Shown: in pieces, positions 1 to 64,000 of the stretch
Position numbering within the stretch: the first letter of the stretch is position 1
How the letters are laid out: every line of letters begins with the position of its first letter
Source: a virus
Lineage: Duplodnaviria; Caudoviricetes
Strand: one strand, 5' to 3'
IMG/VR virus record: IMGVR_UViG_3300015610_000633
Coordinates: 9,700-73,699 of that record
Length of the DNA stretch: 64,000 bases
Position numbers and translations under genes: made by a program
The notes under the pieces: model-generated
Told to the model about the DNA's origin: nothing
The model's database searches: none
The model's input: the letters and a program-made list of their open reading frames with translations, nothing else

Positions 1-1327
1 ACTCATCGCGCTTCGGGATCAACTCGTTCACCGATGTCTTCATTCGTTCAACCGTGGTTCGTATGGTGCGAAGGTTCACAAGACGATCCACATCATCACC
101 GCTCACTTGTTGCGGCTTCGGGTTGTCACGTATCCAAGCAATGGCATCTTTCGCCGCTTCGTATTGCCTCCTGAACTCTTCAATCCGAGCTTCATCACGA
201 AGCGTTTGTGTTAGCTGCTTTTCAAGTGAATCGACTATATCGATCAACTTGTTTTTTTCTTGTACAGCAACATCGGCTTCTTGCTTCTTCGTTCGGGCTT
301 CTTCGGTTTGACTAGACAACTCAGCCTGTACCTGTTCGGGTGTATGACAACCCTTGCAAGTCACAGGACACACACCATCAAACCCGCGCTCAACCTGCTT
401 CAAATAGTAATCGGCCGTTTGTGTCTTGCGTGCCGCTTCTGTTGTGAGCTTGTAAAGCTCCGTTCGCTTCTCGCTCAACCGTTGCGATATGGGTTCGCTT
501 GATGCACCCAACCGTTGTTTGAACTCGCGAGCGTTCGTGATGATTTCATCAACACTATCGGCCCTTTCTTTCATGGTCTGCCACTTCGCGAGCCTCTCTT
601 GAACTCGCTCATATGTAGCAACCCGACCTTGTGCGATCTCAATCTCAGCATCCAACGCCGCGATCGCTTCATCGACTCGTGACATGTTCGATTCTGTCAC
701 TTCGATGTTTAGGATCTTAGACAATGATTCGATCGCCCTCGTGATCGTCGCTTCAACAGTCAGCAGTGAACCCATATTCAAGCTAACGGTTGTGGTGGTT
801 GTCTTCTCTTTCTCTTTGGCTACTTCAACCGCCTTATCGAGCTTACTAAGGTCAAGCCATGCCTTGACCATGTCTAGCCGTTCACTCGGTGATGACAGAA
901 TGAATCGGGCCATTTGCCGTTGCTCGAAATAACAGGTGTTGAAGAAATCACGTTGCGACATGCCGAACATACGCAACACCCGATCGCTAGCTACTTGATC
1001 AACGAACTCGCCTTCATTGTCTTTCAAATAAAGTTTGGTTGCACCACCATCGCGAAACCGTTTGATCGTTGTGCCGTTACTCATCACCAACGTAACCGAA
1101 CCCGAACGTTCACCACGGGTGATCCATGCTTCTTCGCGATCAAACCGGTGATATCCGAACAATGCGAACGGTATCGACTCCAAGAACGTCGACTTGCCTA
1201 CCCAGTTCGATCGTTCGTGGTTGTGTTGTTGTCGAGCAACAACGGCGTACACCTTCGGTTCAAGATCAAGTTGTTGAAGGCCACGATATCGACACCAGTT
1301 TTCAAGAATAATTTGCTTCACATACAT
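1..1327 (-). CDS. sbcC: SbcC/Rad50-like (gp46-like) ATPase subunit of recombination nuclease, truncated by the window edge
   Basis: Not in the ORF track because it has no stop in the window. Manual translation from ATG 1327: MYVKQIILENWCRYRG...SNWVGKSTFLESIPFALFG (Walker A variant), coiled coil, then a CPVTCKGC hook-like motif. TGATG overlap with the upstream gene. Confidence 0.88.
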   Translation of the reverse strand, partial: MYVKQIILENWCRYRGLQQLDLEPKVYAVVARQQHNHERSNWVGKSTFLESIPFALFGYHRFDREEAWITRGERSGSVTLVMSNGTTIKRFRDGGATKLYLKDNEGEFVDQVASDRVLRMFGMSQRDFFNTCYFEQRQMARFILSSPSERLDMVKAWLDLSKLDKAVEVAKEKEKTTTTTVSLNMGSLLTVEATITRAIESLSKILNIEVTESNMSRVDEAIAALDAEIEIAQGRVATYERVQERLAKWQTMKERADSVDEIITNAREFKQRLGASSEPISQRLSEKRTELYKLTTEAARKTQTADYYLKQVERGFDGVCPVTCKGCHTPEQVQAELSSQTEEARTKKQEADVAVQEKNKLIDIVDSLEKQLTQTLRDEARIEEFRRQYEAAKDAIAWIRDNPKPQQVSGDDVDRLVNLRTIRTTVERMKTSVNELIPKRDE

Positions 1328-1740
1328 CACACACCTGCTCTTTCGAACACTTCGATCTTCGCTCTCTCGAACGCTTGCTTCAATGGGTGTTCTTGCCCGT
1401 ACACGCGGTTGAAAACGTCGGTGATGTGACGATCGGCAATACTACGCAATGTTACACCGTTCGTTGATTGTACGGGCAATGCAGGCGCCTTGGTTCGGTA
1501 TCTTGGCATCAACCGAACCGAACAACCCTTACCCGTCAACCATTCAACCGCCTTGTTCACATGACGAGCTTCGGCATGTTCGGGCACATACAACCGAACG
1601 AAGAACCCACCTTCAAACGTTGGTTCAGGTTCTTCATCGGTAAAGAATGCCCACAACGGATCATCAACTCGAACAGTCAACAACTTACGAGCCGAAGCAT
1701 CAACAACGAAACTTTCACGCGGTTTGATCGTTCGTCTCAT
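1327..1740 (-). CDS. Hypothetical protein between SbcD and SbcC (possible separate SbcD C-terminal domain)
   Basis: 137-aa ORF translationally coupled on both sides. Confidence 0.7.
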   Translation of the reverse strand: MRRTIKPRESFVVDASARKLLTVRVDDPLWAFFTDEEPEPTFEGGFFVRLYVPEHAEARHVNKAVEWLTGKGCSVRLMPRYRTKAPALPVQSTNGVTLRSIADRHITDVFNRVYGQEHPLKQAFERAKIEVFERAGV

Positions 1741-2492
1741 AGCTTCACCATCATGTAACCGGGGTTGTGATCTTCCTCATCGAAGTGCAACCTTGCCAGT
1801 GAACCAACAACCACCACTTCAACGCCTTCACGCTGAACGGTTTGGTGTCGGTGATAATGGCCTTGGTACACCCGAACATTAGGAAGCAAGCGAAGCCGAT
1901 CAAATGGCAACTCATGATCCAAACCGCGCGCCATGTCACCCGATTCTGAACCGGGTACCATCCCTTTGATTTGCATGTGGCTAATCACTATCGTCGGTGC
2001 ACTGGCATTGCACAACGATGCAAACTTCATCACGTCATTCGCAACACACAGATCATTGTTGTAAGTCGCTAGCGAAGGGTAAGGCAACGCAACCAAGTTG
2101 AAGGGTTGACCTTCGGTGATGTCGCGAGGCTTACACGTTGGGCGATTGTAGAAGTACGGCTTGACCTTCAACGCTTCCGATACGGTGCGAACAATCGAAA
2201 GTGTTGAGTGCTCACTCAACGCCTTCACCACGTCATGGTTGCCTTGCAACCAATGTGAACGAATGCCCGCTTGCGACAACTTCACCACAACACGGACAAG
2301 AAGATCTTGGTATTTGTACCATTCACAAGCGTCAGGTTCTTGGTAGTCACCCAAGAACATAAAGTGTTCAACCTTGTTGTTGATCGCTTCTTCAACAAGC
2401 CATTCGATGCGCTCGCTCAACTCAGAGAACCGATTCACACCCGCGGTTGATGCGTCTACGTGCCAATCACTAGACAGCATTATCGAGATCAT
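1737..2492 (-). CDS. sbcD: SbcD/Mre11-like metallophosphoesterase nuclease
   Basis: SDWH, GD, GNHD and GHYH calcineurin-like motifs; adjacent to the SbcC-like gene. Confidence 0.9.
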   Translation of the reverse strand: MISIMLSSDWHVDASTAGVNRFSELSERIEWLVEEAINNKVEHFMFLGDYQEPDACEWYKYQDLLVRVVVKLSQAGIRSHWLQGNHDVVKALSEHSTLSIVRTVSEALKVKPYFYNRPTCKPRDITEGQPFNLVALPYPSLATYNNDLCVANDVMKFASLCNASAPTIVISHMQIKGMVPGSESGDMARGLDHELPFDRLRLLPNVRVYQGHYHRHQTVQREGVEVVVVGSLARLHFDEEDHNPGYMMVKL

Positions 2493-3694
2493 AACTCGCC
2501 CCCCTTATCGGGTTCGCGTTCAGCCATTTCAAGGCGTACGCATTGCGTAAGTTCACAGTTCAACTTTATATCATCGCGCAACGCATGAAGTAGTTGACGT
2601 TCACCGTGCCACTTGCGATCGCCATATGCCAACCAAGAACCCGACGCTTGAACTATGCCGAACTTCTTAGCCATGAATAGGAGATCGCTTGCTTCATCGA
2701 AGCCTTCGGGTGAATCAACCCCGTTGCTCGTATGAAACCAAGCAAGAGTATTTTTGCCTTCTTTACCACCAACTTTAGTTTTTCGAATGGTCAACCTATG
2801 ACGTTCACCGATCACTTCAGCGTCTTCACCGGTGCCGTTTTTCATCCATGCGTCGCGCTCGACTCGAATGATCAACGATGAGTCGAACTCAAGCGCGTTA
2901 CCCCCTGTCATTTTCCAGTCAGTTGCAAACATATCGGTTGACGTGTTTTGCGACTCTCGGGTGATCGCTATCATTGTCGCGCCTGCTTCTGCCAACATAG
3001 GGATCAACTCGTCAAGCCACGCCGCGTTCATGGCTGCTTTGATCATACCAGCGCGACCCTTGAAACCATCGATCCCATTGTCTAGCTTTTCTTTCTTCAG
3101 TTCCGCGGTCATCTTCGCAAGTATGCTTTCGGGCACAAGCTTGCGAATCGAGTCAACACAGATCAACGCTCGGGTACTCGGATCAATCTTACCCGACTTT
3201 TTGCCCTCGATTATGTTGTGCAAAAACTTACGAGTATTGAGCGCGGTTTGCTCAAACGACTTAGGACGTGAAGCGACGAACAACGGCGAGTTTGACACTT
3301 CACCCATCAAGCCACGAAGCCAACCGATCGGTGTTGTATATTCGGCATCTATGAACCAATAGAAATGTTGACGTTGTAGGAACGAAGAGCCGATACCATG
3401 ACAAAACGAAGTCTTGCCATGTGATGAAGGCCCATGAACCACAACAAACCTTTCGGTAGGCATTCCCCCAACTCGTGTAGCCCAATCAAACGAAATGAAC
3501 CGAGTAGGTACAGCCACAACTTCATTCAATACTTTCGCGGCGGGTTCAATACCATCGATCCCCGCGTATATCGATGAGATCGCCTTTTCATTCGGCGCGA
3601 TCGGTTTGGGCGTGTAGACGCTATCAGGGTCAAAGAAGTCTTCATCAAGTGGCGATTGTTTGATCGGTTTGCGTGGCATGATTGTGATCTCCAT
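2489..3694 (-). CDS. recA: RecA/UvsX-like recombinase
   Basis: GPSSHGKT Walker A, VDSI Walker B, TGGNALEFDSSLIIRV; last sense codon is TTA (TTA TGA). Confidence 0.93.
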   Translation of the reverse strand: MEITIMPRKPIKQSPLDEDFFDPDSVYTPKPIAPNEKAISSIYAGIDGIEPAAKVLNEVVAVPTRFISFDWATRVGGMPTERFVVVHGPSSHGKTSFCHGIGSSFLQRQHFYWFIDAEYTTPIGWLRGLMGEVSNSPLFVASRPKSFEQTALNTRKFLHNIIEGKKSGKIDPSTRALICVDSIRKLVPESILAKMTAELKKEKLDNGIDGFKGRAGMIKAAMNAAWLDELIPMLAEAGATMIAITRESQNTSTDMFATDWKMTGGNALEFDSSLIIRVERDAWMKNGTGEDAEVIGERHRLTIRKTKVGGKEGKNTLAWFHTSNGVDSPEGFDEASDLLFMAKKFGIVQASGSWLAYGDRKWHGERQLLHALRDDIKLNCELTQCVRLEMAEREPDKGGEL

Positions 3695-3702
3695 TATGCA
3701 GC
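3693..3702 (-). promoter_or_regulatory. GCTGCATAAT promoter-like motif upstream of recA
   Basis: Directly after a terminator and before the GGAG RBS; one of about 9 similar copies. Confidence 0.6.
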
Positions 3703-3703
3703 C

Positions 3704-3734
3704 AAAAAAGAAAGCCCCCGATGAACGAGGGCTT
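3704..3734 (-). terminator. Rho-independent terminator
   Basis: Minus strand AAGCCCTCG-TTCAT-CGGGGGCTT followed by TCTTTTTT, downstream of 3758..5029. Confidence 0.8.
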
Positions 3735-3757
3735 ATGTTGAAGCTAAGACAGTCAGA

Positions 3758-5029
3758 TCAAAACGGGAAGTCATCACCATCGGCAAGCGTGGTGTTAGGT
3801 TCATCATTGCGCACTGTAGGCAACTGCGCTTGATGTGATTGTGCCTTCATTTCACTGCGCTTGCGTATCGGTTGCGGTGGTGGGGGTGGTGGTGGCGCGG
3901 CTTGCTCGTATACATACCCGCAATGCGGGCACACAGCAGCGGTTTCTGGCATCGCTTGCCCGCATGAGTCACACGCTACCAGTTCAACCGATTGCGCTTG
4001 TTGTGGTGGCTTCTGCGCCGGTTTGGCTGGCACGTCTACCCGGTTAGACGTTTGTTGTTCACCACCGAACTCGTCAACGGCTTTCTTGTTGAAGGTAGGT
4101 TTTTCAGCCTTGACCTTGAAGATACGATCAAGATCAAACATCGCTTGCACTTGCTTCGGCATGTACGCTTCAACGTATGAACGAAGGTGAGCGACATTAT
4201 ACGGCGTTACCTCGTCACGATCGTCAGGTGGTTCAGAAAAGATCAACTCTTTGATATCGTCACGCAATGGAACCACACCCGAGCCAATGGGGATCGCGTC
4301 GTATTTTTCCATTGGCATCTTGTCTTTGTAATACTTCCAACGAAACGCATAAGGCGTGACTAGTGGGTTAGCCAATGCAGCGCCGAAGCTTTCACGGGCG
4401 TGATGAATGGCCCCCTTGACCTTATCACCGAGAAGTGATGTTTCGACCGCCAGTTGAACACCATCAGCCGGTTTAGCGTCGTTCACCACTGCGAACACGT
4501 AGAACAGTTTTGCGTTGCTGCTTTCTTGCCATGCTCGCGACATCAACAACCCGTGTGCACTTGCAGCGGTTTGAATGAAGTCAGGGATCTTGTTGCCTTG
4601 TAGAAGCCCACAAATGCCCGCTGCTGTTAGATTAGTTGTTGTGCCCGCGCCGTCGGTGACTGACCACACAGTAGTCATCGGGTGCAAACGTCGACTCATT
4701 ACAGCCTGATAGATCTCTTCAAGCAATACACCGAAAGGGTCGTTCGGTGGTACTTCGCGCTGACCCGCTTGATTGCGTGCATACATTGATTTATGCACGG
4801 TTTCGGGATCATGAGTCACAAAGTATTTCGTCCAAACTTCAGTCTTTTCAACTTTGGTTTTGTCGGTGTACGTAAACGGGATCGGGAGCTTGTAACGATA
4901 GATCGGTTTCGGTGGGTATTTAGTATGCAGCCAAACAGTGATTGAGCCATCTTTCGTCCACCCACGAAGCACCTTAGAGTGTTTCGCTTTACCCGTGTCA
5001 TGATTCAAGAAGTCATTGATGTCGGACAT
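3758..5029 (-). CDS. Putative single-stranded DNA-binding protein with zinc ribbon
   Basis: Probable start MSDINDF at 5029; CDSC..CPHC ribbon; acidic tail ending DGDDFPF as in SSBs; lies in the recombination module. Confidence 0.6.
   Translation of the reverse strand: MSDINDFLNHDTGKAKHSKVLRGWTKDGSITVWLHTKYPPKPIYRYKLPIPFTYTDKTKVEKTEVWTKYFVTHDPETVHKSMYARNQAGQREVPPNDPFGVLLEEIYQAVMSRRLHPMTTVWSVTDGAGTTTNLTAAGICGLLQGNKIPDFIQTAASAHGLLMSRAWQESSNAKLFYVFAVVNDAKPADGVQLAVETSLLGDKVKGAIHHARESFGAALANPLVTPYAFRWKYYKDKMPMEKYDAIPIGSGVVPLRDDIKELIFSEPPDDRDEVTPYNVAHLRSYVEAYMPKQVQAMFDLDRIFKVKAEKPTFNKKAVDEFGGEQQTSNRVDVPAKPAQKPPQQAQSVELVACDSCGQAMPETAAVCPHCGYVYEQAAPPPPPPPQPIRKRSEMKAQSHQAQLPTVRNDEPNTTLADGDDFPF
4032..4051. 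repeat. 20-bp quasi-palindrome, copy 1 (in-frame within CDS)
   Basis: ACGTCTACCCGGTTAGACGT. Confidence 0.95.
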
Positions 5030-5089
5030 TTTCGGAACCTTTGAACGTTGGTTGTTGATGCGAACTGTTTTTGAGTTCGCGACAATCAA

Positions 5090-5099
5090 ATAATGCAGC
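5090..5099 (-). promoter_or_regulatory. GCTGCATTAT motif upstream of the SSB-like gene
   Basis: Intergenic copy of the recurring motif. Confidence 0.55.
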
Positions 5100-5124
5100 C
5101 ATATCAAACCCCCCGCTACTTTTT

Positions 5125-5904
5125 TTATCTCACTAGGTCAGACAACTTCCGGGTACTTTGGCACCGACTAATCCAAAGCTGCACAAGGTGTTCTAGATGC
5201 TTCACGGTTTGGTCGTACTTCCGAAGCCTGGCCTGTTGTTCCTGCCACTCATCAGGGTACATTTCAGCGGCCTTGTAGCGTACGTCGGCATCGGTGATCT
5301 GCTTCGTTCTCAACCCGTCTTTTTTCTCTTTCTCAAGAACTTCCTGCGCTGACTTCCACATCGCGCCTATGATCGGATCATGTTGCGCTTCATAGCGCTC
5401 TTTCATGAGCTTTGCGGTCACATACAGCCGATGTGCTTCGCGCGCATTATCTTCAGCTTCATCAATGTTTTTTTGCAACGTGCCACGATCGGCGCGACCC
5501 TCGCCGACCTTCAACTCACGCTTCAAGCGTTCGTATACGCGATCGATGTCACAATCAAAAATCGTGGTCACTATGCGATCAAGTGGTGCCATATCCAACG
5601 CCGCGTTCATTGACTTGTTTGACGGCAAACTATGTGCACCAAACACCGCGTGAACCGGGTTGTCTGAAGTCTTAGCCTTCGGTTCTTCATGTGGTGTTGC
5701 TGGCACCTTATCGGGCGATTTGACGGGTGCAGTAACGGGCATCGGTAGAGTCTCAACACCACCACCACATTGTTCACACAACACACCACTAGGCGTACTA
5801 AACACCGGCCCGAAACATCGCTCACATACTTGCCCTTCAATCAATACGGGCGGAGGTGGTTGTTGTGGTTCAGGTGTTCGAACAACTTCACTTCGTTTTC
5901 GCAT
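5125..5904 (-). CDS. Hypothetical protein with N-terminal Zn finger and helical C-terminus (UvsY-like mediator by inference)
   Basis: CERC/CEQC motifs, Pro-rich linker, coiled C-terminal half; position among RecA, SSB and PolB. Confidence 0.5.
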   Translation of the reverse strand: MRKRSEVVRTPEPQQPPPPVLIEGQVCERCFGPVFSTPSGVLCEQCGGGVETLPMPVTAPVKSPDKVPATPHEEPKAKTSDNPVHAVFGAHSLPSNKSMNAALDMAPLDRIVTTIFDCDIDRVYERLKRELKVGEGRADRGTLQKNIDEAEDNAREAHRLYVTAKLMKERYEAQHDPIIGAMWKSAQEVLEKEKKDGLRTKQITDADVRYKAAEMYPDEWQEQQARLRKYDQTVKHLEHLVQLWISRCQSTRKLSDLVR

Positions 5905-8503
5905 GGTTCACTCCGTTCAATATTTCGTCAATCGTTAGCTTCAATGCAGGTGTAACGGCTACCGTGATCGGTAGATCCATCACAACCAACGCGCTCTTCA
6001 ACTTGCATTCGAGTACAACCGGCCTTGAACCGGGATGACTCTTCAACGCCTCACGTATTCTACCCATCACTTTGGTGTGATGTTCTTCAAGCTGCAATAC
6101 GAATGGTTTATTCTTTGAGCTTTGCGGTGGTGCCAATAGGACACCCGAAAGATCTATTGTCGCAGGTCTATTACACGATGTGATTTCGGGAAACATCGAC
6201 ACCTGACCTTGTTGCTCCAATGACACCCGTTTTGATTCACCCCTGGTTTTTTTCGGCCTGACCTTTTTATATTTATCAAGATCTACTTCGTGATTAGGGA
6301 ATATCGCCGCTAGTAGCCTATAGGTCGGCGGATATACTAGCGACTCCCATAGGTAGAACCGATCGCATTCACCCACCCAATCATCAGCGGGTATTACTTT
6401 CATGGGTGATGTTGACGCATCGGTAACAATGTATTGCACTTTGGTACCTTTGCCGATTTGCTCACCGCGTTCGAGCAATAGTTTTGCAATACGAATATGT
6501 GGCAATGATTCACTTGGATATTCATTCAATGGTTTTGATATTCCCTTTGACACCTTCACTTCATCAACGGGCAACTGTTCATTCAATACCCGATATGCGC
6601 AACGCTCAACCAACTTCAAATACATAGTCAGGTCATCACACTTACCGCAGAACAGTTTGATTACATCTTCTTGAAGTCTACGTGCCATCAATAGGGTATC
6701 ACCGCGCTTATACTCAAGCCCTTTCACTTCGGGTTTTGAATCAATGGTTGCGGCCTTGCCCTTATAATGTAGGTATGTGCCAACATATCGCTTTGCGGCT
6801 GTAAACACTAGCCAATCAAACTGTTTTTCATATGCCAGTTTCACATGGTTTCGAGTACACCCGCACTCTTTCAATATTCGTGGATAAAATGTTTCATTGC
6901 ACCATCGTGTGAAATCCTCGAACTCGCCCTTGGTGCACCCTGTCAAAAATACTGAGTCAGTGTCACCATATACCGCGCGCCACCCACGTTTCACTGCTTC
7001 TTCGATTGTCTTCTTGATCAACCATTGCCCGTTCTGTGTTACCGATTCGGCTATTTGACGATCGTAATATCGGCTAAACGTTGACCCTACCACACCATAA
7101 AAACTATTTGCCGCTACCTTATAGGCTGTAGATCTTCGGTCCGCGTCATACCATTCGGGTGTACCAGGCGCGGCATTAGATTTTCGTTCATTCCATTCTT
7201 TGCGAAGTCTAATCAGTTCACTTAGAGCCGTTGGCAATATTGCCCCTTCGATATTATCAAACCTCACACCTGTACTCGGTGACTTGCAGTATGATTGCCC
7301 GTTCAATACTTCTTTGGTTTCAGGGCTCATATTCCACGTCAAAATAATAGACGGGTACAGGCTAGCGAAGTCGCACACATGCACATTTTTGAGAATGCCC
7401 GCCTTCACATCGGGATGCATGACATATGCGCCAGCATATGGATCGTCATCTTCTTTTTTATTATCATCATCAAATAGCTTAGTCGGAAAGTGAAGGCCAC
7501 GCTGTGCACCTAGTTTCAACATATAACCATCGAGTTGTTTAGTAGGATTCAAAAACCAAGTATCGCAAAACCCGTGACACACTTCGCATAGTGTCTGAAA
7601 TAGTTTGATGTAGCCTGTTTTTCGTTCAAGGCGTGCCAACAATAGAGTGTCTTTTTTATTATACCGCAACAATCGAGCGCGCTCTTCACCGCCCTTTGAC
7701 CATGCCTCAAATGTCTTCTTTGAATCAAACTCGTCTTTAGCTTCACCGAGTATTGCTTGTGCAATATCATTCAACTTGAACGATTGTTTTTCTTCACCGC
7801 TCTCGCTAGCGGTATTCATACGCCTGAACAATACAAGTTGATCAAGGTACAACCATCGCCTGAACTTCACTTGAAGCCCTACAATGTTCGCGCGTTCCTG
7901 CAACATAGGGAAGTCAAAGCTTTGCGCATTCCAACCCACTAGTTGATCATATTTTTCGGCGGCCTTCCAAAATGCATCAAGTAGCTTTTTTTCAGCTTCA
8001 TCATTGTCATATTCAAGCATGCCAGTTTCTACCACCGATTCATCTTCATTGATCAAGGTCCAACACAATATTCGACATTCGATTTTTCGATCGAATGAAA
8101 AGCGTGCATCGGTTTCAATGTCTACATACCCGCGTGAAGGGGTTGCAATAGGTACTTCATGTTCACTCATATATCGTCTAAGTGCACTAACATCACCTTC
8201 AAATGTAGGGATACCCCTTTGCATAAATGGCCCCCCACCCTGCACCGCTGCTTTTCGATCGTTATTAGTACGCCAATCAATGCGTGTAAATCTACCTTGA
8301 TCGATTATTCTTCGAATAGGCATACCCGGCCCACATGCCCGAAATAGTGCCGATCGTGTACCGGGGTCAACGCGTTCGGTTTCGACAAATGCAGTATATG
8401 GTGCTTCTACCGATCGCTTGCGCAACGAACCATCTTCTGAACGGTAGAGAAAAACCAACAACCCATTGTCGTAATCTTCGAACGCGTTGACAAACCCGGT
8501 CAT
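5888..8503 (-). CDS. polB: Family B DNA polymerase with 3'-5' exonuclease
   Basis: DIET, GWNAQSFDFP, YAGAYV, DFASLYPSII, YKVAANSFYG, YGDTDSVF, KRY and KGLEYKRGD motifs. Confidence 0.97.
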   Translation of the reverse strand: MTGFVNAFEDYDNGLLVFLYRSEDGSLRKRSVEAPYTAFVETERVDPGTRSALFRACGPGMPIRRIIDQGRFTRIDWRTNNDRKAAVQGGGPFMQRGIPTFEGDVSALRRYMSEHEVPIATPSRGYVDIETDARFSFDRKIECRILCWTLINEDESVVETGMLEYDNDEAEKKLLDAFWKAAEKYDQLVGWNAQSFDFPMLQERANIVGLQVKFRRWLYLDQLVLFRRMNTASESGEEKQSFKLNDIAQAILGEAKDEFDSKKTFEAWSKGGEERARLLRYNKKDTLLLARLERKTGYIKLFQTLCEVCHGFCDTWFLNPTKQLDGYMLKLGAQRGLHFPTKLFDDDNKKEDDDPYAGAYVMHPDVKAGILKNVHVCDFASLYPSIILTWNMSPETKEVLNGQSYCKSPSTGVRFDNIEGAILPTALSELIRLRKEWNERKSNAAPGTPEWYDADRRSTAYKVAANSFYGVVGSTFSRYYDRQIAESVTQNGQWLIKKTIEEAVKRGWRAVYGDTDSVFLTGCTKGEFEDFTRWCNETFYPRILKECGCTRNHVKLAYEKQFDWLVFTAAKRYVGTYLHYKGKAATIDSKPEVKGLEYKRGDTLLMARRLQEDVIKLFCGKCDDLTMYLKLVERCAYRVLNEQLPVDEVKVSKGISKPLNEYPSESLPHIRIAKLLLERGEQIGKGTKVQYIVTDASTSPMKVIPADDWVGECDRFYLWESLVYPPTYRLLAAIFPNHEVDLDKYKKVRPKKTRGESKRVSLEQQGQVSMFPEITSCNRPATIDLSGVLLAPPQSSKNKPFVLQLEEHHTKVMGRIREALKSHPGSRPVVLECKLKSALVVMDLPITVAVTPALKLTIDEILNGVNHAKTK

Positions 8504-9660
8504 GACACACCTAACTTTTCAATACGTCGGGTTGAGATTTGAAGCGTCAAGTGACCACCCGCGTTAGGCTTTAGCTTGAAAAACATTTCAACATTGTTTT
8601 CAAGCTCCAATCGGCCCCATGGTTCATCAGCAAGCTTCTTCGCTTCTTTGGGTGTGTCACCTTTCTTTGCAGGTGTAGCGAATAGCTTCACGGTCTTATT
8701 GCCAGTGATAGACGCGATCGTGATTACGTCTTTCTTTGATGTGCCAGTTGTAGCGGGTGCACCTTTGCCCGCTGCGCCGCTCTTCGCGGTAGCCTTTGAA
8801 ACATCTTTCTTTCGGCCTTCTTTGACCGGTGCCGCTTTGCCTTCTTTCTTGTTCTTCTCTTTGGTGGCGTCTACCTGTTTTTGAAGTTGACGCTTAGAAG
8901 CAGTTTCGGCGATCGCGAGAAGTTGCGCTTGATCCTCGGGTGGTACCTGCAACAGCAACCCAAGCTTCGAAGGTCCAAACTTCATCACCTGTTCTTCATT
9001 GAATGCCCTCGCGATATCCATCAGGTTGTAGGCATGTGCAGGGCTAATCTTCAGTTCGTTTTCACAGAACGCGTTGAAGCTGCTGTACAGTGATTTACCT
9101 TCGGCGTCTGTTCGTAGTTTCCACAACGCCTTCGTGTGGTTCTCTGCGATCAACTTGCCGATAGTCCAATGCGACTTTGCAGCGTTACCTTTCGCTTCTT
9201 GTATGGCTGCGACCGATTGATCAAGATCTGCGATGGTACCTTGGGGGATGATTTCGGCGTCGTGAATGGCCCCCCCTTTCTTCGGTTTGCTCATTGTGGC
9301 CGGTGATACCTTCGCGAGTGCTGTCGTCGTTTCTGGTGTAACTGGCGCCTTCTTCTTGCCCTTCGGTTTAGCTTCGGGCTTGTCTTGTTTGGGTTCGGGT
9401 GTTTTCACGGTTACGCCTTCGGGTGGTTGATCGGACATTCCACAATAAGGGCACTCATCGAATGAGATACTTGAAACGCCTTCGCAACCATCGCACTTCA
9501 CAAGTTCATCGGAAGGCTTAGTAGCGAAATAATCACTAAGGTTTTTGATGTTTTGCGCCAAGTCAGCGGTCACTTCAATACCGACCTTTTCAAGCGCTTG
9601 ATTGATTAGTTCGGGCTTCACCTTGCTTAGTTGAACACCTGCTACCGTTTTGCTTGCCAT
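8500..9660 (-). CDS. Putative DNA-binding protein (Zn ribbon, HTH-like centre, Lys-rich region)
   Basis: CDGC..CPYC; HWTIGKLI...YSSFNAFCENELKISPAHAYNLMDIAR segment; Lys/Ala-rich tail; in-frame TTA at 8512 near the end. Confidence 0.6.
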   Translation of the reverse strand: MASKTVAGVQLSKVKPELINQALEKVGIEVTADLAQNIKNLSDYFATKPSDELVKCDGCEGVSSISFDECPYCGMSDQPPEGVTVKTPEPKQDKPEAKPKGKKKAPVTPETTTALAKVSPATMSKPKKGGAIHDAEIIPQGTIADLDQSVAAIQEAKGNAAKSHWTIGKLIAENHTKALWKLRTDAEGKSLYSSFNAFCENELKISPAHAYNLMDIARAFNEEQVMKFGPSKLGLLLQVPPEDQAQLLAIAETASKRQLQKQVDATKEKNKKEGKAAPVKEGRKKDVSKATAKSGAAGKGAPATTGTSKKDVITIASITGNKTVKLFATPAKKGDTPKEAKKLADEPWGRLELENNVEMFFKLKPNAGGHLTLQISTRRIEKLGVS

Positions 9661-9681
9661 TGGTTTTTGCTCCTGACTCCG

Positions 9682-9691
9682 ATTATGCAGC
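9682..9691 (-). promoter_or_regulatory. GCTGCATAAT motif upstream of 8500..9660
   Basis: Overlaps the sigma gene stop codon. Confidence 0.55.
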
Positions 9692-10300
9692 GAACGATAT
9701 CGCCGCTTGTTGTTTCATGACTCCGAAGATCGCCCTCGTAAGTCTTCGCGCGTCTGCAAGTGTGTTGAGCCGAAACTTTGCGCGAAGTTCAGCCGTTAGA
9801 AACACACTCTCGCTTGTTGCTTCAAGATCACCTTGTGAGTCGATGATCGCCACTGCTACCAGTTGCCCGCCCGCTGTCGGCATGCGTTGCGCTAGTCTTC
9901 GCAATGCAACGCGGTCTTCTTGTGTCGGTGCATACACCTGCGATGAACACCACTTCGTTGTGGTAGGGTCGCAAGACACGGCAACACGTGAAGCATTGCT
10001 ATCAGCGAACCGATGTTGATTCGCTTCACGATAACAGTGGATTCGCTTCTTTGCCTTGTCTGTTGCGTTGTAGATCAAGAAATCACCGAGTGTTACACCG
10101 CGCGTTGCATCAAACAACGGAACGAACTGAACGACGGCACAACAGAGATCTTGAACTACATCTTCAACTTCGACCGGTGCGCGCCACCTTCGAAGCAATG
10201 ACTTAGCGATATTTGACCAATCGTGCAACGTCGCACGTATGAACTGCTCAACCGTGATCTCTTTGGCCTGAAGTTTTGCCGCTTCTTTTTTGATTTTCAT
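9683..10300 (-). CDS. Phage RNA polymerase sigma-70-family factor
   Basis: EDVVQDLCCAVVQFVPLFDATRGVTLGDFLIYNATDKAKKRI resembles sigma-70 region 2; ~205 aa. Confidence 0.7.
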   Translation of the reverse strand: MKIKKEAAKLQAKEITVEQFIRATLHDWSNIAKSLLRRWRAPVEVEDVVQDLCCAVVQFVPLFDATRGVTLGDFLIYNATDKAKKRIHCYREANQHRFADSNASRVAVSCDPTTTKWCSSQVYAPTQEDRVALRRLAQRMPTAGGQLVAVAIIDSQGDLEATSESVFLTAELRAKFRLNTLADARRLTRAIFGVMKQQAAISFAA

Positions 10301-10317
10301 GTCAATCACCCTTTGCG

Positions 10318-10337
10318 ACGTCTAACCGGGTAGACGT
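10318..10337. repeat. Quasi-palindrome, copy 2 (upstream of sigma gene)
   Basis: ACGTCTAACCGGGTAGACGT. Confidence 0.95.
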
Positions 10338-10384
10338 CAAAGAACCCAACCACTACCCCGCAAACTACGCTATGTCAAACGAAC

Positions 10385-12409
10385 TCAGTACACTTCACCA
10401 TCCACCGATGAACCCGACATCAACCCACTATCGATCAAGAACTGCGAAGGCGGTAGCTCTCGAATAGCGGCACCTTGAACCACGGTGCGAACGTATGAGC
10501 AGCGCAGGTTGTCTCTTGCTCGGGTCATGGCCACATACGCAAGCCTTCGCTCTTCTTCAAGATCTCCACGTGCATGCGGCAAGATGCCTTCGTTCATGCC
10601 GACAACCCAAACGTTAGGCCATTCCAGGCCCTTCGATCGGTGCACCGACATCAACAACACCCGGTTACCACCCGCTTGCGCATCACGGCGTTGCTTCTTT
10701 GATTCGTCAATGTTCTTGTCAATATATTTCAAGAACTCACCGACCGAACTGAACCTTGAAGCAACACGAATCAACTCGCGAACATTGCTTACCGGGTTGT
10801 TGTGCAAGCCTTCTGAACCTTCTTCTTTCTCAAGCCATTCTTGGTATCCCGTGACTTGAAGTATGTGCTTCAACACTTGCTCGGGTAGGTGTGGCGCACA
10901 TGGATCGTCTGACTCAGTAGGGGGATTGTTGATGAGTTCACGCAAGTAACCCATTAGTTCAGACCATTGCACCGCTGAACTTCGTTGACGTTGTTGAATG
11001 CCCGCTTGTTCGGCTACACGAAACACCAACGTGGGCCAATCAATCGCTTTGTTACCCGCTGCTAGTATTTGCAAGCGGTCAACAAACTTTGCACCGAGGT
11101 ATCGAAACGGTGCGTTGATACAGCGTCGAACGTTTTCACCCGTCTCGTCACGACCCGAAGCAACTCGAAGATATCCGAGCAAGTCTCTCACTTCTTTGCG
11201 CTCGTAGAAACTTGAACCACCAACTACCACGTAAGGCACCTTTGCAGACAACAACGCTTCTTCAACAGCTCGTGATTGTGCGTTGGTGCGAAATAGACAT
11301 GTGTAATCACTGTACTGATTAGAACCGGTTTCTACACCTTCAATAACCCATGCCGTGAACTTGCGCGCTTCATCATCAAGATCTTCGGCAAACACCGCAT
11401 GTGAAGTACCTTCAACACCGCGCATCGGTTGCATGTCGGTTTCGAGTCGCGTTACTGCTTTACGTATGACGTTGTTTGCAGCGCGTACAACCGAATCGGT
11501 TGATCGATAGTTCTTGTTCATCACCACGCGTTCAGCCTGCCATTCTTCAACGAATGCCATTATGTGATCGGGTGATGAACCTCGAAACCCATAGATCGAT
11601 TGCGCAGGATCACCGACGATCAAATAGTTACGGTGATCTTGTGCCAACAACTTAGCGATCGTGATCTGCGCCTCGTTAGCGTCTTGCGCCTCGTCTTGAA
11701 GCAAGAAATCCCATCGTGAAGCCCAACGTGAACGCGCGTCTTCATTGCGCGAAAGATGACGCCACACCACCACTAGAAAATCATCAAACGTCAACAACTG
11801 CTCTGACTGCATAGCGCGTTCATAAAGCTCGTATGCAGTGGCGGCAAGCCTGCCATGACGAGTACCAAACCAGTCGTTAGCCAGTGCTTTAGCTTCGGCG
11901 GTGTTGGCTTCAATGAGTTCAGCTTTAGCCCACGAAACGAACGACATGAGTTCGTTCAAGTCGGCGTCATGCCAGTTCATCGCCTTGTACCCGATCACGC
12001 CCTTCATGACGTATTTAGCTTTATTAGACTCGTCAATCGTCCAACGTGATTCGGGTAGTTGATCTTCTTTGATTATTTGAAGGCACAACGAATGCCATGT
12101 ACCGATGCGAGCATCAACACCGAGCTGTGCGGCCCGGTCGCTCATTTCGTCGGCTGCTTTTTTGCTGAACGTAACAGCAAGAATCTTGTCGGGTGTTGTT
12201 TCACCCGTTTCAATCAACCGAACAAGGCGATGAACGAGAGCACGGGTTTTGCCGCTACCGGCTTGCGCTAGGACCGCGATCGGCCCCCTCGTGTGTTCAA
12301 TAGCCTGAACCTGTTCGGCGTTCATATTACGAAGCCATACGGGCGTTGAATCGATGTTGGCGTTGATGCTTCGGTTGAGTCGTGTTCGCATTGTCGTTAG
12401 TCCCGCCAT
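10385..12409 (-). CDS. uvrD: UvrD/PcrA/Rep SF1 DNA helicase
   Basis: AQAGSGKT, DEAQD, VGDPAQSIYGFRG, NYRS, MSVHRSKGLEWP, EERRLAYVAMTRAR. Confidence 0.96.
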   Translation of the reverse strand: MAGLTTMRTRLNRSINANIDSTPVWLRNMNAEQVQAIEHTRGPIAVLAQAGSGKTRALVHRLVRLIETGETTPDKILAVTFSKKAADEMSDRAAQLGVDARIGTWHSLCLQIIKEDQLPESRWTIDESNKAKYVMKGVIGYKAMNWHDADLNELMSFVSWAKAELIEANTAEAKALANDWFGTRHGRLAATAYELYERAMQSEQLLTFDDFLVVVWRHLSRNEDARSRWASRWDFLLQDEAQDANEAQITIAKLLAQDHRNYLIVGDPAQSIYGFRGSSPDHIMAFVEEWQAERVVMNKNYRSTDSVVRAANNVIRKAVTRLETDMQPMRGVEGTSHAVFAEDLDDEARKFTAWVIEGVETGSNQYSDYTCLFRTNAQSRAVEEALLSAKVPYVVVGGSSFYERKEVRDLLGYLRVASGRDETGENVRRCINAPFRYLGAKFVDRLQILAAGNKAIDWPTLVFRVAEQAGIQQRQRSSAVQWSELMGYLRELINNPPTESDDPCAPHLPEQVLKHILQVTGYQEWLEKEEGSEGLHNNPVSNVRELIRVASRFSSVGEFLKYIDKNIDESKKQRRDAQAGGNRVLLMSVHRSKGLEWPNVWVVGMNEGILPHARGDLEEERRLAYVAMTRARDNLRCSYVRTVVQGAAIRELPPSQFLIDSGLMSGSSVDGEVY

Positions 12410-12414
12410 CAGGT

Positions 12415-12448
12415 GAAAGTGAAACCCGCCCCCTAAGCGGGGCGGGCT
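12415..12448 (-). terminator. Probable Rho-independent terminator
   Basis: GCCCGCCCC-GCTTAG-GGGGCGGGT then TTCACTTTC on the minus strand. Confidence 0.65.
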
Positions 12449-12457
12449 AAAGAATGA

Positions 12458-12703
12458 TCAAACAACTCGCCAGTATTGTTCATTGAACTCAGCCGTTCTT
12501 ACACACTGGCGCTTTACAAGTTCGGCGAGTTCTGCGATCTTCTCGCGCTCTTCAGTCTTATAGGAGTGATCAAGCTTCAAATAAAAAGCACCGCTTGAAA
12601 TCGTAGCGCGTACCCAAAAAATAGGGGTTGCGCCGTTCACTGTGTGAACCGTCATCATTTCAACGCTTGTTGTTACTTCGAAGTTCTCTGAGAATGCGAT
12701 CAT
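12458..12703 (-). CDS. Hypothetical protein, probably early-expressed
   Basis: 81-aa ORF bracketed by a TTGACG-N17-CATAAC promoter and a terminator. Confidence 0.65.
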   Translation of the reverse strand: MIAFSENFEVTTSVEMMTVHTVNGATPIFWVRATISSGAFYLKLDHSYKTEEREKIAELAELVKRQCVRTAEFNEQYWRVV

Positions 12704-12757
12704 TTGCTTGTCTTTCTACCGGGCCATCCCGGTGTTGAGTTCGTTGTTACGAGTAGG

Positions 12758-12800
12758 GTTATGCAGTCAAAACGACTTACCGTCAAGATCTTTTTTTGAG
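12758..12800 (-). promoter_or_regulatory. Sigma70-like promoter with A-tract
   Basis: AAAAAAAGATC-TTGACG(12786-12781)-17 nt-CATAAC(12763-12758). Confidence 0.75.
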
Positions 12801-12817
12801 GCTATGTCGTTTTTTTT

Positions 12818-13177
12818 TCAACCGCTGGTTTTCACGTCTACCCGGTTAGACGTATCACCGAAACGGCGGTGATACTCTTCGACCGAAAGAAACCCGTGTT
12901 GTTTCACCGGGTGATCTTTACGGTGCACTTCGGCGTAACGTTGTCTGCACTTGGCTAGGTTCTTCAGTGTATGCGGGTGAGTTCCGAACTCGAAACAACC
13001 GATCCCGAACTTCTTACGCTCTTTGAACCACTTGTTGCGACATACCCCCAACGCTTTAGCCTGCTGTCTACCGTTCGGATATTTCTCGATGAACTCGTTC
13101 ATCGCTTGCTTGTCTTGCAACAACTTCGCTAGCAACTCGCATTCATCAAGCGGCGTATGTTTTCGCTTAGTAGCCAT
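12818..13177 (-). CDS. Hypothetical small basic protein, possible HTH regulator
   Basis: GRQQAKALGVCRNKWFKERKKFGI resembles a helix-turn-helix; C-terminus encoded through a palindrome copy. Confidence 0.55.
   Translation of the reverse strand: MATKRKHTPLDECELLAKLLQDKQAMNEFIEKYPNGRQQAKALGVCRNKWFKERKKFGIGCFEFGTHPHTLKNLAKCRQRYAEVHRKDHPVKQHGFLSVEEYHRRFGDTSNRVDVKTSG
12834..12853. repeat. Quasi-palindrome, copy 3
   Basis: ACGTCTACCCGGTTAGACGT. Confidence 0.95.
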
Positions 13178-14139
13178 GCCATCCCATCACGATCACCCAT
13201 CAAGTACGCGTTCCAATCTTCGAAACCCGATGGTGGTGTTAGTCTTACCAAGTTCATCGATCGCGCAAGTGATCCCTGCAACTTTTCAGCAGCTAGATCA
13301 CCCGCATAGTCAGGATCGGTAAGTATCAAACCCGTGTGAAAGTTGTTCGTGATCTTCATGATGTGAATCGGTGTAACATCTGAACCCATTAGCGAAGCTA
13401 TGGGAAGTGTCGGCAACACTTCGCGAACTGACAACCCGTTCAATGCACCTTCTGTGATCGCTACAATACCGCGTATGCGCTCGGGTTCATTCCAAAGATG
13501 TTCACCGAAAATCGCGTTCTTGTCTGCCCGTTCGTCTTCTTTGGGTTCAAGGTATCGCTTTTCGTGGTTCACATATGAACGCGCCGTATACGATACAAGC
13601 GCACCATTCGCGTTATACACGGGGATCACTACTCTACCATCACATCGGCCCGATACAGCGTAACCGAGTCGATAGCGGTCAACCTGCGAAGCTATACACC
13701 TGTTCATCAGGTAGCGCTTCGGTGGTGATATCCACTCAGCAAACGGAACTTGAACAACACCTGCGGGTAGCTTGAACTTCGATTGCTTCGGGGCGTTCAC
13801 TTGCCATTGAACACTAACAACCGGGGTTGCGTGCTCTGATAGGTTCTCAACCCAATGTCTAGCCGAAGCATAGCTCAACCCGACAACCGCTTGAACAAGC
13901 TCAATAGGACCACCGCCCCAATGACACCCGAAGCAGGTATGAAGCCCGTGCTTATCCGAACCGGGTTGATCTTTGATTGACCACGAAGGCGAGCGATCAA
14001 CGTGGTTGCCTGATGGGCAAATAGCCCACCATTCACCCCGATGATTTACCTTTGCTTCAATGTACAACGATCGAAGCAATGCAGGTACATCAACCCGTTT
14101 CTTCATGCTGTCGATGTTGTTCGACCCTTGCGATTTCAT
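13129..14139 (-). CDS. dnaG: DnaG-type primase
   Basis: CHC2 Zn finger (CPSGNH...HTCFGC); TOPRIM EG...DPDYAG. Confidence 0.92.
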   Translation of the reverse strand: MKSQGSNNIDSMKKRVDVPALLRSLYIEAKVNHRGEWWAICPSGNHVDRSPSWSIKDQPGSDKHGLHTCFGCHWGGGPIELVQAVVGLSYASARHWVENLSEHATPVVSVQWQVNAPKQSKFKLPAGVVQVPFAEWISPPKRYLMNRCIASQVDRYRLGYAVSGRCDGRVVIPVYNANGALVSYTARSYVNHEKRYLEPKEDERADKNAIFGEHLWNEPERIRGIVAITEGALNGLSVREVLPTLPIASLMGSDVTPIHIMKITNNFHTGLILTDPDYAGDLAAEKLQGSLARSMNLVRLTPPSGFEDWNAYLMGDRDGMAWLLSENIRRLMNASC

Positions 14140-14308
14140 CGTAACGATCTTTCACTTTTTGCGGGCAGCATTCACGATGCCAACCCAAGATCCGATTCGA
14201 CTCAGCAACACCACAATAAAGCTCTGATTCACACAAGTACACTGAACCTTCACCGAGTGACTTACGGCAAACTGAACAATGAGTTGCAATCCACACTTGC
14301 ATAGTCAC
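14090..14308 (-). CDS. Small Cys-rich hypothetical protein
   Basis: 72 aa, CSVC motif, coupled to the DnaB stop. Confidence 0.5.
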   Translation of the reverse strand: MTMQVWIATHCSVCRKSLGEGSVYLCESELYCGVAESNRILGWHRECCPQKVKDRYDEIARVEQHRQHEETG

Positions 14309-15822
14309 CTCTTACCACGTGGACGCCGATCCATGTTCGGGTTGCGCTGCTTCATCGCATCACGTTTAGAACCCAAAAAATCATCAACCGGTGCATCATG
14401 TTCACTAGACTCTTCAAGCAACGCTCGATTGTACTCGATTGATCGCCCGTTCGATATCACCCCAATATCGGGTTCACTGTCGAACTCAACAGCTAGCGGC
14501 CATTTACCCCAACGCTGCTTCAACACCAGTATTTGAAGCGTCGTATCTGGTACAGGTGCCCACAATGCAGGTCTATGAACTCCAAGTATTGTATCAGCGA
14601 TCTCAGTCCACGCCGAAGAGCCTTTCATACCTTCACGGGTCGGTCGCTTGTCTGCCCGCTGCTCAACATCTTTCAACCTTATTTGATGGCAAACGATCGC
14701 ATGGCAATGTGTTTGTTGCATGATCGCCTGAAACCTAAACAATGCGGTTTCTTCTTGCTCCGGATCTTTCTGAACGAATGCACGTTGAAGCAAGTCAGCA
14801 ACAAATATATCAGCGCCGGTGTCTTCAATGTATTGATGAATCTTGTCAAGGTTATCATCGTTCGTTTGACGGCGTTCACCCCTTACACGTTGAAAGGGGT
14901 TTTGCATAAACTTCACGTATTCACTTATTGCCAGTTGTCGCGCTCTCAACTGTTCGATCTCTTCATCGGTTACGTTACCCAACGAAACCTTGGTTCTATT
15001 CAATCGAAGCGACATACTAGCCATGAGTTCGAGCATAGGCCCCGATTGTGTTTCCCATGCTCCAAACAACACGCGCTTACGTTGTTTCGTTTCAAGAAAA
15101 TGTTTGTGATAATCGCGAGCAATACCAAGAATCATTTGAGCTAGAAATGTAGTTTTTCCCGACCCGCTTAGACCTGTGATGATCGTAACCTGTTCAGGTT
15201 TCGCACCGGGTACCATACGCGCCGAACCATCTTCGTATTTGTCTAGCGATGGTATGCCGTACGTATAGACAGCAAACCCCGCTCTACGGCTTTTCAAATC
15301 TTCTATTTGCTCGTGAACGAGTGCTTCACTATCCCGAAGAAACGATCGCCCTTCATACCCGTCAAATGTACCACCGATCGCCTTCGCTAGTGCCTTCACG
15401 CGTTCGGGTGACTCTTTGGGGTTCTTGATCGCATCAAGAAACAACGCTACCGGTCCGGTGATACTCGAAGCCCTCGCCTTATCCCATAGCAACGTCTTCA
15501 CGTGGTGATCTAGGTTCACTGGCACATCAGGGCGAGCTTCGTGCAACTGCGACAAATAACCAACGTCTAGCCCCGGTGTTAGCGTCTGCAGTGTTGCGAA
15601 ATCAAACCCTAGTTGTTTGCGTTCGAGTTCTTGAAACGTTGACCATGCTTGTTGATGTGAGGCAGTTTGAAACACATCGATCGGCATGCGTACCAATCGC
15701 CTGCGAACCTCGTCATCGGCCATTGCAGCGGCGATCACAACCTGTTCATTGGCTACGTCATGTTGAATAACCAGTTCAACCGCTTTGGTTTTCGACTCAG
15801 TGTTTGTAAACGGCGTTCTCAC
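14305..15822 (-). CDS. dnaB: DnaB-like replicative helicase
   Basis: GLSGSGKT Walker A, VADLLQ, CHQIR, ADTILGVHRP, LKQRWG. Confidence 0.9.
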   Translation of the reverse strand: MRTPFTNTESKTKAVELVIQHDVANEQVVIAAAMADDEVRRRLVRMPIDVFQTASHQQAWSTFQELERKQLGFDFATLQTLTPGLDVGYLSQLHEARPDVPVNLDHHVKTLLWDKARASSITGPVALFLDAIKNPKESPERVKALAKAIGGTFDGYEGRSFLRDSEALVHEQIEDLKSRRAGFAVYTYGIPSLDKYEDGSARMVPGAKPEQVTIITGLSGSGKTTFLAQMILGIARDYHKHFLETKQRKRVLFGAWETQSGPMLELMASMSLRLNRTKVSLGNVTDEEIEQLRARQLAISEYVKFMQNPFQRVRGERRQTNDDNLDKIHQYIEDTGADIFVADLLQRAFVQKDPEQEETALFRFQAIMQQTHCHAIVCHQIRLKDVEQRADKRPTREGMKGSSAWTEIADTILGVHRPALWAPVPDTTLQILVLKQRWGKWPLAVEFDSEPDIGVISNGRSIEYNRALLEESSEHDAPVDDFLGSKRDAMKQRNPNMDRRPRGKR

Positions 15823-16048
15823 TTGCGATCCCTTTCAACTCACCACACACAACAACCCAGTATTCAACGAACTCACCGACATCAACGAAAGCTACTCGAA
15901 GCTTTGAAGGCCATTGCTTCACACACCAACACCACCACACAAACTGAACCCATCGCCACACCTGCCACCATTGCGCATCACATACCCTCACTAGTTGGTT
16001 GTAATGACCCGAACCAATGATCGCACCGTGAAGGGTAGGACGGTTCAC
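15797..16048 (-). CDS. Hypothetical Trp/Val-rich small protein
   Basis: Fills the gap between genes with a GTGA-type overlap; no motif recognised. Confidence 0.4.
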   Translation of the reverse strand: MNRPTLHGAIIGSGHYNQLVRVCDAQWWQVWRWVQFVWWCWCVKQWPSKLRVAFVDVGEFVEYWVVVCGELKGIASENAVYKH

Positions 16049-16461
16049 AACTTTTCAGCCTCACGCACAATACTCAACTTGTAATCAGTAACGGCCCTTC
16101 GGCTGAACACTGAACGCCAGTCAGCACGAAAGGTACTTGGTGAACCTGTATCCCTTCGGTACTTCTCACGCGACTTTTCACGCGACCAAAACCACCGTAT
16201 GAACACGATAAACTTGCTCATATCTTCGGCGAACTCTTCGCGTAGTATGCGCTTCGCTTGAACCCTTGCGATCGTGAAGTCTTTACCCGACTCTTCGGGA
16301 GTCGAAACACCATAAACGCGCTCATGACAAATGCAGTGAAGGATCATCACATGGTCAGGCGTTGCGGGTTGCCAGTTATCCGCCCGAAGCATGTCATTCA
16401 CTTCACTCTTCAAACGTTCAACTTTGGTTTGTGGTTTGGGTGGGTTTAGTGGGTGTCTCAT
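16045..16461 (-). CDS. Hypothetical protein upstream of DnaB (possible loader/initiator)
   Basis: Probable start MRHPLN at 16461; the longer ORF start runs through a palindrome. Confidence 0.6.
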   Translation of the reverse strand: MRHPLNPPKPQTKVERLKSEVNDMLRADNWQPATPDHVMILHCICHERVYGVSTPEESGKDFTIARVQAKRILREEFAEDMSKFIVFIRWFWSREKSREKYRRDTGSPSTFRADWRSVFSRRAVTDYKLSIVREAEKL

Positions 16462-16476
16462 GCCTTGTCTCTTGTC

Positions 16477-16496
16477 ACGTCTAACCGGGTAGACGT
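16477..16496. repeat. Quasi-palindrome, copy 4
   Basis: ACGTCTAACCGGGTAGACGT. Confidence 0.95.
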
Positions 16497-16501
16497 GAAC
16501 C

Positions 16502-16511
16502 ATTATGCAGC
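16502..16511 (-). promoter_or_regulatory. GCTGCATAAT motif followed by palindrome copy 4
   Basis: GCTGCATAATGGTTCACGTCTACCCGG. Confidence 0.6.
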
Positions 16512-16512
16512 G

Positions 16513-17958
16513 TCAAAGAGTGTCAAAAAAAGTAGGCTTGCGAGGTATGCGGTATTCATCGGGGTTCATAAGTCTACCATCAACCAACACCTTCACACGA
16601 TCACCGTACTTGTCGACAATACCTTTCAACACATACCGACCATATACGTGTTGATCCCAAAGATAATAAATCGTTGCGTGTGTCTTACCCGGTGACCCCC
16701 TGCATATTCTACCCCGCACTTGATTGAATAGTCGAAGGTTAGTACCAATAGGATCGGCAACAATCGCAACTTCAACCGTTGGTATATCGATCCCCGTTCC
16801 TATTGATTCAACAGTGCCAACCCCGATTTCAATAGAACCATCGGTTAGCCCATCAATAGCCCTTTCACGTTCTACCTTGTTCTTGGCTTGCCCAATGGTC
16901 AACCCCGTACGATACCCCCTCATTATCAACGAACGTTCAACCGATTTACAATGTTCAATACGTGAGAAGAACAACAACACTTGTTTACCCTTCACTGATT
17001 CAATCAATGAATAAACAACTTCATTGCGTTCATGATCGGTTACCATGGCAAGCGTTCGATTATATGATTCTTTCGCATCACAGGTGAACGCAGTAGGAAC
17101 CACAACCACGTTCACGGGTACAGTGCGCCCCGTTTGATCAACCGCTTCTTGTGATATCTCATAGCTAACCGATCCGAACTGGTCATAAATCAAACATTCA
17201 AGTTCATCGGGTCGGGTTTCATCGGCTGATAGCCCTATGCGATACTTTGCAGGAAACTTACTAACAACTTCGCGAAACGAACGAGCGGCAAACCGTTGAA
17301 CCTCGTCACATATCAACACACCATACTTGGCAACCATCCATTCGGGCACACCACTACGCGCAAGCGTTTGATCCATCGCGATCAATATGTCGGCTTCTTC
17401 TTTCTTACCACCACCATAAATACCAACTTGATCTTCATCCAAACCAAGTTCAGCGCGAAGGCGCCCCTTCCATTGGTCTTTCAAGCCATCAGTCCAAACC
17501 AATACGAGCGAAGGTCGCTTGATGCGGCTTATCATGGCGATCGCTGCTGTCGTCTTACCTGACCCCGTAGGAGCACGAACAAGACAGTTCTGCGAACGCA
17601 TAGCCAACTGAACCGCTTCTTCTTGGAACCAATCCAACGATCTACCGGTATCGGGTATCCATTCTCGAAGCTCACCTTCAACCCTTCGATCGTCTATTTC
17701 AAAATCATTCACACCATGAGATCTGAGTATATTGCGAACCTTGCGAAACCCACCACGCGGCAAAGTCATAAAATCACCGTCATAACCATAGGTTGATATT
17801 GTAGCCGGTTCTTTTTGCGCGGCGTAGAACTTCTTCAAACGTATCAACTGCGTATGGTTTTGGTTCTTATAGGTAAACGCATATTCGATCTCACCGCGCG
17901 CCACTAGGGGTATGGCATTCACGGCGATCCTGACTTGACTGTCTAGAACTATTCGCAT
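16513..17958 (-). CDS. SF2 DEAD/DEAH-like helicase (UvsW/Rad25-like)
   Basis: APTGSGKT, DEVQ, GLSAD, TGIDIP, QVRGRICR; start MRIVLDS at 17958. Confidence 0.9.
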   Translation of the reverse strand: MRIVLDSQVRIAVNAIPLVARGEIEYAFTYKNQNHTQLIRLKKFYAAQKEPATISTYGYDGDFMTLPRGGFRKVRNILRSHGVNDFEIDDRRVEGELREWIPDTGRSLDWFQEEAVQLAMRSQNCLVRAPTGSGKTTAAIAMISRIKRPSLVLVWTDGLKDQWKGRLRAELGLDEDQVGIYGGGKKEEADILIAMDQTLARSGVPEWMVAKYGVLICDEVQRFAARSFREVVSKFPAKYRIGLSADETRPDELECLIYDQFGSVSYEISQEAVDQTGRTVPVNVVVVPTAFTCDAKESYNRTLAMVTDHERNEVVYSLIESVKGKQVLLFFSRIEHCKSVERSLIMRGYRTGLTIGQAKNKVERERAIDGLTDGSIEIGVGTVESIGTGIDIPTVEVAIVADPIGTNLRLFNQVRGRICRGSPGKTHATIYYLWDQHVYGRYVLKGIVDKYGDRVKVLVDGRLMNPDEYRIPRKPTFFDTL

Positions 17959-17964
17959 GCCTGC

Positions 17965-17974
17965 ATTATGCAGC
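17965..17974 (-). promoter_or_regulatory. GCTGCATAAT motif 6 nt upstream of the SF2 helicase ATG
   Basis: GCTGCATAAT-GCAGGC-ATG. Confidence 0.6.
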
Positions 17975-20900
17975 GCTATCCCGTTGCAATAGCTCGAACA
18001 ACATCTTGCCAATATTATCGAAGCCAATGTTCAATACATCTTCACTCGAAGCACCCGCGGCTTCAAGGGCTGACTCACCACTAAGCCCGTCAGTCTGCAA
18101 ACTGACCGCTACCTTAGCCATGAGCAACGATTGAAGCTGTTCTTGCAATGACCCGGTGTATATGGGTATTAGCATTCGAGTAGGTTGGGTTTGTCCTATT
18201 CGATCAATACGACCGTTAGCTTGTCGCATTATTTCGGGGTTGCATGCTGGATTCTCAAACCAAATAGCCGTACTAAACGAAACCAGGTTGTTGATGCCTG
18301 TCTTGACCCCAACCGGGTTCAACACCAACACACGCTTACCCGGCTTCAATACGTTCGTTTCAATCCAGCTTTCACGCTCATGCGGCGGCACCTTACGCGA
18401 CTCAAGCAATGCAACGGGTTCACCAATATTTTCTTCAATGACCCGCTTCAATCTTGGCAATAGTTCAACATGATACCCGTACACAATGACTTTGCGACCT
18501 TCACATAGTTCGGCTTTCACCCTTTCAATCAACCATTGCTCTTTGGGCAACAACGATCGATTCATCGGTGGTTCACTTGCGACAATATCACCGCCCATAT
18601 TTTCGGGATATCTAATCACGTATTCACCACCCGTTGTATTGCCGGCATCGGGAACACATCGATCCAAGAATGAAGGTAGTTCTGACATTTGACCCCATAG
18701 CTTGCCGTTGCGTTCGGTAAACATGTCAGAAGATATTTGAGCCTTCAACGCCGTCAACAATCTTTCATATGCTTCACGTTGCTCGGGTAGCATTGCAACA
18801 CGAATGGTTTCTTGTGTGCTAGGCGGTAGGTCAAGTTGAAGATCTTCTTTGTGCAATGTGACCGCGATCGGTAGAAGATGTTTGATTACTAGCAGCGGCA
18901 ATACTCCCGGTGCGACCCCCACCTTTCGCGCGCTAGTAACTACCCGATCGGATTGAATCCCATATTCTACCGATTTTTTCTTACCATCACCTAGTTCAAC
19001 CACCTGTTTTCGATAACCATATCGATCAACAAATCGTTCAACATCTTCGCGCTCGAACTCACTCCTGAACCGTTGCGACATGTACCAAAGGTTGGCAAAC
19101 AATGAATGAGCGTAACCGTTCATGATTGAACCTGTCATCAATAGAGTAGGCTTACCAAGTTGAACAAGTCGGTGTGCTGCTTTCTCTTGTGCACTACCAT
19201 CGGCCGAATATTCATGACCCTCGTCTAGAATCAAAAAATCAAAACAATGTTTTGCATGTTTCGCAATATAGGTACTAAGAGCAATACGCCTCGGTTTGGG
19301 TGTCGAATAATACAACGGTTCACCGCATTCTTTCACCCGCGTTAGTCCGCAAAAACTAACCAAGAACTTCAACACATCAAGCAATGCTTCACTTGAACGT
19401 TGACGCCTGTAAACAAAAATATTGTTATTCAATGTCAATGAACATTCGGGTTCAATACTCTTCAAATGTTCGGGAACAACCACACCCTTCAACTCACACG
19501 CCTTATTGCATAGGTCAACAATACTAAACACCCATTGTTTGGATTCATATTTATTCATTGCTTTCTCGATTCTATTGACCCGATTCAACACATCAACGAA
19601 ATCATCACACACGGCTGCTATTAGTTTCAATGTATTTACAATGAATAGTTCGCGAATATCATTGTTCACCTGTTGTATTGATTCAATCATTTGAACCATC
19701 AACCGTTCGAGTGCAGGCAAACCCCGAACATGATTTTCAATCATAGTTTTGTTTTCATCAACCGTATATTTATCAACGCTTGACCGCTTACGATATACCC
19801 CTTGAGGCAATAGCATTTTGATCGTTTCGTCGTTTGAATACGCCGCATTCAAACACCGAGCAAGCTTCACAACACTATCGGCCCACGGATGCGGGTCGCT
19901 ACCCACTTGCGACAACATGACAGTGTTTGAACACTTCTCACGCTTGCGTGCATAATCTTTGCGCTCAATCGGCAAACCACATGATGGGCATATATTCGAA
20001 ACCGAACCCTTTTCATGATCTAGTTTTGCCGCCTCTCTCGACAATATACCGAGTGCAAAACCATTCATTGAACTGAACTCTTCAATGTCCTGTATTGATT
20101 GCAATACTTTGGTGTTATTACGACCAAACACCTCTGTGTATTGATTCTGCCATGATTGCAACAAGTGGGGCGGACACATGACAATCACTCGTTCAGCCTT
20201 CAACATCTTAGCAACAACCAATGATACGGTTGACTTACCACAACCGATCTCACCTAGTAGGATTGCACTGGTCGCTTTAGTCTCTTTGCTTTGATCTGAA
20301 AACAACTTTACCAATGCTCGAACAGTATGTGATTGCGCGGTGTACAATCGTCTTCGTGTTCTTGGCAGTATGTATTGACTCGCATCGGCAGGGGTATAGT
20401 TCACAGGGCATTGTTCGAGCATTACGCGCAACATGTCTCGACTGTAATAATACAATAGATCCGCCACTGTCATTTCACTTACCGATGACAGTTTTTCGTT
20501 CACAATCACACCTTGCGGTAGCTGTCGCAATACTTTGTTTTCAAGATCAAATACTGTCACGGTTAGCTTCGGTTGTTGTACCTGAACCAATGATGTGACA
20601 GTACCCGATTTGTCTGCATTCTCTTTGATTGTCCTGAACTCTTTGTCAAACACGCCCTTCACTAGCAATGGTGGCAACCCTTTTGTGTTCGGCATTATTC
20701 GTGCCCCATTGAAGACACCCGCTGCAACTGCAGTCGCTACATGCGCAGGCTTAGGGCTTGCCGCTAGTGGGTAAGATTGCTGCAACAATGAATCAATATT
20801 TTTTTGCGGGTATGTATTACGACCAGCGATCGCTGAACCTTTCTTACCTGTGAAATGAAAGGGTACATGTTGCAGCATAACATCGGCTTCATTTATTTTT

Positions 20901-21676
20901 CGTATATCAAAGTTCGTGATCCATTCGTTATTATTATCAACCTGATATTCGATTACTTCCATTGATTCAATGTTGGGTATTGTATCGGGTTCGGTTGCCC
21001 ACCTTTCAACATTTCGAGAAATGAACCAATCGGGTATCACTCGGGTCATTGTTCGACGCGCTACAACGATCACCTGTTTGAATAGATCATATTCAGGGTT
21101 CGGGAACTTATAGCATTGCACCGATTCATAATGCATTGCGAGGGTTCTAACACTGGCAATCAATGCATAATAAGGCACAACGAAAAACAACAATGAATAC
21201 GGGTTCAACCATCGTGTGACATGTCGAAGAAACGCTTCTTCTGTTCTTCGGTACAATCGATCATGATCATAAGGGGGGTTCAACCAACATATGCCCAACC
21301 CCTTAGACCGATGCGAAGATATACTGCACAACAATGCATTAGCGTTCACCACAACACTCGTATCATACATTTTTCGTTCTTTGCTTAGTTCAACACCGAA
21401 TAGTTCGGCGCATTGTTTAGCTCTATCACCTTCAAGTTCGATTGCTCGGGTGAATACCCAGCCCTTACAGTTTTCGCTTATTTGATTTTCAACATGGGCT
21501 TGCAATGACTTGATCGCATGACCTTCACCCGCGCAAGGGTCGATTATTGTAACGGCGGGATATGACCATCGACTACCGGTGAATGATTCGGGCTTTAGCT
21601 TACTCGCCACCATATCAACCACTCGTGAAGGTGTTGCGAAGTATCCCGAAACCGCTTGTGATTCAAGTCGTGCCAT
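17966..21676 (-). CDS. Amino-methyltransferase-SNF2 helicase fusion (DarB/DUF6094-like)
   Basis: N-terminal IIDPCAGEG (SAM binding) and WLNPPYD; C-terminal GEIGCGKS, LDEGHE, LLMTGS, QANGRIDRIGQ. Confidence 0.85.
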   Translation of the reverse strand: MARLESQAVSGYFATPSRVVDMVASKLKPESFTGSRWSYPAVTIIDPCAGEGHAIKSLQAHVENQISENCKGWVFTRAIELEGDRAKQCAELFGVELSKERKMYDTSVVVNANALLCSISSHRSKGLGICWLNPPYDHDRLYRRTEEAFLRHVTRWLNPYSLLFFVVPYYALIASVRTLAMHYESVQCYKFPNPEYDLFKQVIVVARRTMTRVIPDWFISRNVERWATEPDTIPNIESMEVIEYQVDNNNEWITNFDIRKINEADVMLQHVPFHFTGKKGSAIAGRNTYPQKNIDSLLQQSYPLAASPKPAHVATAVAAGVFNGARIMPNTKGLPPLLVKGVFDKEFRTIKENADKSGTVTSLVQVQQPKLTVTVFDLENKVLRQLPQGVIVNEKLSSVSEMTVADLLYYYSRDMLRVMLEQCPVNYTPADASQYILPRTRRRLYTAQSHTVRALVKLFSDQSKETKATSAILLGEIGCGKSTVSLVVAKMLKAERVIVMCPPHLLQSWQNQYTEVFGRNNTKVLQSIQDIEEFSSMNGFALGILSREAAKLDHEKGSVSNICPSCGLPIERKDYARKREKCSNTVMLSQVGSDPHPWADSVVKLARCLNAAYSNDETIKMLLPQGVYRKRSSVDKYTVDENKTMIENHVRGLPALERLMVQMIESIQQVNNDIRELFIVNTLKLIAAVCDDFVDVLNRVNRIEKAMNKYESKQWVFSIVDLCNKACELKGVVVPEHLKSIEPECSLTLNNNIFVYRRQRSSEALLDVLKFLVSFCGLTRVKECGEPLYYSTPKPRRIALSTYIAKHAKHCFDFLILDEGHEYSADGSAQEKAAHRLVQLGKPTLLMTGSIMNGYAHSLFANLWYMSQRFRSEFEREDVERFVDRYGYRKQVVELGDGKKKSVEYGIQSDRVVTSARKVGVAPGVLPLLVIKHLLPIAVTLHKEDLQLDLPPSTQETIRVAMLPEQREAYERLLTALKAQISSDMFTERNGKLWGQMSELPSFLDRCVPDAGNTTGGEYVIRYPENMGGDIVASEPPMNRSLLPKEQWLIERVKAELCEGRKVIVYGYHVELLPRLKRVIEENIGEPVALLESRKVPPHERESWIETNVLKPGKRVLVLNPVGVKTGINNLVSFSTAIWFENPACNPEIMRQANGRIDRIGQTQPTRMLIPIYTGSLQEQLQSLLMAKVAVSLQTDGLSGESALEAAGASSEDVLNIGFDNIGKMLFELLQRDSAA

Positions 21677-21694
21677 GTTGTGTTCTTGTCTTTC

Positions 21695-21714
21695 ACGTCT
21701 AACCGGGTAGACGT
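21695..21714. repeat. Quasi-palindrome, copy 5
   Basis: ACGTCTAACCGGGTAGACGT. Confidence 0.95.
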
Positions 21715-21719
21715 CAACC

Positions 21720-21729
21720 ATTATGCAGC
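21720..21729 (-). promoter_or_regulatory. GCTGCATAAT motif followed by palindrome copy 5
   Basis: GCTGCATAATGGTTGACGTCTACCCGG. Confidence 0.6.
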
Positions 21730-21744
21730 GCAGTCCGCAACTTT

Positions 21745-22365
21745 CTAACGCTTCGCTACCATGTTGATTGAAGAAAGAACCTTAGCGGCTGCAAGATGCA
21801 ATGAACCAATGGTTGAATCATTCACTATGATGTAATCACCTTTGATTCGAACCATCTCGGTTTCGCTTTGGTGTGTGTCGTTACTGACTAGCGAAGGGCG
21901 GGTTACTTGAACAATGTAACCACCCGACTCGCGTATAGCTTGCGCCTCATTCAAGAACCTACAATCACCGATTACAACGCCTTCAACCGGGTACATTTCT
22001 GAACCCATAGTTGACCGCCCCGTTATTCGATTATATTTCAGGTTTCGGGACAATATTTCGTTTGCGTAATCAACCGTATAGTTAGCCCATAGGTTTTTGT
22101 TGAACTGATTACGCATGCCTTCGGTACCAAGTTTTTGCAACACTTCGCGTATCGTCGCGTTGAAGTAAGGTACTTTCAAGTTACGGTTCTCACTATCACC
22201 CCACAACGTTTCTTCACAGAACACACCGGGGAACCCCCACAACAACATTCTTTTCAAAGGGTCAGCGAAGTTCATTACTTCGCAGTTCATTTGTTTGAAG
22301 GCTTGGCACAATGTTGATTTACCCGAACCCGCTTTACCTGTTACACCGATGATTGCACGCTTCAT
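21745..22365 (-). CDS. Deoxynucleoside monophosphate kinase
   Basis: GVTGKAGSGKST, FADPLK, REVLQKLGTE, DCRFLNE as in phage dNMP kinases. Confidence 0.88.
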   Translation of the reverse strand: MKRAIIGVTGKAGSGKSTLCQAFKQMNCEVMNFADPLKRMLLWGFPGVFCEETLWGDSENRNLKVPYFNATIREVLQKLGTEGMRNQFNKNLWANYTVDYANEILSRNLKYNRITGRSTMGSEMYPVEGVVIGDCRFLNEAQAIRESGGYIVQVTRPSLVSNDTHQSETEMVRIKGDYIIVNDSTIGSLHLAAAKVLSSINMVAKR

Positions 22366-23195
22366 TTTGAGATCTCCGTTTGATTTACTACCCGAGCAAC
22401 TACTGCTTCGAATGCTTCCTGATTACTGCGACATTGCAGACATTCAACAAAACCCAATGCTTCGTTGTCACTTGTAAACACCGGGCCATTTTCGCCGAAT
22501 GTCTCGCGTTGATATTTATTAGCCGACGAATATCTAACAATGCCAGCTTTCAAACATTCCAAGAACAACCGAACTTGAAACCGAAGTGAAGGCAATATTG
22601 GAACACGCGACCGACGATCGGCATATAGGCAAAATGTGGTTGCACAATACACCAATGAGTTGGCTCGCTCATGCCATTTACGTTCATTGTAATCGGCGTT
22701 TTGCCAATATGTTTCCAATATCGTTTTGCACCATTCGCCAATATACGGATCAACTTTAGCTATTATTTCATTTTGATTATCACACCAATGCCTAACCACG
22801 GGTGCAACGAACTTGATTTCATCGGGGTCAATCAAACCGGGATCTTGTTCAATCAAATCATTGTTGAATATTTGCACTGTTGAGCCTTCGGGCATGTGTT
22901 GCCAATAAAAAGACCACTTAGTTTTCTTGGTAAGTTCAAGCGTCGGATAAGGGTTAGTATGTGCCCTTCGATTGATCGGACGATCAATCAACCAAAGTTT
23001 TCGGCCTGTCTTCATATTTGCCACAATAGCCCGAAGTGATGATTCGTCGCCGAGCAATACAGCGTATGTCGGGTTCATTATCTTGTCATCGCTCTTATAG
23101 CCTTCAAGCATTGACGAAACAACCGAGCCAACAAGGCGGGCTTCGAAAGCCCGACCCTTTGAACCCGCTCGCTCAACTCTAACCCGTTCACTCAT
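22362..23195 (-). CDS. Hypothetical protein
   Basis: 277-aa ORF from ATG 23195, coupled to the kinase gene. Confidence 0.7.
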   Translation of the reverse strand: MSERVRVERAGSKGRAFEARLVGSVVSSMLEGYKSDDKIMNPTYAVLLGDESSLRAIVANMKTGRKLWLIDRPINRRAHTNPYPTLELTKKTKWSFYWQHMPEGSTVQIFNNDLIEQDPGLIDPDEIKFVAPVVRHWCDNQNEIIAKVDPYIGEWCKTILETYWQNADYNERKWHERANSLVYCATTFCLYADRRSRVPILPSLRFQVRLFLECLKAGIVRYSSANKYQRETFGENGPVFTSDNEALGFVECLQCRSNQEAFEAVVARVVNQTEISK

Positions 23196-23202
23196 GCCCA
23201 CC

Positions 23203-23212
23203 ATAATGCAGC
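23203..23212 (-). promoter_or_regulatory. GCTGCATTAT motif 7 nt upstream of ATG 23195
   Basis: GCTGCATTAT-GGTGGGC-ATG. Confidence 0.55.
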
Positions 23213-23251
23213 ATACTTCGAAACCGTAACAAGAAATCGGATCAAAAAATC

Positions 23252-23271
23252 ACGTCTACCCGGTTAGACGT
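23252..23271. repeat. Quasi-palindrome, copy 6 (putative origin region)
   Basis: ACGTCTACCCGGTTAGACGT. Confidence 0.95.
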
Positions 23272-23570
23272 CGGGGCGGGGGGTTGGGGGGTTGGGGCAC
23301 CCTGCTTCGGCGTTCCGCCGTTGTTGGCCATGGTTGATTCACGAAAACATCGGGGTTCGTTTTTCCCTTCTCCCCCTGCACCCCCTTATCCCTTTTCAAG
23401 ATTTCACTTCGTGAAATCTTAAGTTTTTGATCTCTTTGATCTTTTTTGATCTTCGGATCTATATGGATCTTAGATCTTATTATTAAGATCAAAAGACTAA
23501 CCGCGCGCATACATACACGCGTGCGCGTACACATACGCGAGAGAAACACAGCGACATATTTTTGAACTAC

Positions 23571-23580
23571 GCCGCATAAT
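23571..23580 (+). promoter_or_regulatory. GCCGCATAAT motif upstream of the only plus-strand gene
   Basis: Motif orientation flips with gene orientation. Confidence 0.6.
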
Positions 23581-24261
23581 ATGAATATGTTCGCTCACGA
23601 GATCTCACCCGACTTCAACTCAAAACGGTTCACAATCAAAGACTACTTGACGGTTACGGCTGACAAAAAGCTAGGATATGCCCTAATCTTGGGCAGCAAA
23701 GATCCTAACACTGAGCTAGGCCGGTTTGAAAAGATAGCCGTTGATCAACGTCGCCCCCCTGCAATGGAGTTGCAGCCATGGCGAGACAAAAGCAATCGTT
23801 CACGGTGGTCAATACGAATGGCTCAATATAGGCAATATGCGCTTGAGAGCGGAACCGTGAAGGTTGGGTTGATAGCTCCTGATCTCAAGTGGGTAGACTC
23901 AGATAATGATCAACTTCTTGTGCGAATCAACACACACATGAAGGGCAACCCTTCGGAACTGGCAAGGGAAGGAACGATCGACATTCTAACCCCTTCACTT
24001 GCCATTAGAGTCGCCGATCCCGCATGGCATCAGTTCGGTGCCCATAAAGCACAAGATTGGCTTCTACGTCTCAAGCCAGGGGCCATAGTTTCTATTCATT
24101 GCGATCACGTCGGTATTAGACCTGTGTACGTGGTCTATATCGATGATGAACTAAAGTTGAACCCCCACATGTTGCCCGAACCATCACCACCCCCTTCACG
24201 CATTCATTGGTTAGATACTAACCCGATCAATGCCACATGCACCACCTTCGCAGGTTTCTAG
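23581..24261 (+). CDS. Hypothetical protein, only plus-strand gene (would end at TTA 24211-24213 if TTA is a stop)
   Basis: Long ORF with no opposing gene over most of its length; GCCGCATAAT motif immediately upstream. Confidence 0.7.
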   Translation: MNMFAHEISPDFNSKRFTIKDYLTVTADKKLGYALILGSKDPNTELGRFEKIAVDQRRPPAMELQPWRDKSNRSRWSIRMAQYRQYALESGTVKVGLIAPDLKWVDSDNDQLLVRINTHMKGNPSELAREGTIDILTPSLAIRVADPAWHQFGAHKAQDWLLRLKPGAIVSIHCDHVGIRPVYVVYIDDELKLNPHMLPEPSPPPSRIHWLDTNPINATCTTFAGF

Positions 24262-26154
24262 TTCAAGTTCAGTATGGTGTTCGTCTAGCGCTCGATTCTC
24301 ATCGATCTTCGATGCCATTTGCAAATATGTATCAGAATCAATCACTTCAAGCGGCGCCTGCTGATACATGTTTTCTTTGCGCAAGAACGAACACGACTTC
24401 ATTTCACGAACATGTTTCTTCAACATATTCGCTAGTTGTTCTTCTTCACCGTCCCCATATTCCACGGTTATGCTTGTTGCATTATCCACCCAAGATCTTT
24501 GTACCGCTAGTTGACGGTTTATTTGATCTTCAACGGTTTCGAGCGATGACACTTTAGCGTGACTAGCTATGCGGCAACGAATCGGGAACGAGAACACAAC
24601 CCGACCATTAGGTGAATACACATCGGGTTCACAATGAACACCCGCGCTCTTCAACACTTCAATCATGGGATCACCCACATTGAACCGAATGCGCCGAATG
24701 ATGTATTCACCTTTGGGTGAATGAATACCAGGGTTTGAACCGGTTAGCAGACTGATAGAACCCGAAGGCTTGACGGTTGTAACGGTGATCGGGTGTGCAA
24801 CACCGAGTTCATCGGCATATGAATCGGCTTCTTCTCTCGCTGCGCGGTAGTAACTTCGAAGAAGCTGTTCATTCCATTCAAAGTCACACAAGCCACCCAT
24901 ACCCAAACCGACACGCATATTCATTCGGCGGGTTTCGTCTGAAGTCTTATCGGGCAAAGGTGCCAATCGTTGACGCAAGCAATAACGAATCATCAACCTA
25001 ATCACTTCAGTACCAACCACAATATCACGCCAGTTACCGGGGAACACTTCGGCAAGGTTGCAAGCTTCACGATGGTGAAGCAGTTGTTCACCGCATGGGT
25101 TTACTGCAACCACACCGGGATCGTTTTGACGCCCTCGCCAAAGGTTCAGAAAACCAGGATCGCCAAAATCTCGATTGTCTTCAACCAGACTAAGCCAATC
25201 AAAATCATCAAACTGGTTTTCATCGGTGAACATAATCGAGTTATTCGACGCCCAACGATGCGACTCAACAGCAGCGCGATCTTGTTTGGCTTTTCTGAAA
25301 TAACTGTCATTAGGATCACCGAGTACAATGATCGCGGAACGTCGCACATTGCCCGATTGAACACATACGCCGATCCAATCAATAACATCAGTCCACTCGA
25401 CCGATCGAAGTTGTCGACCCCTTGCGCCTCTAACAATGTTCCAAACGTTCACCAACAACTGGCACAATGACACAGGCCCCGAAGCAATACCCCCAAACGT
25501 TTTCAACGTTGCGCCGAATGGTCGAACTTTGGAAACATCAACGATGATTGAACTACCCAAGAACGCGCTCATTACAACTTCGCGAAAGCATTCAACCCAA
25601 CCTTCGCGTGAATCTTTGACTTGAATGACCCGACACTCAGAACGAGCGCCGCCAAGTTCGTTCAAACCCGATCCATATTTCATAACCTTAGAATAATCGG
25701 CATGATTAGGATCACATGTGATCGTAAGGTTACAAGGTGTCATTCTAACCGCGTTGATCTTATCAATCGGAGCAAGGGAAACACCAACACCGCCCCCAAG
25801 CATAAGTTGAGTCATAGCCCAACAAAGATCATCAACCGAACGCAGTTCACACGCCCAACAGTTGTAACGCGCACCGACTGGCATATTAGGAACGCCACCC
25901 GTCCACAACCCGCGACCCGGTGGTAGCGCGTAACCTTTCCACATTACATCAAACAACTTTTCAGCTTCTTGAAGGGAAACACCACCGCACTCGTTTACAT
26001 TCCCTTCAACCGTACGCTTGATGGTATCAGTCCACGATTCACCATCGCGGCTGTAATGACCTTTGAAGACTATTCGAGACAACAAACCGGGGAAGTTGTC
26101 TTTCTTTGCGTAATAGGGGGCCAAGAACTGTTTTGACAGAGCGATCGCAGTCAT
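24211..26154 (-). CDS. nrdJ: Class II (B12-dependent) ribonucleotide reductase, monomeric type
   Basis: PPGRGLW, YNCW, NPCGEQ, TTVKPSGSISL, C-terminal CEGGAC; start MTAIALSK at 26154. Confidence 0.92.
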   Translation of the reverse strand: MTAIALSKQFLAPYYAKKDNFPGLLSRIVFKGHYSRDGESWTDTIKRTVEGNVNECGGVSLQEAEKLFDVMWKGYALPPGRGLWTGGVPNMPVGARYNCWACELRSVDDLCWAMTQLMLGGGVGVSLAPIDKINAVRMTPCNLTITCDPNHADYSKVMKYGSGLNELGGARSECRVIQVKDSREGWVECFREVVMSAFLGSSIIVDVSKVRPFGATLKTFGGIASGPVSLCQLLVNVWNIVRGARGRQLRSVEWTDVIDWIGVCVQSGNVRRSAIIVLGDPNDSYFRKAKQDRAAVESHRWASNNSIMFTDENQFDDFDWLSLVEDNRDFGDPGFLNLWRGRQNDPGVVAVNPCGEQLLHHREACNLAEVFPGNWRDIVVGTEVIRLMIRYCLRQRLAPLPDKTSDETRRMNMRVGLGMGGLCDFEWNEQLLRSYYRAAREEADSYADELGVAHPITVTTVKPSGSISLLTGSNPGIHSPKGEYIIRRIRFNVGDPMIEVLKSAGVHCEPDVYSPNGRVVFSFPIRCRIASHAKVSSLETVEDQINRQLAVQRSWVDNATSITVEYGDGEEEQLANMLKKHVREMKSCSFLRKENMYQQAPLEVIDSDTYLQMASKIDENRALDEHHTELELETCEGGACGIDRVSI

Positions 26155-26190
26155 GATTTTTCTCCTGAACACACGGTGTGAACCGCTGCA

Positions 26191-26200
26191 ATAATGCAGC
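26191..26200 (-). promoter_or_regulatory. GCTGCATTAT motif upstream of nrdJ
   Basis: 9 nt downstream of palindrome copy 7. Confidence 0.55.
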
Positions 26201-26209
26201 GAACTACAC

Positions 26210-26229
26210 ACGTCTAACCGGGTAGACGT
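26210..26229. repeat. Quasi-palindrome, copy 7
   Basis: ACGTCTAACCGGGTAGACGT. Confidence 0.95.
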
Positions 26230-26234
26230 CACTG

Positions 26235-26969
26235 TTAGGGCATCAAAATATATGGTTCGGGGTTCGTAGTATCTTCAACACCTTCATTGAAATCATCGGG
26301 TACTATAGCGCTAGTTTCAAGGTCAACATCGGCAAGGGAAACATAACCCACAACGTGCTTGTTTCCTATCATGAGCCGGTTACCTTCCATGTGAACCGTT
26401 CTGTGTTTCCTAATACCTTGCGCTTGTCCCTTCGCGCTCACTTGCCCGTAATCATAGGAAGTCAGTTCCCCTTTATTGAAATCAATGTCTTCAAATATAG
26501 CAACATGTGGATCACAACACGTCATAAACGGATCACCAACATCAAACCACGAACCCCCTTCGTACACCGAGCGACTATCAAACACATGCCAAGACTTGTG
26601 TTGTTGTGGTCTAAGAATGTTCTGTTGTGGTTCCCATGGGTGCACCCCGCCATCCATGTTCCTATTGATTAGGTGTTCATCGCGAACACCGAGAAAAACC
26701 AGCACAGTGTGAACCAAGTCACCACACGAAAAATAAGGGAACTTCACCTTCCCTTGCGCATACAACTTGTTGTGTGAAGACTGCCTCCCCTCCGTTACGT
26801 ATTCAAAAATCGGATCACCCACAACCCAACCTTGATCACCATTGCAGAAATAGGAAGCGATCGCGATCGATGCCCTCCTAACCATTGCAAGATCTCTTTG
26901 TCCGTTTGAGTCTACAAGGTGAACGCGCTTCATTCTGACAAGGTTTGTCCCTTGTCTGTTTTCAGTCAA
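26235..26969 (-). CDS. Hypothetical protein (possible papain/CHAP-like cysteine hydrolase)
   Basis: SCGDLVH and HVAIF motifs loosely resemble a Cys-His catalytic pair. Confidence 0.5.
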   Translation of the reverse strand: MTENRQGTNLVRMKRVHLVDSNGQRDLAMVRRASIAIASYFCNGDQGWVVGDPIFEYVTEGRQSSHNKLYAQGKVKFPYFSCGDLVHTVLVFLGVRDEHLINRNMDGGVHPWEPQQNILRPQQHKSWHVFDSRSVYEGGSWFDVGDPFMTCCDPHVAIFEDIDFNKGELTSYDYGQVSAKGQAQGIRKHRTVHMEGNRLMIGNKHVVGYVSLADVDLETSAIVPDDFNEGVEDTTNPEPYILMP

Positions 26970-26972
26970 CTT

Positions 26973-28565
26973 TCACTCAATCGACCAATCAACAAGGTAT
27001 GCGATCGCGGTGTTAGGTGTGGGTGCGACTGAAGTACCAAAGATTGTGTCAACCTCAAGATCACAATAACCGGGAACTTCGATCGTAGTCCATACCAACA
27101 ACGTGTACCCTGTACCACTCTTCAAAAATGTTGAATCGGCACTAAAGTGAAGATTCTCTTGAATCGCGGTTGTTGTGGTTGGGTACAATGCCATCGCGTT
27201 ATTCACCTTGTTCATCAATGGTACTTCATCATCTGAACCCGGTGTGTATGTGTAGCTTAGAGCTACTCGAATGCGTGCCTTCTTGGCATTGGGGGGAATG
27301 ATCTGCCTAGTAGGGAATCGCGCAAGGGAAGCGGTATGTGTACCCGCTGAAACGTTGGGATTGCTTGCCGATTGAGGGGATATCCAAAACTTCCCTTTGC
27401 TTCCCAAAGTACCCCGAACAGTACCACCCGCATCAACCCAACCCGCGGTGACACAGAAAAGTTCAGTAGTTTGAACAGTCCCTACCAAACCCGAAGCGGT
27501 AGGGAGTGACATGGTGTAAGTAGTAGTTCCAAACGTTCCGCTAATCTTGTTCGTGATAATAGGAATCCCTTCACGTTGCGGTTTACGAGGGGAAGTGGTT
27601 GCATCGGAGTATTTAGCCCATCGAGGAAGGCCAAAGGGAAACGCAAGGTACATAAACCAGAACTGGCTTGCCGATGGTGTCCACGTCGGATCATAGTTCG
27701 CTGTGTCCTGAACATCGATCATCAATGGGGAACTTGCGACCGCTGTACCATCCCCCCAACGTACCCTTTGAGTACGATAACTCACATCAATGATCGGTTT
27801 GATCTTGTGTTGATCCGTTAGGTCATAAGCAAGATAAACTTCGTGGTACTTGGGTGTGTTTTCGCTGACTTCTGTTATGTCGTTAGCCCTTGCACCCACC
27901 AACGGCCTAACGTCGAAAATGTCAACGCCGTCAAAATCCGTTGTACCATCGGGAACCACCAACACAGCGATCGGCATCCACCCATCAACAAGGCCAGGCC
28001 AGGCTGAAGAAGCTGAACCGGTGCGAATGCGGTATTCAAGCTTCTTACCGGTAACTTTGACAAGGGAAGCGACAGTGAACAACCCCGTTCCAGGATCATA
28101 CACATCACGGGAACTTGTTTCGTAATCGTAGTTGATCACCTTACATTCAACAATGTCAACCCGACCTGTACCCGATGAGTTAGGGGTTAGGGTAAGAGTA
28201 CCCGTTGATTGTACCCCTTCATCATCAACCATAACGACGTTGTAATCGTCCGCCCCCACATCGGCGGTTAGTTGTACCTGCAACACCTGACCGGCTGTAA
28301 TAAGGGCATCGGTGGTGCCGTTGATTGGGTAGAAGTGAAGACCATGAAGAACAACCCCGCGAATCGGCCGATCTGATTCTAGCGGATCGGGGTATGATTC
28401 ATTCATTGAATAATAGGGTGTACCCGTGCTTGGGTAGTAAGACAGCAACAACGAACGAGCGAACATAGCAAGCTCATGGCTTGAGAACGCTTGACCCCTG
28501 TTGAAGTCGGTTGAAAGTGCCCGCTCTCGGGTGTTGAACTTCAGTGATTTCGTTGTACTTGACAT
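26973..28565 (-). CDS. Baseplate-associated tail fibre / wedge protein
   Basis: 530 aa, beta-rich, directly downstream of baseplate genes. Confidence 0.65.
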   Translation of the reverse strand: MSSTTKSLKFNTRERALSTDFNRGQAFSSHELAMFARSLLLSYYPSTGTPYYSMNESYPDPLESDRPIRGVVLHGLHFYPINGTTDALITAGQVLQVQLTADVGADDYNVVMVDDEGVQSTGTLTLTPNSSGTGRVDIVECKVINYDYETSSRDVYDPGTGLFTVASLVKVTGKKLEYRIRTGSASSAWPGLVDGWMPIAVLVVPDGTTDFDGVDIFDVRPLVGARANDITEVSENTPKYHEVYLAYDLTDQHKIKPIIDVSYRTQRVRWGDGTAVASSPLMIDVQDTANYDPTWTPSASQFWFMYLAFPFGLPRWAKYSDATTSPRKPQREGIPIITNKISGTFGTTTYTMSLPTASGLVGTVQTTELFCVTAGWVDAGGTVRGTLGSKGKFWISPQSASNPNVSAGTHTASLARFPTRQIIPPNAKKARIRVALSYTYTPGSDDEVPLMNKVNNAMALYPTTTTAIQENLHFSADSTFLKSGTGYTLLVWTTIEVPGYCDLEVDTIFGTSVAPTPNTAIAYLVDWSIE

Positions 28566-28582
28566 TGTTCAGTTCTCACTAA

Positions 28583-30175
28583 TCAGAAGAAACCATCAGG
28601 GGGGGTTCGATACAGTATAAAGCCAACACCACCGGCCCTACGTGTATCGACAGCAGCGTGAAGACGTTTGTAAATCGTTGTTTCGGTTACAGGGTAACCG
28701 TCAAGCGCTATTGTATCCAAGTCAAGCGCGTTGTCGGGGTAGTCATCGAACGAGAACCCAAAATCACCCCAACCGAGTTGGGGAACATGAACGACAATGA
28801 AAGCCCTGAACTCGGTGAAATCAAACAACCACTTGAATCGATCGTTTTCTACAACAGTCGGATCATAATCAAACGCGTCAACGTCGAGATAAAAACCAGG
28901 TAGTTCTTCAAAACCGGGTGGTTCTCTAACCGTGACTTCAAAGTTGTATGGTGACACAACCGAGTTCACGCCTCGCTTGATCGCGTTAGGGGTTATCACA
29001 TCACCGACCCGAGCAATACGGCGCCTATATTGTGAGTCAGTTTCACCACTAACGCGGCTAATGTTTCGCTCTTTACCGAGTTGATCAAGAATGGCCGCTT
29101 TACCGCCGTTAGGTCGCTCTTCATTGGTAACTGTAACGGCCCAATCATTAGACCATGAACGCATTCGCCACGAAGCCGTATTTACTTCTTCAACGAACAC
29201 GGTTTCATAAATCACCGCTATTTCGGGATCTAGTACATTGTCACAATCGATCACAGCGGTTGACGTATCGCATGTGATCGATAGTCCTGAACCAAGTGCA
29301 AACGAACCGGTCTTTATACCGATTGTTATGCAACTCTTTGTACCCGGCCCTTGCGAAACACGGTGAACAATACCAACGGCGTTGGTTGTGGTCTGCCTAC
29401 ATGTTTCGCCTTCTTGAATATCCCCGGTGATTGTCGATTCAATCACCCACAAACGTTCTAGTTCTATTGTGCCACCGATGGGTGGGTTAGCCGTTAGGTC
29501 AGGCCCCGTGTAGCTAATAACCCGAGCAATCAACCCAAGATTAGAACCATCAATGAACTCGATTGTTTGTCCTACGTGTTCAGGTATAGGTACATCAGAT
29601 TCATTAGCGGCAACGAGGTAAACGCTACCCGTAGCAGGTACGATCTTGATCGTGCCGTGTTCATTTTCGAAATCGCTACCAGGTTGCGTTATAACGTTCA
29701 AGGTGTGCGGGTGGGGGTAGTTGTACCCGTACCCGATAAGTTCAGCCTCACATTCAACGTATAGAGGCCCGTGTTCACCGGGGTTGAACACTACCGGGGT
29801 CAAGAAAAGGTACTTACGCCCCGTGTTGATTCGTTGTGTGCCCGTTTTGCTGTAATCAATCGCGCGTTCTTCAATGGTTGTATTAGTTCCCATTATGAGC
29901 GGCAAAAACACATCATTAGAACGCTCGACTGTAATCATAACCCGCGCCTTGCTACCACCCGAAGCAGGTTCAGCAGTTTGCCCACTGTAAGGCAAAATAA
30001 ACGCGGCTTCGGTTGAAGTTTCGATTGCTCTCGAAACCATTTCAAGTTGTGCCAACCCTTGGTTGTAAGCTTCAAGCCCACCACCGTCACCCGCCGTAAT
30101 ATACGGATCATGGTAACTAGGATCGGTTGCAGCCTTCCAAACGTTGAGCAACTCTTCGCGGGTGTAGAAGGTCAT
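28583..30175 (-). CDS. Baseplate wedge protein
   Basis: LDQLGKERNISRVSGETDSQYRRRI motif typical of wedge proteins; follows baseplate J. Confidence 0.75.
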   Translation of the reverse strand: MTFYTREELLNVWKAATDPSYHDPYITAGDGGGLEAYNQGLAQLEMVSRAIETSTEAAFILPYSGQTAEPASGGSKARVMITVERSNDVFLPLIMGTNTTIEERAIDYSKTGTQRINTGRKYLFLTPVVFNPGEHGPLYVECEAELIGYGYNYPHPHTLNVITQPGSDFENEHGTIKIVPATGSVYLVAANESDVPIPEHVGQTIEFIDGSNLGLIARVISYTGPDLTANPPIGGTIELERLWVIESTITGDIQEGETCRQTTTNAVGIVHRVSQGPGTKSCITIGIKTGSFALGSGLSITCDTSTAVIDCDNVLDPEIAVIYETVFVEEVNTASWRMRSWSNDWAVTVTNEERPNGGKAAILDQLGKERNISRVSGETDSQYRRRIARVGDVITPNAIKRGVNSVVSPYNFEVTVREPPGFEELPGFYLDVDAFDYDPTVVENDRFKWLFDFTEFRAFIVVHVPQLGWGDFGFSFDDYPDNALDLDTIALDGYPVTETTIYKRLHAAVDTRRAGGVGFILYRTPPDGFF

Positions 30176-31284
30176 AAGTTCACCAACTGTATGTTTGCGG
30201 GTGTTGTACGAATGGCAACACCGAGATCGGGCACCACATCAGCTACGGGTTCAACGATCGTGTTTTCATCGGGGATCAAGCCTGCTGTCTTATACCCTTC
30301 GAGAATCGAGTACAATCCACCGATCGTCAACTTGCCGTTTACTGGTAGGTTGTTGACGTATGTTTGAACCGCGCCCCTAATGCTTCGCGCTAGTGTATCA
30401 GTATCAACGTTAGCCTTGAACACTAGCTTCAACTTGATCGTGATGATGTACGGGATCGAAGTATCAACCACAACACCGATCCCGGCTGCTCGCCAATCAT
30501 CCAAGTTGATTCGTGTCTGATAGGCTAGAGCTTTCGATGCGATGCCCGAACCGTCGGCTATGTACAACTTCACTATACGCGCGGGTTCGGCGCCACTTGT
30601 AAGAACTTCTTCGGCTTTAGCACTCACTACACCCGGTGTTTGAATCCCGCCTTGTTCAATGGCTGCTAGTGTGCCGCGCCTTGCAGTTATGAAGAAGTTG
30701 CGAAGCCTAGTTTTGAAAGTGTCATCGTCTTCGACATCTTCACCACCCGCGCTAGCTTCTTCATTGTTTACTTGAAGCGTTTGATCGAAAAGCAAACCGG
30801 GTTCCATGAACTGTCTAAGCGTATTCTTACCCGTTTGAGTATTCTTACCGGCTTGAACTGCTTTGACCTTGCATGAACTAACGAGATCACTAGCTCCAAA
30901 CACCGCGATCGTTGTGGTGATGTATTCAATACCCGTTAGGGTTGCGATCTTAGTTCCAACGGGCACTTCACCTGCACCCGCATCAAATGTTGATCGGGTG
31001 ATCTGTACCGTAGTCACGGCATTCGATGCACCCTTTCTAACTTCTTGGTATCGATCCCATGCGTAACGGTCGAGTAGTTCGTCGAAACAACTGTCTAGAA
31101 ACAATCCCGCTAGCTTGTAAGCCAGTTGAAGCACCAACTGAAAAGCTACGGCGGCCATTGAACCCACGAAGATGTTCACATCTGAACCTTCGGTATCGAC
31201 TTGATTAGGGTCGATTCTCGGGTTGTGATCGATCACATAGGACCGGCCCGTTTGTTGAAGATCAAGTCTGCTAGGTAGATCCAT
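30172..31284 (-). CDS. Baseplate J-like protein
   Basis: LLDRYAWDRYQEVRKGAS, GGEDVEDDDTFKTRL...RGTLAAIE, GVVSAKA; last sense codon is TTA. Confidence 0.9.
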   Translation of the reverse strand: MDLPSRLDLQQTGRSYVIDHNPRIDPNQVDTEGSDVNIFVGSMAAVAFQLVLQLAYKLAGLFLDSCFDELLDRYAWDRYQEVRKGASNAVTTVQITRSTFDAGAGEVPVGTKIATLTGIEYITTTIAVFGASDLVSSCKVKAVQAGKNTQTGKNTLRQFMEPGLLFDQTLQVNNEEASAGGEDVEDDDTFKTRLRNFFITARRGTLAAIEQGGIQTPGVVSAKAEEVLTSGAEPARIVKLYIADGSGIASKALAYQTRINLDDWRAAGIGVVVDTSIPYIITIKLKLVFKANVDTDTLARSIRGAVQTYVNNLPVNGKLTIGGLYSILEGYKTAGLIPDENTIVEPVADVVPDLGVAIRTTPANIQLVNL

Positions 31285-32165
31285 AATCCAACCTCGAAAC
31301 CCTTTTCAATGGTGAACTTCAACCCGATCTTTGTCTTCACTTGTATCGATAGTTTGACAAGGTTCGGGTACAACTTGTTTGGTGTGAATGTTACCGAGAC
31401 GTTAGACACTTCGGGTTCACGTCGAAGTTGTAGTTCAAGATCCGACGCTAGTTTTTGCCGTTCAGTAGCTCGTGAAAGTTTCTTGGTATATTTTTCGATG
31501 CCTATGCCATAACCGGGCATGTGAGTGAACCCGTTCTTGTTGGTGACAATGCGCCGAAGTATGCGCTTACGAAGAGCAGTTTCACCTTCATCAAACCCAT
31601 AATCACCGTTATCGTCTACATTGAAAACACCCAAGTATTGATCAAGTGCAAACGGTAGGGGGTCAGCAAACGCTTGTTTAGTTTGCGGTGATGCAATATC
31701 GCGTTGTGGCACTTGCAGATCAAAAACATTTTTTTGAAGTACTTTGAATGAACCATAAAAACCATATTGAGCATAACAAGGGTCAATCGTGGTTACCTTG
31801 TCAACGGTCCAAATATTCGAACATGTAAGCTTGTATCTTGCAGGGTACGGGGTCATTGCTCGGTCAAGCCATATGAGAACCGAAGAAGGGTTTATTAGCT
31901 CCGTTTTCACGGCTGTAACCGTTCGACAATGCAACCCGTTGTTACCTATACTTTCGATAGCTTCGAATGCATAACTATCAGGGTTTGAACCGTCTTTCAC
32001 ATCAAGAAGCAGGCTGTAATAAATAGGTTCAGAGAAGTCGACTTGAACCGCGTTTTCACGAACGGCTACGGCTTGTTCAATACCAAACGAACCGGTTGAT
32101 TCTGGGCTACCGTAAGGCGTAACGCCCCAACCCGTACCGTAAAACTTTTCGTCACAAGTGGTCAT
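31233..32165 (-). CDS. Baseplate protein with gp25/W-like C-terminal domain (would end at TTA 31284-31286)
   Basis: ALRKRILRRIVT...YGIGI...LELQLRREPEVSNVSV; precedes baseplate J. Confidence 0.7.
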   Translation of the reverse strand: MTTCDEKFYGTGWGVTPYGSPESTGSFGIEQAVAVRENAVQVDFSEPIYYSLLLDVKDGSNPDSYAFEAIESIGNNGLHCRTVTAVKTELINPSSVLIWLDRAMTPYPARYKLTCSNIWTVDKVTTIDPCYAQYGFYGSFKVLQKNVFDLQVPQRDIASPQTKQAFADPLPFALDQYLGVFNVDDNGDYGFDEGETALRKRILRRIVTNKNGFTHMPGYGIGIEKYTKKLSRATERQKLASDLELQLRREPEVSNVSVTFTPNKLYPNLVKLSIQVKTKIGLKFTIEKGFEVGLWIYLADLIFNKRAGPM

Positions 32166-32177
32166 GTGTTTGGTGTC

Positions 32178-32197
32178 ACGTCTAACCGGGTAGACGT
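32178..32197. repeat. Quasi-palindrome, copy 8
   Basis: ACGTCTAACCGGGTAGACGT. Confidence 0.95.
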
Positions 32198-32517
32198 CAA
32201 GGGCGAAGTGTTGGGGTGTTGTCGCTCGATGGTTCTTTGGCTTCCGATGTGATGATGTCTGTCACACCTTCGATCACGTTACCTTTTCTGATTTTGTCCA
32301 GACCAGCCAAGATCACATCGCTACGAATCATCAAGCCTTCGATGAAGTCGCAAAACCCATCAAGTCGGGTACCATCTTCGGGTTTGATCTTCTTGCGAAT
32401 GACTAGGACAATGATTCGAAGAATGCCTATCACAAGCGGGTACAACGCCAGTATCAATAGCCAATGGGCATCAACCCATCGCGTAACCGCTTCAACCAAG
32501 TTCGTCAGTTGTTCCAT
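32197..32517 (-). CDS. Putative holin-like membrane protein
   Basis: Hydrophobic N-terminal helix (WLLILALYPLVIGILRIIVLVI) followed by basic residues. Confidence 0.55.
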   Translation of the reverse strand: MEQLTNLVEAVTRWVDAHWLLILALYPLVIGILRIIVLVIRKKIKPEDGTRLDGFCDFIEGLMIRSDVILAGLDKIRKGNVIEGVTDIITSEAKEPSSDNTPTLRP

Positions 32518-32858
32518 GATTGGGGTTTATCACGAAACACGAACGAGTCAGTTTGCGAGCGTAACCCGCGAACTAGGTAGTGTATGAACTGCGCTATAAA
32601 GCCCCCAATCATACCGAAGACAGAATACTTACCCACTGCTACTAGTGCGCGTTTAGAGTCTTTCTTAGCGCCTTCGCTCGCTCGTGTTGCGGCTAGTATG
32701 TTAGCCTCCATTGTAGTCAACTTGTTCATCAATGTCGTTTGATACTCTTGATCTTTCTGTTTATGGGCTACCAGTGCAGCCCCGAACTTTTCAACCGAAG
32801 AGCAAACAGCATCAACTTTCGTTGACAATGTTTCAACCTGTTTAGTGAGTTCGTTCAT
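32505..32858 (-). CDS. Coiled-coil protein with C-terminal TM helix (holin/XhlA-like; would end VRG at TTA 32562-32564)
   Basis: Coiled coil followed by YSVFGMIGGFIAQFIHYLV. Confidence 0.55.
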   Translation of the reverse strand: MNELTKQVETLSTKVDAVCSSVEKFGAALVAHKQKDQEYQTTLMNKLTTMEANILAATRASEGAKKDSKRALVAVGKYSVFGMIGGFIAQFIHYLVRGLRSQTDSFVFRDKPQSWNN

Positions 32859-32942
32859 CGCGCGTGGTCCTACACGTTGGGTATGATCTAGGATCTAGCG
32901 CTTTGAAAAATCAAACTCAAACCCCCGACATACGAGCGATGT

Positions 32943-33488
32943 TCACTTAGGAAGTGAATCGGTTTTGCTGATTTTTGCGTCTTCGGTTTCGGTATTAGCT
33001 CCCGAAATAACCCGCAAGATCGGCGTGTACCATCGCAACAACTCTTGGTTCATGACCTTAGTCGGATCAATGAACGCACTAGGTTCATGACACACTTCGA
33101 TCGCGGCCCTAAGAAGCTTCACTTCATGCGGTGAAAGATCAAACAACGCACCTTCAAGGTTAGCTTCCATGAGCTTGCGATGTTTTTCATTGTCTTCTTT
33201 GAATGCGATCGCGAACTCGATAGGTACAGGTTCAGAAGAACCAACAAATGGGTATTGTTCCCTAAGCTCGGTTTCTGCTTTGGTTACAACTTCCCATTGC
33301 TTATCATGCTTGGCTTGTTGAGCTTTGATCTTGCGTTCAATGTCATATGCGACTTGACCTTTTTGAAACCCGGCAAATGCATTAGAACACAACAATCGAA
33401 GTATGCAATCGGCGGTTGCGTGAACAATCGGGTAAGCACGATCAAGTGGCCACACTCCGCGGTAACGGATCTTGATCGGTTCGGGCAT
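32943..33488 (-). CDS. Hypothetical protein
   Basis: ORF 32943..33557; start uncertain (33488 or 33524). Confidence 0.6.
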   Translation of the reverse strand: MPEPIKIRYRGVWPLDRAYPIVHATADCILRLLCSNAFAGFQKGQVAYDIERKIKAQQAKHDKQWEVVTKAETELREQYPFVGSSEPVPIEFAIAFKEDNEKHRKLMEANLEGALFDLSPHEVKLLRAAIEVCHEPSAFIDPTKVMNQELLRWYTPILRVISGANTETEDAKISKTDSLPK

Positions 33489-33813
33489 TACTTCCGATGA
33501 CTTTGGCTTTAGCTTTTCTTTCATTTCGCGCCTGCTCTTCTTGAAGTCGACTTTCAATCAACTTCACTTTATTAGCCAACTCATTGTGCAAAGCTCGTTC
33601 TTTTTGTGCAAGCTCATCCTTCAATGATTGTTCAGAAGCGATCAACATACCCTTTTCTTCTCGTAGTTGGTTCGCAAGTTCAGACTCAGCAACAAACTGT
33701 GAATGCAATGATTGAAGCTTAGCTTCGAGTTCTGCGATCTTAGCCTTACATTCGGCGGTTTCTTGTTGTGACTTTACCAAGTCTGACAACGGCACAAGTT
33801 CTTCAGTGGTCAT
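33442..33813 (-). CDS. Hypothetical coiled-coil protein
   Basis: Heptad-rich 123 aa; in-frame TTA at 33463. Confidence 0.6.
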   Translation of the reverse strand: MTTEELVPLSDLVKSQQETAECKAKIAELEAKLQSLHSQFVAESELANQLREEKGMLIASEQSLKDELAQKERALHNELANKVKLIESRLQEEQARNERKAKAKVIGSNARTDQDPLPRSVAT

Positions 33814-33839
33814 GCGTTAGCTATAGCACGAAAGAACCC

Positions 33840-33859
33840 ACGTCTAACCGGGTAGACGT
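33840..33859. repeat. Quasi-palindrome, copy 9
   Basis: ACGTCTAACCGGGTAGACGT. Confidence 0.95.
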
Positions 33860-34554
33860 TATGGCGTGTAGAATGGTGGTATCTTTGCAACTGTACCGAT
33901 TATGGTCGATTGATATAGTATGTTTGCAGCATGTATAAACAAGTAACCACCCGTGATCGTAGGTAGCGAAGTGACGATCAACCTACCCATAACGATCCCG
34001 CATGGTTCAACATCGGCGGTATCAATACGAGACGCCGAACCCCCAACGATTGCCAACGTCGAAGAATCAACCCTTTGCTTGTATTGTGGCGTGGTTGTTA
34101 TATCAACCGTGTTATATGCTATTTCAATCTGCTTTTCAGCATGAAACACGGCTTGATTATATGCTTTTGCGTATGTGTAATAATAGGTTGCTGTGAATGT
34201 TCCTGAAATATTGGTTCCGTTATGTGACCAGTGAAGATGCAAATCAAGCGTACTTTCACTAGCCACATCGCGAGGTAGGTTTGTTGTGATGTCTACAACG
34301 TCAGAAGCCGCAAATGACCATTCATAAGCGTTACCCCCTCGATATTGTCGCAATGTTGGTGTACCTGCACCCGACGTTTTCGGTTGAAAAACGCCGTTTG
34401 TTTCCATGAATGTTAGTGCGGGTGAAGCGGGGTTTGTGTATATGCCTGAACCTTTGCTTGGGTTCAATACAAGCCCGTTATCAGTCAATGAATGCGGCGA
34501 TGATGACCCGCTAGGGTAGTAGATCATTGCGCCGGGTGATTTTTTCCAAGCCAT
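33859..34554 (-). CDS. Tail fibre-associated virion protein
   Basis: Beta-rich 231 aa after the fibre gene; TAA stop overlaps a palindrome. Confidence 0.65.
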   Translation of the reverse strand: MAWKKSPGAMIYYPSGSSSPHSLTDNGLVLNPSKGSGIYTNPASPALTFMETNGVFQPKTSGAGTPTLRQYRGGNAYEWSFAASDVVDITTNLPRDVASESTLDLHLHWSHNGTNISGTFTATYYYTYAKAYNQAVFHAEKQIEIAYNTVDITTTPQYKQRVDSSTLAIVGGSASRIDTADVEPCGIVMGRLIVTSLPTITGGYLFIHAANILYQSTIIGTVAKIPPFYTP

Positions 34555-34558
34555 TTGA

Positions 34559-36907
34559 TCACGCTTTCTGAACGTCTACGAGTTGAACCAATGCAGAACA
34601 CCGCAACGCGTTTGTACCTGCTGTTTTTGAAAATGTCAGTCGAAGATTTGTACCCGAACCACTAAGAGCCAAACCCCAATCAGTCGGTGTTGTGGTTGAA
34701 CCTTCAACGTCACCCGCGTCAATGACTGTCACAGTACCCGAATTGTTTTTGATCAATGCGTTGGTTAGTTTCAACCGGCCTACATTTGTGAATGAAGCAG
34801 ACGTTGCAACCATCCAGACATCAACAGAATAGATCCTATTTGATCGGGTTATTATTTCTTGATCGGCCGAAGGGCCAGCCATTAGATTGACGCTTGCACT
34901 AGCAGAAGCAGCGGTTACACCCGACACTTGAACACGGCTGTTTTGAGGGTTGCCCGAAGCGTTACCCGAAGCATGTGCAACCTCGCCATAACTGGCCGCA
35001 TACGCATAATAACCCATTGCGATCGCGGTAACATTTGCAGCGGTGTTCAATATACCCACTGCAAACGCACTGTTACCCGAAGCAGTGTTTTGATTGCCGA
35101 AAGCCATAGCGGCAAACACGCTTGTAGTGTTGCTATACCCAACACAAACCGAATAATCGGCCGTTGCAATATTAAAACCGCCTATACATACCGAAACCGA
35201 ACCTGATGAACTATTGGAAGCACCGATCGCGATTGCATAATTATTTGAAGTCGTATTACTAACGCCTATGCATGTCGAGTCGTTACCCGAAGCCGTATTA
35301 GAACGACCCCACCAAATACCACCGTTACCCGAAGAGCCTGAACCTATTTGACCGCGCTGTGTTGACCCGTGGTAAAACTCAATATATCCCGATCGGGTTG
35401 TACCAGTTCCCGAATAGAACTGGAGCTTGCCACCGATTGTAGTTGTACCGGTTGCGTTTTGAGCCTGTATCGCAAATGCGGCACCGGTTGCACTATTGGT
35501 TGTAATATCCTGTTGATAAAAACCAACTGTACCTGTTAGCGATGACACGAAGGTCAAATATTTACCCGTCGGTGATAGTTGCATTCGATCAACACCACCC
35601 GTTCTAAGATATATTGAACCGTTTGCAGTACCACCCGAACCTGAACCGAGAATAAGATCGCCACCCGTAGTTGCTGCATTTTGAGCCAGCAAATACATAG
35701 TCGCACCTTTAGCGGCTAGCGTTGCCGAAATATAATAAGTAACTGAAGTACACGTTGATGAAGCCAAAATATTCAAATCGGTTGTGTCGCCATACATGAT
35801 GAGATTCAAGTTATCAGTATAAAAACCAAATGTGCCCACTTCGGGCATATACGCCATTACACGATTGTTGTTTACACCATCGCCCAGATAAACAGTAGTA
35901 TCAACCCAACTAAGTGTTTTGAACGGTGTACCCAAACCATCGGCATCACCGCCATATATTGCCGCACCGTCATTAGTTAGAAAATACAAACCCGAGTTAG
36001 TTATTTTCGCGACATCGCTTGCAGTATCAAACCGAAAATATGTTGAACCCGTTAGAGCCGCGTTGATAAACAATGAAGGTACATTTGACCCACCGAATGT
36101 AAGCGTGTCATCGGCTACTGACACCGCATTGTAATCAGTACCGCTATTACGAAACGCCGCGATCGTAGTGTTTGATTCGGTACGAATGCAACCCGTTGTT
36201 GCGGGTGTCGTTCCGAACTTCACGGCGGTCAACGTCGGTGTTGAAGAGTATACCGGTGAGCTACTTGTAACCCCGGCTAGTACGGTGCCCGTAGTGCCTT
36301 GGGGCAAATCGGAAAGTGAAAGGGTAGCGGCTGCAACAACCCCCGCAGTTGCCTTTAGGACGCCCGTCAACGTGCCGATCGTTAGTCCTGATACCGTAGG
36401 GGTAGAAGTGAAGTTAGAAGAAGCACCGGTGCCTGCTAGCACGGTGCCCGATGCCCCAACGGGAAGGGAACCCGCCAACAAGTCGGTGAAGATTGTTTCA
36501 AGGGCTTCGGCCCAACCCTTTACCGATAGGCCCGTAGCGTGTTCGGCCATTTCACCGAATGCGGGGAAACGCCAACCCCTGCGAACAGTTGCACCCGCGT
36601 TGTCTTTAGTGACTCCGATCAAACGCGTTTGTACATTGCCGCTAGTGCTTTGCCCGTTCGTGGTAAGTCGAACAAGGTACGTACCCGGTTGATCGGGTGT
36701 GAAAGTAGCAGTAGCCGATGTCGCGTTAGTTAGTGTCGCGCTGCTACCCGTTGGAATGTCTAGCAGTTCCCAAAGATAGGAAGTGTTACCCGCTAGGGTA
36801 GAAACCAGGTTGATCGCTTGTTGGTTCCACAAACCCGAACGCGCAAGGCCCGCCGTTCCCGTACCTGCACCGCTTGGTTGATCGATTCGTATCTTTGCGC
36901 CGGGCAT
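34559..36907 (-). CDS. Tail fibre / adhesin with N-terminal Ig-like (PKD) domain and YadA-like head repeats
   Basis: SYLWELL..P.GS...ATFTPDQPGTYLVRL; repeats such as NTASGNDSTCIGVSN and NTASGNSAFAVGILN; Gly/Thr/Ser-rich. Confidence 0.8.
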   Translation of the reverse strand: MPGAKIRIDQPSGAGTGTAGLARSGLWNQQAINLVSTLAGNTSYLWELLDIPTGSSATLTNATSATATFTPDQPGTYLVRLTTNGQSTSGNVQTRLIGVTKDNAGATVRRGWRFPAFGEMAEHATGLSVKGWAEALETIFTDLLAGSLPVGASGTVLAGTGASSNFTSTPTVSGLTIGTLTGVLKATAGVVAAATLSLSDLPQGTTGTVLAGVTSSSPVYSSTPTLTAVKFGTTPATTGCIRTESNTTIAAFRNSGTDYNAVSVADDTLTFGGSNVPSLFINAALTGSTYFRFDTASDVAKITNSGLYFLTNDGAAIYGGDADGLGTPFKTLSWVDTTVYLGDGVNNNRVMAYMPEVGTFGFYTDNLNLIMYGDTTDLNILASSTCTSVTYYISATLAAKGATMYLLAQNAATTGGDLILGSGSGGTANGSIYLRTGGVDRMQLSPTGKYLTFVSSLTGTVGFYQQDITTNSATGAAFAIQAQNATGTTTIGGKLQFYSGTGTTRSGYIEFYHGSTQRGQIGSGSSGNGGIWWGRSNTASGNDSTCIGVSNTTSNNYAIAIGASNSSSGSVSVCIGGFNIATADYSVCVGYSNTTSVFAAMAFGNQNTASGNSAFAVGILNTAANVTAIAMGYYAYAASYGEVAHASGNASGNPQNSRVQVSGVTAASASASVNLMAGPSADQEIITRSNRIYSVDVWMVATSASFTNVGRLKLTNALIKNNSGTVTVIDAGDVEGSTTTPTDWGLALSGSGTNLRLTFSKTAGTNALRCSALVQLVDVQKA

Positions 36908-36923
36908 TGTGTGAACTTTCTTT

Positions 36924-37247
36924 TCAGGTTTTTTCGTATTGCTGGATTGCTACATCATCGGGATCGGGGTCGAACGATGCAACCCTACCACCGCCCCATT
37001 GCAACCCCCCAGAAATAGACAGCGGGTTGTTCAAGTCACAGTTCAGCGAAAGGCTAAACGAGAAGAAAGGAAGCGGCGGCGGAAAGGGAATGGCGGGCAA
37101 GTTCAGGTTGAAAAACAACCTGAACGAAGGGAGTGCAAACCCACACAAGCTAGCAGCGGGCGGACCAGCAACGAACCCCGCGCTAACCATCGATTGATCT
37201 TGTTGTTGTACCGGTGGTGCGTCGGGTGGTGGTGGTGAACCTGCCAT
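36924..37247 (-). CDS. Small Pro-rich hypothetical protein
   Basis: Start MAGSPPP at 37247, which overlaps an upstream TTA (TTATG). Confidence 0.6.
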   Translation of the reverse strand: MAGSPPPPDAPPVQQQDQSMVSAGFVAGPPAASLCGFALPSFRLFFNLNLPAIPFPPPLPFFSFSLSLNCDLNNPLSISGGLQWGGGRVASFDPDPDDVAIQQYEKT

Positions 37248-38278
37248 AAACCCACCGTGAACCCTACACACCCGAGACCGGGTGTAGTTGCGCCAGTTGC
37301 GGGATCTGGACTCTTAGGACCGAGCAACGCGGCGTTGATTGCAGACAACACCGCTTGACTCAACACACCAACGGGCGGGGTTGAAGCGGTGATCGCTGCT
37401 AGTATCAACGGCAAGTTAGCGGGGTCAACAAGCATTGCACCAAGCATTGTACCCGTTAGAGGCGTAGGCCCCAAAAGATTGAGCGCAACGCCAAGGGCGT
37501 TCAACACCTGCGACACGAAAAGAACCGTTGATTGTGCTGTTGTTATAGTGCCGAACGGTGGGTTGCCCGAAGTGGAGATCGAAAAGGTACCCGGTGTTGC
37601 GGCTTGTGCTTTGGTAGAACTCCAATCAAAGATCGCGCTACCGTCAACGGACATACGGATCAGCTTGTTGGTGTAATCAAGTTGAAGCAGCATTTCACCA
37701 TCGCCCGATTGCATTCCTATGAAGTCGGCACCCAAGTGAAAGAAGCCCCCTGATGAATCGCTAAACGTCATATTGCCGTTTGCTTCAATCCCGAAGTACG
37801 TACCCGTTACGGCACTTCGTACAAGGTAGCTTGAAGCGGTTTCGATTACGTAGGGAACCCGCATCCTACGAAACGCAAAGTTGTTACCACTCACTTCGTT
37901 ACCTGCGACCATGGTAGGGAATGCATCGATCTCTTGATTCATTCTACCCACGATCACGGCGTTACCCGGTGAACCTTCGGGCATCACAACAAGAACTTCA
38001 TCCCCTTCAAGAAAGGGGAACCATTCACCTTCCCCATTGCCTGCGACTGTACCCGCTACACGCGCACGAACGGGGATACCCGCGGGTTGAAGAGTGACAT
38101 TCACCAACGGACCATACTCGGGTGAAAATACGACGGCTTTACCGCCATCTTCTTCTGATTGATCCTTATCCACTAGGGCCATTGAAACCCATGCTCGCGT
38201 ATCAATACCCGGCCCCTTCAATAGCTCAACAAGTTCATTGACGGGGAATCGCCCGAATGTTCGAGACATAAGATCCAT
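37103..38278 (-). CDS. Baseplate spike/hub protein, gpV/gp5 OB-fold type (would end at TTA 37247-37249)
   Basis: VRARVAG..AGNGEG.W.P..EGDEVLV....G.PGNAVIVG motif; beta-repeat C-terminal region. Confidence 0.8.
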   Translation of the reverse strand: MDLMSRTFGRFPVNELVELLKGPGIDTRAWVSMALVDKDQSEEDGGKAVVFSPEYGPLVNVTLQPAGIPVRARVAGTVAGNGEGEWFPFLEGDEVLVVMPEGSPGNAVIVGRMNQEIDAFPTMVAGNEVSGNNFAFRRMRVPYVIETASSYLVRSAVTGTYFGIEANGNMTFSDSSGGFFHLGADFIGMQSGDGEMLLQLDYTNKLIRMSVDGSAIFDWSSTKAQAATPGTFSISTSGNPPFGTITTAQSTVLFVSQVLNALGVALNLLGPTPLTGTMLGAMLVDPANLPLILAAITASTPPVGVLSQAVLSAINAALLGPKSPDPATGATTPGLGCVGFTVGLWQVHHHHPTHHRYNNKINRWLARGSLLVRPLLACVGLHSLRSGCFST

Positions 38279-40065
38279 AACTGTTTACCCCCTGCGTTTG
38301 TTTGGGTGGTTGTCTTCTTCGGGGTTCCCGGTGGTGGTTTCACAGGTTCATCAGGCCCCAATGATTTATCAGCCCTGACTTCAAGGTAGTTTCTCCCTTG
38401 TATTTCGATCTCTACACCCATGTCACAATCCCATCTAATGCCAACTTGTGCAGTTCTGAACGTGGTTTGAAAACCAACGTTTGAATACACTTCGGCGTAA
38501 GCTTTGGCGATTGCACCATCATACCCCAATGTTTCGAGGTATTCCCTAGCGCGTTGTTGAAGCAACAATATGTTTTCGATCGAAGTCATCGAGTTGTATT
38601 CAACGTTTTCACGGTTGACTTGTAGATCGAAAGTATCACCCGGTTGCATGTCGAGTATATCGGGATCAAGGTTGCCACCCCCGAAACTAGCCATGTTTTT
38701 CGTTTTCACCGAAACCGTGAACTCACCGCGGTTTAGTTGTTCATAAACCGATTGAGCGATGATTCTCAACTGCAACGGATCTTTGATGGGAAGGTTGACC
38801 CGATGAACGATCCATTTTTGATCGGCCACATCACCCGGCAATACAAGAACCCCAAACACACGATCACCCGGCAAGGGGAACCTAGCAACCATCACCTTTT
38901 TGCGTTGGGGGTTGTAACACCGAACTTCAACATTCTGCATTGCTGCAAATGTGAACTGCCTTGCAATCTTAGCCGATTCGATATTTCGACCATATATCAA
39001 GTGGCGATAAGTCAACAGCTTACCGCTTTGCACTTGTCTCGGTACATAGGGATCGTCATCCCGTACTGTGAAATCAGAACTAGTGATCGTGCGCACCCGT
39101 TGAATGATTATTCTATCGCCCAACATACGGCACATGTGCCCGATAGAGCCGCACACATCAGTCAAATAATCCCAAACCGAAAGATCTGAACCACCCCCCG
39201 GTGGTGGTCCTAGTTGCGGCCTGTAGGAAGTACCCGCGAGTGTTTCCGCAAGCTTAGGGGGAGTCGCGTTTTGTGGCACATATTCGACCGTTAGACCTGC
39301 GCACCGAGGGAAGTTGCAAAGGTATAGCGCTATGGCTCGATCAATCGGTTCTTTGGCGTTTATGAACAACTGCGGGGGAGCTTTTTGATCGATCAACAAT
39401 ACCGTGTTGTCGCGACAATCAAGACGCACAAGCGGTTCACCTTCTTCACTTATTTCAGTTTCCCATTTATCAACCCAACCTTCAAAACGAAGGTTACTCC
39501 GTTGTTGCCCCCAACTGTCGATATACGTATCGGGTATTACATTCAACAACTCAGTACCCGCTTGATTGTACTGACCCGCGCTTACCGCTCGCGTTTCGCC
39601 ATTCATGCCGTGCCTGTATTCATCTTCAGTCAAACACCCAAGATAATATTGAACGCGACAAGCTCTAATCACACGAGGGTCAAAGGGAAGATCGATCCAT
39701 TTGAAAGTCAGGTTCAAAACATCGGCTTGACGTATGCCGTTGATACCTAGCGCCGCTTCTTTAGGAATGATCGCCCCTAGTGGTTGGGTAAGATCATCGC
39801 GGCTATTTTTTCGATTCAAAGATGATTGCGGTGATTGTACTTCTTTCGGCTTCAAAAAATAACGTGTTGTACCCGGTGGTGCAGTCTCATCGGGTGTAGG
39901 GTATAGCGGTGCGATCCTTCCCTTAGCGCCCCTTAGAAGTTGTGGGGGAACCTTCGGCGCCAGTGCCATCACAAGATTGGTTTTTGACTTCATTTCATCG
40001 AAACGAAGAATCAACCGTACTTTAGCGGCCGGGTAGTAAGTTTGTTCGGGGAACTCTATTTCCAC
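38218..40065 (-). CDS. Baseplate hub (gpD/late-control-like) protein (would end at TTA 38278-38280)
   Basis: Position after the LysM-like gene; VRLDCRDNT and YGRNIESAKIARQF features. Confidence 0.7.
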   Translation of the reverse strand: MEIEFPEQTYYPAAKVRLILRFDEMKSKTNLVMALAPKVPPQLLRGAKGRIAPLYPTPDETAPPGTTRYFLKPKEVQSPQSSLNRKNSRDDLTQPLGAIIPKEAALGINGIRQADVLNLTFKWIDLPFDPRVIRACRVQYYLGCLTEDEYRHGMNGETRAVSAGQYNQAGTELLNVIPDTYIDSWGQQRSNLRFEGWVDKWETEISEEGEPLVRLDCRDNTVLLIDQKAPPQLFINAKEPIDRAIALYLCNFPRCAGLTVEYVPQNATPPKLAETLAGTSYRPQLGPPPGGGSDLSVWDYLTDVCGSIGHMCRMLGDRIIIQRVRTITSSDFTVRDDDPYVPRQVQSGKLLTYRHLIYGRNIESAKIARQFTFAAMQNVEVRCYNPQRKKVMVARFPLPGDRVFGVLVLPGDVADQKWIVHRVNLPIKDPLQLRIIAQSVYEQLNRGEFTVSVKTKNMASFGGGNLDPDILDMQPGDTFDLQVNRENVEYNSMTSIENILLLQQRAREYLETLGYDGAIAKAYAEVYSNVGFQTTFRTAQVGIRWDCDMGVEIEIQGRNYLEVRADKSLGPDEPVKPPPGTPKKTTTQTNAGGKQLWILCLEHSGDSPSMNLLSY

Positions 40066-40085
40066 TTAGCAGGTTATAGACTGCT

Positions 40086-41333
40086 TCAACCTGCAAGGGT
40101 AGGTATAACCAACACTTTACCAACGGGCAGTGCGGTCATAGTCCACGGCAAACTATTAGATTTCAGGATATCGATCGCGTGGTCTGCAGTGTTGTAGAAC
40201 TGCAACGAAACTGAAGAAGCAGTGTCACCCGCCCGAACAATGTACAATGATTCAACCGTTGAAGGTGTGGTGTTCTTGGTACCTTGTGAAGTGGCTTGAC
40301 CACCACTTGAACCTGAACGGCTATACTGCTTCAAAAACTGCAACATGACACTGTTGACTTGTTTAGTAACACCATTGACAGAATCATGACTCTTACCGAT
40401 CAAAGTGACGTTACGAAGTATGTCAGCCGCATTGGTTGTTTTGCTTTGTTTTTCTGCAGGTATAGCCGACACGGTTTGTGAATATTGTTTGGCTATTGTT
40501 GACATATTATCCATGGCTTGCGTGACAGTGTTTTCAACCTGACCCGGTATTGATGCAACCTTGTTCACAAGGTCAGTGAAGTTTTGAAACTGCTTAGCCA
40601 TTTTTTGAAGATCTCGCGTTACTCCCTTCACAAGATTGTTAGGATAGTCCGCAAGATTCGACAGTTGATCAAACGTTAGATTAGGAACCCCTTGTCCCTT
40701 CTTCTTTTTTTGACCATCGGTGTTGATGACAATATCAGTATAAAAGTTGTCTACTAGTTGGTTCATATCAAGCACCAACTGAGAAGCTTCGGAAGCAGGA
40801 TCACCCGTTCGCAACGCAACAACTTTCTGTTGTGTAACGCCGCGACTCATCCAAGCCCATTCAATGCGCCACCCTATATCCGACTCGGTATCGTGGTTGA
40901 AAATAATCGAAGCAGCTCGCCCTTCACGAACCAATGAAAAGAACGCATCGATCTGCGCCGAACTAACCCATGTCACGCGCAAGCGCGCGCCTTGCCTGCA
41001 TATTTGTTCCATGAGTTCTTTCAAAACCCATGGTGTGGTGATCTTGGTTTCGTTACCCCCTTCGCTATACAATGCGGGTGATTTACCCATCATCGTTCTA
41101 CGCCAAAAACCCTCAAACGTAGTTGGTGGTTCAATAGGGCCAAGAACCTGTTGTGTGGCTTCACTAGCGTTGCCACTATACCATGTAGTTGTGATCCTGT
41201 TCTGTGTGCCCCATGAAACACCCCTATGTGGCAAAGTAGGACCGCGCAGCGTGATCTTACGTTCAAGCCCCGACACTTCTTCGATCGTGATTTCACTAGT
41301 GAAGCTTGAAGGCTGAACAGTTTTGATCGCCAT
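40086..41333 (-). CDS. Tail tube initiator / LysM-containing baseplate protein
   Basis: C-terminal YIVRAGDTASSVSLQFY...PVGKVLVIP LysM-like motif; ATG 41333 lies just after a palindrome; the ORF track fuses it with the upstream acidic region. Confidence 0.65.
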   Translation of the reverse strand: MAIKTVQPSSFTSEITIEEVSGLERKITLRGPTLPHRGVSWGTQNRITTTWYSGNASEATQQVLGPIEPPTTFEGFWRRTMMGKSPALYSEGGNETKITTPWVLKELMEQICRQGARLRVTWVSSAQIDAFFSLVREGRAASIIFNHDTESDIGWRIEWAWMSRGVTQQKVVALRTGDPASEASQLVLDMNQLVDNFYTDIVINTDGQKKKKGQGVPNLTFDQLSNLADYPNNLVKGVTRDLQKMAKQFQNFTDLVNKVASIPGQVENTVTQAMDNMSTIAKQYSQTVSAIPAEKQSKTTNAADILRNVTLIGKSHDSVNGVTKQVNSVMLQFLKQYSRSGSSGGQATSQGTKNTTPSTVESLYIVRAGDTASSVSLQFYNTADHAIDILKSNSLPWTMTALPVGKVLVIPTLAG

Positions 41334-41343
41334 GGTGTGCTTG

Positions 41344-41363
41344 ACGTCTAACCGGGTAGACGT
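41344..41363. repeat. Quasi-palindrome, copy 10
   Basis: ACGTCTAACCGGGTAGACGT. Confidence 0.95.
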
Positions 41364-41798
41364 GGTGAATAAATCAGCTTCGGGATTGAGCAGCGCTTGT
41401 GCCCAAACTGACAAGGGTACAAGTCGTTCAGAAAGATCTTCAAGTGTCTTGTCGGCTGCGTCTTTCGGATCTTCGGGAACGTCTGCACCTTCGGCGGCTT
41501 CTTGCGCGGCTGCAACGGCGGCTTCGGCGGCGGCTTGTGCTTCGGGATCTTCCGGGTCGGCTTCAGCTGCTTCAACTGCACCTTCGGCAGTTTCGATCTG
41601 GTCTTCTACTTGATCGATTTCGCTACCTTCGGCTTCACCATCAGCGGGTTCTTCATCACCCGATTCTTCATCATCCTCGGGTGGTGGCAAATCATCGCCT
41701 TCTTCGTTGTCTTCTGTTGGATCAAGAGACTCAAGATCCTCCTCTTCATCATCTTTGCCAAGTATGTTTTTGAGCGCCGAAACGATCTTGTTTGCCAT
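41349..41798 (-). CDS. Highly acidic hypothetical protein (separate gene only if TTA 41349-41351 terminates)
   Basis: MANKIVS start with GAAAGGTG upstream; E/D/A-rich; first TTA falls inside the palindrome. Confidence 0.5.
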
Positions 41799-41814
41799 GT
41801 TATCACCTTTCTTA

Positions 41815-43899
41815 TCACGGCCCGAACACACCACCAACTTTAGCATTGCGTCGATTTTCAGCGGCGTTGATGATGTCGCGTTGAAAGATCATGGCAATAC
41901 GATCGGGATCTTGATCCCTGAAATCTTGCTTCAAGTTGAAGGTGTTGTTGTTGAACTCCACTTTGGGATTCTGCTTCATTGCGGGTGCTTCTGCCAAACC
42001 CATGAGCTTCTTTTTGAAGTCTTCGGCACCATCACCGACCATTGAAGCCAATAGCTCGAACCCGCCTTGAACCTCGGTACCGGCCTTCAAGAACATTTGT
42101 TGAAGCGCTACGTTGCCTTCAAACATCTTGGCTATGGTCTGCATTTGCACCTTGTTACCGTTCACAACCGCGGTTGAATACGCATCAATGAACTGTTCAA
42201 GTTGCTTTACATCTTCCATATACGCTTCGTTGCTGTCTTGCTTCACGCCTTCTTTGGCCATGTCATGACGTGCGTTCATCGTGTCGCGCATCATGTCAGC
42301 GGCGTCTTGTGCTTTATTGATTACGGCTTGGTTTTTCTTACCTTCTTCGTATAGCCGATCCATTGCATCGGCCATTGATTTCAGTTCTTTCTGTGTGTAA
42401 CCAGCCGATTCGCCGAACTCGAACACCCGCTTACGCAACATGTCGTAGTCTTTGGCGGTAGCTTCACGCGTACCATTCGCCCAACCCGCGGCTGCATCCA
42501 TGGTAGCCAGCAAGTTGTCATTAGCTTCAACATGCCACGGTAGGACCGCCCCGAACTCTTTCATGTATTGCGTCGCTTGATACACAGCGGCACCGACACC
42601 CACAACAGCAGCCCCGAACGCTGCAAGGCCCGTAGCAGTGGCACCCAGCGCCCCCGCTGCGCCTGCACCCATGCTACCCTTGGCAATGTGTGCCGCTCCG
42701 ACAGCCGACGCTGCTGTAGCGGCTTGAGTGCCCGCACTGGTCAACGTTCCTACGGCACCCGTAACCGCGGGTATTGCCGCTTTGGCACCAAACGCAACAG
42801 CTATCTCTTCTTTATGCGCCAAGATAAACTTGAACACCTTCTCAGCCATTTCGAAACCTTGCGAGATCGCATGTTTGATTTCGTCGGCATGAGTCACCAC
42901 ATAATCGAAGCCCTTTTCTATAGCTTTCGCGGCTTCGCTAATATATTTCGTCACCTTCTCACTGAACATTCTAACGAAGCTCTCAATCACTCCCTTGTTC
43001 GCTTCAAGCTTCTCTTTGAACCTATCGAGAGCAGGCACAACCGCGGCTATGATTGGCTTACCGAAGCCTTCGAGAAACCGATCTTTCATCGTGCCTAGTT
43101 GCTGCATAACGGTTTGAAAGGTTGCGGGCACACCAACCATTTGCTTTGCCATCTTACCGATCGCGACTTGTGCAAACGACATAGCCGATGCATCGGTTAG
43201 AAGATTCAACTGTTGTGCAACCTGCTTCGCGTTCCCTTTGAGGGTACCCGTAGCGGCGATCATTTGAACGATCGGATCTGTAGCCTTCGCACCTTGCGCG
43301 CTGAAGTTGTTGAACGATTGTGCAAGCGCTTCGGGACCACCTGCGACCGCTCTACCCGCAGTGCCTATATTTCGCATAAGCTTAGCGATGTCTTCATCGC
43401 TTCGCTTGAAGGCTTTCTCCCATTGGTTCAGGGGCATATTGATCGATTGCCCCGAAGCCGTAATGAACGAACGCGAAGTGTTGAATGTATTTGCTAGGGT
43501 TGTGTAAAGCTCCGTTGCTGTATTCTTTGCAATACCGGTGCGCGCAGCAAACCGATCCATTTCAGAGTTGAAGACGTTTGCTTTCTTCGCGAGGGTATCC
43601 CAATCGGTGCCAGCCTTCGCGGTTAGCGACATTAGGCCGGTCATATGTTTTTGAGTATTTTCAAGGTCGAGCGCTTTGGTAAACGCTTCTTTACCCATTT
43701 CAAAAAGTTTACCCGTTGACATGGCCAACTGAAAACCAAGCGCGGTTGCGGCTGCTTCTTTGAAGAAACCCACAACCCCCGCTTGTGCCTTATCAGCAGC
43801 GTCGGAAAGGTTACCGAAGCCTGACTTGATCTTATCCATTGCGGCCTTGGATTGATCGTCAAGCTTGAAGACTGCTGAAACTTCAGTTTTTGCGGCCAT
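41815..43899 (-). CDS. Tape measure protein
   Basis: Ala/Gly-rich helical 694 aa between the chaperones and baseplate genes. Confidence 0.85.
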   Translation of the reverse strand: MAAKTEVSAVFKLDDQSKAAMDKIKSGFGNLSDAADKAQAGVVGFFKEAAATALGFQLAMSTGKLFEMGKEAFTKALDLENTQKHMTGLMSLTAKAGTDWDTLAKKANVFNSEMDRFAARTGIAKNTATELYTTLANTFNTSRSFITASGQSINMPLNQWEKAFKRSDEDIAKLMRNIGTAGRAVAGGPEALAQSFNNFSAQGAKATDPIVQMIAATGTLKGNAKQVAQQLNLLTDASAMSFAQVAIGKMAKQMVGVPATFQTVMQQLGTMKDRFLEGFGKPIIAAVVPALDRFKEKLEANKGVIESFVRMFSEKVTKYISEAAKAIEKGFDYVVTHADEIKHAISQGFEMAEKVFKFILAHKEEIAVAFGAKAAIPAVTGAVGTLTSAGTQAATAASAVGAAHIAKGSMGAGAAGALGATATGLAAFGAAVVGVGAAVYQATQYMKEFGAVLPWHVEANDNLLATMDAAAGWANGTREATAKDYDMLRKRVFEFGESAGYTQKELKSMADAMDRLYEEGKKNQAVINKAQDAADMMRDTMNARHDMAKEGVKQDSNEAYMEDVKQLEQFIDAYSTAVVNGNKVQMQTIAKMFEGNVALQQMFLKAGTEVQGGFELLASMVGDGAEDFKKKLMGLAEAPAMKQNPKVEFNNNTFNLKQDFRDQDPDRIAMIFQRDIINAAENRRNAKVGGVFGP

Positions 43900-43901
43900 G
43901 G

Positions 43902-44222
43902 TCAGGTTCTTTCGTTCAATGATGACATCGCATTTTCTTCACCGATAACTTTGCCCACGGCTTGAAGAAGTCGATGAAGCTCGCCAAGTGGTAGTTGCTT
44001 GATTTCATCAAGTGAAATCCGACCATAACGAGACAAGTACACACGGCGTTTGATGATCTGTTTTCGACGTTCATCAGGATCAAGATCGATCCCGGCTTGC
44101 TTCGTACCCGCTAGGACCTCGTAATGGGGTAGCAAGTCTTCAAGCATGGCTTCCAACCAAGTCGGATGAGGGGGCAAGCCCTCATCGTTATCGGTAAAAT
44201 CACGGTCCTGGTAGCCATGCAA
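43902..44222 (-). CDS. Tail assembly chaperone, -1 frame extension
   Basis: YLSRYGRISLDEIKQLPLGEL; in the -1 frame relative to the upstream chaperone at a T7 slippery site. Confidence 0.7.
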   Translation of the reverse strand: MHGYQDRDFTDNDEGLPPHPTWLEAMLEDLLPHYEVLAGTKQAGIDLDPDERRKQIIKRRVYLSRYGRISLDEIKQLPLGELHRLLQAVGKVIGEENAMSSLNERT

Positions 44223-44974
44223 GATCGAAAAAAATCGATCAAATCATCTTGATCAAGTCGATGTGTTTGAGTGTAAATCGTTTCAAGAAGCGCTCGACAT
44301 TTCGCGCCTATGTCACGATAGAAAGATTGAATCGGGATCGATTCATTTTCGATGTTTCGCATACCTGGCCATGCGGGATACTTCCCATCGATAGCGCGAA
44401 TCATCGCCTTCGTACATTCGGGGATCACTCTGAACCCTTTGCCCCTGCACCGTTCAAGCGCCGCGTCTTCTTCGGCATCGGTGATCGGCCAAACGATGAT
44501 TACACGATCGCCTTTTTTCGGGGTATCGGTCCAACTCGCACGCAAGCGAATGAATGTTACTGTACGCCCCGCGGGTACTTTGAAGTTAGGGGGAAACACA
44601 ACCCACGGCGGCACCGGTTTGTCATCACCGGTTTCATCATCTTCTTCGACTGTATATTTCTCAACAGTCGGTTCTTCTTCATCAGGTGAAGACTCTTGTG
44701 AAGGTATCGAAGCTTCTTTAGGTTTTGCAAACTTCGCTTCACCGATCTCGAAAAGATCACCAGGTTCAGGTGAATCTTTCTCGGTCTTCACTGCGTTCAT
44801 CTTTGCCAAAACTTCGGCTAGGTTTTTTGGTTTTTCAGTAGTCACGACCGCGCCTTTCAAAAAAGTGAGAACCTTCGCAACTAGTGGCGCGAACACGATC
44901 CGACGGAGTAGCGGAGTGTTGCGAAGGTTCTCGTAAGAACGGTTCAAGGCTCCAACCTTGAACCGCTGCGCCAC
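44111..44974 (-). CDS. Tail assembly chaperone (would end at TTA 44195-44197)
   Basis: Lies between the tube and tape measure genes. Confidence 0.7.
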   Translation of the reverse strand: MAQRFKVGALNRSYENLRNTPLLRRIVFAPLVAKVLTFLKGAVVTTEKPKNLAEVLAKMNAVKTEKDSPEPGDLFEIGEAKFAKPKEASIPSQESSPDEEEPTVEKYTVEEDDETGDDKPVPPWVVFPPNFKVPAGRTVTFIRLRASWTDTPKKGDRVIIVWPITDAEEDAALERCRGKGFRVIPECTKAMIRAIDGKYPAWPGMRNIENESIPIQSFYRDIGAKCRALLETIYTQTHRLDQDDLIDFFRSCMATRTVILPITMRACPLIRLGWKPCLKTCYPITRS

Positions 44975-44995
44975 TATTTCGACCCCGTCTAATCT

Positions 44996-45433
44996 TCAGA
45001 GATCTTGTAGTTGGAAGTCACCAACCGATCCGGACAACTTCACGTTGACGTACTCTTTACGGTCGGGAACACCGACCGGGATCGGACCAAACTTTGCGTC
45101 AGGTAGAACCCACGCTTGCGTTTCGAAGTTTGGATAAAAGAACGTTCCCGCAATATTTATTTCGAGATCGGGAAGTTCACGCTTTTGTCGACGTTGCAAA
45201 GCTACGACAAAGGTAGCCCATTGCGTATTGTGTACGTGCATTTCGAAGTCAAAGTCTACCGAGTCAAACACGTCATCAACGCGCGAACCCTTCTCGCCAA
45301 GATAGCCTTGTTTCTTGACTTCAGAGTTGATTACGAAGTTGAAGTTTTTGATATCGGTAAAGCTTGCTTCAAGTACACCACCGCGCACAACCGTGATGGT
45401 GACTTCTTGCCCTTTTATTCTCTGTTCAGCCAT
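44996..45433 (-). CDS. Tail tube protein
   Basis: 145 aa immediately downstream of the sheath gene. Confidence 0.85.
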   Translation of the reverse strand: MAEQRIKGQEVTITVVRGGVLEASFTDIKNFNFVINSEVKKQGYLGEKGSRVDDVFDSVDFDFEMHVHNTQWATFVVALQRRQKRELPDLEINIAGTFFYPNFETQAWVLPDAKFGPIPVGVPDRKEYVNVKLSGSVGDFQLQDL

Positions 45434-45447
45434 GGTTGTTTCTTTCC

Positions 45448-45467
45448 ACGTCTAACCGGGTAGACGT
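45448..45467. repeat. Quasi-palindrome, copy 11 (sheath-tube junction)
   Basis: ACGTCTAACCGGGTAGACGT. Confidence 0.95.
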
Positions 45468-45471
45468 CCTT

Positions 45472-47667
45472 TCATGCGGCTTCTGCGACGGTTACTTGTT
45501 CACCGATCTCGGTTGCGATTGTTATCGAGTCAAACGAAGACAAAGTTCTAACCTTCAACGTTAGGCGGTAGTGACCACGCCCTAGTGAAGTTGCCGTATT
45601 GCCTGACTTTACATCAAGTGAGTAAGAGTCGATTCGTTGTGGTGGTCCGTTCTTCAACGTATCCATCCACACGCGAACATCGGTTGTAAGCGCTACACGT
45701 CGCGCAACGGTCATCAACTGTTTGCCGTATGATTGCGCACGAATGGCGAGTGAATCTTGAATGTAATCGGCCATACGACGCCGTGCGATATTCACGCGAC
45801 CGGGGTAGAGAGCCTTATCAACCGAGGTAACACCCGATTGAAAGAAAGCCTGACCATTATCGATCCGCAACGCCATGATACCCGCAGCTTTGAAGCGCTT
45901 GTAATCGTTGATATCGAGTAGTTGCGGGGTCGCAGCGGTTTCGATACCACGAACACCGTCAAGGTAGCTCGTTTGCTGACCGGGGTTTTCTTCGGGTGGT
46001 AGTTGCGACATCACCGAGCAAGCAAACGAATCGGCACCCGAGTCAATGATCCCATCGGCAGTGAACCCGGTACCACCACTAAGCCCAACCGCTGCGATCG
46101 TGGGTACGTAAGATCTCGATTGAGGATAACAGTACACAACGCGATCGGAGCGAGTCGCGGCAACACCCCACGGGGTAGTTGATACCGTTACATTGCTCTT
46201 ATTTGAGCCCATAGGCGCGCGAACTACGGCGGTGCGGCCATAGTGACCGGTTGAACTTGCCGTTAGTGCGTTGTCTCGTAGGGCGAAACGAACGCTATTC
46301 GATTGACGCGCACACATGATCAAGTTGATCTCTTTGGTGACGTCATTCAACCCGAGTGTGTACGGCAATGCCGCAACATATGCCGCGTCAAGTTGGGTTT
46401 CGGTTAGGCATGCCGACAATGCTGCAAGGTTGATAACTTCGAACTCTCCGACGTCGGGAACATCAACCAACACGTTGACGGTACCCGAAGCCGTTGTTGT
46501 TCCCGTACCATCATCAACGGCGTGTCGAACTTTGATCGCGTAAGCCGTTTCTTGACCTGCAACGATCGTTGTCGTTTGCATGGTCACAAACACCTTGTTA
46601 CCCGACGTTTTCACACGAGTACCAGCGGGTAGTGAACCCTCGAAATCACTGGCGTTGATCACGTCGGTTGTACCAAACCCGAGCGCCGTTGCAGTTCCGC
46701 CCGTTACTTCAAGTGTACCCGTACCCGATGTGGCTACGTTCACGAGTCGCAATCTGCCTTGTGAATCAACACGAACCGCGGCGTTTGATGTTGAAGCCGC
46801 ATCAACGCGGGTGTGCACTTCGGCAGGTGTTACGGTGTTGATATTCGCAACGTTACCCGTACCCGCGGTTGTTGCGGCTGTAAGCCCTAGTCCAGCCAAC
46901 ACGCCAGTTGAACCCGACACTACACGAACTTCACCCGCAGTACCCGGTACTCGACCGGTTAGCTTGATTTGACCGCTCGAAACTTCTGCAAACGTGAAAC
47001 CAGCGAACTGATTTATACGTGCAACAACTTGTGCAACGGATTGATCCGTTGAGAGAAAAGTTACTTGAAAATCATCGGCATCATCGTAACCGAGTGTCAG
47101 GGTTTCACCACCTGTGAAGGTGGTTGGAAAGGTACCCGAAGCACCGGTAACAGTTGCAGCGACACCTGTGAAGGTAACCGTTACAGGCGTGCCGTCATAT
47201 TCGAATGTTAGGGTTTGACCTGATGTAAGTTTGAACGTGAAAGCAGCGGCACCCGTCGCATATGCAAGCGGTGTAAAGTAGACTTCACCAACACTTGTAT
47301 CGACACGGCAAAGCATCAACCGAGCAAACCGCTTGCCGTTTATCGCTACATGCCCGTTACCATTCCAATATTCGGGAGTAACCGATGCATCGGAGTAACG
47401 AACGGTAGCTGAGGGATATTGCCCACGTTGCCCCGCGTAAGTGTAACCGAGACCACCGTATTTTTGAAGAACTTCGGCAACACTCGAAACTTCAACGGTC
47501 TTGTTGAACTCACCATCTTCAAACTCAGCAACAATGCACACGGCACCGGTGCCAGTGCCAGCGATCGCAGCTTCGGGATCAAGATCAAGAATGTTGATCG
47601 ATTCGATCTCAAGCAATACATCGAGACCGGGATCGAAAGTGAAACGACGAACGTAGCTAGATGCCAT
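45472..47667 (-). CDS. Tail sheath protein
   Basis: Sheath C-terminal features (FFQSGVT, NIARRRMADYIQDSL, LKVRTLSSFDSI); start MASSYVRR. Confidence 0.9.
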   Translation of the reverse strand: MASSYVRRFTFDPGLDVLLEIESINILDLDPEAAIAGTGTGAVCIVAEFEDGEFNKTVEVSSVAEVLQKYGGLGYTYAGQRGQYPSATVRYSDASVTPEYWNGNGHVAINGKRFARLMLCRVDTSVGEVYFTPLAYATGAAAFTFKLTSGQTLTFEYDGTPVTVTFTGVAATVTGASGTFPTTFTGGETLTLGYDDADDFQVTFLSTDQSVAQVVARINQFAGFTFAEVSSGQIKLTGRVPGTAGEVRVVSGSTGVLAGLGLTAATTAGTGNVANINTVTPAEVHTRVDAASTSNAAVRVDSQGRLRLVNVATSGTGTLEVTGGTATALGFGTTDVINASDFEGSLPAGTRVKTSGNKVFVTMQTTTIVAGQETAYAIKVRHAVDDGTGTTTASGTVNVLVDVPDVGEFEVINLAALSACLTETQLDAAYVAALPYTLGLNDVTKEINLIMCARQSNSVRFALRDNALTASSTGHYGRTAVVRAPMGSNKSNVTVSTTPWGVAATRSDRVVYCYPQSRSYVPTIAAVGLSGGTGFTADGIIDSGADSFACSVMSQLPPEENPGQQTSYLDGVRGIETAATPQLLDINDYKRFKAAGIMALRIDNGQAFFQSGVTSVDKALYPGRVNIARRRMADYIQDSLAIRAQSYGKQLMTVARRVALTTDVRVWMDTLKNGPPQRIDSYSLDVKSGNTATSLGRGHYRLTLKVRTLSSFDSITIATEIGEQVTVAEAA

Positions 47668-47724
47668 GGTTTGCTCTTTCGGTTGTAGTTGTGTGGTAAC
47701 ACTGCCCTGTAAACGCTCCAAAAA

Positions 47725-48378
47725 TCATTCATCAACAACCCCCACCATTGGAACCATATTGACCACGGGTACAAGTCGCACAATGGGTATATCAAGCGTC
47801 AAATGTATCAATGTGCGCCACCTATTTTTGAACCCATCTTCGTTCGCGCGCTCGATTCGTTCCAACGTGAAGCGGCAAGGTTGATGCCAATAGTTTTTCA
47901 GGATCAAACGAAGCCCGGTCATTTGTTGAACCGGTGAAAACAGTTGATCGGTAGCCGACAAGATAGCGCGGCGTTCTGACTTTGTAGCAGTCCAAACTTC
48001 AAGCGTGATTTCTTCGGTATGCTCACTCAACCTAACAAGCGCATAACCTCGCTTGAACACATTGAACGAAGATTCAATGAAGCTCGGTTGAATAGTAGCG
48101 ATCACAGTTTCGACTGTAGGCAATACAGCAACAGCAGGCATTGCAAACGTGTCTTCTGAGTCGATACCGTCAACGTGAAAGTTATCAACCGAGAGCTTGA
48201 ACGGGTTGTCAACACTTCGAAAAAAAGTGAATGAACACAACTCATCGCGAAGCGCTTCAAGTGCCACATGACGCGCATCTTTGAACACGTGGACTAGTTC
48301 ACCCGGTGCCTCATTCCATTGCACCGATGAATCAACGGGGATCGCGTTCAGTTTATCGGGTTGTAGCGTGTTGTTCAT
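47725..48378 (-). CDS. Tail terminator / completion protein
   Basis: Position upstream of the sheath; PAVAV and ITLEVW features. Confidence 0.65.
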   Translation of the reverse strand: MNNTLQPDKLNAIPVDSSVQWNEAPGELVHVFKDARHVALEALRDELCSFTFFRSVDNPFKLSVDNFHVDGIDSEDTFAMPAVAVLPTVETVIATIQPSFIESSFNVFKRGYALVRLSEHTEEITLEVWTATKSERRAILSATDQLFSPVQQMTGLRLILKNYWHQPCRFTLERIERANEDGFKNRWRTLIHLTLDIPIVRLVPVVNMVPMVGVVDE

Positions 48379-48941
48379 GGCACCTTTTCAAGTTCTCTTG
48401 TTACTTCGGCTTCAAGTATCTTCGGTGCAAACACCATAGTTCGCCGAAGTATCCCACGGCCCCCCAAAATGCCCTTGCCACCCGATCCGCCGTGTATGCC
48501 TGTCTTCTTCATGTTCGTAGCAATGGCCCATGCAATAGCCATCGCTTGTTGAACACCCGGCTTCGTGACAAGAACCGGCCCGCCTTGGGTGTTCTTGGTT
48601 GTTCCGCCTATGCCCTTTCGTCGCACCCATTCGGCTAGTGCTTCGATCATAGCTCGACCGATCTTCACCTTCTTCGGGTTCACCCCGTACTCGATAAACG
48701 CGGCCCATGGTACCCAGTTGCGCAAGCGCGCCCCATTGTCGATAAGGTCAACAGCCCAACCCGCCCGAAACAACCCGCGATCAACCGGTTGCGGTATCGT
48801 TCGGGGTATTGTCTCGGTTATGATTAGTTGTTGAATACGAAACGCAGCGGCACGAACACCACGCAAAGCAGCCTCACGGTTAGCTTGCGCTATTCGATCA
48901 AGTTCTTGATTTACTTTCTTGAGGGATACCGCGTGTTTCAT
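48375..48941 (-). CDS. Neck / tail completion protein (HK97 gp10-like)
   Basis: PVDRGLFRAGW and YA-like WAAFIEYG motifs. Confidence 0.75.
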   Translation of the reverse strand: MKHAVSLKKVNQELDRIAQANREAALRGVRAAAFRIQQLIITETIPRTIPQPVDRGLFRAGWAVDLIDNGARLRNWVPWAAFIEYGVNPKKVKIGRAMIEALAEWVRRKGIGGTTKNTQGGPVLVTKPGVQQAMAIAWAIATNMKKTGIHGGSGGKGILGGRGILRRTMVFAPKILEAEVTRELEKVP

Positions 48942-49477
48942 TCATCGGGTGTTCTACCACTTCGATCGGGATCTTCCGAAACCCGTTCAAGTATTAGTTC
49001 CCATGAAATGGCACTTTCATTGCGCCACGGTTTAGCGGCAAGCCTAAACCGTTGACGTAGTGGCGCGCGATCTCCCCTGCCATCTTCTGCGATCTCGTAA
49101 TAAAAACGATATGGTTCAGGTACGCGTTCTTCATGTGGTTCGGGTATCCACAAGCCTTCGAGTTCGTCTGCTGTGAAAGACAAACTCACGTTCTGAACAC
49201 GCTGCGAACCCACTGGCATTATGCCCCCGGTGACCGCTGCAAACGAGATCGCGTTCATCGGCCCAACCTTGGGCGTAGGTAGTATTTCTTTGCGTCTAAT
49301 CTCAACCTCACGCCCTTCACCGCGTTCGCTTCCCGTGTATTTAGTCCAAACCAAAAACACCCGTTGAGAACGCAACCCAAAGTTGACCGGGATCTGACGA
49401 ACACGATCAACAGTTTTTTGCAACCTGTTCACAAGCGAGTGTTTCGCTTGATCGGGGGTTAGTGGTTTGATCTTCAT
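48938..49477 (-). CDS. Head closure protein
   Basis: Synteny in the head-tail joining cluster. Confidence 0.6.
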   Translation of the reverse strand: MKIKPLTPDQAKHSLVNRLQKTVDRVRQIPVNFGLRSQRVFLVWTKYTGSERGEGREVEIRRKEILPTPKVGPMNAISFAAVTGGIMPVGSQRVQNVSLSFTADELEGLWIPEPHEERVPEPYRFYYEIAEDGRGDRAPLRQRFRLAAKPWRNESAISWELILERVSEDPDRSGRTPDE

Positions 49478-49683
49478 CGCTTAGCCCATTGTTCGGCAAT
49501 GAGTTTATCGATGCTTCGATCAATGTCTTCGTGGTTCTCTTCTGAAATCAACGCGAGTGTGACCGCTTTACCTTCATCAGTCTTAGACCACCCAACAAGG
49601 GCTTTTTGAAACTCTTCTTCGAGATCGGGGAACTGTTCGATCAAGAAAGAAGCGAATGAAATGACGGCGGCTAGAGCGTTCAT
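49474..49683 (-). CDS. Small hypothetical protein
   Basis: 69 aa coupled to the lipoprotein gene. Confidence 0.55.
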   Translation of the reverse strand: MNALAAVISFASFLIEQFPDLEEEFQKALVGWSKTDEGKAVTLALISEENHEDIDRSIDKLIAEQWAKR

Positions 49684-50129
49684 TTTTTGGTACCTTTCAA
49701 CGTCGAGAAGAGTTCAGCGGTTTCGCGTTGTGCTTGTGCAAACTGCTCAATCATCTTCAACGCTTTAGGAACTTCGGTGGCATTCAACGATTGATCAAGG
49801 GTCAACTTCAATACCTTGTTCAACTCGCGCAACTGGTCGAACTTCACCCATAGGGGAGCCCAACGATCGCGAACACGTTTCACCCTCGCCACAACTTCGG
49901 CTTCGGTGGTTTTCTCTTGAACAGCTTGAACGACAACCGCGCGTTGCTCTGCTTCATAAGCAACTTCTGCAGTTGATTGGAACACTTCAAGAACAGAGAT
50001 CGCACGATTTGATTCGCGTACTATTTCTTCACGTGCGTATTCAGCTTTGGTCAAATACGAACAAGAAGCCGTTGATGTTATCAACATCAGACTGAAAACC
50101 AGTGTTGCTCTGAAACCGAACGTTTTCAT
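49680..50129 (-). CDS. Putative lipoprotein
   Basis: Basic N-terminus, hydrophobic stretch, TASC lipobox-like site, helical body. Confidence 0.6.
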   Translation of the reverse strand: MKTFGFRATLVFSLMLITSTASCSYLTKAEYAREEIVRESNRAISVLEVFQSTAEVAYEAEQRAVVVQAVQEKTTEAEVVARVKRVRDRWAPLWVKFDQLRELNKVLKLTLDQSLNATEVPKALKMIEQFAQAQRETAELFSTLKGTKK

Positions 50130-50533
50130 GAATGCACCTTTGCGTTGAGTGATCGCCCGAAGGCTCGTTTGTCAAACGGGTTAGGGATCACACCTAGCAA
50201 GTTACCTAGTGATTGTCGCCACCAATCATATTGTGTTTGATATTCTGTCATCAACTTACGATTGACTTCGATGTCACCAACACGGTTGACACTAAGTAGA
50301 TCAAGGTTCTCAACCATTGCACAACGTATAGTGTTGAGAACTCCAAGGTGTTGACGAACGGTGGCCAAAGCTTCGGGCAAGATCTTATTCATTGCCCCTT
50401 CAATCAAAAAACTTTGCTCGACAGCAGCGGGTACACCGAGTTGATAGGTTAGAACGCTTGAAACGTTCATGAACCCCATGTGATCGCGTATTTGTGCGCG
50501 TTCTTCAAGCGTCAATGCAGCGGGATCGGACAT
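50126..50533 (-). CDS. Head-tail adaptor protein
   Basis: LTLEERAQIRDHMGF N-terminus; synteny. Confidence 0.65.
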   Translation of the reverse strand: MSDPAALTLEERAQIRDHMGFMNVSSVLTYQLGVPAAVEQSFLIEGAMNKILPEALATVRQHLGVLNTIRCAMVENLDLLSVNRVGDIEVNRKLMTEYQTQYDWWRQSLGNLLGVIPNPFDKRAFGRSLNAKVHS

Positions 50534-50550
50534 ACAGCAAAGATTGACTC

Positions 50551-50940
50551 TTACTCGTCAGAAGTCGACTCTTCTTCACTCGACTCTTCTTCACTTGATG
50601 GTGGTTCTTCGGGTGGTGTTAGGTCCGTTAGTTGAATACCCTGCAACAACAGCTTGTCGATGTCGTAATCACACGAACGAATGATCTTACCCGGTCGAAG
50701 TGGTGTTCTAATGCCATCAATCACCACATACCCACCGACATCAACACGGTATCGTTTAGGTTGAACGACCGCTTCTTGTTTCGATCTCGCTACGGGTTTC
50801 GCTGACAAGATCGAAACATCATGTTGATCGGTGGGTGGTTCACCCGAAGTACCCCCCGCTGCTGATACCGCGGCGGCCTGGTTTTTCATGCCATCTTCAA
50901 GGTGTTGTTGTTGTTGCTGAACTGGTTTATTGCGCGCCAT
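50551..50940 (-). CDS. Hypothetical virion-module protein
   Basis: Start MARNK at 50940 after a palindrome; acidic SEEES repeats. Confidence 0.6.
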   Translation of the reverse strand: MARNKPVQQQQQHLEDGMKNQAAAVSAAGGTSGEPPTDQHDVSILSAKPVARSKQEAVVQPKRYRVDVGGYVVIDGIRTPLRPGKIIRSCDYDIDKLLLQGIQLTDLTPPEEPPSSEEESSEEESTSDE

Positions 50941-50959
50941 TTTTTCGTTCTCCGTTCTT

Positions 50960-50979
50960 ACGTCTAACCGGGTAAACGT
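50960..50979. repeat. Quasi-palindrome, copy 12 (one mismatch)
   Basis: ACGTCTAACCGGGTAAACGT. Confidence 0.9.
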
Positions 50980-51263
50980 CAAAGAAGATCTTTGATTCTA
51001 CCTATCAACAAGCGGATCGCTAGCTCGTTATTATCGCCTTTCGATCTTCGTTTGATCACCGTTGCTAGTTCGTCCGTTAGTGATGAACCAATTGAAGCGT
51101 AGTTCATCACATAACTGTCACCATTGTAGTTATTCCAAATAGCATCGGCATGCTTTGAATCGGTCGAACTAACGATCGTATCACCCGGTTTGAACGTTTG
51201 ACTAGTGCCATCAAACACCGCTGTGAAGCCTACGAGAACAAGCATTTTTGCAGGTGCAGACAT
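50979..51263 (-). CDS. Hypothetical protein downstream of MCP
   Basis: Start MSAPAK at 51263; TGA overlaps a palindrome. Confidence 0.6.
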   Translation of the reverse strand: MSAPAKMLVLVGFTAVFDGTSQTFKPGDTIVSSTDSKHADAIWNNYNGDSYVMNYASIGSSLTDELATVIKRRSKGDNNELAIRLLIGRIKDLL

Positions 51264-51277
51264 GTTGTGTTTACTCC

Positions 51278-51303
51278 AAAAAGAAAGGCCCCCGAAGGGC
51301 CTT
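51278..51303 (-). terminator. Rho-independent terminator after MCP
   Basis: AAGGCCC-TTCG-GGGGCCTT followed by TCTTTTTT. Confidence 0.85.
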
Positions 51304-51331
51304 GTTGTGGTTGTGGGTAACTGCGAACTAA

Positions 51332-52723
51332 TCAACCGATTGCGTGCTCAATCGCGATCGCTCGCTTGAAGCGTTGCGGACCACCCGCCCCGATATCCGA
51401 AGGCACCGGGAACGATGTTGAGATTGACCACGTTGTTGCAACGATATCTTGCAAACGGTTTTGTGGTGCGCGCATGATCAACCGAATGCGATCGGTACTG
51501 ACTTGAATGTTGTTGTTGATGATGTCGAACTCGCCTTGCTTGCCGTTCAACCCGGCTTCGCTCACGTAGTTCGTCGCTTCATCAAGCCCACGTTCATAAA
51601 TGCAGTGACGACCGGTGAGGATCATACGACCGATCAACGTACCATCTTCGTTGATGGTTTCTGCACCGATGTCGCGGCTGTACTGTGCATTGGTACCCGT
51701 TGAGACTGCAGTACCCGAGTTCACAGAATCGGGGGATTCTGTGTTCATGATGAACATGACGCCGCCAAGTGTACCGATGAAGCCCTCGCGATATATCGCA
51801 TGTTCAGGCAACGCAGTGTTCAAACGTTGGAACGCGGGATCTGCGAACACTTGCGCGTTAGCAAGTGGCGAAATGTGGCAGTGAAACAAACCGTCCGGAT
51901 GCGGTTGAACGTTTGCTTGGCGTAGGTACGCCGTAGCGTTGATCGCGTCTTGCAATGAGAAGATATCGCCCGGCCCGATGGCATCGATCGAAGCACCACC
52001 ACCCGCGCGAAGAACGCGAGGCGCAGCGGATGAAGTAACGGCAACGCGAGCGGCAACACCCGAACCACCGAGAGCAGCCGACAAGAACAAGGTACCCGGC
52101 CCGCTTGGATCGGTAGGATCATCGGGCAAAGCACCGATCACATTACGGTTGCCGATACCCGCGATTTTGACCTGCAAGGGGTAAGCAGGGGATACGGGCA
52201 TAGCACGTGCCGATTGCAAAACGATCAACACATCGGTGAAGCCGTTGAGCGCTGCAACGTGAATGGTTGTTGCACCCGCACCGGCTGACTCAGTTGTTAC
52301 TGTATGACCCGACAAATACGACTTGAAGAGTTGATTACGTGGCAAACGGTTGACCGATTGACCGGCCTGCAATCCGAGCGTTTGAATATTGCGCATAAAC
52401 AGGTTAGCCGCAGCGGTTGCGCTTGTCGGCATCTGTGTATCCATGGTGTCAGCGTAACGGCCTAGTGTAGCCGTCCACTGCTCATACGTTGGGGTTTTCG
52501 GTGAAGGGTCAGTACCGGGTGTGATTGGGGTTGTGTTGGGTGGCAACAAACCCGCGCGAGACATCACGATTTCTTCACCGGTGTTAGCCCCCCACTCTTC
52601 GAAGGTTGCTTCTTGTCGATATGCGAGGGTTGGAAACAACGCATCATGAAAGCCGCGTTCGATCAACCCTTTTTGAACCATGTCGAGAATAACTGGGGGA
52701 ATGCCTACGACTACGCCTGCCAT
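51332..52723 (-). CDS. Major capsid protein
   Basis: 463 aa after the scaffold gene; FIGTLGGVMFIMNT; followed by a strong terminator. Confidence 0.85.
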   Translation of the reverse strand: MAGVVVGIPPVILDMVQKGLIERGFHDALFPTLAYRQEATFEEWGANTGEEIVMSRAGLLPPNTTPITPGTDPSPKTPTYEQWTATLGRYADTMDTQMPTSATAAANLFMRNIQTLGLQAGQSVNRLPRNQLFKSYLSGHTVTTESAGAGATTIHVAALNGFTDVLIVLQSARAMPVSPAYPLQVKIAGIGNRNVIGALPDDPTDPSGPGTLFLSAALGGSGVAARVAVTSSAAPRVLRAGGGASIDAIGPGDIFSLQDAINATAYLRQANVQPHPDGLFHCHISPLANAQVFADPAFQRLNTALPEHAIYREGFIGTLGGVMFIMNTESPDSVNSGTAVSTGTNAQYSRDIGAETINEDGTLIGRMILTGRHCIYERGLDEATNYVSEAGLNGKQGEFDIINNNIQVSTDRIRLIMRAPQNRLQDIVATTWSISTSFPVPSDIGAGGPQRFKRAIAIEHAIG

Positions 52724-52850
52724 GTGTTTAGACCTTTCGTGTGAGATTGTCTCAGCCTTGAAGGGTCCGACTATTAGAAACCGGTCGTTCGGCGTAGGCT
52801 AGACTTAGTACCCTTGAACGACGCCCCCTAGCGCCGTCAAGTTCCAAACA

Positions 52851-53738
52851 TCAAACGTTGATACCCATCGACTTCTTGAGTTGTTCGAACTCTTGTTTGG
52901 TCATCGAGTTCGGCTTACCCGGTCGAACGTCTTTACCGTTGATCATCGTGGGTGCATTGGTTCCCGAAGGTTGCGGTGTTGGCCGCGCACCTTTCGGCCC
53001 CGTCGTTACCCCTACTTTCGGTTTAGCTTGCGGTTTAGGTGCAGGCTTAGGGTCAGCAGCGGGTACACTCGGTGCGACCGGTGAAGCGGCATACACGGGG
53101 TTTTTTTGAATGTACTTCTTGAACCATTGTTCAAGGTGTTTTTCGGTGAACTGTGACAACTGCTTTTCTGTGTAGTTACTGGTCAAGTCTTCGGCCAAGT
53201 CGCGCAACACATGCCTAGCGTAAGCCATGTTGATGTGTTTTGCGGCTATACCCTTGATCATACTACCGGCTTCGGCTGCCGTCGTTTGACGTTGAAGCTT
53301 GTTGTATTTTTGCTGCCACGTTTGAAGCTCTTTGCGCGCGTCTTCAGTAGCTTTTCGTTCGCGCTCGATTTCACTCATGCGCGCCTTCTCTGCTTCTTCG
53401 CGCTCTTTCTTCATCGACTCATACTCAGTCTTCATCTTCAAAACTTCTTGAACGTTATCCGTTCCAAAAAGTTTTTTCAGTTGCGACCTTTGAAGTCGAT
53501 TCATGCGCTCGATGAACGCGTCATATGGCAGAGAAATCAAACCCTTCTCATCCATACGTTGCGTTACATCTTTCATATCATCGGGCAGAAGCCTCGCTAC
53601 GTCATCGCGACTTAGCGAAGGCTTAGGCGATGGTTTATCAACAGGCTTAGTTTCGGGTTTTTCAGGCGATGATGGTGGCGCCACACCATCGCCCGCGGGT
53701 GCTTGTTGTTGCTGCTGTGTAGGGTTGGGTTCAGGCAT
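52851..53738 (-). CDS. Capsid scaffolding protein
   Basis: Coiled-coil core, Pro-rich tail, C-terminal MTKQEFEQLKK; directly upstream of MCP. Confidence 0.8.
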   Translation of the reverse strand: MPEPNPTQQQQQAPAGDGVAPPSSPEKPETKPVDKPSPKPSLSRDDVARLLPDDMKDVTQRMDEKGLISLPYDAFIERMNRLQRSQLKKLFGTDNVQEVLKMKTEYESMKKEREEAEKARMSEIERERKATEDARKELQTWQQKYNKLQRQTTAAEAGSMIKGIAAKHINMAYARHVLRDLAEDLTSNYTEKQLSQFTEKHLEQWFKKYIQKNPVYAASPVAPSVPAADPKPAPKPQAKPKVGVTTGPKGARPTPQPSGTNAPTMINGKDVRPGKPNSMTKQEFEQLKKSMGINV

Positions 53739-53758
53739 TTTTCAAAGCTCCGTTGTTC

Positions 53759-53778
53759 ACGTCTAACCGGGTAGACGT
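53759..53778. repeat. Quasi-palindrome, copy 13 (upstream of scaffold gene)
   Basis: ACGTCTAACCGGGTAGACGT. Confidence 0.95.
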
Positions 53779-53787
53779 GAAGGGATA

Positions 53788-54462
53788 TCAGATCAACGCT
53801 GACTCTGCTAGCAGAGTCTCATGTGCATTCACGCTTGGATACATCAAGAACGACAACTTGCATGATGTAACCGCATCGGTGTTTTTGAAGTTCACCGTGT
53901 TCTTGTTGAGTGCAAGTGCGCACTCTTGAGAACTCAACGAGGCGCCTGGTTTATCAACATATTGTCGACCGGTAACGGTACCGGTGAGCGCTTCGGCTTT
54001 CACGAGCATCAACACCTTGCCCTGATATCGTGTCGGGATCGTTGCTGCGTTTGAAGACACAGTAAGTTCAAGATCTTCAACAAGATCGCCATACACCGGG
54101 TGATAACACACATCAACCAATGTGTAAGCATCGGCGGCTGCTGTAACGATATCCCCATCGGGTGAAACTGCGATCTCACCCGCGCCGGGAATGGTACCCG
54201 AAGCAACAACGGTAAGCGGGCCACATGTACCCGTACCGGTTCGCGCGTATGCGCTCACGATGCTTGCAGCTTTGGCGTTGTTGGGTAGCGCGATTGTGTC
54301 GACAGTTGCAGGCTTGCCAGTGGCACCAACGGCGGGCACTGCACCATAAGCCCAAACAGTCAGAAGAAGAGTTAGCGCGGTGCCAAGTTTGATCGCTCGA
54401 AAACCATCACCCATCTGGCCAAGATTGCCGCGATCAAGTGCGTTTGAAAGTGAGTTCGTCAT
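53788..54462 (-). CDS. Putative head decoration / structural protein
   Basis: Ala/Thr/Val beta-rich 224 aa in the head module. Confidence 0.55.
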   Translation of the reverse strand: MTNSLSNALDRGNLGQMGDGFRAIKLGTALTLLLTVWAYGAVPAVGATGKPATVDTIALPNNAKAASIVSAYARTGTGTCGPLTVVASGTIPGAGEIAVSPDGDIVTAAADAYTLVDVCYHPVYGDLVEDLELTVSSNAATIPTRYQGKVLMLVKAEALTGTVTGRQYVDKPGASLSSQECALALNKNTVNFKNTDAVTSCKLSFLMYPSVNAHETLLAESALI

Positions 54463-54514
54463 GATGTTCAGTCGTTCCCTATGAGGTAGTTAGTGGTTGC
54501 CCGTTTGAGTTACT

Positions 54515-54925
54515 TCATTGATTGCCCGATACCAAGAGTTCGACACTACCCGAACCCTTGACTTCGAGTTTTTTCAAATATTTCGTATCACCGCATTCGT
54601 GAACCCAAACACCATAAACGGGGAACTCAGCAACAAGATCCGCGTCGGGTGTGTTGTCGTACGTAGCCTTCACCATGAACGGTGAGTTAGTTTTCAAATA
54701 GACGGTGTTTGCATGGGTTACGGTATCATCTTCACCGACCCCGGTAAGTTGCGCATAAGCGCTAGGGCTCGACACTTGCCGAACGCTAGGGCCTGCGTAC
54801 ACAACCGCCGACTTGGGTGAAGGCGACAAGGCCAGGGGTATGCTTGCTGCCCCGTTAGGGAACCCACAAACGCCGCTTCCGGGTGGTGTTACAACGATTG
54901 TACCTTCAAGTGAGATCTGGCTCAT
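54515..54925 (-). CDS. Hypothetical virion protein
   Basis: 136 aa, beta-rich. Confidence 0.6.
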   Translation of the reverse strand: MSQISLEGTIVVTPPGSGVCGFPNGAASIPLALSPSPKSAVVYAGPSVRQVSSPSAYAQLTGVGEDDTVTHANTVYLKTNSPFMVKATYDNTPDADLVAEFPVYGVWVHECGDTKYLKKLEVKGSGSVELLVSGNQ

Positions 54926-54929
54926 GTCG

Positions 54930-55307
54930 CTACGTTCCTAACATCGGGATGTCGTTATCAACCTGTTCAACACCCGCGAAGTCTGGTGTTGCGGTTGAGC
55001 CTGCACTTTCGCCGATCAACTTGAACGGCTTCTTACCCGCTTCACCGGGCTTGTTGTACACCTGTCGGGTTGTGGTGCTTGCAAACGGCAAGCGTCCACC
55101 CGCGGGTACTGTGTCTTGATTGATGCCACCTGCACCCATTGGTTGCGGGGCGGGCTTCTCTGCTGTGAAGTCGCGACCCCCACCCTTTCGACCGTTCCCG
55201 GTTGGGTTAGTCAAAAAGTTGTTACCACCCGATGAAGCGCCAAGTGATGTTGCACCCGCGCCGTTGCCAAAGGGGGATTCACTGCCGTTACCTGGATTTT
55301 CAGCCAT
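54930..55307 (-). CDS. Gly/Pro-rich hypothetical protein
   Basis: 125 aa, low complexity; in-frame TTA at 54939, three codons before TAG. Confidence 0.6.
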   Translation of the reverse strand: MAENPGNGSESPFGNGAGATSLGASSGGNNFLTNPTGNGRKGGGRDFTAEKPAPQPMGAGGINQDTVPAGGRLPFASTTTRQVYNKPGEAGKKPFKLIGESAGSTATPDFAGVEQVDNDIPMLGT

Positions 55308-55328
55308 GATTCGATGCCTTTCGTGTTT

Positions 55329-55607
55329 TCAGATCTTGAATGGTCGATGAGTTTTTTCGATCGGTGGATACGGGTTTTCAGGCGTATACATCGGGCGTTG
55401 TGGGTGATCTTCCATTCGGCCCGATACATCGATCGGCGATGGATCACCAACTAGGCGATCGGGTACCTGCGATTCTGTCGCAGCTTCCGCAACGGTTTCA
55501 CCTTCTTCGTACGCATGACCGATGATCATACTCAACCCCGGTTCTTTCACACGAGTACCTTTCGTTGGTTGTGCCTGTACCGGGTGAAGTTTGAAAGGTG
55601 GTGCCAT
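55329..55607 (-). CDS. Pro-rich hypothetical protein
   Basis: 92 aa; ends PFKI, echoing the PFKL motifs of the neighbouring small proteins. Confidence 0.55.
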   Translation of the reverse strand: MAPPFKLHPVQAQPTKGTRVKEPGLSMIIGHAYEEGETVAEAATESQVPDRLVGDPSPIDVSGRMEDHPQRPMYTPENPYPPIEKTHRPFKI

Positions 55608-55642
55608 GCGTTGAAGGTGTTCTTGAACTTTAGAACCGTCAA

Positions 55643-56686
55643 CTATCGTGTTGACTGTTTACCAAACTTTTCGATCTCTATTGTGGTCATTTCGGGGCGG
55701 GGTGGCACTGGTCGTTTGTTTCCAAGCGCTCGCCATCGTGCCGCTATTTCACCGTCAGACTTCCACGCAAGGTATGGCGGGATCGGCCATGCAACCCGGT
55801 GAGGCACAATCACTTCACGGTCGTTAGGTCGCGCGGGTGGGTGTTGAATCAACCCTTGCCAAGTATCAAACGCTTCTTCTGTTTTTCGGATCTGACCATG
55901 AACCGCATAGCTGTCTGCACCGGTACGATTGTCAAAGGTCGCACACAAGATCTTGCACATATCACCCAACTCTTCATCAACGCCGCGCATCACTTCCCAG
56001 TTAGCTCGATTGTATGCCCCGATTGTTTCGGTTCTTACAATGCGTTCAGCCCAATAAAGCGGCGCATCTTGCAAAAATGGCGACTCAGTAATCAATGATT
56101 CACGAACGTCTTTCCAAGCTTTGCGTGTAATCAAACCAACTTGAAGTTGTTGTTCAAACTTGCCAATCACCGCTTCACCGTAACGTTCGAGAATACCCCG
56201 CCCCGGCTTGTTGGGTTCGGGCGCAGCGGCAAGCCTTCGCAAGATTGAAGAGTTCACACCACGCCTTGCATTATCCAACACTGCAACGGTTTTGATGTTC
56301 GGGATCTCATCGTATCCACCGAACGCCTGACCCGCTTCGCTAAGGTAACTAAACATTGTATCGGTTGCTTGTTCGGCGGCTTGCTCACCTTGATCGATCA
56401 ATGTTTTTTTCAAGCCACCTTTCAACGTAGTCAATGACTCGCGAATGGTCTTCAACGTCAACCGCATTTGTTCCTGTGTAAACGTACGATTGCTAGCTAC
56501 ACCGCCCAAACCATCGGTTGATAGCAGTCGATAGCTAAGGTCGCGTTCTGCTTCTTGCAACAACACACGCGCACGCTCAACCCCGACTTGTTGCGAAAGC
56601 TTTACGGCATCATCACGAGAACCCTTCAAGACATCAAGCAAGTCTTGAGGGTTACTTCGTGCGTAACCCTTCTTGACGGTGGCCAT
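55643..56686 (-). CDS. Head morphogenesis protein (Mu gpF / SPP1 gp7-like)
   Basis: AERIVRTETIGAYNRA and HPPARPNDREVIVP motifs. Confidence 0.9.
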   Translation of the reverse strand: MATVKKGYARSNPQDLLDVLKGSRDDAVKLSQQVGVERARVLLQEAERDLSYRLLSTDGLGGVASNRTFTQEQMRLTLKTIRESLTTLKGGLKKTLIDQGEQAAEQATDTMFSYLSEAGQAFGGYDEIPNIKTVAVLDNARRGVNSSILRRLAAAPEPNKPGRGILERYGEAVIGKFEQQLQVGLITRKAWKDVRESLITESPFLQDAPLYWAERIVRTETIGAYNRANWEVMRGVDEELGDMCKILCATFDNRTGADSYAVHGQIRKTEEAFDTWQGLIQHPPARPNDREVIVPHRVAWPIPPYLAWKSDGEIAARWRALGNKRPVPPRPEMTTIEIEKFGKQSTR

Positions 56687-58517
56687 GGTGCTCTAACCCT
56701 CCCGGTGGTCCCGGTGGATCTTTGATGAGATCGGGTTCGTCTTCTTCAACTACGTTTTCGGGTAGTTCTGTCGGTGGTGCAGGTGGTTTCTTGTCTGCCC
56801 CATCGGGTAGCTCGTCACGATGGGATACAACCCCGCCCGCATCACCGGGGAACATTGCGCCAAGTTGATTTTGTTCATCGATCGCTTGTTGCTTCAATGC
56901 CCTGAACTCTTCATCAGGGTTCAAGTCATATGCTTGTGCGACTTGCGCTACTGCTGTGCGATGACTTAGCACTGGTTTTTGACCCGCAGCGGCTTGTGCT
57001 GATGTTGCGATCGCTTGTTGATCAAGTGGGGTTGCTTTGAAGTATGACCCCCACTTGAACCCGATCTTGCCACCATTGCCCGGTTCTCGTTCGATGGGTA
57101 CGAACTCTTCTTCACCAGTGAGTTCACCCATTTCATCGGTTAGTTGTATCTTTTCAAACTTTGGGGGAAGCATCAAAACTTCTTCACCTTCAACCGGGTT
57201 ACCCTCATCATCAAGAACAATCACCGTTTGTTTCCACCTGCGTTTTGCACAAGCAAACATGTTCGTGATCATGCGTGTCATACCCCGCCCGTATTGTTGA
57301 CGGAGTATGTCGCACTTCGCAGTCATGGCCGAATAAATCACCTTCAACGCAACGCTTGAAGTGCCTTGCGCTGCAAGCAAATCGGGATCGGGTAGAACGC
57401 ATTCAACAACTTCGAGAACCATCTTTCGAAGTCGATCTATTAGATCCATACCAGCGGTGATCGATGCACCGCCAAGTTCCAAGTATTTAGCGTCTTCATT
57501 AGGGTCAAGAATCAACGCATTGTCTGAACCCTTACGAATGCCCCGCCGTGCAACCATCTCAGCGTCCACGTTGAGCACAAGCGTCGGATCAAGGTTCAAC
57601 ACACCACCACGCGCAACAACCGACGTCAACAGGTCAAGCGTGTCAAAGTTATCATACTGCCCGTCATAATCTGCTTCACCATCGACTTCATCGCTAGGCA
57701 AGTTTTGAATCCATTCGAAGTGACATATACCATCGCCATGTGCGATCGATCGTTCTTGATCGATAACCCACACAGGTTCGCTCACTTGATTATTCGTGAC
57801 AGGGATCTCTTGATAAATGAGATCGAAATCGGGTAGCCAATCACGGCGAAACCAAAACCATTGTTTTTCTACGCGCCGAAGTTGCGGGTTCCATTCGTCG
57901 CGACTGAACCGATACATTTCAATCACGTGTTCGGGGATCAACTCATCACGATCGGCCCACTTGTTGATAAAAATATGTTTGGCGTTGTGCACAGTAAAGC
58001 GAGGCTTACCCTGATGAAAGCACCACGAAATACCAACCGAACCGGTAGAACCACCGAGATCGCGAGCGCGTACCATCTTCGGCATCAACCCGCCTTCATC
58101 GATCAAACATTGAATGAAGTCTTGAGTGTTTTTATCACCGTCAACCGTAACAGTGGGTGAGCGGTGTTCGCTGAACAATAGGTTAGTAAACGCGCGTACA
58201 ATCTTCTTCGCTAGTCGATATGGTGCCGAAGGTCGGCGTTGTCGCAATGGCACCATATGCGATATTTGATCGGTAACTAGCAACGGGTTACTAACCGACC
58301 CTTGCGATACTAGACGCCCATCAAAATCAAAACTTTTATGATTGTGTTGAGTACAAGAAAAATATGACTCTTTGCGGTCAAGCTCCATGAACCGTTCAGA
58401 GTTCACGATCAAGTTGATATTAGGACCGCTACCCATGCCAGCGATGCCCCCATACTGACCGGGATCACCGAGTATCCCTAGCGCTTGACCGGGTGGTAGA
58501 ACGTTCGCGTATGCCAT
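56652..58517 (-). CDS. Portal protein (would end PPGPPGG at TTA 56694-56696)
   Basis: 621 aa upstream of the gpF-like gene; portal-like architecture (SGVALK-like TSSVALKVIY, acidic tail). Confidence 0.85.
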   Translation of the reverse strand: MAYANVLPPGQALGILGDPGQYGGIAGMGSGPNINLIVNSERFMELDRKESYFSCTQHNHKSFDFDGRLVSQGSVSNPLLVTDQISHMVPLRQRRPSAPYRLAKKIVRAFTNLLFSEHRSPTVTVDGDKNTQDFIQCLIDEGGLMPKMVRARDLGGSTGSVGISWCFHQGKPRFTVHNAKHIFINKWADRDELIPEHVIEMYRFSRDEWNPQLRRVEKQWFWFRRDWLPDFDLIYQEIPVTNNQVSEPVWVIDQERSIAHGDGICHFEWIQNLPSDEVDGEADYDGQYDNFDTLDLLTSVVARGGVLNLDPTLVLNVDAEMVARRGIRKGSDNALILDPNEDAKYLELGGASITAGMDLIDRLRKMVLEVVECVLPDPDLLAAQGTSSVALKVIYSAMTAKCDILRQQYGRGMTRMITNMFACAKRRWKQTVIVLDDEGNPVEGEEVLMLPPKFEKIQLTDEMGELTGEEEFVPIEREPGNGGKIGFKWGSYFKATPLDQQAIATSAQAAAGQKPVLSHRTAVAQVAQAYDLNPDEEFRALKQQAIDEQNQLGAMFPGDAGGVVSHRDELPDGADKKPPAPPTELPENVVEEDEPDLIKDPPGPPGGLEHHGHRQEGLRTK

Positions 58518-58549
58518 GCGTCGACACTAGCACGCATGGCACTAAGTCA

Positions 58550-58816
58550 TCATTTTTTGATTTGAGTAACACGCGACACTTCGAACGGTGGCCATGTTTC
58601 TTCTACGTATACCGGGTTGGACGCATCGGGTTCACGTATAGCCCAACCACCTTCAATCTCTTGCGATTCTACGGGTGCAGGTGGTTCAGGTTCTTCGGCG
58701 TTGAAGTCAGCGATCGCTGCTGTCTGCTCATGCAACCACAACCCAACACGTGGCCACAACTCAAGCAATGGGTGAGCGACCACATTATGCACAAACCGAG
58801 CAAGGCGCGCGATCAT
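58550..58816 (-). CDS. Hypothetical protein
   Basis: FVHNVVAHPLLELWP...WLHEQTA, a small phage-type ORF. Confidence 0.6.
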   Translation of the reverse strand: MIARLARFVHNVVAHPLLELWPRVGLWLHEQTAAIADFNAEEPEPPAPVESQEIEGGWAIREPDASNPVYVEETWPPFEVSRVTQIKK

Positions 58817-59286
58817 GATGAACTGATATCCACGCCATAGGTGAAGTGATACAACCCGTTCACTTGCGACAATGCCGCGACCTTCACATCAAGACATAGC
58901 TCGATTGCACCCACTGAGTACGTACCGTCATCGAGTGACTTACGAGTAACAGAAGGTTCAAGAACCGAAGCAAGATCTGACCATGTGAAGATCCCGTTCT
59001 TCAAGGTCAACGTTGATGCATTCAACTTGAACCATGAACCGATCGAATCCTCCCAAAAATACAGATCCGCGCTGACATCGGGTGCCGTACCAATCCCTTC
59101 GTACTTGTACCCGATCACTGTTCGTGTACCTGGCCACCCTTGCGCGTTGTAGGGGCGGCTACTCACTTGTCGCGCTTCGTTCTTGGAAGGTGCCGTTGTT
59201 GGTGGTGTGAATGTAGCGGGCAACGCTACGGTAACTTCACCGCTAGGTGAACCGACGTAATGACTGAACTTAGTAGGGAAGCGCAT
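58813..59286 (-). CDS. Hypothetical protein
   Basis: 157-aa coupled ORF. Confidence 0.6.
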   Translation of the reverse strand: MRFPTKFSHYVGSPSGEVTVALPATFTPPTTAPSKNEARQVSSRPYNAQGWPGTRTVIGYKYEGIGTAPDVSADLYFWEDSIGSWFKLNASTLTLKNGIFTWSDLASVLEPSVTRKSLDDGTYSVGAIELCLDVKVAALSQVNGLYHFTYGVDISSS

Positions 59287-59292
59287 TTGTTT

Positions 59293-59829
59293 TCACCGTG
59301 CCGATTGAGAAACCGCGAACCATTCCACTGTACAATCCTCACCCTTCGCATACAAACTCAAGCCTACAAATTGGTCACTAAGCATTGACACATTGCATTC
59401 GCTACCAACAACCGCGTAAGATTGCGTGGGATCAAGATCACTAAGGTTGATCATGTCGCTAGGCCCCAACCCGATCCCCGATGTGCCCACCTGACTTGAA
59501 TCGCTAGCTATGCGCAAGAACCCGTTGCATTGAACACCCGCGGTAAGCTTCAACCCAGCGCGCCAAGTCAACTTACTTTCACCGCTACCTACCGAGAGCA
59601 ACAAGGGGCAAATCATGCGAGGGGATACGGCATCGAGTACCCAACCCGAACCAAAGAACTTGAGAGCGTAACCACCTGCACCGTTGCGCCTTAGTTGCTC
59701 GACACTAATAGGCATTGAAACAACGCCTTGTGTTTGAAGCATGCGTGCCGATGTTGAAGGCAACAACGAACCCGGCTTTACTTTGCCGTTCGCGTCGAAG
59801 ACTACAACATGTGAAATAACCTCGTTCAT
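59293..59829 (-). CDS. Hypothetical protein
   Basis: Start MNEVISH at 59829, coupled to the upstream stop. Confidence 0.6.
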   Translation of the reverse strand: MNEVISHVVVFDANGKVKPGSLLPSTSARMLQTQGVVSMPISVEQLRRNGAGGYALKFFGSGWVLDAVSPRMICPLLLSVGSGESKLTWRAGLKLTAGVQCNGFLRIASDSSQVGTSGIGLGPSDMINLSDLDPTQSYAVVGSECNVSMLSDQFVGLSLYAKGEDCTVEWFAVSQSAR

Positions 59830-60557
59830 TTTCGATCTCCGTTTCTGAGTGCTGTCATTTTTATCGTGTACACATTGCACAATGCTTGTGTGTACACGAT
59901 CGGTTCAACCGAACCGTTTGATCGCTTGAAGTTGCTGATTTCGATTCGCGCTTTTCTTATTGCACCGATCAACCTGTTTTGCAGGTTCGAAAGTGAATCG
60001 GGTGTCAACCTGTAATGTTTGATCAAGTTACACAACCCGATCGGATCTTCACGCTCGATTGTATCCCATAGTTTCGCGGTCGAACCGTACATACGCCGCA
60101 ACATATACACGAAGTCAATGCACCCATCGACCGACGAATCAAACGCGGGTCGCTTAGTCATTGCGTGAGGCGGTTCAAACCACGTTTGATACTTTAGGCC
60201 GTTCGTTGTTAGCTTCGCAGTACCCGGCCCGTTGTCTTGTGAAACTAGATCGCCCCCTTCTTTGGAACGAAACGAACGGATCTGCTCTTTCGTCAACCAT
60301 TGACAACTCACAACCGACGTCCACTTGAACCACACATTGGCATCAAGTGTTAGTTGCGAATAGTTGAAGTTGTAAAGCTCCGTTGTACCCCAACGCGTAG
60401 CCAACCCCCACAACGCAAGAAGCAACGCCGAAGGCGGTTGTGCTTTCTCCCCTAGTGCAGTCCACGCTAGGTCTAGTTCTTTCGATACTACCCCGATCGT
60501 TAGATCGGTAACGCGGTGTTGTGGCAAGTAATCGGGTGATGTTCGGTCTAGCAGCAT
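59826..60557 (-). CDS. Hypothetical protein, possibly a degenerate glucosaminidase/lysozyme-like fold
   Basis: LALWGLATRWG...YNFNYSQL loosely resembles the AQ..LE.GWG...NN.FG motif but lacks the catalytic Glu. Confidence 0.45.
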   Translation of the reverse strand: MLLDRTSPDYLPQHRVTDLTIGVVSKELDLAWTALGEKAQPPSALLLALWGLATRWGTTELYNFNYSQLTLDANVWFKWTSVVSCQWLTKEQIRSFRSKEGGDLVSQDNGPGTAKLTTNGLKYQTWFEPPHAMTKRPAFDSSVDGCIDFVYMLRRMYGSTAKLWDTIEREDPIGLCNLIKHYRLTPDSLSNLQNRLIGAIRKARIEISNFKRSNGSVEPIVYTQALCNVYTIKMTALRNGDRK

Positions 60558-61095
60558 GATCGCGCTCCTCTAGTGCGCTCATTATGCCGCTCATGTCGAA
60601 CAGTTCGACCCCGTGTTGATCACAATATTCGCGAACACGTGGATCGGGGTTGTACAAGTCAATGAAGTACACACCGCGAACACCGAAAGAAACCATCGTT
60701 TTCAAGCAATGCCAACAAGGGTATGTGTTCGTGAATACTGCCAACGGTTTCTTGTAGGCTTTACTCCAATCGATATTTGCAAGGGCGTTGATTTCAGCGT
60801 GAACCGTTCGAACGCAGTTTGAGCGTTGAACCGTCATACCATCAACCACCACTTGCGAGGTAACCAGATCACAACCCACTTCTTGGCACCCACACGCCCC
60901 GTGAAGCGATCGATTGCTACCCTCCCCCACCACATGCCACCCGCCGTCAATCTTGCACACTACGACCGCCCCTACTTGCTTGCGAGGGCATGACCCGGCT
61001 AGCGATACAGCACGCGCAGCCATCATCAGGTTCACAGCGCCAAAGAGTGTTTCACCCATAAACTTGACCATTGTTTCAATCTCTCCGGTTGTCAT
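60343..61095 (-). CDS. dCMP deaminase-like Zn-dependent deaminase (would end at TTA 60529-60531)
   Basis: SCPRKQVGAVVV, HAEINAL, PCWHC; start MTTGEIE at 61095. Confidence 0.92.
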   Translation of the reverse strand: MTTGEIETMVKFMGETLFGAVNLMMAARAVSLAGSCPRKQVGAVVVCKIDGGWHVVGEGSNRSLHGACGCQEVGCDLVTSQVVVDGMTVQRSNCVRTVHAEINALANIDWSKAYKKPLAVFTNTYPCWHCLKTMVSFGVRGVYFIDLYNPDPRVREYCDQHGVELFDMSGIMSALEERDHAARPNITRLLATTPRYRSNDRGSIERTRPSVDCTRGESTTAFGVASCVVGVGYALGYNGALQLQLFATNT

Positions 61096-61365
61096 GATCC
61101 ACCCATTTGCTCGTACACATGAACAACAACGGCCCAAGGTTCCGAGTAGTTAGACCATTGTTTGCGTACTTCGGCTTTAGCACGTTCCCATGTGCTTTCA
61201 TCTTTTCACCCACGAAGGCGGGTTATCATCACGCGGGTAACCTTTGGGATCTTTCATAACCCAAGCTTGTTGGGCAGGGGATAGATCCGTGGCTTTCTTG
61301 TCGAAGTAGTCGGGGGATGCGTTGAATGTTTCTTTCACCCAACTTGCGAGCTTTGAATCGGCCAT
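61092..61365 (-). pseudogene. Small protein gene interrupted by one extra base (frameshift)
   Basis: Frame 1 reads ...NPPSWVK(R stop). Removing one A of GTGAAAAGATGA gives DESTWERAKAEVRKQWSNYSEPWAVVVHVYEQMGGS* and a TGA overlapping the next ATG. Confidence 0.6.
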
Positions 61366-61392
61366 GTGTCGAGTATAGCCGAACACTAACTC

Positions 61393-61412
61393 ACGTCTAC
61401 CCGGTTAGACGT
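61393..61412. repeat. Quasi-palindrome, copy 14
   Basis: ACGTCTACCCGGTTAGACGT. Confidence 0.95.
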
Positions 61413-63001
61413 CAAACCGCTTGAACGCTTGAACCGGTGCCTTGCTTCTGCACCGTGTTACTAAACGGCGAGCCTGTAAGTTCAGCCCATGTCTTGCACG
61501 AAGCCGAAGCAGGTACAGCAAGTTCACCACCCGCTAGTGGTGGTACATGGCTTGTTGCGCCGTCAATGATGAAATCTTGTGTTGAACCTGCGATGTATTG
61601 CCCCGCGGCATCAATAACAAGCTTTGAACCCGTGTTGATTGCAAACACGCTCTCAACACCTGCACCCGAGAACACACCCGCGGAACAATCAACCATGTGC
61701 ATCTTGTTCGCAGTGTATAGCGAACCGGTGATCGCCTTGCCCCAAATGTTATTTGTAAGGGTTGTGTAACCGCCTGCAAACAACAGGTTACCCGTCGTAA
61801 CCATGCCGTCAATGTTCCAAGTTGCACCGATTGAATCAACGCCTTGCAACACTGAACTAACAATATCCACCTTCACAGGTGCGTACACGTTCAGTTGCTC
61901 AACGTAACAGTGTTGAAAAGAAGGGCTACCTTCAACAACTTCGGCTTCGGTGAAGTAACAACAAACGAAGCGCGCACCTTTGCCAATATGTAGCGCGCTC
62001 ACGAATGCAAAGTACTTGCACACAACTTGCCCTTCACCGTGCATGTGAAGCGTAACCCCCGCACTATCAGTCAACCCCTTTTCAAGTACCGATGTTGTAG
62101 CGGTTGGGGTAGCAACCGGGGTAACAGCAGCGGGATCAAACCACTCTTTGACGAACAGATCATTGGTTGCTTGTGAAGCCCCCCACGTCATCGTGTTAGC
62201 GTCTTTCGCAAACAACGAACCGACGAACGAACTCCAATCAATCGCTTTAGTGATCTTGAACATGGTGTTAGTTGCCGCAACACCATCAGCGATCGTTACT
62301 GCGCTCTTCGTGGATACAGTTCGCAATGAGCCAAGAATGTTCAACACGGCGCCAGCATACGGAGCATAAACCGAACCAACGATCTCTTCAGTCCACTCGT
62401 TAGAACCATCGGGATCGGGCACAAGATTGATCGTTGTACCATCTTTGAAGTGCCCGCCCGTTCGCGTTAGCCATTCTTTGAACGTGGCCAACGGTGAGCT
62501 AACCGAACCGGTGCCTTCATCATCACCGAGTGCTGAAATATACCAAGTGGTTTGATCCAACGCGACAAGAGAACAACCCGGTACGGTTTCAAACATACCC
62601 GTTGAATCGGTATCGGCAAAGCACACATAACCATCGACAGTTGCAGTGCTTGCGAGTACCCATGTGAAATATCGATCAAGGGTTTTCACATAACATAGTT
62701 GATAATCTTTCAACGTCTTCGCACCGGCTTTAGCTAGTGCGACCGTATCAAACACCACAACTTCGTTTTTCAACCCTGCAAGCTCATAACCTCGAAGTTC
62801 TGCAGAAGGTGCGTTACCTTGTGAAGCCCTCGCTTGCGCCACTTGAATCTCTTTCGGGATCGTTCCTGTGTATGATGAAAGTTCACAACCGTCATTGACC
62901 AGTTGTGTGATGTTGAAGTGATCGCTTGAGATTACTTTACCCGCTCGCCACGTTGAGCCAAGGTAAACGTAATCGCTTAGAAGCAGGTACTTGGTTGCCA
63001 T
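61412..63001 (-). CDS. Tailspike/fibre-like virion protein with beta-helix-type body
   Basis: N-terminal VFDTVALAK...YVKTLDRYFTW segment resembles tailspike N-terminal domains; GDDEGTGSVSSPLATF motif; repetitive beta strands. Confidence 0.6.
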   Translation of the reverse strand: MATKYLLLSDYVYLGSTWRAGKVISSDHFNITQLVNDGCELSSYTGTIPKEIQVAQARASQGNAPSAELRGYELAGLKNEVVVFDTVALAKAGAKTLKDYQLCYVKTLDRYFTWVLASTATVDGYVCFADTDSTGMFETVPGCSLVALDQTTWYISALGDDEGTGSVSSPLATFKEWLTRTGGHFKDGTTINLVPDPDGSNEWTEEIVGSVYAPYAGAVLNILGSLRTVSTKSAVTIADGVAATNTMFKITKAIDWSSFVGSLFAKDANTMTWGASQATNDLFVKEWFDPAAVTPVATPTATTSVLEKGLTDSAGVTLHMHGEGQVVCKYFAFVSALHIGKGARFVCCYFTEAEVVEGSPSFQHCYVEQLNVYAPVKVDIVSSVLQGVDSIGATWNIDGMVTTGNLLFAGGYTTLTNNIWGKAITGSLYTANKMHMVDCSAGVFSGAGVESVFAINTGSKLVIDAAGQYIAGSTQDFIIDGATSHVPPLAGGELAVPASASCKTWAELTGSPFSNTVQKQGTGSSVQAV

Positions 63002-63016
63002 TCGACAACGCTAGCA

Positions 63017-63190
63017 CTAGCGACGAACACAACCAAAAACACGCGTGTATAACCAGCCTTCGGCACCCATGCGTGAAGCGATGTCTTCGTAACGGTTTGT
63101 TCGCATTGGTTTAGCTTCGCAGAACAACACGCGTTCACGTTTAGCGATCAATCGTTTCAAGGTTTCGTAATAGTCGATTGTTGAAAACAT
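63017..63190 (-). CDS. Possible small ORF (57 aa; TTA at 63050-63052)
   Basis: MFSTIDYYETLKRLIAKRERV...; fills the intergenic gap; below the ORF track threshold. Confidence 0.35.
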   Translation of the reverse strand: MFSTIDYYETLKRLIAKRERVLFCEAKPMRTNRYEDIASRMGAEGWLYTRVFGCVRR

Positions 63191-63218
63191 CGGGGGATCT
63201 TGCTCAACCCCCCCCCCT

Positions 63219-63238
63219 ACGTCTACCCGGTTAGACGT
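63219..63238. repeat. Quasi-palindrome, copy 15
   Basis: ACGTCTACCCGGTTAGACGT. Confidence 0.95.
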
Positions 63239-63906
63239 AACGCCGCAACGGGTACAGTTGTCTCACCGGTAGCGGTAACAAGCTTAGCGCCAGCAAATGC
63301 GGTAACGATCGAAGCCCATAGCCCTTTGCGGGCACCAACTGGCACAACCCAAACTTTGGTTGCACCGTCAAACCAAGCACGGCAGTTGTTAGCGCGTACG
63401 GCTTGATTGAATGCAGGGCTATATGGCGCCTTCACCTTGTAGCTATCACCTTCGCGGGTGACGCTTAGAACGGGTATTGCAGGGGCATTCACAACACCCA
63501 TGTTGGCAAGGCGCAACGCCTTCCCGGCTTGCTTTTCGATCTTGTTCGCAAGCTTCACGAAGCCGAGCATACGAAGCGCCACAACGAAGGGGCCTCGCGA
63601 TCCCTTGTACGAAGTCGCGGCATGGTGAACGAGCACGTTCGCGATCTTCTTCACATCGATCGATTGCTCGGCTTCAAGGTCGTTCAACGCCTTGATGTTC
63701 ATCGGATGAACAGCAGACCAAAAAGCAACCCAATCGATCACGAGTGTTTCTGCGATGAAGCCGTAACCATATGTTTGACGGCAATCGGGGCCGATGCCCA
63801 ACTCAACGCTAACCGCGTCGGTTAGCTTGCGACCGCAACACACACAGCGTGTTGCTACGAGTTCACATGCGGGTGAGGCTTCGTGATTTGATTGGGTGGT
63901 GGTCAT
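63223..63906 (-). CDS. DUF6011-like Zn-finger protein with C-terminal HARP-like segment (would end at TTA 63238-63240)
   Basis: CVCCGRKLTDAVSVELGIGPDC; KVKAPYSPAF...FDGATKVWVVP. Confidence 0.75.
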   Translation of the reverse strand: MTTTQSNHEASPACELVATRCVCCGRKLTDAVSVELGIGPDCRQTYGYGFIAETLVIDWVAFWSAVHPMNIKALNDLEAEQSIDVKKIANVLVHHAATSYKGSRGPFVVALRMLGFVKLANKIEKQAGKALRLANMGVVNAPAIPVLSVTREGDSYKVKAPYSPAFNQAVRANNCRAWFDGATKVWVVPVGARKGLWASIVTAFAGAKLVTATGETTVPVAALRLTG

Positions 63907-63948
63907 TGTTCTTGTCTCTTTCTTTCTCGGTCCGCGTTGGATGTCCAA

Positions 63949-63990
63949 GTTATGCGTTCTTTTTGACCTACCGTCAAGATCTTTTTTCAA
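63949..63990 (-). promoter_or_regulatory. Sigma70-like promoter, twin of the 12758-12800 promoter
   Basis: AAAAAAGATC-TTGACG(63977-63972)-17 nt-CATAAC(63954-63949). Confidence 0.75.
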
Positions 63991-64000
63991 CGGTAGGTCG

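Follow-up and report, generated by a model that had tools for sequence, protein, structure and literature searches.

The record analysed here, IMGVR_UViG_3300015610_000633 (73.7 kb), comes from an uncultured tailed phage (Caudoviricetes), and 64,000 nt of it form the window, i.e., the whole stretch of DNA under description. About 70 genes lie in the window (1..64000), almost all of them on the minus strand; their bodies are devoid of TTA. The full phage genome is about 87 kb long, and the 13 kb absent from the record were taken from near-identical assemblies. Its G+C content is 49%, it contains about 100 genes, roughly 87 of them in the 73.7-kb record, and its long open reading frames (ORFs) are unbroken under table 11.

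The absence of TTA from gene bodies concerns the reading frame only. Indeed, in 80 ORFs of the 73.7-kb record, taken from their first ATG and representing 23,737 codons, TTA is found in frame 20 times, whereas the +1 and +2 frames contain 242 and 206. Other A-ending codons are frequent in these ORFs (CTA, 316 uses; ATA, 270), TCA behaves as a normal codon (447 uses), and TTG is the commonest leucine codon (762 uses). The A-share of the TTA/TTG pair is 0.03, compared with 0.23-0.79 in 13 other codon pairs. The same pattern is found in single large genes. The MTase-SNF2 gene, for which the earlier note had counted about 23 out-of-frame TTAs and none in frame, contains 12 and 12 in the two shifted frames and 0 in its own; the corresponding in-frame, +1, and +2 counts are 0, 10, and 6 in polB, 0, 11, and 8 in nrdJ, and 0, 13, and 12 in the fibre-like gene. 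The missing 13 kb presents a single in-frame TTA in 4,229 codons, compared with 36 and 39 in the other two frames, and over the complete genome, about 28,000 codons, credible gene bodies contain no in-frame TTA.

The few in-frame TTAs are concentrated at the 3' ends of ORFs. Fifteen of the 20 lie at most 30 codons from the canonical stop, where 11% of all leucine codons are located (binomial P = 6e-11; 0/200,000 permutations), and TTA occurs in frame 4 times in 13,827 body codons versus 12 times in 1,410 codons within the last 30. The central claim of the earlier note, that TTA is absent from gene bodies and present at gene ends, is thus borne out. The remaining five in-frame TTAs correspond to the spike end, the dCMP deaminase end, two TTAs of a split ORF, and one in a doubtful AT-rich ORF of the divergent intergenic region (23256..23549); three of the five are gene ends according to homologs, and one is a second TTA seven codons beyond one of these. 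Four extra in-frame TTAs arise only when ORFs are extended to GTG or TTG starts; they sit upstream of the ATG, which is mostly preceded by an SD-like purine run. TAA, TAG, and TGA remain in use as stops, as had been stated: counted with four stops, the genes end with TGA (57), TTA (14), TAA (11), and TAG (5). Altogether, TTA closes about 15 of roughly 87 genes, including the portal, the spike, several baseplate genes, RecA, and the dCMP deaminase, with 10 ends in the structural (late) module and 5 elsewhere, as a raw count only. Seven stop-start junctions have the form TTATG, a number equal to that of TGATG.

All 15 sites listed previously proved to be in frame with a long ORF; they lie on the minus strand, with the exception of 24211. 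At two of the 15 sites TGA comes directly after the TTA, and at several a canonical stop lies 2-6 codons further on, so that these sites do not discriminate singly. In control genes, homologs end at the TGA, TAA, or TAG stops of the window with a median offset of 2 residues; for the TTA-ended genes, the median offset is 4 residues if TTA is a stop, whereas the standard code gives 13. The most extensive comparison concerns the spike (Phage_base_V-like, 343 aa), whose TTA (37247..37249) lies 47 codons before the canonical stop, in a TTATG overlap with the next gene. Of 158 homologs, 137 end at position 0 or -1 of the column preceding this TTA, the six genuine extensions beyond that column all open with leucine, and the spikes of two sister phages (P0122 and P0126) close with a canonical stop at the TTA site. 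At the end of the 259-aa tail-module gene g44111 (44195..44197), the canonical stops of both standard-code relatives, G001 and G002, align exactly, and at the end of the baseplate gene g31233 (31284..31286), in a TTATG overlap with the baseplate J gene, the TAG of G001 occupies the identical column. The earlier note had proposed to check homolog ends, and in these three genes they coincide with the TTA. Upstream of polB, the TTA of a 382-aa gene (8512..8514) lies within one residue of the ends of both standard-code relatives, and the standard code would give the window protein 5 more residues. The RecA-like gene ends at 2492..2494 in a TTATG overlap with an sbcD-like gene, and its homolog in G002 stops at the identical column (offset 0); since TGA directly follows the TTA, this site alone is non-discriminating.

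A sister phage, L032 (51% G+C; spike identity 82%), contains 2 in-frame TTAs in 4,594 codons, both terminal. Three gene ends that have TTA in the window have TGA in L032, and at two others the TTA is retained and the tails differ. TGA of L032 stands in the TTA column at the end of the baseplate J-like gene (30175..30177, where TGA follows the TTA) and in exactly this column at the end of a 98-aa gene (32562..32564). The TTA is kept in L032 at 31284 and at the end of the 595-aa baseplate/hub gene (38278..38280, in a TTATG overlap with the spike gene), the tail of the latter being of 2 codons in L032 and 19 in the window. One distant relative exceeds the TTA-terminated form of this hub by 21 residues, which counts against termination at this site.

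Reading TTA as a stop also separates and shortens neighboring genes. The 586-aa ORF 40086..41846 becomes two genes, one of 158 aa and one of about 415 aa, the latter with an ATG at about 41333. The earlier note had rightly seen this ORF as fused but placed the split at 41349; the ORF closes first at 41370..41372, and 41349..41351 is a second in-frame TTA, seven codons on, within an intergenic palindrome copy (41344-41363). In relatives, the counterparts are distinct genes, measuring 160 and 415 aa, or 412 aa; homologs of the downstream part start at query residue 182-183, and the stop lies 5-20 codons upstream. The only clear plus-strand gene (23581..24213) ends with an in-frame TTA (24211..24213) whose bases read TAA on the minus strand, the stop of nrdJ. 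Termination there abolishes a 51-nt convergent overlap. The dCMP deaminase ends at 60529..60531, 202 codons from its longest start and 61 codons before the canonical stop; the standard code would lengthen it by 61 residues and create a 215-nt overlap, and a relative ends 7 residues short of the TTA column. The earlier note had likewise put forward a removal of overlaps.

The TTA of the portal gene (607 aa) lies at 56694..56696; GGGAGG immediately precedes it, and the next ATG follows 7 nt later. The portal of L001 (76% identity), 612 codons long, has its sole TTA in the same column, while the C-termini of distant relatives are too variable to align by column. The A that ends the TTA of the DUF6011-like gene (63238..63240) also opens a 20-bp palindrome, a register shared with the TGA or TAA at 61412, 50979, 33859, and 32197. 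Two further sites bring less information: the end of a 116-aa coiled-coil-like gene (33463..33465), an in-frame TTA whose homolog is too diverged for column alignment, and that of a 122-aa head-module gene (54939..54941), weak when taken singly, with a TAG two codons on and variable homolog C-termini.

The sequences located after the TTAs were scored for codon usage. In the upstream frame, the five longer tails have log-odds of -0.06 to -0.62; in the frame of the downstream gene, their values are positive. Two short tails (16 and 18 codons) are ambiguous. The spike, 595-aa hub, and g44111 tails score as non-coding in their own frame, that of g44111 being coding in another, and the dCMP deaminase tail resembles coding sequence in the downstream gene's frame. 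Between the window and L032, the tail at 31284 shows 13 nucleotide differences, which leave 14/15 amino acids unchanged when read in the downstream frame and 6/16 when read in the upstream one. The portal tails differ among four relatives, and the portal and spike tails are unrelated among relatives. To judge from their sequence, the tails look free of protein-coding constraint in the upstream frame and shaped by the frame of the downstream gene.

A TTA-as-stop pattern is found in two further lineages of the phage family. In L034, 3 of 3,016 codons are in-frame TTAs, all terminal; in L043, there are 11 among 6,047 codons, and TTA closes 10 of 17 genes. The code pattern of L001 is like that of the window. 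Distant relatives (56-71% G+C) carry TTA inside their genes, at 0.3-3 per 1,000 codons.

Frame-specific depletion together with 3'-end enrichment, coincidence with homolog stops, TTA/TGA interchange, unconstrained tails, and TTATG overlaps are five independent lines in support of the gene-end reading, and we are highly confident that TTA marks functional translational gene ends. It is also very likely, on these genomic data, that UUA is not read as leucine where the phage is expressed and that TTA acts as a fourth stop beside TGA, TAA, and TAG. As for the machinery, no RF-1 domain was found in the 73.7-kb record, no tRNA or tmRNA in the window, and no leucine or suppressor tRNA across the roughly 87-kb genome; the missing 13 kb carries a single odd tRNA-like gene with anticodon UGC. 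Neither the scanned proteins nor the lists precomputed for the missing 13 kb gave a translation-related Pfam match, and two scans of genome contigs returned binned phage contigs only. Because this phage genome of about 87 kb is without release factor and leucine tRNA, we assign the decoding properties to the host, whose machinery is probably the one at work. A class-I release factor with a relaxed reading of the second base might catalyze release at UUA, as may be supposed since UUA termination in organelles goes with a Ser204 substitution in RF2 (PMC12574857). The tRNA-Leu(UAA) would be missing, leaving UUA uncontested, and both properties would be borne by the host. As to the cause, we lean slightly toward a code that holds throughout the host and an altered release factor. 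That the bacterial host, and hence a free-living cell lineage, has a genome-wide four-stop code, an altered class-I release factor, and a lost tRNA-Leu(UAA) is, in our estimation, an even bet. If true, such a code would constitute a natural genetic firewall against standard-code phages and mobile DNA.

The absence from bodies and the position at gene ends would fit equally well if UUA were an unassigned codon, with neither tRNA nor release factor, at which chains end through stalling followed by peptidyl-tRNA drop-off or ribosome rescue; TTA would then end chains in effect but not strictly be a stop codon. Both drop-off at hungry UUA codons and rescue at unassigned ones have been documented (PMC10732093; PMC6207430). 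However, TTA closes essential and abundant structural genes such as those of the portal, spike, and baseplate, it closes 10/17 genes in L043, and the TTATG couplings are as frequent as TGATG. Stalling followed by tmRNA tagging would be slow and would mark these proteins for degradation. Such slow, degradative rescue would be hard to square with 16-60% of gene ends, and we consider an unassigned UUA unlikely.

A host using the standard code is also conceivable, the phage altering decoding after infection, perhaps by means of an unrecognized factor acting either to eliminate tRNA-Leu(UAA) or to favor release at UUA. Stop-recoded phages carry decoding parts of their own, many ORFs of this phage are without known function, and the somewhat greater raw number of TTA ends in the late module (10 vs 5) points the same way. 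If true, phage-driven UUA termination would truncate host proteins and thus amount to host shut-off. Against this, the phage yielded none of the decoding genes searched for (RF-1 domain, translation-related Pfam matches, leucine or suppressor tRNA), and replication genes that are presumably early (RecA and the gene beside polB) end with TTA as well, which makes this scenario rather improbable.

That TTA is a very rare and slow leucine codon, the tails being real C-terminal extensions, was the bldA-like alternative raised in the earlier note. In high-G+C actinomycetes it is well established that TTA is rare and put to regulatory use (PMC10732093), and the relatives of this phage family have a high G+C content. 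Yet this genome has 49% G+C and freely uses other A-ending and rare codons, and codon rarity gives no reason for the exact coincidence with homolog stops or for the TTA/TGA interchange. It would moreover require two genes that stand apart elsewhere to be fused into one of 586 aa. The tails look non-coding by codon usage and substitution pattern, and those of close relatives are unrelated. Homolog stops, interchange, and tails speak strongly against this alternative, to which we attach very little probability. Finally, a sequencing, assembly, or base-modification artefact, e.g., a miscalled TAA, at which the ThyX-like, dCMP deaminase, and dNMP kinase genes could hint through modified DNA, can practically be discounted, as the ENA, JGI, and Logan assemblies agree (1 mismatch in 10.8 kb), the pattern recurs in diverged relatives from other samples, at orthologous as well as different sites, and miscalling would not strip TTA from bodies in one frame only.

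Among known systems, the fourth-stop reading comes closest to the code of Thraustochytrium (Labyrinthulean) mitochondria, NCBI table 23, where UUA has likewise passed from leucine to stop while UUG still encodes leucine, and which was recognized in the same manner, from the absence in gene bodies and the ends of conserved genes. The phage presents no internal UUA, UUA at the stops of homologs, and downstream sequence that appears untranslated. The systems differ, since the former is a small organellar genome with a Ser204 substitution in mtRF2a (PMC12574857), and the latter a tailed phage of about 100 genes, which implies bacterial translation. The earlier note correctly gave UUA as a stop in Thraustochytrium mitochondria, but its use is not confined there, being found also in dinoflagellate plastids and some green-algal mitochondria (PMC12574857). 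The published reports of UUA as a stop that we found concern mitochondria and plastids only. In the dinoflagellate plastids derived from green algae (pedinophytes), UUA is a stop outside mitochondria, accounts for a large share of gene ends, and is proposed to be read by an RF2-type factor; there, however, UCA is also a stop, and RNA editing clears internal UUA (PMC12574857), whereas TCA is normal in the phage, where editing is unneeded because internal TTAs are absent. The mitochondria of Marsupiomonadales and Pseudoscourfieldia share the leucine-to-stop change in the UUR box, but both UUA and UUG are stops there via an altered mtRF1a (PMC12574857), whereas TTG is the commonest leucine codon of the phage.

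Stop-recoded phages, in which TAG or TGA encodes an amino acid (crAss-like and other gut phages; e.g., PMC7886860), resemble this one in being mis-called with table 11 and in having a code that varies among relatives. Their change goes from stop to sense, with in-frame stops and often suppressor tRNAs or release factors, that is, in the direction opposite to the one proposed here. A stop-to-sense recoding of TAG or TGA was rejected for this phage: in-frame canonical stops are absent, the window is free of tRNAs, and homologs end at the window's TGA, TAA, and TAG stops. The bldA system of Streptomyces and its phages (PMC10732093) also singles out UUA, through a single dispensable tRNA, and drop-off or bypassing at hungry UUA codons has been considered for it; there, TTA is a sense codon inside genes at about 72% G+C, whereas it stands at gene ends only in this phage of 49% G+C. 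The phage does not belong to this type: its A-ending codons are depleted in the TTR pair and not elsewhere, and its TTAs are terminal.

We counted TTA in the 80 open reading frames (ORFs) that start at their first ATG (23,737 codons) and found 20 occurrences in frame, the +1 and +2 frames holding 242 and 206. TTA makes up 0.03 of the TTA and TTG codons, compared with an A-share of 0.23–0.79 in 13 other codon pairs, and other A-ending codons are common (CTA, 316; ATA, 270). Its rare in-frame occurrences are concentrated at gene ends. Indeed, 15 of the 20 lie at most 30 codons from a canonical stop, where only 11% of the leucine codons are found (P = 6e-11), and the remaining five correspond to the end of the spike gene, the end of the dCMP deaminase gene, two codons splitting a 586-aa ORF, and one codon in an AT-rich ORF of doubtful status located between divergent genes. 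When ORFs are taken from stop to stop (200 codons or longer), TTA represents 4 of 13,827 body codons versus 12 of the 1,410 codons belonging to the last 30, the second-rarest sense codon having a count of 30. Where ORFs are extended to a GTG or TTG start, their 5'-proximal TTAs precede an ATG that in most cases follows an SD-like purine run, and two of these TTAs fall inside an intergenic palindrome. The 13 kb missing from the virus record contain one in-frame TTA, a terminal one, in 4,229 codons (versus 36 and 39 out of frame). These counts bear out the proposal of the earlier note that TTA is absent from gene bodies and present at gene ends, and its 15 TTA coordinates were all verified in the sequence. 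One correction concerns the split ORF, for which the first closing TTA is at 41370-41372.

We compared these ends with those of homologous proteins. For the spike, we combined an HMMER search against 1.84 billion representative proteins with an earlier search, which yielded 158 homologs aligned through to the C-terminus. In 137 of them, the last residue falls on the conserved glycine preceding the TTA or on the position just before it. The genuine extensions all start with a leucine (6 of 6), followed by unrelated tails of 3–114 residues. With TTA as a stop, the spike would end in ...GFTVG and the portal in ...GPPGG. In the relatives P0003, P0004, P0125 and P0128, a leucine, read at the protein level, occupies the stop column. 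A distant spike homolog of 463 aa, P0325, runs on for 115 residues beyond the terminal conserved glycine, this extension also starting with leucine; its gene may be another TTA-terminated one, from a different lineage.

Other columns were examined using two MAG-binned contigs of standard-code relatives (103 kb and 83 kb, 67% and 71% G+C), which carry TTA inside genes. The TTA column is a canonical stop in both relatives for the gene at 44111-44974 and TAG in a standard-code relative for the gene at 31233-32165, and the relatives' end is at most one residue from the TTA for the gene at 8500-9660. For the dCMP deaminase (60529-61137, identified with Pfam/PHROGs), the end of the homolog lies 7 residues short of the TTA column versus 69 short of the canonical stop. 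Across 17 gene–relative pairs, taking TTA as a stop gives a median end offset of 4 residues versus 13 with the standard code, and 83 control pairs have a median of 2. Relatives carry two distinct genes in place of the 586-aa ORF (160 + 415 aa, or 412 aa), and their homolog begins at query residue 182-183, with a stop 5–20 codons upstream. TTA falls at the homologs' ends.

The terminal TTA is also exchanged with TGA between close relatives. The sister contig L032 (16 kb, 51% G+C, spike 82% identical) shows just two TTAs in frame over 4,594 codons, each of them terminal, versus 38 and 43 out of frame. At three orthologous ends, i.e., those of the spike, of the gene starting at 32505 and of baseplate J, it has TGA in the exact TTA column of the window; at two other ends it keeps TTA, and in one of these the next canonical stop comes 2 codons on versus 19 in the window. 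In the related contig L001, the portal gene (76% identical) has its sole TTA of 612 codons in the window's column, with a different tail, and the small gene upstream of the portal ends with TTA versus TGA-TGA in the window, three codons apart. The tails following TTA were scored with codon-usage log-odds trained on 16 long genes, the true frame averaging +0.33. Read in the upstream frame, the five longer tails gave -0.06 to -0.62; read in that of the downstream gene, they gave +0.22 to +0.50. Two short tails (16 and 18 codons) were ambiguous. The 48-nt tail of the gene starting at 31233 shows 13 differences from L032, with 14 of 15 residues identical in the downstream frame and 6 of 16 in the upstream one. 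Judged by codon usage and by this comparison, the post-TTA tails are non-coding in the upstream frame.

TTATG is present at seven ends of TTA-closed reading frames of at least 60 codons, as often as TGATG, and TAATG is present once. At five annotated junctions with TTATG, the ATG starts the next gene and a G-rich SD-like sequence precedes it. The convergent pair at 24211-24213 shares a single triplet, which the plus-strand gene reads as TTA and the minus-strand nrdJ as TAA. We consider it very likely, from this sequence evidence, that TTA is a stop codon in the window phage.

The spike tree places six proteins in a fully supported window clade and the contigs L034 and L043 in a second fully supported clade. 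L034 (45% G+C) has three in-frame TTAs in 3,016 codons, all 4–26 codons from a canonical stop, and L043 (Logan SRR13171217, 18.8 kb, 53% G+C) has 11 in 6,047 codons, no gene having more than one. In L043, TTA ends 10 of 17 genes (~60%) versus ~16% in the window, and lineages thus differ widely in how often they terminate genes with TTA. The relatives at 56–71% G+C carry TTA inside genes, at 0.3–3 per 1,000 codons and without terminal enrichment. Since TTA is a stop in some lineages and a sense codon in others, the code differs between lineages of one phage family, which is the pattern expected if the host sets the code.

The virus record is linear (73,699 bp), with a CheckV completeness of ~81%; the window covers its positions 9700-73699 and has a G+C content of 48.8% and almost all of its genes on the minus strand. 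Pfam and PHROGs assign its proteins to a tailed phage, with a replication module (sbcD-like, RecA, PolB, sigma-like, UvrD, primase, DnaB, two helicases, MTase-SNF2, dNMP kinase at 21745-22365, and NrdJ) and a contractile-tail structural module (baseplate J, Phage_base_V-like spike, LysM protein, and portal). Upstream of the window are a ThyX-like gene (459 aa; L031:805-2184, minus strand), a GH25 lysin, a PDDEXK gene and, just upstream, a PAPS-reductase/DUF3440 gene with three ParB-like genes. The ThyX-like protein, dCMP deaminase and dNMP kinase, together with the PAPS-reductase/ParB-like genes, may point to modified DNA bases or a DNA-modification system. The missing 13 kb encode Amidoligase_2, GGACT/AIG2, MT-A70 and several large genes without known function.

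Near-identical copies of 86–88 kb with varying start points occur in several samples, at least four from ENA and two from JGI (contigs L035, L036, L037, L039 and L041). Such copies come from ENA ERZ22302045 (coverage ~166x), ERZ17987696 and ERZ27282915 and from JGI 3300015606, and shorter contigs from ERZ27283041 (~75 kb), JGI 3300015607 (~10 kb) and SRR6837583 (~9.5 kb). Near-identical assemblies differ by one mismatch in 10.8 kb. Given these shifted starts, the complete genome is ~87 kb and probably circularly permuted. The phage is abundant in some samples, and we found no close cultured phage, the best PolB and portal identities being at most ~28% (at most 27% for the portal). A 20-bp palindrome, ACGTCTA-N6-TAGACGT, is present in 15 copies (window 4032-63238) with two loop variants, ACCGGG and CCCGGT. 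Copies often begin on the final base of a stop codon; some are located in 5' leaders and some within genes. At four gene ends the first base of the palindrome is the final A of TGA or TAA, and at 63238 it is that of TTA. This palindrome is a candidate terminator or regulator-binding site.

We found no RF-1 domain in the phage record, no tRNA, tmRNA or other Rfam family in the window, and no translation-related Pfam match, either among ~50 proteins scanned or in the lists precomputed for the missing region. The missing 13 kb hold a tRNA-like gene (L039:14380-14450, minus strand) that is oriented against the genes, scores 41.7 bits as an Rfam tRNA and is assigned by ARAGORN to alanine with anticodon UGC. 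Position 33 is C rather than U, a C3:G70 pair replaces the G3:U70 typical of alanine, the D-loop lacks GG and the T-loop (UGCAAAU) is degenerate; with such an anticodon, it neither reads nor mimics UUA and was rejected as a cause. Because the phage shows no RF-1 domain, no fitting tRNA or tmRNA and no translation-related match, we infer that the host supplies the termination machinery. In organelles, UUA as a stop is linked to an RF2 Ser204 substitution, and UUA/UUG as stops to an altered mtRF1a (PMC12574857). By analogy, the host would be predicted to have a release factor with relaxed second-base reading and to lack tRNA-Leu(UAA). Single-protein scans of viral contigs for a host link gave no matches, two scans of genome contigs with portal alignments returned only the two MAG contigs of 83 and 103 kb, which are whole standard-code phage genomes, and ESM Atlas matches to UvrD and the GH25 lysin gave no usable host taxon.

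Possibly, a factor encoded by the phage itself acts in a standard-code host, and many ORFs without known function could accommodate it. It is also possible that UUA is an unassigned codon, resolved by drop-off or rescue (PMC10732093, PMC6207430); this fits poorly with its use at 16–60% of gene ends, including those of virion proteins. The bldA-like avoidance that the earlier note offered as an alternative, in which TTA is simply a rare leucine codon, does not fit the pattern, as homolog ends, TGA interchange and non-coding tails all oppose it. Depletion of TTAA (3 observed versus 314 expected in window and record) and AATT (6 versus 314) was ruled out as the cause, since TTA is abundant out of frame and TTAA depletion is present in standard-code relatives and absent in the TTA-code contig L034. 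L043 shares the TTAA depletion, that of AATT is confined to the window clade (window, L001 and L032), and GATC is 2.3-fold enriched; the TTAA/AATT depletion looks like restriction avoidance, independent of the TTA code.

Termination at UUA in a phage, and probably in a bacterium too, would, if true, extend such reassignment to normal-sized cellular and viral genomes. Gene callers using table 11 produce wrong C-termini, false overlaps and fused ORFs, affecting ~16% of genes here and ~60% in L043, so that public protein databases already contain such errors. TTA-stop codes also escape any screen built to infer amino-acid meanings. That related phages differ in code offers a new way into host range and a natural counterpart to engineered codon-removal firewalls, and the acceptance of a second-position pyrimidine by release factors becomes testable in a bacterial system. 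Our literature search for bacterial or phage sense-to-stop cases returned only organellar reports; this type of reassignment has been published only for organelles, a 2025 plastid report describing itself as the first outside mitochondria (PMC12574857). At the sequence level, the window phage matches the table-23 pattern in three respects. Whereas known phage recodings convert a stop into a sense codon, the change in this phage would go in the reverse direction.

Follow-up and report, generated by a model that had tools for sequence, protein, structure and literature searches.

Evenly spaced palindromes, rewritten from lineage to lineage, in an uncultivated phage family and a candidate ParB/KorB-type binding protein

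Which molecule reads a short palindrome that recurs almost letter for letter along a phage genome, and what could such an array be for? The window analysed here is a 64-kb stretch of DNA covering bases 9700-73699 of a virus record of 73,699 bp (G000; positions in the whole record carry the prefix g). It contains 15 matches, at no more than one mismatch, to the 20-bp near-palindrome ACGTCTA-N6-TAGACGT, against a mean of 0.01 in shuffled sequence. An earlier note on this DNA had listed 15 copies, and exactly the same positions were recovered, with 50960 as the sole mismatch copy (Table 1). The whole-record count suggested in that note gives 18 copies in 73.7 kb, the three beyond the window (g13, g2895 and g7061) all being exact. 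The + strand of the window reads ...TAACCGGGTA... at 10 copies and ...TACCCGGTTA... at 5, in agreement with the orientation split first described, and the central A.CCGG.G is indeed identical in every window copy. The minus strand carries nearly all genes; relative to transcription, copy orientation over the whole record is 11:7 (P=0.48), as in a random draw.

Two window copies lie within coding sequence (4032 and 12834), another two (23252 and 63219) provide or overlap a stop codon, and the others stand between a stop codon, whose last A is often shared, and a start 10-26 nt downstream; the earlier count of twelve copies that are intergenic or at gene boundaries is therefore about right. A T-run follows just one of the 18 copies, that at 23252, which for this reason looks like an intrinsic terminator. 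The spacing had been described as irregular. Individual intervals do vary, but overall the copies are placed significantly more evenly than expected by chance, with a coefficient of variation (CV) of 0.46, whereas random positions and random gene boundaries give 0.92 (P ~0.001).

Table 1. Palindrome copies in the window and the two neighbouring core genes discussed in the text.
Feature	Position	Strand	Context
Candidate binder, 386 aa, core gene	8500..9660	-	Always adjoins the sigma gene
Phage sigma factor, 208 aa, core gene	9683..10309	-	Region 2 and sigma4-like domain
Palindrome copy	4032..4051		Within gene 3758-5107, low-complexity linker; sense (minus) ACGTCTAACCGGGTAGACGT, translated TSNRVDV
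Palindrome copy	10318..10337		17 nt upstream of the sigma-factor ATG; heads the sigma / 8500-9660 / DNA polymerase run
Palindrome copy	12834..12853		3' end of ORF 12818-13177; promoter-like TTGACG-N17-CATAAC ~45 nt downstream (sense)
Palindrome copy	16477..16496		Immediately downstream of promoter-like GCTGCATAATGG (GCATAA 16503-16508); ATG 15 nt on
Palindrome copy	21695..21714		Immediately downstream of promoter-like GCTGCATAATGG (GCATAA 21721-21726); ATG of the 1251-aa helicase gene 18 nt on
Palindrome copy	23252..23271		Internal TAG is the stop of ORF 23256-23549
Palindrome copy	26210..26229		Flanked by gene 26235-26969 and the ribonucleotide reductase gene
Palindrome copy	32178..32197		Shares its first base with the final A of the upstream stop; ATG 12 nt downstream
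Palindrome copy	33840..33859		Abuts upstream stop; ATG 26 nt downstream
Palindrome copy	41344..41363		ATG of a tail-module gene 10 nt downstream
Palindrome copy	45448..45467		Upstream stop 4 nt before; ATG 14 nt downstream
Palindrome copy	50960..50979		Only variant copy (one mismatch: A for G in the + strand), sense ACGTTTACCC...; abuts upstream stop; ATG 19 nt downstream
Palindrome copy	53759..53778		Head module; ATG 20 nt downstream
Palindrome copy	61393..61412		Abuts the stop of gene 61412-63001
Palindrome copy	63219..63238		Internal TAG is the stop of DUF6011 gene 63223-63990

The relatives of this virus, 20 uncultivated phages with full genomes of 77-101 kb, were then searched, as the earlier note had proposed. 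Nineteen of the 20 carry a palindrome array of their own, each with a different sequence and with 8-34 almost exact copies. Across the family 357 sites were counted, of which 312 are exact; they are 16-32 bp long and differ in sequence in every lineage, with the half-site consensus ACGGAAACCC at the family level. Nearly all families have two-fold symmetry through the centre, and the dyad falls on CpG in 18 of 19 genomes. Spacing CVs are 0.32-0.63 in 18 of 19 genomes and 0.74 in the remaining one (G017), against ~0.92 for random placement; in both G000 and G001 the spacing is likewise even when compared with random gene boundaries. A palindrome copy heads the run of the sigma and 8500-9660 genes here and in 7 of 19 genomes, and the C-terminal linker of DNA polymerase hosts independently placed copies in seven genomes, an internal loop doing so in an eighth. 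Conservation at orthologous positions, by which the array was to be judged, turned out to be partial: ~40% of site positions are common to sister genomes, while the others turn over. One genome, G006, has no palindromes, yet retains homologues of 8500-9660 and of the sigma factor, and no gene common to all palindrome-bearing genomes but absent from G006 was found.

The exact motif had no match in IMG/VR or in 185,579 prokaryote species genomes, and a relaxed-pattern scan of metagenome contigs returned only five unrelated single matches, no more than chance. A 20-kb megablast against phage isolates gave no match, the helicase reached only ~33% identity, and a capsid search of isolates yielded only seven records (Streptomyces, Komagataeibacter and Ralstonia), the best at 30% identity. 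The closest capsid relatives are 83% and 73% identical. ARAGORN called no tRNA in two tRNA-like stretches of G004.

The invariant central asymmetry had been taken as an argument for recognition by a protein. This argument has to be revised, since the relatives' sites are perfectly symmetric and CCCGGG is avoided in this genome (0 occurrences versus 21.6 expected). A fully symmetric form of the 20-mer would create this hexamer, and this would be why one half of each site, never both, has C replaced by A at the third position out from the centre. G004 offers a parallel case, with CACGTG present 3 times versus 31.8 expected and all 31 sites being CACGTA hybrids; its sister G001 retains CACGTG. 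Judged from these counts, the asymmetry is best explained by restriction-site avoidance rather than by an asymmetric function, and the one asymmetric base pair may be regarded as the scar of this avoidance. Site orientation in G004 is biased (24:7, P=0.003), which restriction avoidance alone fails to account for.

Three candidate binders had been named in the earlier note. For two of them, 12818-13177 and 23581-24261, the initial comparison with four relatives' genomes gave no homologue, and neither falls in a family common to at least 10 genomes. The third, 8500-9660, is a family-wide candidate, and its structural model comprises an N-terminal SAP-like domain with a zinc ribbon, a disordered linker, a predicted ParB/KorB-type helix-turn-helix (HTH) DNA-binding domain at about residues 143-295 and a small C-terminal beta domain. 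The model (pLDDT 79) matches the ParB DNA-binding domain bound to parS (6s6h) with Z 7.7 and an rmsd of 2.6 over 97 aligned residues, followed by Spo0J (6.7), the KorB-operator complex (5.7), SopB (4.9) and VirB (4.1). With Z 7.7 for a helical domain and a best Foldseek match, Spo0J-parS, at an E value of only 0.55, the match to the ParB-type fold is moderate. Pfam HTH_ParB matches 1 of 18 members of the family; another member matches DUF3102, for which a literature search found no functional study. The ParB_N (CTPase) domain is absent from 8500-9660.

When half-site divergence was compared with protein divergence over 37 core families by partial Mantel test, the highest value belonged to the sigma factor (0.45, P=0.0002) and the next to 8500-9660 (0.34, P=0.003). 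Shared ancestry inflates these values, and even the portal protein reaches 0.25. The signal of 8500-9660 is not concentrated in the recognition helix. Among ~55 proteins scanned with Pfam or PHROGs there was no integrase, transposase, RNA polymerase or repressor of the classical kind, and the profile of core family 16045-16503 had no match in the PDB. The earlier note's interpretation is thus supported in part, namely for a genome-wide cis system with a sequence-specific protein, for which 8500-9660 is the candidate binder.

The sites might instead be double-stranded DNA targets of another phage protein, in the first place the ParB_N proteins, loading as at parS, or else an unrecognised, fast-evolving small regulator. 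Three ParB_N paralogues with a ribbon-helix-helix-like tail are encoded upstream of the window (g4714-5346, g5328-5846 and g7823-8521), their family profile matches Noc and Spo0J at E 1e-20, and several relatives' palindromes have the CACGTG or CCCGGG centres of parS or NBS. However, the segment that aligns with the HTH of Noc is acidic and matches it poorly, and the ParB_N family does not track the palindromes, being strong in G006, which has none, and nearly missing from G003 with its 24 copies. It shows no co-divergence with them either (partial r -0.20, in only 7 genomes). The ParB_N proteins were rejected as binder on distribution and co-divergence, and this reading as a whole is considered unlikely.

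In another reading, the copies act in RNA as 7-bp hairpins (~-7 kcal/mol) that stabilise, process or terminate the long, one-directional transcripts and are recognised by a sequence-specific RNA-binding protein or nuclease. The hairpins fold at -6.9 to -7.0 kcal/mol in either orientation, the sites lie between stop codon and ribosome-binding site, two of them coincide with the 5' end predicted for transcripts from a promoter, one is followed by the T-run, and the sole variant copy retains a G·U pair in the sense strand. This last feature is not general: variant copies across 19 genomes give 9 G·U versus 15 A·C in the sense strand, plus 32 transversion mismatches, and G008 mixes GGAAT and GGAAA half-sites, with 4 unpaired hybrids among its sites. 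Stems show no copy-specific extension into the flanks (0.78 versus 0.70 in the null), and an Rfam scan of the window gave no match. Copies occur in both orientations, and separate canonical terminators are present. The centres are self-complementary in nearly all families, which favours double-stranded DNA because an RNA loop need not be so. By this comparison of variants the half-sites behave independently. The absence of a G·U bias, the unpaired hybrids and the lack of flank extension therefore point to DNA sites of a homodimer rather than to RNA hairpins, and the mRNA-processing option of the earlier note is given little credence.

A REP-like or MITE-like origin, in which selfish elements copy themselves into permissive spots with no function for the phage, would suit copies that are letter-identical, that turn over in position among sister genomes and that are found in tolerant protein linkers, as well as the fact that point mutation cannot create new exact 20-bp copies. 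Against it, the even spacing implies selection on copy placement, no target-site duplications were seen flanking the copies, and neither transposase nor RAYT was present among the ~55 proteins scanned. The REP-like option also fits poorly with the motif's absence from IMG/VR and the prokaryote genomes, with only chance matches in metagenome contigs, and with a family-level consensus and co-divergence with DNA-binding genes; it is very unlikely. Finally, it is extremely improbable that the half-sites are -35-type elements for sigma domain 4 and the palindromes promoters, for although the sigma gene tops the co-divergence ranking and many half-sites contain GGAAC, GAAAC or GCAAC, which we take to resemble ECF -35 elements, no conserved -10 stands at a fixed distance downstream of the copies, a monomeric sigma needs no two-fold symmetry, nearly all genes run in one direction, and the sigma factor, whose profile is nearest FliA, is better suited to a separate, strand-specific GCATAA motif.

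The sigma factor thus more probably reads GCATAA-type promoters than the palindromes, two copies of which lie at about +1 of GCTGCATAAT promoters. For the 20-mers themselves, the explanation preferred is that they are double-stranded docking sites for a phage homodimer, most likely the product of 8500-9660, encoded just after the sigma factor and serving as a global regulator; on the sequence comparisons and the model, this has about an even chance of being right. Each half of the dimer would read one 10-bp half-site. We infer both the binding of 8500-9660 at these sites and its effect: a grid of roughly 4 kb would let the protein act along the entire genome, most probably by regulating transcription globally, as KorB does on plasmid RK2, or alternatively in DNA organisation. 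Sites at or beside promoters would be operators, and those elsewhere roadblocks or anchors. Since only ~40% of positions are shared and most sites are not beside a recognisable promoter, gene-specific regulation is not the whole story. From lineage to lineage, site sequence and protein would change together. The wider picture is put forward tentatively: a large, uncultivated phage family would control its entire genome from an even grid of sites, read by a clamp-less KorB-like HTH protein that acts jointly with the adjoining sigma factor, and the code would be rewritten in each lineage and sculpted by host restriction enzymes.

If true, a lytic phage would possess a self-contained, re-programmable system for genome-wide transcription or DNA organisation. 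Dispersed dyad repeats have already been seen in a few phages, the Cluster O mycobacteriophages in particular, with neither binder nor function assigned to them. In the present family, site and candidate protein come in ~20 natural variants, or 'alleles', from which one could readily learn how the specificity of ParB/KorB-type HTH domains shifts; should the protein-site pairs prove orthogonal, they might also be used as mutually independent operator-repressor parts. That a missing restriction site would account for the odd base pair suggests that host defence can shape a regulatory site.

Among known systems, REP/RAYT elements differ in that the present motif is absent from the species genomes searched and no transposase accompanies it. 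The ParB-parS and Noc-NBS systems use 14-16-bp palindromes centred on CpG, Noc sites being scattered around the chromosome. The CpG dyad and, in several relatives, the centre are shared with them, but compared with parS and NBS the arm sequences are inverted, sites are far denser here and the candidate binder is devoid of the CTPase domain. Cluster A stoperators and the CIR operators of the Streptomyces phage phiC31 are tens of short intergenic sites, all bound by one phage repressor, and the present array resembles them in having tens of copies of one short, intergenic site across the genome. Stoperators are asymmetric and oriented with transcription, and both systems come from temperate phages that have an immunity repressor; in the present phage, site orientation shows no link to transcription, the relatives' sites are symmetric and the proteins scanned included neither an integrase nor a CI-like repressor.

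The study that discusses the stoperators of Cluster A mycobacteriophages also reports, in the not obviously temperate Cluster O phages, more than 30 nearly invariant 17-bp dyad repeats genome-wide, many intergenic and about one third in genes, for which its authors predicted a dimeric protein binder (PMC4351075). The likeness lies in near-invariant, dyad-symmetric repeats across a whole phage genome. Those repeats have a 3-bp non-symmetric spacer and differ in sequence and architecture from the present palindromes, the phages belong to a family unrelated to this one, as the capsid search indicates, and neither a candidate binder nor lineage-to-lineage reprogramming is described (PMC4351075). 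In the case of KorB and O_B of the IncP-1 plasmid RK2, palindromic sites are spread over the whole replicon, at promoters and far away, and KorB is a dimeric global regulator with a ParB-type HTH domain (PMC11790492). Dispersed palindromes are common to both systems, and a ParB-type HTH in the binder would be a further likeness if the predicted fold of the candidate holds. KorB dimerises via an SH3-like C-terminal domain, and 8500-9660 also ends in a small beta domain. The candidate differs from KorB in carrying a SAP-like domain and zinc ribbon where ParB-type proteins have their N-terminal CTPase domain, neither ParA nor IncC was seen here as a partner, and the sites, 16-32 bp long and new in each lineage, are those of a lytic-looking phage.

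The 15 copies of the 20-bp near-palindrome ACGTCTA-N6-TAGACGT reported earlier in the window were recovered exactly by a pattern search (14 exact and one, at 50960, with a single change); shuffles gave a chance expectation of 0.01 copies. Counting over the full 73,699-bp record, of which the window covers bases 9700-73699, added three exact copies, for a total of 18. Almost all genes of this genome (G000) are carried by the minus strand. Along the direction of transcription, 11 copies have the form ACGTCTACCCGGTTAGACGT and 7 the reverse form, a ratio compatible with chance. Most copies are located in very short intergenic gaps, 10-26 nt before the next start codon, and three lie in coding sequence, within low-complexity or C-terminal segments.

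According to PHROGs and Pfam, the genome encodes replication proteins (family B DNA polymerase, DnaB-like and UvrD-like helicases, primase), RecA-like and SbcCD-like proteins, a PDDEXK nuclease, nucleotide-metabolism enzymes (ribonucleotide reductase, dCMP deaminase) and structural proteins (portal, major head protein, tail proteins). No close isolate relative was found, the top capsid match among phage isolates showing 30% identity, and the metagenomic relatives of the capsid protein number in the hundreds. Eighty IMG/VR loci were fetched, and 19 relatives were fetched as full genomes (77-101 kb, 53-71% G+C, co-oriented genes). Palindromes were detected by k-mer counting, first in the loci and then in the 19 full genomes. 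Nineteen of 20 genomes, G000 included, carry a palindrome of their own, 16-32 bp long and present in 8-34 copies (357 sites counted, 312 of them exact). The relatives thus have arrays of this kind built from other words, such as CCGCAACACGTGTTGCGG, TGGAACTCGAGTTCCA, CCCAAACCCGGGTTTGGG or ACGGATGATCGATCATCCGT, and the G000 array exemplifies a system that is family-wide. Words are similar between sister genomes and, when aligned on the dyad, give the loose half-site consensus ACGGAAACCC, in which the base adjoining the dyad is C in 18 of 19 genomes. The one genome of the 20 with no repeated palindrome, G006 (loci L112-L116), nevertheless has the complete set of core genes, among them the homologues of the sigma factor and of the 386-aa candidate binder discussed below. 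In the G006 homologue of the latter, the C-terminal domain deviates from the family consensus (NGV to PGL).

The invariant central asymmetry of the site had been taken in the earlier note as an argument for sequence-specific protein recognition. The half-sites ACGTCTAACC and ACGTCTACCC differ solely at position 3 counted from the dyad, which is C or A across the family, and the symmetric C form would contain CCCGGG, which G000 avoids more strongly than any other 6-bp palindrome (0 observed vs 21.6 expected). AATT (6 vs 189) and TTAA (3 vs 110) are also avoided, and CTCGAG, GGATCC, GGGCCC, CCTAGG, GAGCTC and AGGCCT are, like CCCGGG, wholly absent; this avoidance probably reflects the restriction systems of the host and hints at its identity. 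G004 shows the same pattern: each of its 31 sites is a CACGTA hybrid, and across the genome CACGTG is scarce (3 vs 31.8 expected); its sister G001 retains CACGTG in its sites. A single substitution per site, in either half, would be the cheapest escape from a restriction enzyme. Restriction avoidance of this kind explains why every copy is a hybrid, and an asymmetric function is not required. The orientation bias in G004 (24:7) goes beyond this explanation.

Although the spacing had been described as irregular, the sites of G000 are significantly more even than random placement, as is the case in 16 of 19 genomes (P < 0.05). The coefficient of variation of spacing is 0.32-0.63 in 18 of 19 genomes and 0.74 in G017, against about 0.92 for random sites, and evenness is also significant relative to random draws of gene boundaries (G000, P = 0.0013; G001, P < 0.0001). 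Positions are partly conserved: the sisters G001 and G004 share about 40% of mappable sites, and, for any given gene, about half of the genomes at most have a site upstream. The DNA polymerase gene holds an independently placed copy in eight genomes (G003, G004, G007, G009, G014, G015, G019 and G020); seven of these copies occupy non-homologous positions in a variable C-terminal linker, and that of G007 an internal variable loop. Even spacing, partly conserved positions and repeated polymerase placements together indicate that the array looks selected for density and evenness, besides particular junctions.

The palindromes could also act as RNA processing signals, as proposed in the earlier note, and each could form a hairpin, albeit a modest one (about -7 kcal/mol). 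Five results instead favour double-stranded DNA as the target, recognised by a protein with two-fold symmetry. First, symmetry extends through the very centre in almost every palindrome family, which a hairpin loop would not need. Second, there was no copy-specific extension of the stem into the flanks (mean 0.78 vs 0.70 in the control). Third, the sense-strand pairs produced by transitions in variant copies are 9 G·U vs 15 A·C, and 32 mismatches are transversions, mostly at outer positions. Fourth, GGAAT and GGAAA half-sites occur in G008 in every combination, including four hybrids unable to pair. Fifth, a T-run follows the palindrome only at the 23252 copy, and canonical terminators occur separately; one of them, a strong terminator immediately past the major head gene (GGCCCTTCGGGGGCC and then a T-run), shows that conventional terminators operate side by side with the palindromes. 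The RNA reading was rejected on these grounds. No Rfam match was found within the window. Two tRNA-like stretches of G004 have a GGTTCGATTCC T-arm, acceptor-like ends and the palindrome of that genome exactly at the expected anticodon-arm position; ARAGORN called no tRNA at either.

A second, strand-specific motif is located 5-25 nt ahead of start codons and reads GCTGCATAATGG in G000 and GCGGCATAAGG in G001, G004, G005 and G019. This GCATAA-type motif resembles a -10-only promoter and is reminiscent of the sigma28 -10 element. The palindromes at 16477 and 21695 lie directly downstream of it, near the predicted transcript start, and some palindromes of relatives lie directly upstream. A palindrome precedes each of two sigma70-like sites (TTGACG-N17-CATAAC), at a distance of about 45-75 nt. 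This arrangement forms a repeated module of palindrome, spacer and promoter (AAAAAAGATCTTGACGGTA.GTC-N-GCATAAC), one copy of which bridges both record ends, suggesting a circularly permuted or end-joined assembly. A recognisable promoter is absent beside most palindromes. The sigma factor is conserved in 20 of 20 related genomes, and its model (pLDDT 90) gave only sigma factors among the top Foldseek rows.

Features of the array and of its candidate partners (window positions unless stated; g, whole-record positions)
Feature	Coordinates	Strand	Remarks
Candidate binder, 386 aa	8500-9660	-	core gene
Two-domain sigma factor	9683-10309	-	Sigma70 region 2 in 13/19 members; top PDB profile match FliA
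GCATAA of promoter-like motif	16503-16508 and 21721-21726
Palindrome-promoter module	~12759-12853
Module across record ends	g13-32 with g73650-73699
Intrinsic terminator	~51279-51301	-	after major head gene
ParB_N cassette (locus L087)	4714-8521 of L087		upstream of window; palindrome at g7061
tRNA-like stretches of G004	L100 ~17030-17150 and 19280-19400		G004 77090, 79339

Three binders had been proposed, and only the 386-aa protein is kept, as prime candidate. No homologue of the other two (12818-13177 and 23581-24261) was detected in the initial comparison with four related genomes, and neither belongs to a family common to at least 10 genomes. The gene of the 386-aa protein is present in 19 of 20 genomes and adjoins the sigma factor gene in those examined. 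Its AlphaFold2 model (pLDDT 79) consists of a SAP-like domain with a zinc ribbon, a disordered linker, a helical domain (residues 143-295) and a small beta domain. In an exhaustive structural comparison, the top match was the parS-bound ParB DNA-binding domain 6s6h (Z 7.7, rmsd 2.6 Å, 97 residues), and further matches included Spo0J (6.7), KorB with operator (5.7), KorB (5.6), SopB (4.9) and VirB (4.1); Foldseek placed Spo0J-parS in its top row, as a weak match. Pfam detected HTH_ParB in one family member and DUF3102 in another, and the protein atlas returned DUF3102 and plasmid-partition clusters. For a helical domain such Z values are only moderate, so a ParB/KorB-type fold is probable rather than proven. 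In a partial Mantel test of half-site against protein divergence, controlled for mean core divergence, the sigma factor ranked first (0.45) and the 386-aa protein second (0.34) of 37 core families; only the ranking was used, since this test has a known liberal bias and the genes in question are linked.

Upstream of the window, three ParB_N proteins are encoded whose similarity to Noc and Spo0J lies chiefly in the N-terminal domain. They occur in the palindrome-free G006, are nearly absent in G003, and showed no co-divergence with the palindrome. Two of the three have a ribbon-helix-helix-like tail; their cassette, which contains one palindrome copy, also encodes a cupin and a PAPS-reductase/DUF3440 protein, neither of which had a homologue in the four relatives compared initially.

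Taken together, the array is best read as operator-like double-stranded DNA sites for a putative phage-encoded dimer, for which the KorB/ParB-like 386-aa protein is the prime candidate. Stoperator and REP element identities were rejected. The array falls outside the ParB-CTPase systems, since the candidate has no CTPase domain. Its closest published analogues are the 17-bp repeats of Cluster O mycobacteriophages (PMC4351075), themselves unexplained, and the KorB operators of RK2 (PMC11790492).

Follow-up and report, generated by a model that had tools for sequence, protein, structure and literature searches.

Which codon ends the baseplate genes of this phage? The window examined here, 64,000 nucleotides in length, belongs to the 73.7-kb record of an uncultured tailed phage (full genome ~87.7 kb, 49% GC) in which all genes are encoded on the minus strand. 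Under the standard code, three genes of its baseplate region overlap their neighbours by 52 nt (31233-31284), 145 nt (37103-37247) and 61 nt (38218-38278), with implausible protein tails such as LWQVHHHHPTHH. The first-pass annotation, which described these overlaps and tails, claimed that the pentamer TTATG acts at 31286-31282, 37249-37245 and 38280-38276 as a stop-start overlap with TTA in the stop slot, and that the recA/sbcD and BplJ/wedge junctions (2494 and 30177) carry TTATG(A) as well. It is well described that -1 (UAAUG/UGAUG) and -4 (AUGA) overlaps constitute the classic geometry of termination-reinitiation (PMC10666635). All these observations have held and have become stronger than first claimed; the assignment of TTA to the stop slot is supported by ortholog junctions and codon counts, and the translational coupling attributed to the overlap is only inferred, from the geometry and from upstream Shine-Dalgarno-like G-runs.

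Five junctions share the same arrangement, in which the upstream gene runs up to its first in-frame TTA and this TTA lends its A to the ATG of the next gene. The first (CAG TTA TGG, 38276..38280, minus strand, as are all that follow) leads from a 595-aa baseplate/hub-region protein (38278..40065) to a 343-aa OB-fold (Phage_base_V-like) protein. The second (GGT TTA TGG, 37245..37249) leads from this 343-aa protein (37247..38278) to a 107-aa protein (36924..37247), and the third (GGA TTA TGG, 31282..31286) from a 293-aa protein (31284..32165) to a 369-aa Baseplate_J protein (30175..31284). The remaining two have the form TTATGA: one (30173..30177) leads from the Baseplate_J gene to that of a 530-aa protein (28583..30175), and the other (2490..2494) from the gene of a RecA-like protein (2492..3694) to that of an SbcD-like metallophosphoesterase (1737..2492). 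At these last two an in-frame TGA directly follows the TTA, so that by themselves they cannot separate TTA as leucine from TTA as a stop. Counted on the coding strand, the true gene junctions comprise five TTATG, no TAATG, three TGATG and 17 ATGA, and control pentamers gave 0-3 junction-like matches. A broader count of TTATG followed by a long ORF (26 matches) was dropped as a null because internal xTT-ATG methionine codons inflate it. Shine-Dalgarno-like G-runs are located 7-12 nt 5' of the ATG in four of the five TTATG junctions. What defines a -1 stop-start overlap, namely a shared base between two ORFs that are both real genes, is met at all five, on the basis that both partners have orthologs starting and ending there.

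The comparison with related phages provides the most direct view of the stop slot. Distant orthologs from three phages with normal TTA use or GC-rich genomes (L001-L003) end at the TTA positions of this phage. At junction 38280 the orthologs stop before the TTA, and the junction carries TAATG in L003, TGATG in L001 and, at the same codon, TTATG in L022, a close relative (65-86% amino acid identity) from a separate NCBI assembly; the tail that the standard code would add here differs between close relatives, 20 versus 3 codons. At junction 37249 three orthologs end no more than 1-2 residues from the TTA, and nothing matches the tail of 48 codons that the standard code would add. L022 carries TGA at exactly this codon, so both proteins measure 343 aa, and its ortholog of the downstream gene is also 107 aa long and 83% identical, which identifies the ATG at 37247 as the true start. 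The ends of the orthologs coincide with the TTA at junction 31286, where TTATG is retained in L022 and where standard-code gene calling merges the two genes of a 70% relative into a single ORF of 663 aa. At junction 30177 L022 shows TGATG at exactly the same codon, with both proteins of 369 aa. The presence of TTA where homologs carry a standard stop is thus met by TAATG and TGATG in L003 and L001 and by TGA at three sites in L022. The first-pass annotation had predicted this outcome, with TAATG (L003), TGATG (L001, L022) or ATGA in place of TTATG, and had named conservation of the extended C-termini as the result that would refute it; such conservation was not found in any ortholog.

At the level of codon usage, interior in-frame TTA appears 3 times in 14,678 codons of the 40 genes of at least 200 aa, and the same genes contain 157 and 144 TTA in the two other frames. 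The off-frame rate predicts ~151 in-frame occurrences against the 3 observed (Poisson P ~1e-60), and all 3 are accounted for by gene ends (41372/41351 and 60531). Among sense codons, TCC comes next in rarity with 38 occurrences; TTG (459) and CTA (204) are both common in frame, and A-ending codons are otherwise favoured (GAA 704 versus GAG 206; CAA 470 versus CAG 122). The 15 genes of an extra 14 kb contain no in-frame TTA at all. These counts satisfy what is expected of a code in which UUA terminates, that is, a codon missing from conserved gene bodies with a normal off-frame rate. UUG and UCA retain their use as sense codons, with 459 and 293 in-frame occurrences.

Several other causes of the TTA deficit have been ruled out. 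Avoidance at the DNA level is excluded by the normal number of off-frame TTA, and selection for an open antisense frame by the undepleted CTA (204) and TCA (293). A by-product of TTAA/AATT avoidance is excluded since such avoidance varies among the relatives that use TTA as a stop, and neither U-to-A editing nor a modified-base effect could be frame-specific. A different objection is that TTA is an ordinary, extremely rare leucine codon and that the overlaps of 52, 145 and 61 nt are real, with short non-conserved tails. In its favour, the frames stay open past the TTA up to a standard stop and public gene callers annotate them in this way. Nevertheless, this reading leaves unexplained why no in-frame TTA is found anywhere but at a protein end defined by orthologs or ahead of a true start, why TTA and ATG share their A five times, and why relatives have TGA or TAA at that very codon. 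In addition, composition predicts TTA to be at least as frequent as TTG (459), and the tail length varies between close relatives. We consider this alternative very improbable.

When TTA is read as a stop, 81 genes are obtained in the 73.7-kb record, closed by TGA (52), TTA (14), TAA (11) and TAG (4); TGA is the main stop, and all three standard stops have kept their ability to close frames. In the whole genome TTA ends 14 of ~96 genes. Their distribution is uneven, with 12 of 50 virion-block genes versus 2 of 46 others (Fisher P = 0.008), and no module has a TTA within a gene body. After 9 of the 14 sites there is a spacer or a palindrome and no overlapping ATG. The gene of a 158-aa acidic protein ends in this way (TTA at 41370..41372), followed by a 20-bp palindrome and then by the in-frame ATG of a 415-aa protein. 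The standard code reads both as a single 586-aa ORF (40086..41846), which corresponds to two genes in all distant orthologs (L001-L003); in a 70% relative, too, the genes are separate, with products of 160 and 415 aa. The orthologs of the 415-aa protein have 412-417 aa and start at its ATG. The TTA that ends the 607-aa portal protein (56694..56696) was compared with three relatives (76, 66 and 58% identical), which have a leucine at this spot and then an unrelated tail or a stop; in L004 this leucine codon is itself TTA. The TTA of the DUF6011 protein (63238..63240) adjoins a 20-bp palindrome in the same register as TGA or TAA do elsewhere. For the 202-aa dCMP-deaminase-like protein (60529..60531) the standard code would add 62 codons over the next gene, a 243-aa gene with a 241-aa counterpart in a relative. 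TTA also ends the genes of a 122-aa head-region protein (54939..54941), a 259-aa protein (44195..44197; 28 further codons under the standard code, TTA kept in strain variants), a 116-aa protein (33463..33465), a 98-aa protein (32562..32564; TGA at the aligned C-terminus in L022) and a 382-aa replication-module protein (8512..8514).

It could be argued that UUA is a hungry codon that triggers programmed frameshifting or hopping, neighbouring genes being produced as fusion proteins, and a rare UUA placed precisely where one gene gives way to the next in another frame would agree with it. Against this, the orthologs that use the standard code are separate, closed by TAA or TGA, and have their own start and Shine-Dalgarno-like G-run. 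The 9 of 14 sites without an overlapping ATG do not fit either, and the fusion of up to four consecutive baseplate proteins (38280, 37249, 31286, 30177) is implausible. A joined product present as a conserved unit, the hallmark of frameshift or bypass, is not met, as relatives encode separate proteins. This possibility is all but excluded.

The same behaviour extends to the close relatives of the phage. L022 has 2 in-frame TTA in 4,254 codons versus 72 off frame, both of them TTATG at the orthologs of junctions 38280 and 31286. At least five further relatives from unrelated samples display the same signature. L030 and L031 contain 11 in-frame TTA in 5,244 codons and 12 in 6,698, versus 149 and 164 off frame; nearly all are located at gene ends, many as TTATG, and TTA ends about half of the virion genes of both phages. 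The two in-frame TTA of L004 fall within the last 23 codons of a standard ORF, and in another relative (P0123) the standard code creates a fusion of 1,018 aa in which a leucine plus 8 residues connect two proteins. Relatives of no more than 49% identity (L017, L003) have TTA inside genes, and therefore the TTA-stop trait is clade-specific; a metagenome scan recovered only relatives of no more than 47% identity with ordinary TTA use. Among cultured phages, neither the region 28000-42000 (megablast) nor two junction proteins (tblastn) gave a match, and the portal reaches 25-27% identity at best (Ralstonia and Komagataeibacter phages), so the phage has no cultured relative. Viral contig searches queried with Baseplate_J alone or with the portal alone produced no match. 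The wider phage family has mostly 62-68% GC, which suggests that TTA may have been lost before its capture as a stop, a scenario that is no more than possible.

Near-identical contigs (99.6-100%) were identified in JGI, ENA and Logan assemblies, 14 with the 615-aa ORF of the hub junction and 19 with the endolysin gene. In the contigs compared base for base, every covered TTA stop is kept, and in two strain variants none of the 43-44 SNPs hits a TTA stop or creates an in-frame TTA. Sequencing or assembly error is ruled out by the agreement of many independent contigs and of the whole clade.

Concerning the decoding machinery, the ~87.7-kb genome contains no tRNA-Leu and no tRNA that passes Rfam. 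No release-factor (RF-1) domain was detected in the 73.7-kb record, nor by Pfam/PHROGs in 10 of the 15 ORFs of the extra 14 kb; of the remaining ORFs, four rest on precomputed Pfam labels and one of 69 aa has no label. The absence of a phage tRNA-Leu or release-factor domain implies that UUA is probably read by the machinery of the unknown host. Genome-contig scans with a portal alignment and with UvrD did not retrieve any host match, and the atlas taxa for UvrD were uninformative. Many phage proteins lack a family match.

These data leave room for a further alternative, in which no release factor reads UUA and the codon is simply unassigned, so that ribosomes stall on it and a rescue route then frees them. 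The host could lack a tRNA reading UUA, or the phage could remove this tRNA (e.g., by an anticodon nuclease) as host shut-off; the phage would shun TTA within genes and tolerate or exploit it where they end, chiefly in late ones. The lack of any release factor or tRNA found in the phage genome speaks for it, as do the many family-less proteins, and the excess of TTA stops in the virion block together with TTA-free bodies in all modules fits an infection-imposed change. On the other side, stalling on UUAUG would leave the overlapping start of the next gene, an essential one, blocked by the ribosome, and rescue of the tmRNA type would mark portal, hub and baseplate proteins for degradation. The free exchange of TTA for TGA seen in a close relative, codon for codon, argues for equal function, and a TTA at the end of about half of the virion genes of L030 and L031 would be hard to sustain with inefficient rescue. 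An unassigned UUA is thus unlikely.

The preferred reading, which we hold to be very likely despite the absence of direct evidence from proteomics, ribosome profiling or RNA data, is that UUA serves as a fourth stop beside UGA, UAA and UAG in this phage and its close relatives. TTA is missing from gene bodies, stands at orthologous protein ends and swaps with TGA and TAA among relatives, and this pattern is consistent across the clade and across independent assemblies. UUAUG would then be the same -1 stop-start overlap as UAAUG and UGAUG, most likely coupling the translation of neighbouring genes through termination-reinitiation, although this coupling is inferred. By analogy with organelles, a class-I release factor with broadened specificity may perform the release at UUA, the likeliest candidate being an RF2-type factor of the unknown host, which is also predicted to lack a tRNA-Leu reading UUA. 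As inferred from sequence alone, termination at TTA looks efficient, with either TTA or TGA able to occupy a given codon position in essential virion genes; a UUA in the stop role of a coupling overlap would likewise argue for true, efficient termination rather than stalling. The virion-gene bias of the TTA stops is not predicted by a plain host-wide code, and a phage-timed mechanism remains possible. In a bolder interpretation, towards which we lean with reserve, a free-living bacterial lineage and its phages use four stops with a widened release factor that reads UUA. It is also conceivable, as a variant, that UUA termination is a late-infection change brought about by the phage itself, which the bias of 12/50 versus 2/46 would fit.

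If true, this would be the first sense codon turned into a stop outside organelles, a type of reassignment formerly thought to be limited to small organellar genomes. A UUA stop used by a phage clade implies that some bacterial translation machinery ends proteins at UUA, and how release-factor specificity evolves becomes testable in a bacterial setting. At the practical level, all public table 11 proteins that run through TTA in these phages are wrong, with tails up to 62 residues too long or neighbours fused into ORFs of 586, 663 and 1,018 aa, and such miscalls distort clustering, structure prediction and downstream start-site calls. The TTATG junctions indicate that the stop of the classic coupling overlap can be a UUA, with coupling itself inferred.

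Various known systems resemble this one in part. In crAss-like, Lak and other phages, TAG or TGA is translated into an amino acid, predominantly within late genes (PMC7886860, PMC8346664 deal with such phages). These phages share with the present one a code other than table 11, miscalls by standard tools and an unusual codon biased to late genes, but the direction is opposite, from stop to sense rather than from sense to stop, and no suppressor tRNA or release-factor gene was found here. The use of TAG or TGA as sense is not met in this phage, where TGA, TAA and TAG close genes under table 11 with lengths that match the orthologs and no tRNA passes Rfam. In high-GC actinobacteria and their phages, rare UUA codons have a bldA-dependent regulatory role. 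The same codon is nearly missing from coding sequence in both cases; unlike them, this phage has 49% GC, prefers A-ending codons and confines TTA to protein ends.

The closest parallels come from organelles, and in the literature searched UUA as a stop is published only for them, no report having been found for bacteria or phages. It has been described that UUA is a stop in labyrinthulean (Thraustochytrium) mitochondria (PMC12574857), whose code is NCBI table 23. UUA and UCA are stops in peDinoflagellate plastids, and UUA and UUG in the mitochondria of Marsupiomonadales and Pseudoscourfieldia; organellar UUA stops have been linked to RF2-type changes (RF2 Ser204-type), and the plastid case was called the first sense-to-stop change outside mitochondria (PMC12574857). 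As in the phage, the same leucine codon becomes a stop, disappears from gene bodies and is found only where homologs terminate, and the standard code miscalls neighbouring genes as fused. The differences reside in the setting, an organelle versus a tailed phage of an unknown bacterium, and in UUG and UCA, which stay sense in the phage. With canonical UAAUG/UGAUG overlaps the phage junctions have in common the geometry, the Shine-Dalgarno-like run inside the upstream gene's end and an operon of virion genes as context, and the same junctions carry the canonical forms in relatives; what sets the phage apart is that UUA fills the stop slot, with TTATG at five junctions versus TAATG at none.

The first-pass annotation had described five TTATG pentamers and proposed that TTA fills in them the stop slot of a TAATG/TGATG-like stop-start overlap. 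All five are present as described on the minus strand, which carries every gene: CAG TTA TGG at 38280-38276 (595-aa hub-region/343-aa OB-fold genes), GGT TTA TGG at 37249-37245 (343-aa/107-aa), GGA TTA TGG at 31286-31282 (293-aa/Baseplate_J), and TTATGA at 30177-30172 (Baseplate_J/530-aa) and 2494-2489 (RecA-like/SbcD-like). No in-frame TTA precedes the junction TTA in any of the five upstream ORFs. Under table 11, translation would run past the TTA for 17, 48 and 20 codons at 31286, 37249 and 38280, respectively, producing overlaps of 52, 145 and 61 nt with the next gene, as had also been claimed for these baseplate junctions. On the coding strand, the true gene junctions comprise five TTATG, three TGATG, 17 ATGA and no TAATG. 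The proposed comparison with orthologous junctions employed three distant standard-code relatives, collinear IMG/VR contigs whose orthologs are 37-48% identical: L001 and L002 (67-68% GC) and L003 (43% GC, ordinary TTA use). Their proteins terminate at, or at most two residues from, our TTA at 37249 and 31286, and ahead of it at 38280; the junctions carry TAATG in L003 and TGATG in L001 in place of TTATG. Conserved extended C-termini, which would have counted against the proposal, were sought in the orthologs, and none matches the standard-code tails at these three junctions. The observation is confirmed, and the inference that TTA occupies the stop slot is supported. G-runs located 7-12 nt upstream of the overlapping ATG at four of the five TTATG junctions, together with a geometry identical to that of UAAUG/UGAUG overlaps (PMC10666635), suggest that translation could be coupled there by termination-reinitiation, a possibility inferred without any measurement of coupling.

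The scarcity of TTA extends to the whole coding sequence. Only three of 14,678 interior codons in 40 long genes are in-frame TTA, compared with 157 and 144 in the two off frames (~151 expected from the off-frame rate; P ~1e-60), and no other sense codon falls below 38 occurrences in the same genes. Synonymous codons ending in A are otherwise favoured, and TTG is used 459 times. All three interior TTA codons are gene ends (60531, and 41372 with 41351), and those remaining in standard ORFs fall in the final 1-62 codons or in the first 3-5 codons ahead of the real start. Within the standard-code 586-aa ORF at 40086..41846 (minus strand), a TTA closes a 158-aa acidic protein; next comes a 20-bp palindrome, found elsewhere between genes, and then a 415-aa protein whose ATG is where its orthologs of 412-417 aa begin. 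When TTA is counted as a stop, the record contains 81 genes closed by TGA (52), TTA (14), TAA (11) or TAG (4). TTA stops are skewed to the virion/packaging block (window 26973-63990), where they close 12 of 50 genes versus two of 46 elsewhere in the genome (Fisher P = 0.008), a distribution reminiscent of how stop-codon recoding favours late genes in other phages.

An assembly artefact as the source of the TTA stops was ruled out by near-identical contigs across assemblies and by strain variants. The same phage (99.6-100% identity) is found in many JGI, ENA (MEGAHIT and SPAdes names) and Logan contigs, 14 of them with the 615-aa hub-junction ORF and 19 with the endolysin gene. Two 99.8% strain variants, L019 and L020, keep all eight TTA stops over the 21.8 kb compared, and none of their 43-44 SNPs makes an in-frame TTA; the JGI contig L016 matches the 9.7 kb at the virion end of the record except for one mismatch and two gaps. 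The record itself (73,699 bp, linear, 48.8% GC, of which the window covers 64 kb) is 81% complete by CheckV. Three assemblies give contigs of 87,017-87,690 bp joining its two ends, which places the real genome at ~87.7 kb. The ~13,967 absent bases are supplied by two bridging contigs (L026:10809-20777 and L023:6529-10526) and encode the large terminase (phrog_38), an MT-A70 methylase, Amidoligase_2, a GGACT protein and at least eight ORFs of unknown function; the 15 genes of this region contain no in-frame TTA. A 123-bp stretch inside it is duplicated at 99% identity (L026:12896-13018 and L023:367-489).

The TTA-stop signature is also present in other phages. L022 (NCBI GCA_964607205.1, 51% GC, 65-86% aa identity across 13 genes) has two in-frame TTA in 4,254 codons versus 72 off frame, both as TTATG at the orthologs of 38280 and 31286. 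It carries TGA at exactly our TTA codon for 37249 and 30177, the two phages sharing protein lengths of 343 and 369 aa, and at the aligned C-terminal end matching our 32564. Portal homologs 76, 66 and 58% identical align a Leu to our TTA at 56696, beyond which they either stop or continue into an unrelated tail. L004 encodes this Leu by TTA, and for the portal homolog P0004 the called gene positions require an xTATG overlap. The 1,018-aa standard-code product P0123 links the 415-aa and 595-aa proteins by 'L' plus eight residues. A further relative (SRR28520264 contig), in which ATGA takes the place of our 38280 junction, has one 663-aa ORF called across the 293-aa and Baseplate_J proteins. Two relatives ~55% identical, L030 (NCBI GCA_054403495.1) and L031 (SRR13171217), show 11 in-frame TTA in 5,244 codons versus 149 off frame and 12 in 6,698 versus 164, and nearly all of these codons terminate a gene. 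About one gene in two stops at TTA in these phages, in many cases within a TTATG or right before one of their own intergenic palindromes. TTA is found inside genes in relatives no more than 49% identical (L017, 62% GC, and L003). Taken together, these comparisons make TTA as a stop a clade-defining trait, present in seven or more phages whose samples are unrelated. Prediction with table 11 has left the clade's database entries with proteins that run on past TTA or are joined across it (P0121, 615 aa, as well as P0123 and the 663-aa ORF), and with starts of downstream genes called late, such as a JGI call of 88 aa where a 243-aa gene fits.

The 20-bp palindrome, ACGTCTA-MCCGGK-TAGACGT, has 17 copies, three upstream of the window and 14 within it (first base, minus strand: 63238, 61412, 53778, 45467, 41363, 33859, 32197, 26229, 23271, 21714, 16496, 12853, 10337 and 4051). 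Most lie right behind a stop codon, with TGA, TAA and TTA sharing one register, and 10-30 nt ahead of the next ATG. The palindrome is shared with L022. The corresponding place after TTA is taken in L031 and L030 by palindromes particular to those phages (TCAACCCGGGTTGA; CTCAAACCGGTTTGAG). As possible functions, an operator or an RNA hairpin can be envisaged. As a separate observation, TTAA and AATT occur three and six times in the whole genome versus ~110 and ~189 expected, the remaining 4-bp palindromes being at normal frequency. L022 avoids both, L030 only AATT and L031 only TTAA, a pattern suggesting restriction-site avoidance that is changeable and has no tie to the TTA code.

Regarding gene content, the record encodes a contractile-tail-type virion module (portal, Mu-F-like protein, OB-fold hub protein, Baseplate_J, fibre-like proteins) and a replication module (PolB, DnaB, primase, UvrD, RecA-like, SbcCD-like, class II ribonucleotide reductase, ThyX-like, dCMP deaminase, dNMP kinase). 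Modified DNA bases are hinted at by the long ThyX-like protein (459 aa), dCMP deaminase, dNMP kinase, amidoligase and GGACT protein, along with three ParB-N proteins, a PAPS-reductase-like protein and a 1,251-aa MTase-SNF2 fusion (L005:808-2184; window 60532-61137 and 21748-22365; L026:10934-13006; and the ParB/PAPS-reductase cluster of L005). No match to a release factor was obtained in the 73.7-kb record or, by Pfam and PHROGs, in 10 of the 15 added ORFs, and none to a tRNA-Leu anywhere in the full genome, where the only tRNA reported by ARAGORN is a 71-nt tRNA-Ala(UGC) at L026:14380-14450, on the minus strand of that locus and antisense to all genes. It reaches no Rfam tRNA gathering score and is probably a false positive.

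In an evolutionary sense, the proteins of the clade end at UUA. How translation terminates there is inferred, and a release factor acting at UUA is the favoured mechanism. This reading is preferred because essential virion genes can have either TTA or TGA at one and the same codon, because a ribosome merely stalled on UUAUG would obstruct the overlapping start, because half of the L030/L031 virion genes rely on UUA termination and, by analogy, because organellar UUA termination is accompanied by changes in RF2-type factors (PMC12574857). With such a factor absent from the phage, its likely source would be the host, as yet unidentified, which would hence share the code. A rival model, in which UUA termination is phage-timed or driven by tRNA depletion, remains alive because TTA stops concentrate in the virion block, a skew not predicted by a plain host-wide code; it is regarded as unlikely against release-factor reading. 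Full-text searches of the literature retrieved no case of UUA as a stop in bacteria or phages, only in organelles. Its machinery still unidentified, the code change seen here is very probably the known organellar one, UUA to stop, occurring in a new setting, a bacteriophage clade.

Follow-up and report, generated by a model that had tools for sequence, protein, structure and literature searches.

The DUF6011-like gene on the minus strand of this phage genome (63241..63909, 223 codons) most likely ends in ...PVAA, immediately before a TTA triplet at 63238..63240. We consider it probable that the gene stops at this TTA and that UUA, instead of encoding leucine, terminates translation in the phage lineage, serving as a fourth stop beside TGA, TAA and TAG. 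Comparison of related genomes supports TTA as a gene-ending codon throughout the phage clade, because it is absent from gene bodies, occupies positions where orthologs carry conventional stops and is followed by sequence that appears free of coding constraint. The conclusion on the DUF6011-like C-terminus (...TTVPVAA) draws on this genome-wide and clade-wide behaviour of TTA, together with the register that the gene end shares with conventional stops next to a conserved palindrome. Such a reading would fix the true C-terminus of the protein and would make the palindrome at this locus intergenic, not coding.

The window analysed here is a 64-kb stretch of a 73.7-kb virus record, and sister assemblies indicate a full genome of ~87 kb. 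Nearly all genes lie on the minus strand and the GC content is 49%. The sister assemblies (L001-L007) are at least 98.6% identical and are therefore uninformative on divergence. Comparisons were made with two more distant relatives, L010 at ~79% protein identity and L020 at ~55% identity (50.7% GC), and with the contigs of the proteins P0032 and P0033, for which the comparison rests on protein ends and gene coordinates. Scans of IMG/VR with the DUF6011 protein and the portal as queries returned no relatives, and a distant DNA search of the GenBank phages likewise returned none. The neighbours of ThyX in a protein atlas, consulted for a clue to the host, belong to mixed phyla.

The DUF6011-like gene starts at the ATG at 63909, its MTTTQ N-terminus agreeing with the database protein P0001. 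Residues 20-44 of the product match the Pfam profile PF19474 (E 3.7e-11; 42.8 bits against a gathering cut-off of 26.6), which is present in 29 of 29 database homologs. On the gene strand the end reads ...GTT GCG GCG TTA CGT CTA ACC GGG TAG; positions 63240-63219 of the minus strand correspond to TTA-CGTCTAACCGGGTAGACGT, and the A of the TTA (63238) is base 1 of the palindrome. The TTA had been noticed from the sequence as unique after the probable start, and it proves to be the sole TTA of the whole 255-codon ORF. Both the TTA and the palindrome are identical in seven of seven independent assemblies, in which only a neighbouring G-run varies (9 or 10), so a sequencing error is not involved. 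The 3′ arm of the palindrome provides an in-frame TAG on the minus strand (63223..63225), the standard-code stop or a backup stop, five codons past the TTA. A harmless LRLTG extension is thus conceivable, and an extension of five residues would probably be harmless; its residues RLTG are the palindrome translated in the register of this gene.

The C-termini of homologs were compared, as the preliminary description had suggested. Among the 19 homologs aligned, none has an LRLTG-like C-terminus, several finish in AA (...GASAA, ...IKAAA, ...ARAA), and the ends fall 0-8 residues past the last conserved Gly block. If read through to the TAG, the protein would carry the longest tail of this alignment. 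The P0001 cluster contains a second protein, and its C-terminus is the same. The nearest diverged ortholog (L008, 54% identity) stops with a TGA three residues earlier than the TTA, and this TGA is followed, 16 nt further on, by a flipped copy of the palindrome with one mismatch. As aligned, the two stops at this locus match approximately and do not constitute an exact exchange of TTA for a stop. The homolog C-termini fit an end at ...PVAA and, for this gene alone, are not decisive.

Two other readings of the TTA have to be weighed. In the first, which we regard as unlikely, UUA is unassigned or very slowly read, and stalling is followed by release through rescue factors or drop-off; in a variant of the same reading, UUA is a conditional stop read through by a scarce tRNA-Leu(UAA), as in the bldA system of Streptomyces, yielding mainly ...VAA and sometimes ...VAALRLTG. 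The in-frame TAG five codons later would suit such a system as a backup. In the second, which seems quite improbable, the standard code applies, TTA encodes leucine and the protein ends as ...VAALRLTG at the TAG of the palindrome. The TTA would then have arisen from a TGA by stop-loss (G to T), tolerated since the palindrome supplies a stop, and its register would follow from the frequency with which TG precedes the element. The shortness of the extension and the differences of up to eight residues between homolog C-termini are compatible with this account.

Across the 58 long minus-strand ORFs, TTA occurs in frame at only 21 of 18,954 codons, versus 208 and 172 occurrences in the other two frames. 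The same ORFs freely use TTG (596), CTT (409), CTA (255) and ATA (203). All 21 in-frame TTAs fall within the final codons of an ORF, ahead of the true start codon or in zones where ORFs overlap or are fused; pre-start examples include 51320, in the stretch after the major head protein gene, and others within palindromes in gene leaders. TTG and CTA, from each of which a single synonymous transition leads to TTA, together account for 851 codons, none of which has become an interior TTA, an absence that leaves the genome-wide pattern unexplained if TTA is leucine. The sole plus-strand gene (23581..24261) contains a single TTA (24211-24213), 15 codons from its end, and ending the gene there shrinks a convergent overlap from 51 nt to 3 nt. 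The called genes of the remaining ~14 kb of the genome contain no in-frame TTA. A stalled or conditional UUA would leave the same signatures, being likewise missing from gene bodies and found at gene ends. The Myxococcus phage Mx1 (55% GC), run as a control with the same script, contains 41 in-frame TTAs spread evenly along its genes, and distant relatives of 66-70% GC have a few TTAs, which are spread through gene interiors.

The stretch directly after the major head protein gene, which holds the intergenic TTA 51320, also contains a rho-independent terminator, GGCCC-TTCG-GGGGCC followed by a T-run (51275-51300). Over the whole record, the tetranucleotides AATT (6 observed, 189 expected) and TTAA (3 observed, 110 expected) are nearly absent, as if the phage were evading two host restriction systems; the other 4-bp palindromes occur about as often as expected, with GATC slightly enriched. 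Avoidance of TTAA was rejected as the cause of the loss of in-frame TTA because the avoidance, real as it is, is not frame-specific.

When TTA is taken as a stop, 13 genes of the 73.7-kb record are TTA-ended, among them the portal gene (TTA at 56696) and baseplate genes (TTA at 38280, 37249, 31286 and 30177), and about one gene in six of the phage ends in this way. The tails from the TTA to the next standard stop measure 0-61 codons, as expected if the next stop is reached by chance, with one further tail of 427 codons in frame with the next gene. Under the standard code, overlaps onto the next gene would reach 215 nt, and that code would have to accommodate 13 genes in which TTA immediately precedes such an unconserved tail. 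The 163 tail codons gave no in-frame codon-usage signal, the margin being partly a pseudocount penalty on three TTAs in the tails. Fusion in frame with the next gene concerns one of the 13 TTA-ended genes and is not enriched, which led to the rejection of programmed readthrough fusion and also speaks against the stalled or conditional reading. Both the replication and the structural module contain genes that end in TTA, hence there is no sign of the temporal switch that a conditional codon might serve.

At 32564, the TTA of the window aligns base for base with a TGA in L010 (...HYLVRG versus ...HYVFNR). At 37249, TTA again lies opposite a TGA and both proteins are 343 aa long, and at 30177 a TTATG in the window corresponds to TGATG in L010. 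Stop-start overlaps of the form TTATG at 38280 and 31286 are present in both the window and L010. For the gene at 38278..40065, the orthologs P0032 (78%) and P0033 (70%) stop at the position of the TTA (38280), with stop-start overlaps onto the next gene of 1 nt and 4 nt. L010 itself has only two in-frame TTAs in 4,254 codons, both at the gene ends just compared and none interior. Such TGAs at orthologous TTA positions are difficult to reconcile with TTA as leucine, and the free exchange of TTA and TGA between close relatives argues against a codon that is merely slowly or conditionally read.

The sequence past the TTA shows coding constraint in the frame of the next gene only. Past the two conserved TTATG junctions, it differs from L010 by 13 and 20 substitutions, of which 10 and 14, respectively, are at third positions of the downstream gene's frame. 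Read in the downstream frame, the same stretches share 16/17 and 15/20 residues with L010, and read in the tail frame they share 8/18 and 6/21; in one of the tails, L010 meets a TGA two codons in. Hence the substitutions, too, count against the standard code, under which the tails would be coding.

A larger ORF illustrates the same behaviour. Under the standard code, 40086..41846 is a 586-aa ORF with two TTAs and an intragenic palindrome. Its C-terminal part has 149 listed homologs of 335-469 aa, nearly all stand-alone; these listed homologs cover query residues ~181-586, and most match from within their own first ~10 residues. In place of the 586-aa ORF, relatives carry separate genes of 151-160 aa and 415 aa. 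These stand-alone homologs and split genes indicate that the upstream, 158-aa gene ends at the minus-strand TTA at 41370..41372, 6 nt before the palindrome at 41344-41363; by this comparison the 586-aa ORF is two genes parted by a TTA. In the more distant L020 (1-16075), TTA closes 10 of 15 genes, five of them as TTATG, and none is interior. One 441-aa call in L020 consists of two genes joined in frame across a TTA. With TTA closing up to two thirds of the genes in L020, a stalled UUA would be costly if it entailed rescue or degradation tagging each time.

The register of the DUF6011-like gene end had been proposed in the preliminary description as an internal control linking the stops and the palindrome, on the strength of four stops whose final A doubles as the first base of a palindrome (32197, 33859, 50979 and 61412). 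All four hold. The copy at 32178..32197 shares its first base with the A of the TGA of a 106-aa gene, a junction kept in L010, and the copy at 33840..33859 with that of the TAA of a 231-aa gene, the L010 ortholog of which has a TGA in the same register. The copy at 50960..50979, a variant with the arm ACGTTTA (one mismatch), overlaps the TGA of the upstream gene at the same -1 distance, and that at 61393..61412 shares its base with the TGA of a 529-aa gene, in the orientation and register of the 63219 copy. Two further -1 stops outside the window, those of the endolysin and cupin genes (genome positions 32 and 7080), bring the total to six, and the TTA at 63240-63238 is in the identical register.

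Fourteen copies of the palindrome have a gene end at most 60 nt upstream, and in seven of these the distance is exactly -1, namely the six TGA or TAA stops and the DUF6011 TTA; the other seven are 4, 5, 6, 9, 18, 30 and 47 nt from the gene end. In the whole genome, 7 of 21 copies overlap a stop codon. Two of the -1 junctions are kept in L010 (~79%) with an identical 20-mer and at one of them TAA has become TGA, hence the register is maintained while the stop codon changes. Were TTA an ordinary codon, the chance of finding it in the -1 register would be ~0.5% by usage of NNA codons (21/4556), a further difficulty for the standard code, and ~6% by base composition. It is nonetheless worth noting, in favour of a by-product of sequence preference, that TG precedes 8 of 18 copies and that at three of them it does not belong to the terminal stop of the upstream gene. 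Taken alone, the register is modest evidence for a TTA stop. The proposed link stands as a register shared with six conventional stops and fails as a mechanistic one: the 16 kb of L020 contain no copy of the palindrome, and L020 has TTA stops without it, so TTA stops are not coupled to the palindrome. With UUA read as a stop, the end of the DUF6011-like gene would be pressed against a conserved 20-bp intercistronic palindrome with one base shared, as with the six conventional stops, and the shared base would mean that gene ends are packed closely up to an element serving as sequence-specific punctuation.

The copy at 63219..63238 is a 20-bp near-palindrome with 7-bp arms and an asymmetric 6-nt centre, which reads ACCGGG on the gene strand (R orientation); it is locally extended by a flanking T and A. 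The general form is ACGTCTA-[ACCGGG or CCCGGT]-TAGACGT, with 15 copies in the window, 18 in the record and 21 in the ~87-kb genome; the search gave 17 two-strand matches corresponding to the 15 copies, and none in shuffled sequences. As RNA, the element is predicted to form a hairpin of about -7 kcal/mol, with 7 bp in the stem and 6 nt in the loop. Orientation is mixed, with 12 F copies (CCCGGT on the gene strand) versus 9 R copies. All 12 F copies are intergenic and in leaders; ten are followed at 8-26 nt by a start codon, often with an intervening GGAG. Six R copies are located inside ORFs and three at gene ends, and one adjoins a GATC-rich, origin-like region. The six intra-ORF copies share orientation and frame and encode TSNRVDV, this being the only stop-free frame of that orientation; coding through the palindrome is thus possible. 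Intra-ORF copies include 4032-4051 and 12834-12853 in the window, L015:2895-2914, and L001:5560-5579 and 8388-8407, and the copy at 12834-12853 runs through the last codons of the putative ORF 12818..13177.

No base of the 20, the asymmetric centre included, varies between copies or in L010, which argues for sequence-specific recognition by a protein, either on DNA or on the RNA hairpin. The element is probably a protein-recognised hairpin or operator, placed mostly in the 5′ leaders of downstream genes. A simple rho-independent terminator was considered and rejected, as only three of the seven stem pairs are G-C and a T-run follows directly only at 23252-23271; at 63219, the T-run belongs to a separate G/C hairpin past the palindrome. 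The nearest analogues are stoperators of the mycobacteriophage L5 type, asymmetric 13-mer repressor sites that all face the same way with respect to transcription and often overlap stop codons. Like stoperators, the palindrome is a short conserved repeat in short intergenic gaps, often over the upstream stop. Unlike them, it is a 20-bp near-palindrome found in both orientations (12 and 9), with six copies in ORFs.

The motif GCGCTGCATAATGGTT precedes three F copies (16497-16512, 21715-21730 and L001:4160-4176) and resembles an extended -10 promoter element, which would put the transcript start at the palindrome. The only plus-strand gene is adjoined by a GATC-rich, repeat-rich non-coding stretch (23272-23580), an origin-like or divergent control region. 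In the part of the genome outside the record, L016:13007-14688 contains two G+C-rich non-coding stretches (670 and 368 nt) by the amidoligase and GGACT-domain genes.

Termination at UUA would be carried out by the host machinery. The ~87-kb genome has no tRNA gene by aragorn and Rfam, a tRNA-Ala proposed by aragorn on the opposite strand of L016 having been rejected because Rfam finds no tRNA there, and the phage record encodes no RF-1 or PCRF domain. A phage with neither a tRNA nor a release factor of its own suggests that it is probably the host that reads TTA as a stop; the missing release factor is also what a stalled UUA would predict. The predominance of TGA among the stops (43 of 58) points to an RF2-type factor. 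The most likely route would be an RF2-type release factor with relaxed reading of the second base combined with loss of tRNA-Leu(UAA), as in organelles. We lean towards the view that, in a lineage of free-living bacteria hosting this phage clade, UUA lost its leucine meaning and became a stop by way of a modified RF2 and the disappearance of tRNA-Leu(UAA), and that the phages adopted the code.

The closest known cases are organellar. UUA has become a stop in labyrinthulean (Thraustochytrium) mitochondria (NCBI table 23), in the plastids of peDinoflagellates and in the mitochondria of Marsupiomonadales and Pseudoscourfieldia, where the change is tied to substitutions in a bacterial-type RF2 or RF1 (PMC12574857). 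As in these organelles, phage UUA is kept off gene bodies and is found where homologs have standard stops, alongside normal stops, and the RF2/RF1 mechanism is also open to a bacterial host. The present case differs in being a clade of tailed phages of ~50% GC, with a host that we infer to be bacterial, and not an organelle; UUG also remains the commonest leucine codon in the phage (596 in the window). Published sense-to-stop changes are limited to mitochondria and plastids (PMC12574857), and a literature search found no phage or bacterial case of UUA changing from sense to stop. The reassignment would, if true, be the first sense-to-stop change of the genetic code outside organelles and would imply an undescribed bacterial genetic code.

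Recoding is familiar in crAss-like and Lak phages, in which TAG or TGA is read as an amino acid. In both situations, phage genes are miscalled under table 11, with fused or overlapping ORFs. Here, however, the direction is from sense to stop, the phage encodes neither a suppressor tRNA nor a release factor, and the change extends to early and late genes alike. Codons that are poorly read are also known, as in the regulation by rare TTA through bldA in Streptomyces and the unassigned codons CGG in Mycoplasma capricolum and AGA/AUA in Micrococcus luteus. In these systems the codon is merely rare or absent, does not build up at gene ends, and occurs in genomes of extreme GC content. The phage resembles them in having one codon that is poorly or not read and purged from most genes, and departs from them in placing TTA at gene ends in lieu of stops, at 49% GC, with free use of CTA, ATA and AGA.

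TTA would otherwise be a common codon in a clade of ~50% GC, which for this reason is an unusually clean witness. Its 49-51% GC makes for a much more powerful test, by statistics and by comparison, than is possible in high-GC phages, in which TTA is rare anyway. If TTA is indeed a stop, standard gene callers would give false C-terminal tails, false overlaps and fused ORFs in this phage and its relatives.

The surroundings of the DUF6011-like gene present further features. Directly past the palindrome, a G-run/C-run hairpin followed by a T-run (63183..63213, minus strand) is terminator-like, its G-run being 9 or 10 long across assemblies. This terminator-like region (63183-63218) overlaps the ATG of a small minus-strand ORF (63017..63190), called as a 57-aa gene in sister assemblies; it has 57 codons under the standard code, and its own in-frame TTA (63052-63050) would shorten the product to 46 aa. 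In the sister assembly L004, 20 SNPs are bunched at the start of the 529-aa gene, over ~90 codons (62735-62998), and the rest of the region is nearly identical, making this a strain-variable segment. Upstream of the DUF6011-like gene (63930-64000), the promoter-like motif TTGACGGTAGGTCAAAAAGAACGCATAAC includes an inverted repeat, TTGAC..GTCAA, over the -35. The motif recurs in the same genome at L016:10870-10910 (131 nt, 85% identity) and in the 54% relative at L008:1-35 and 1005-1039.
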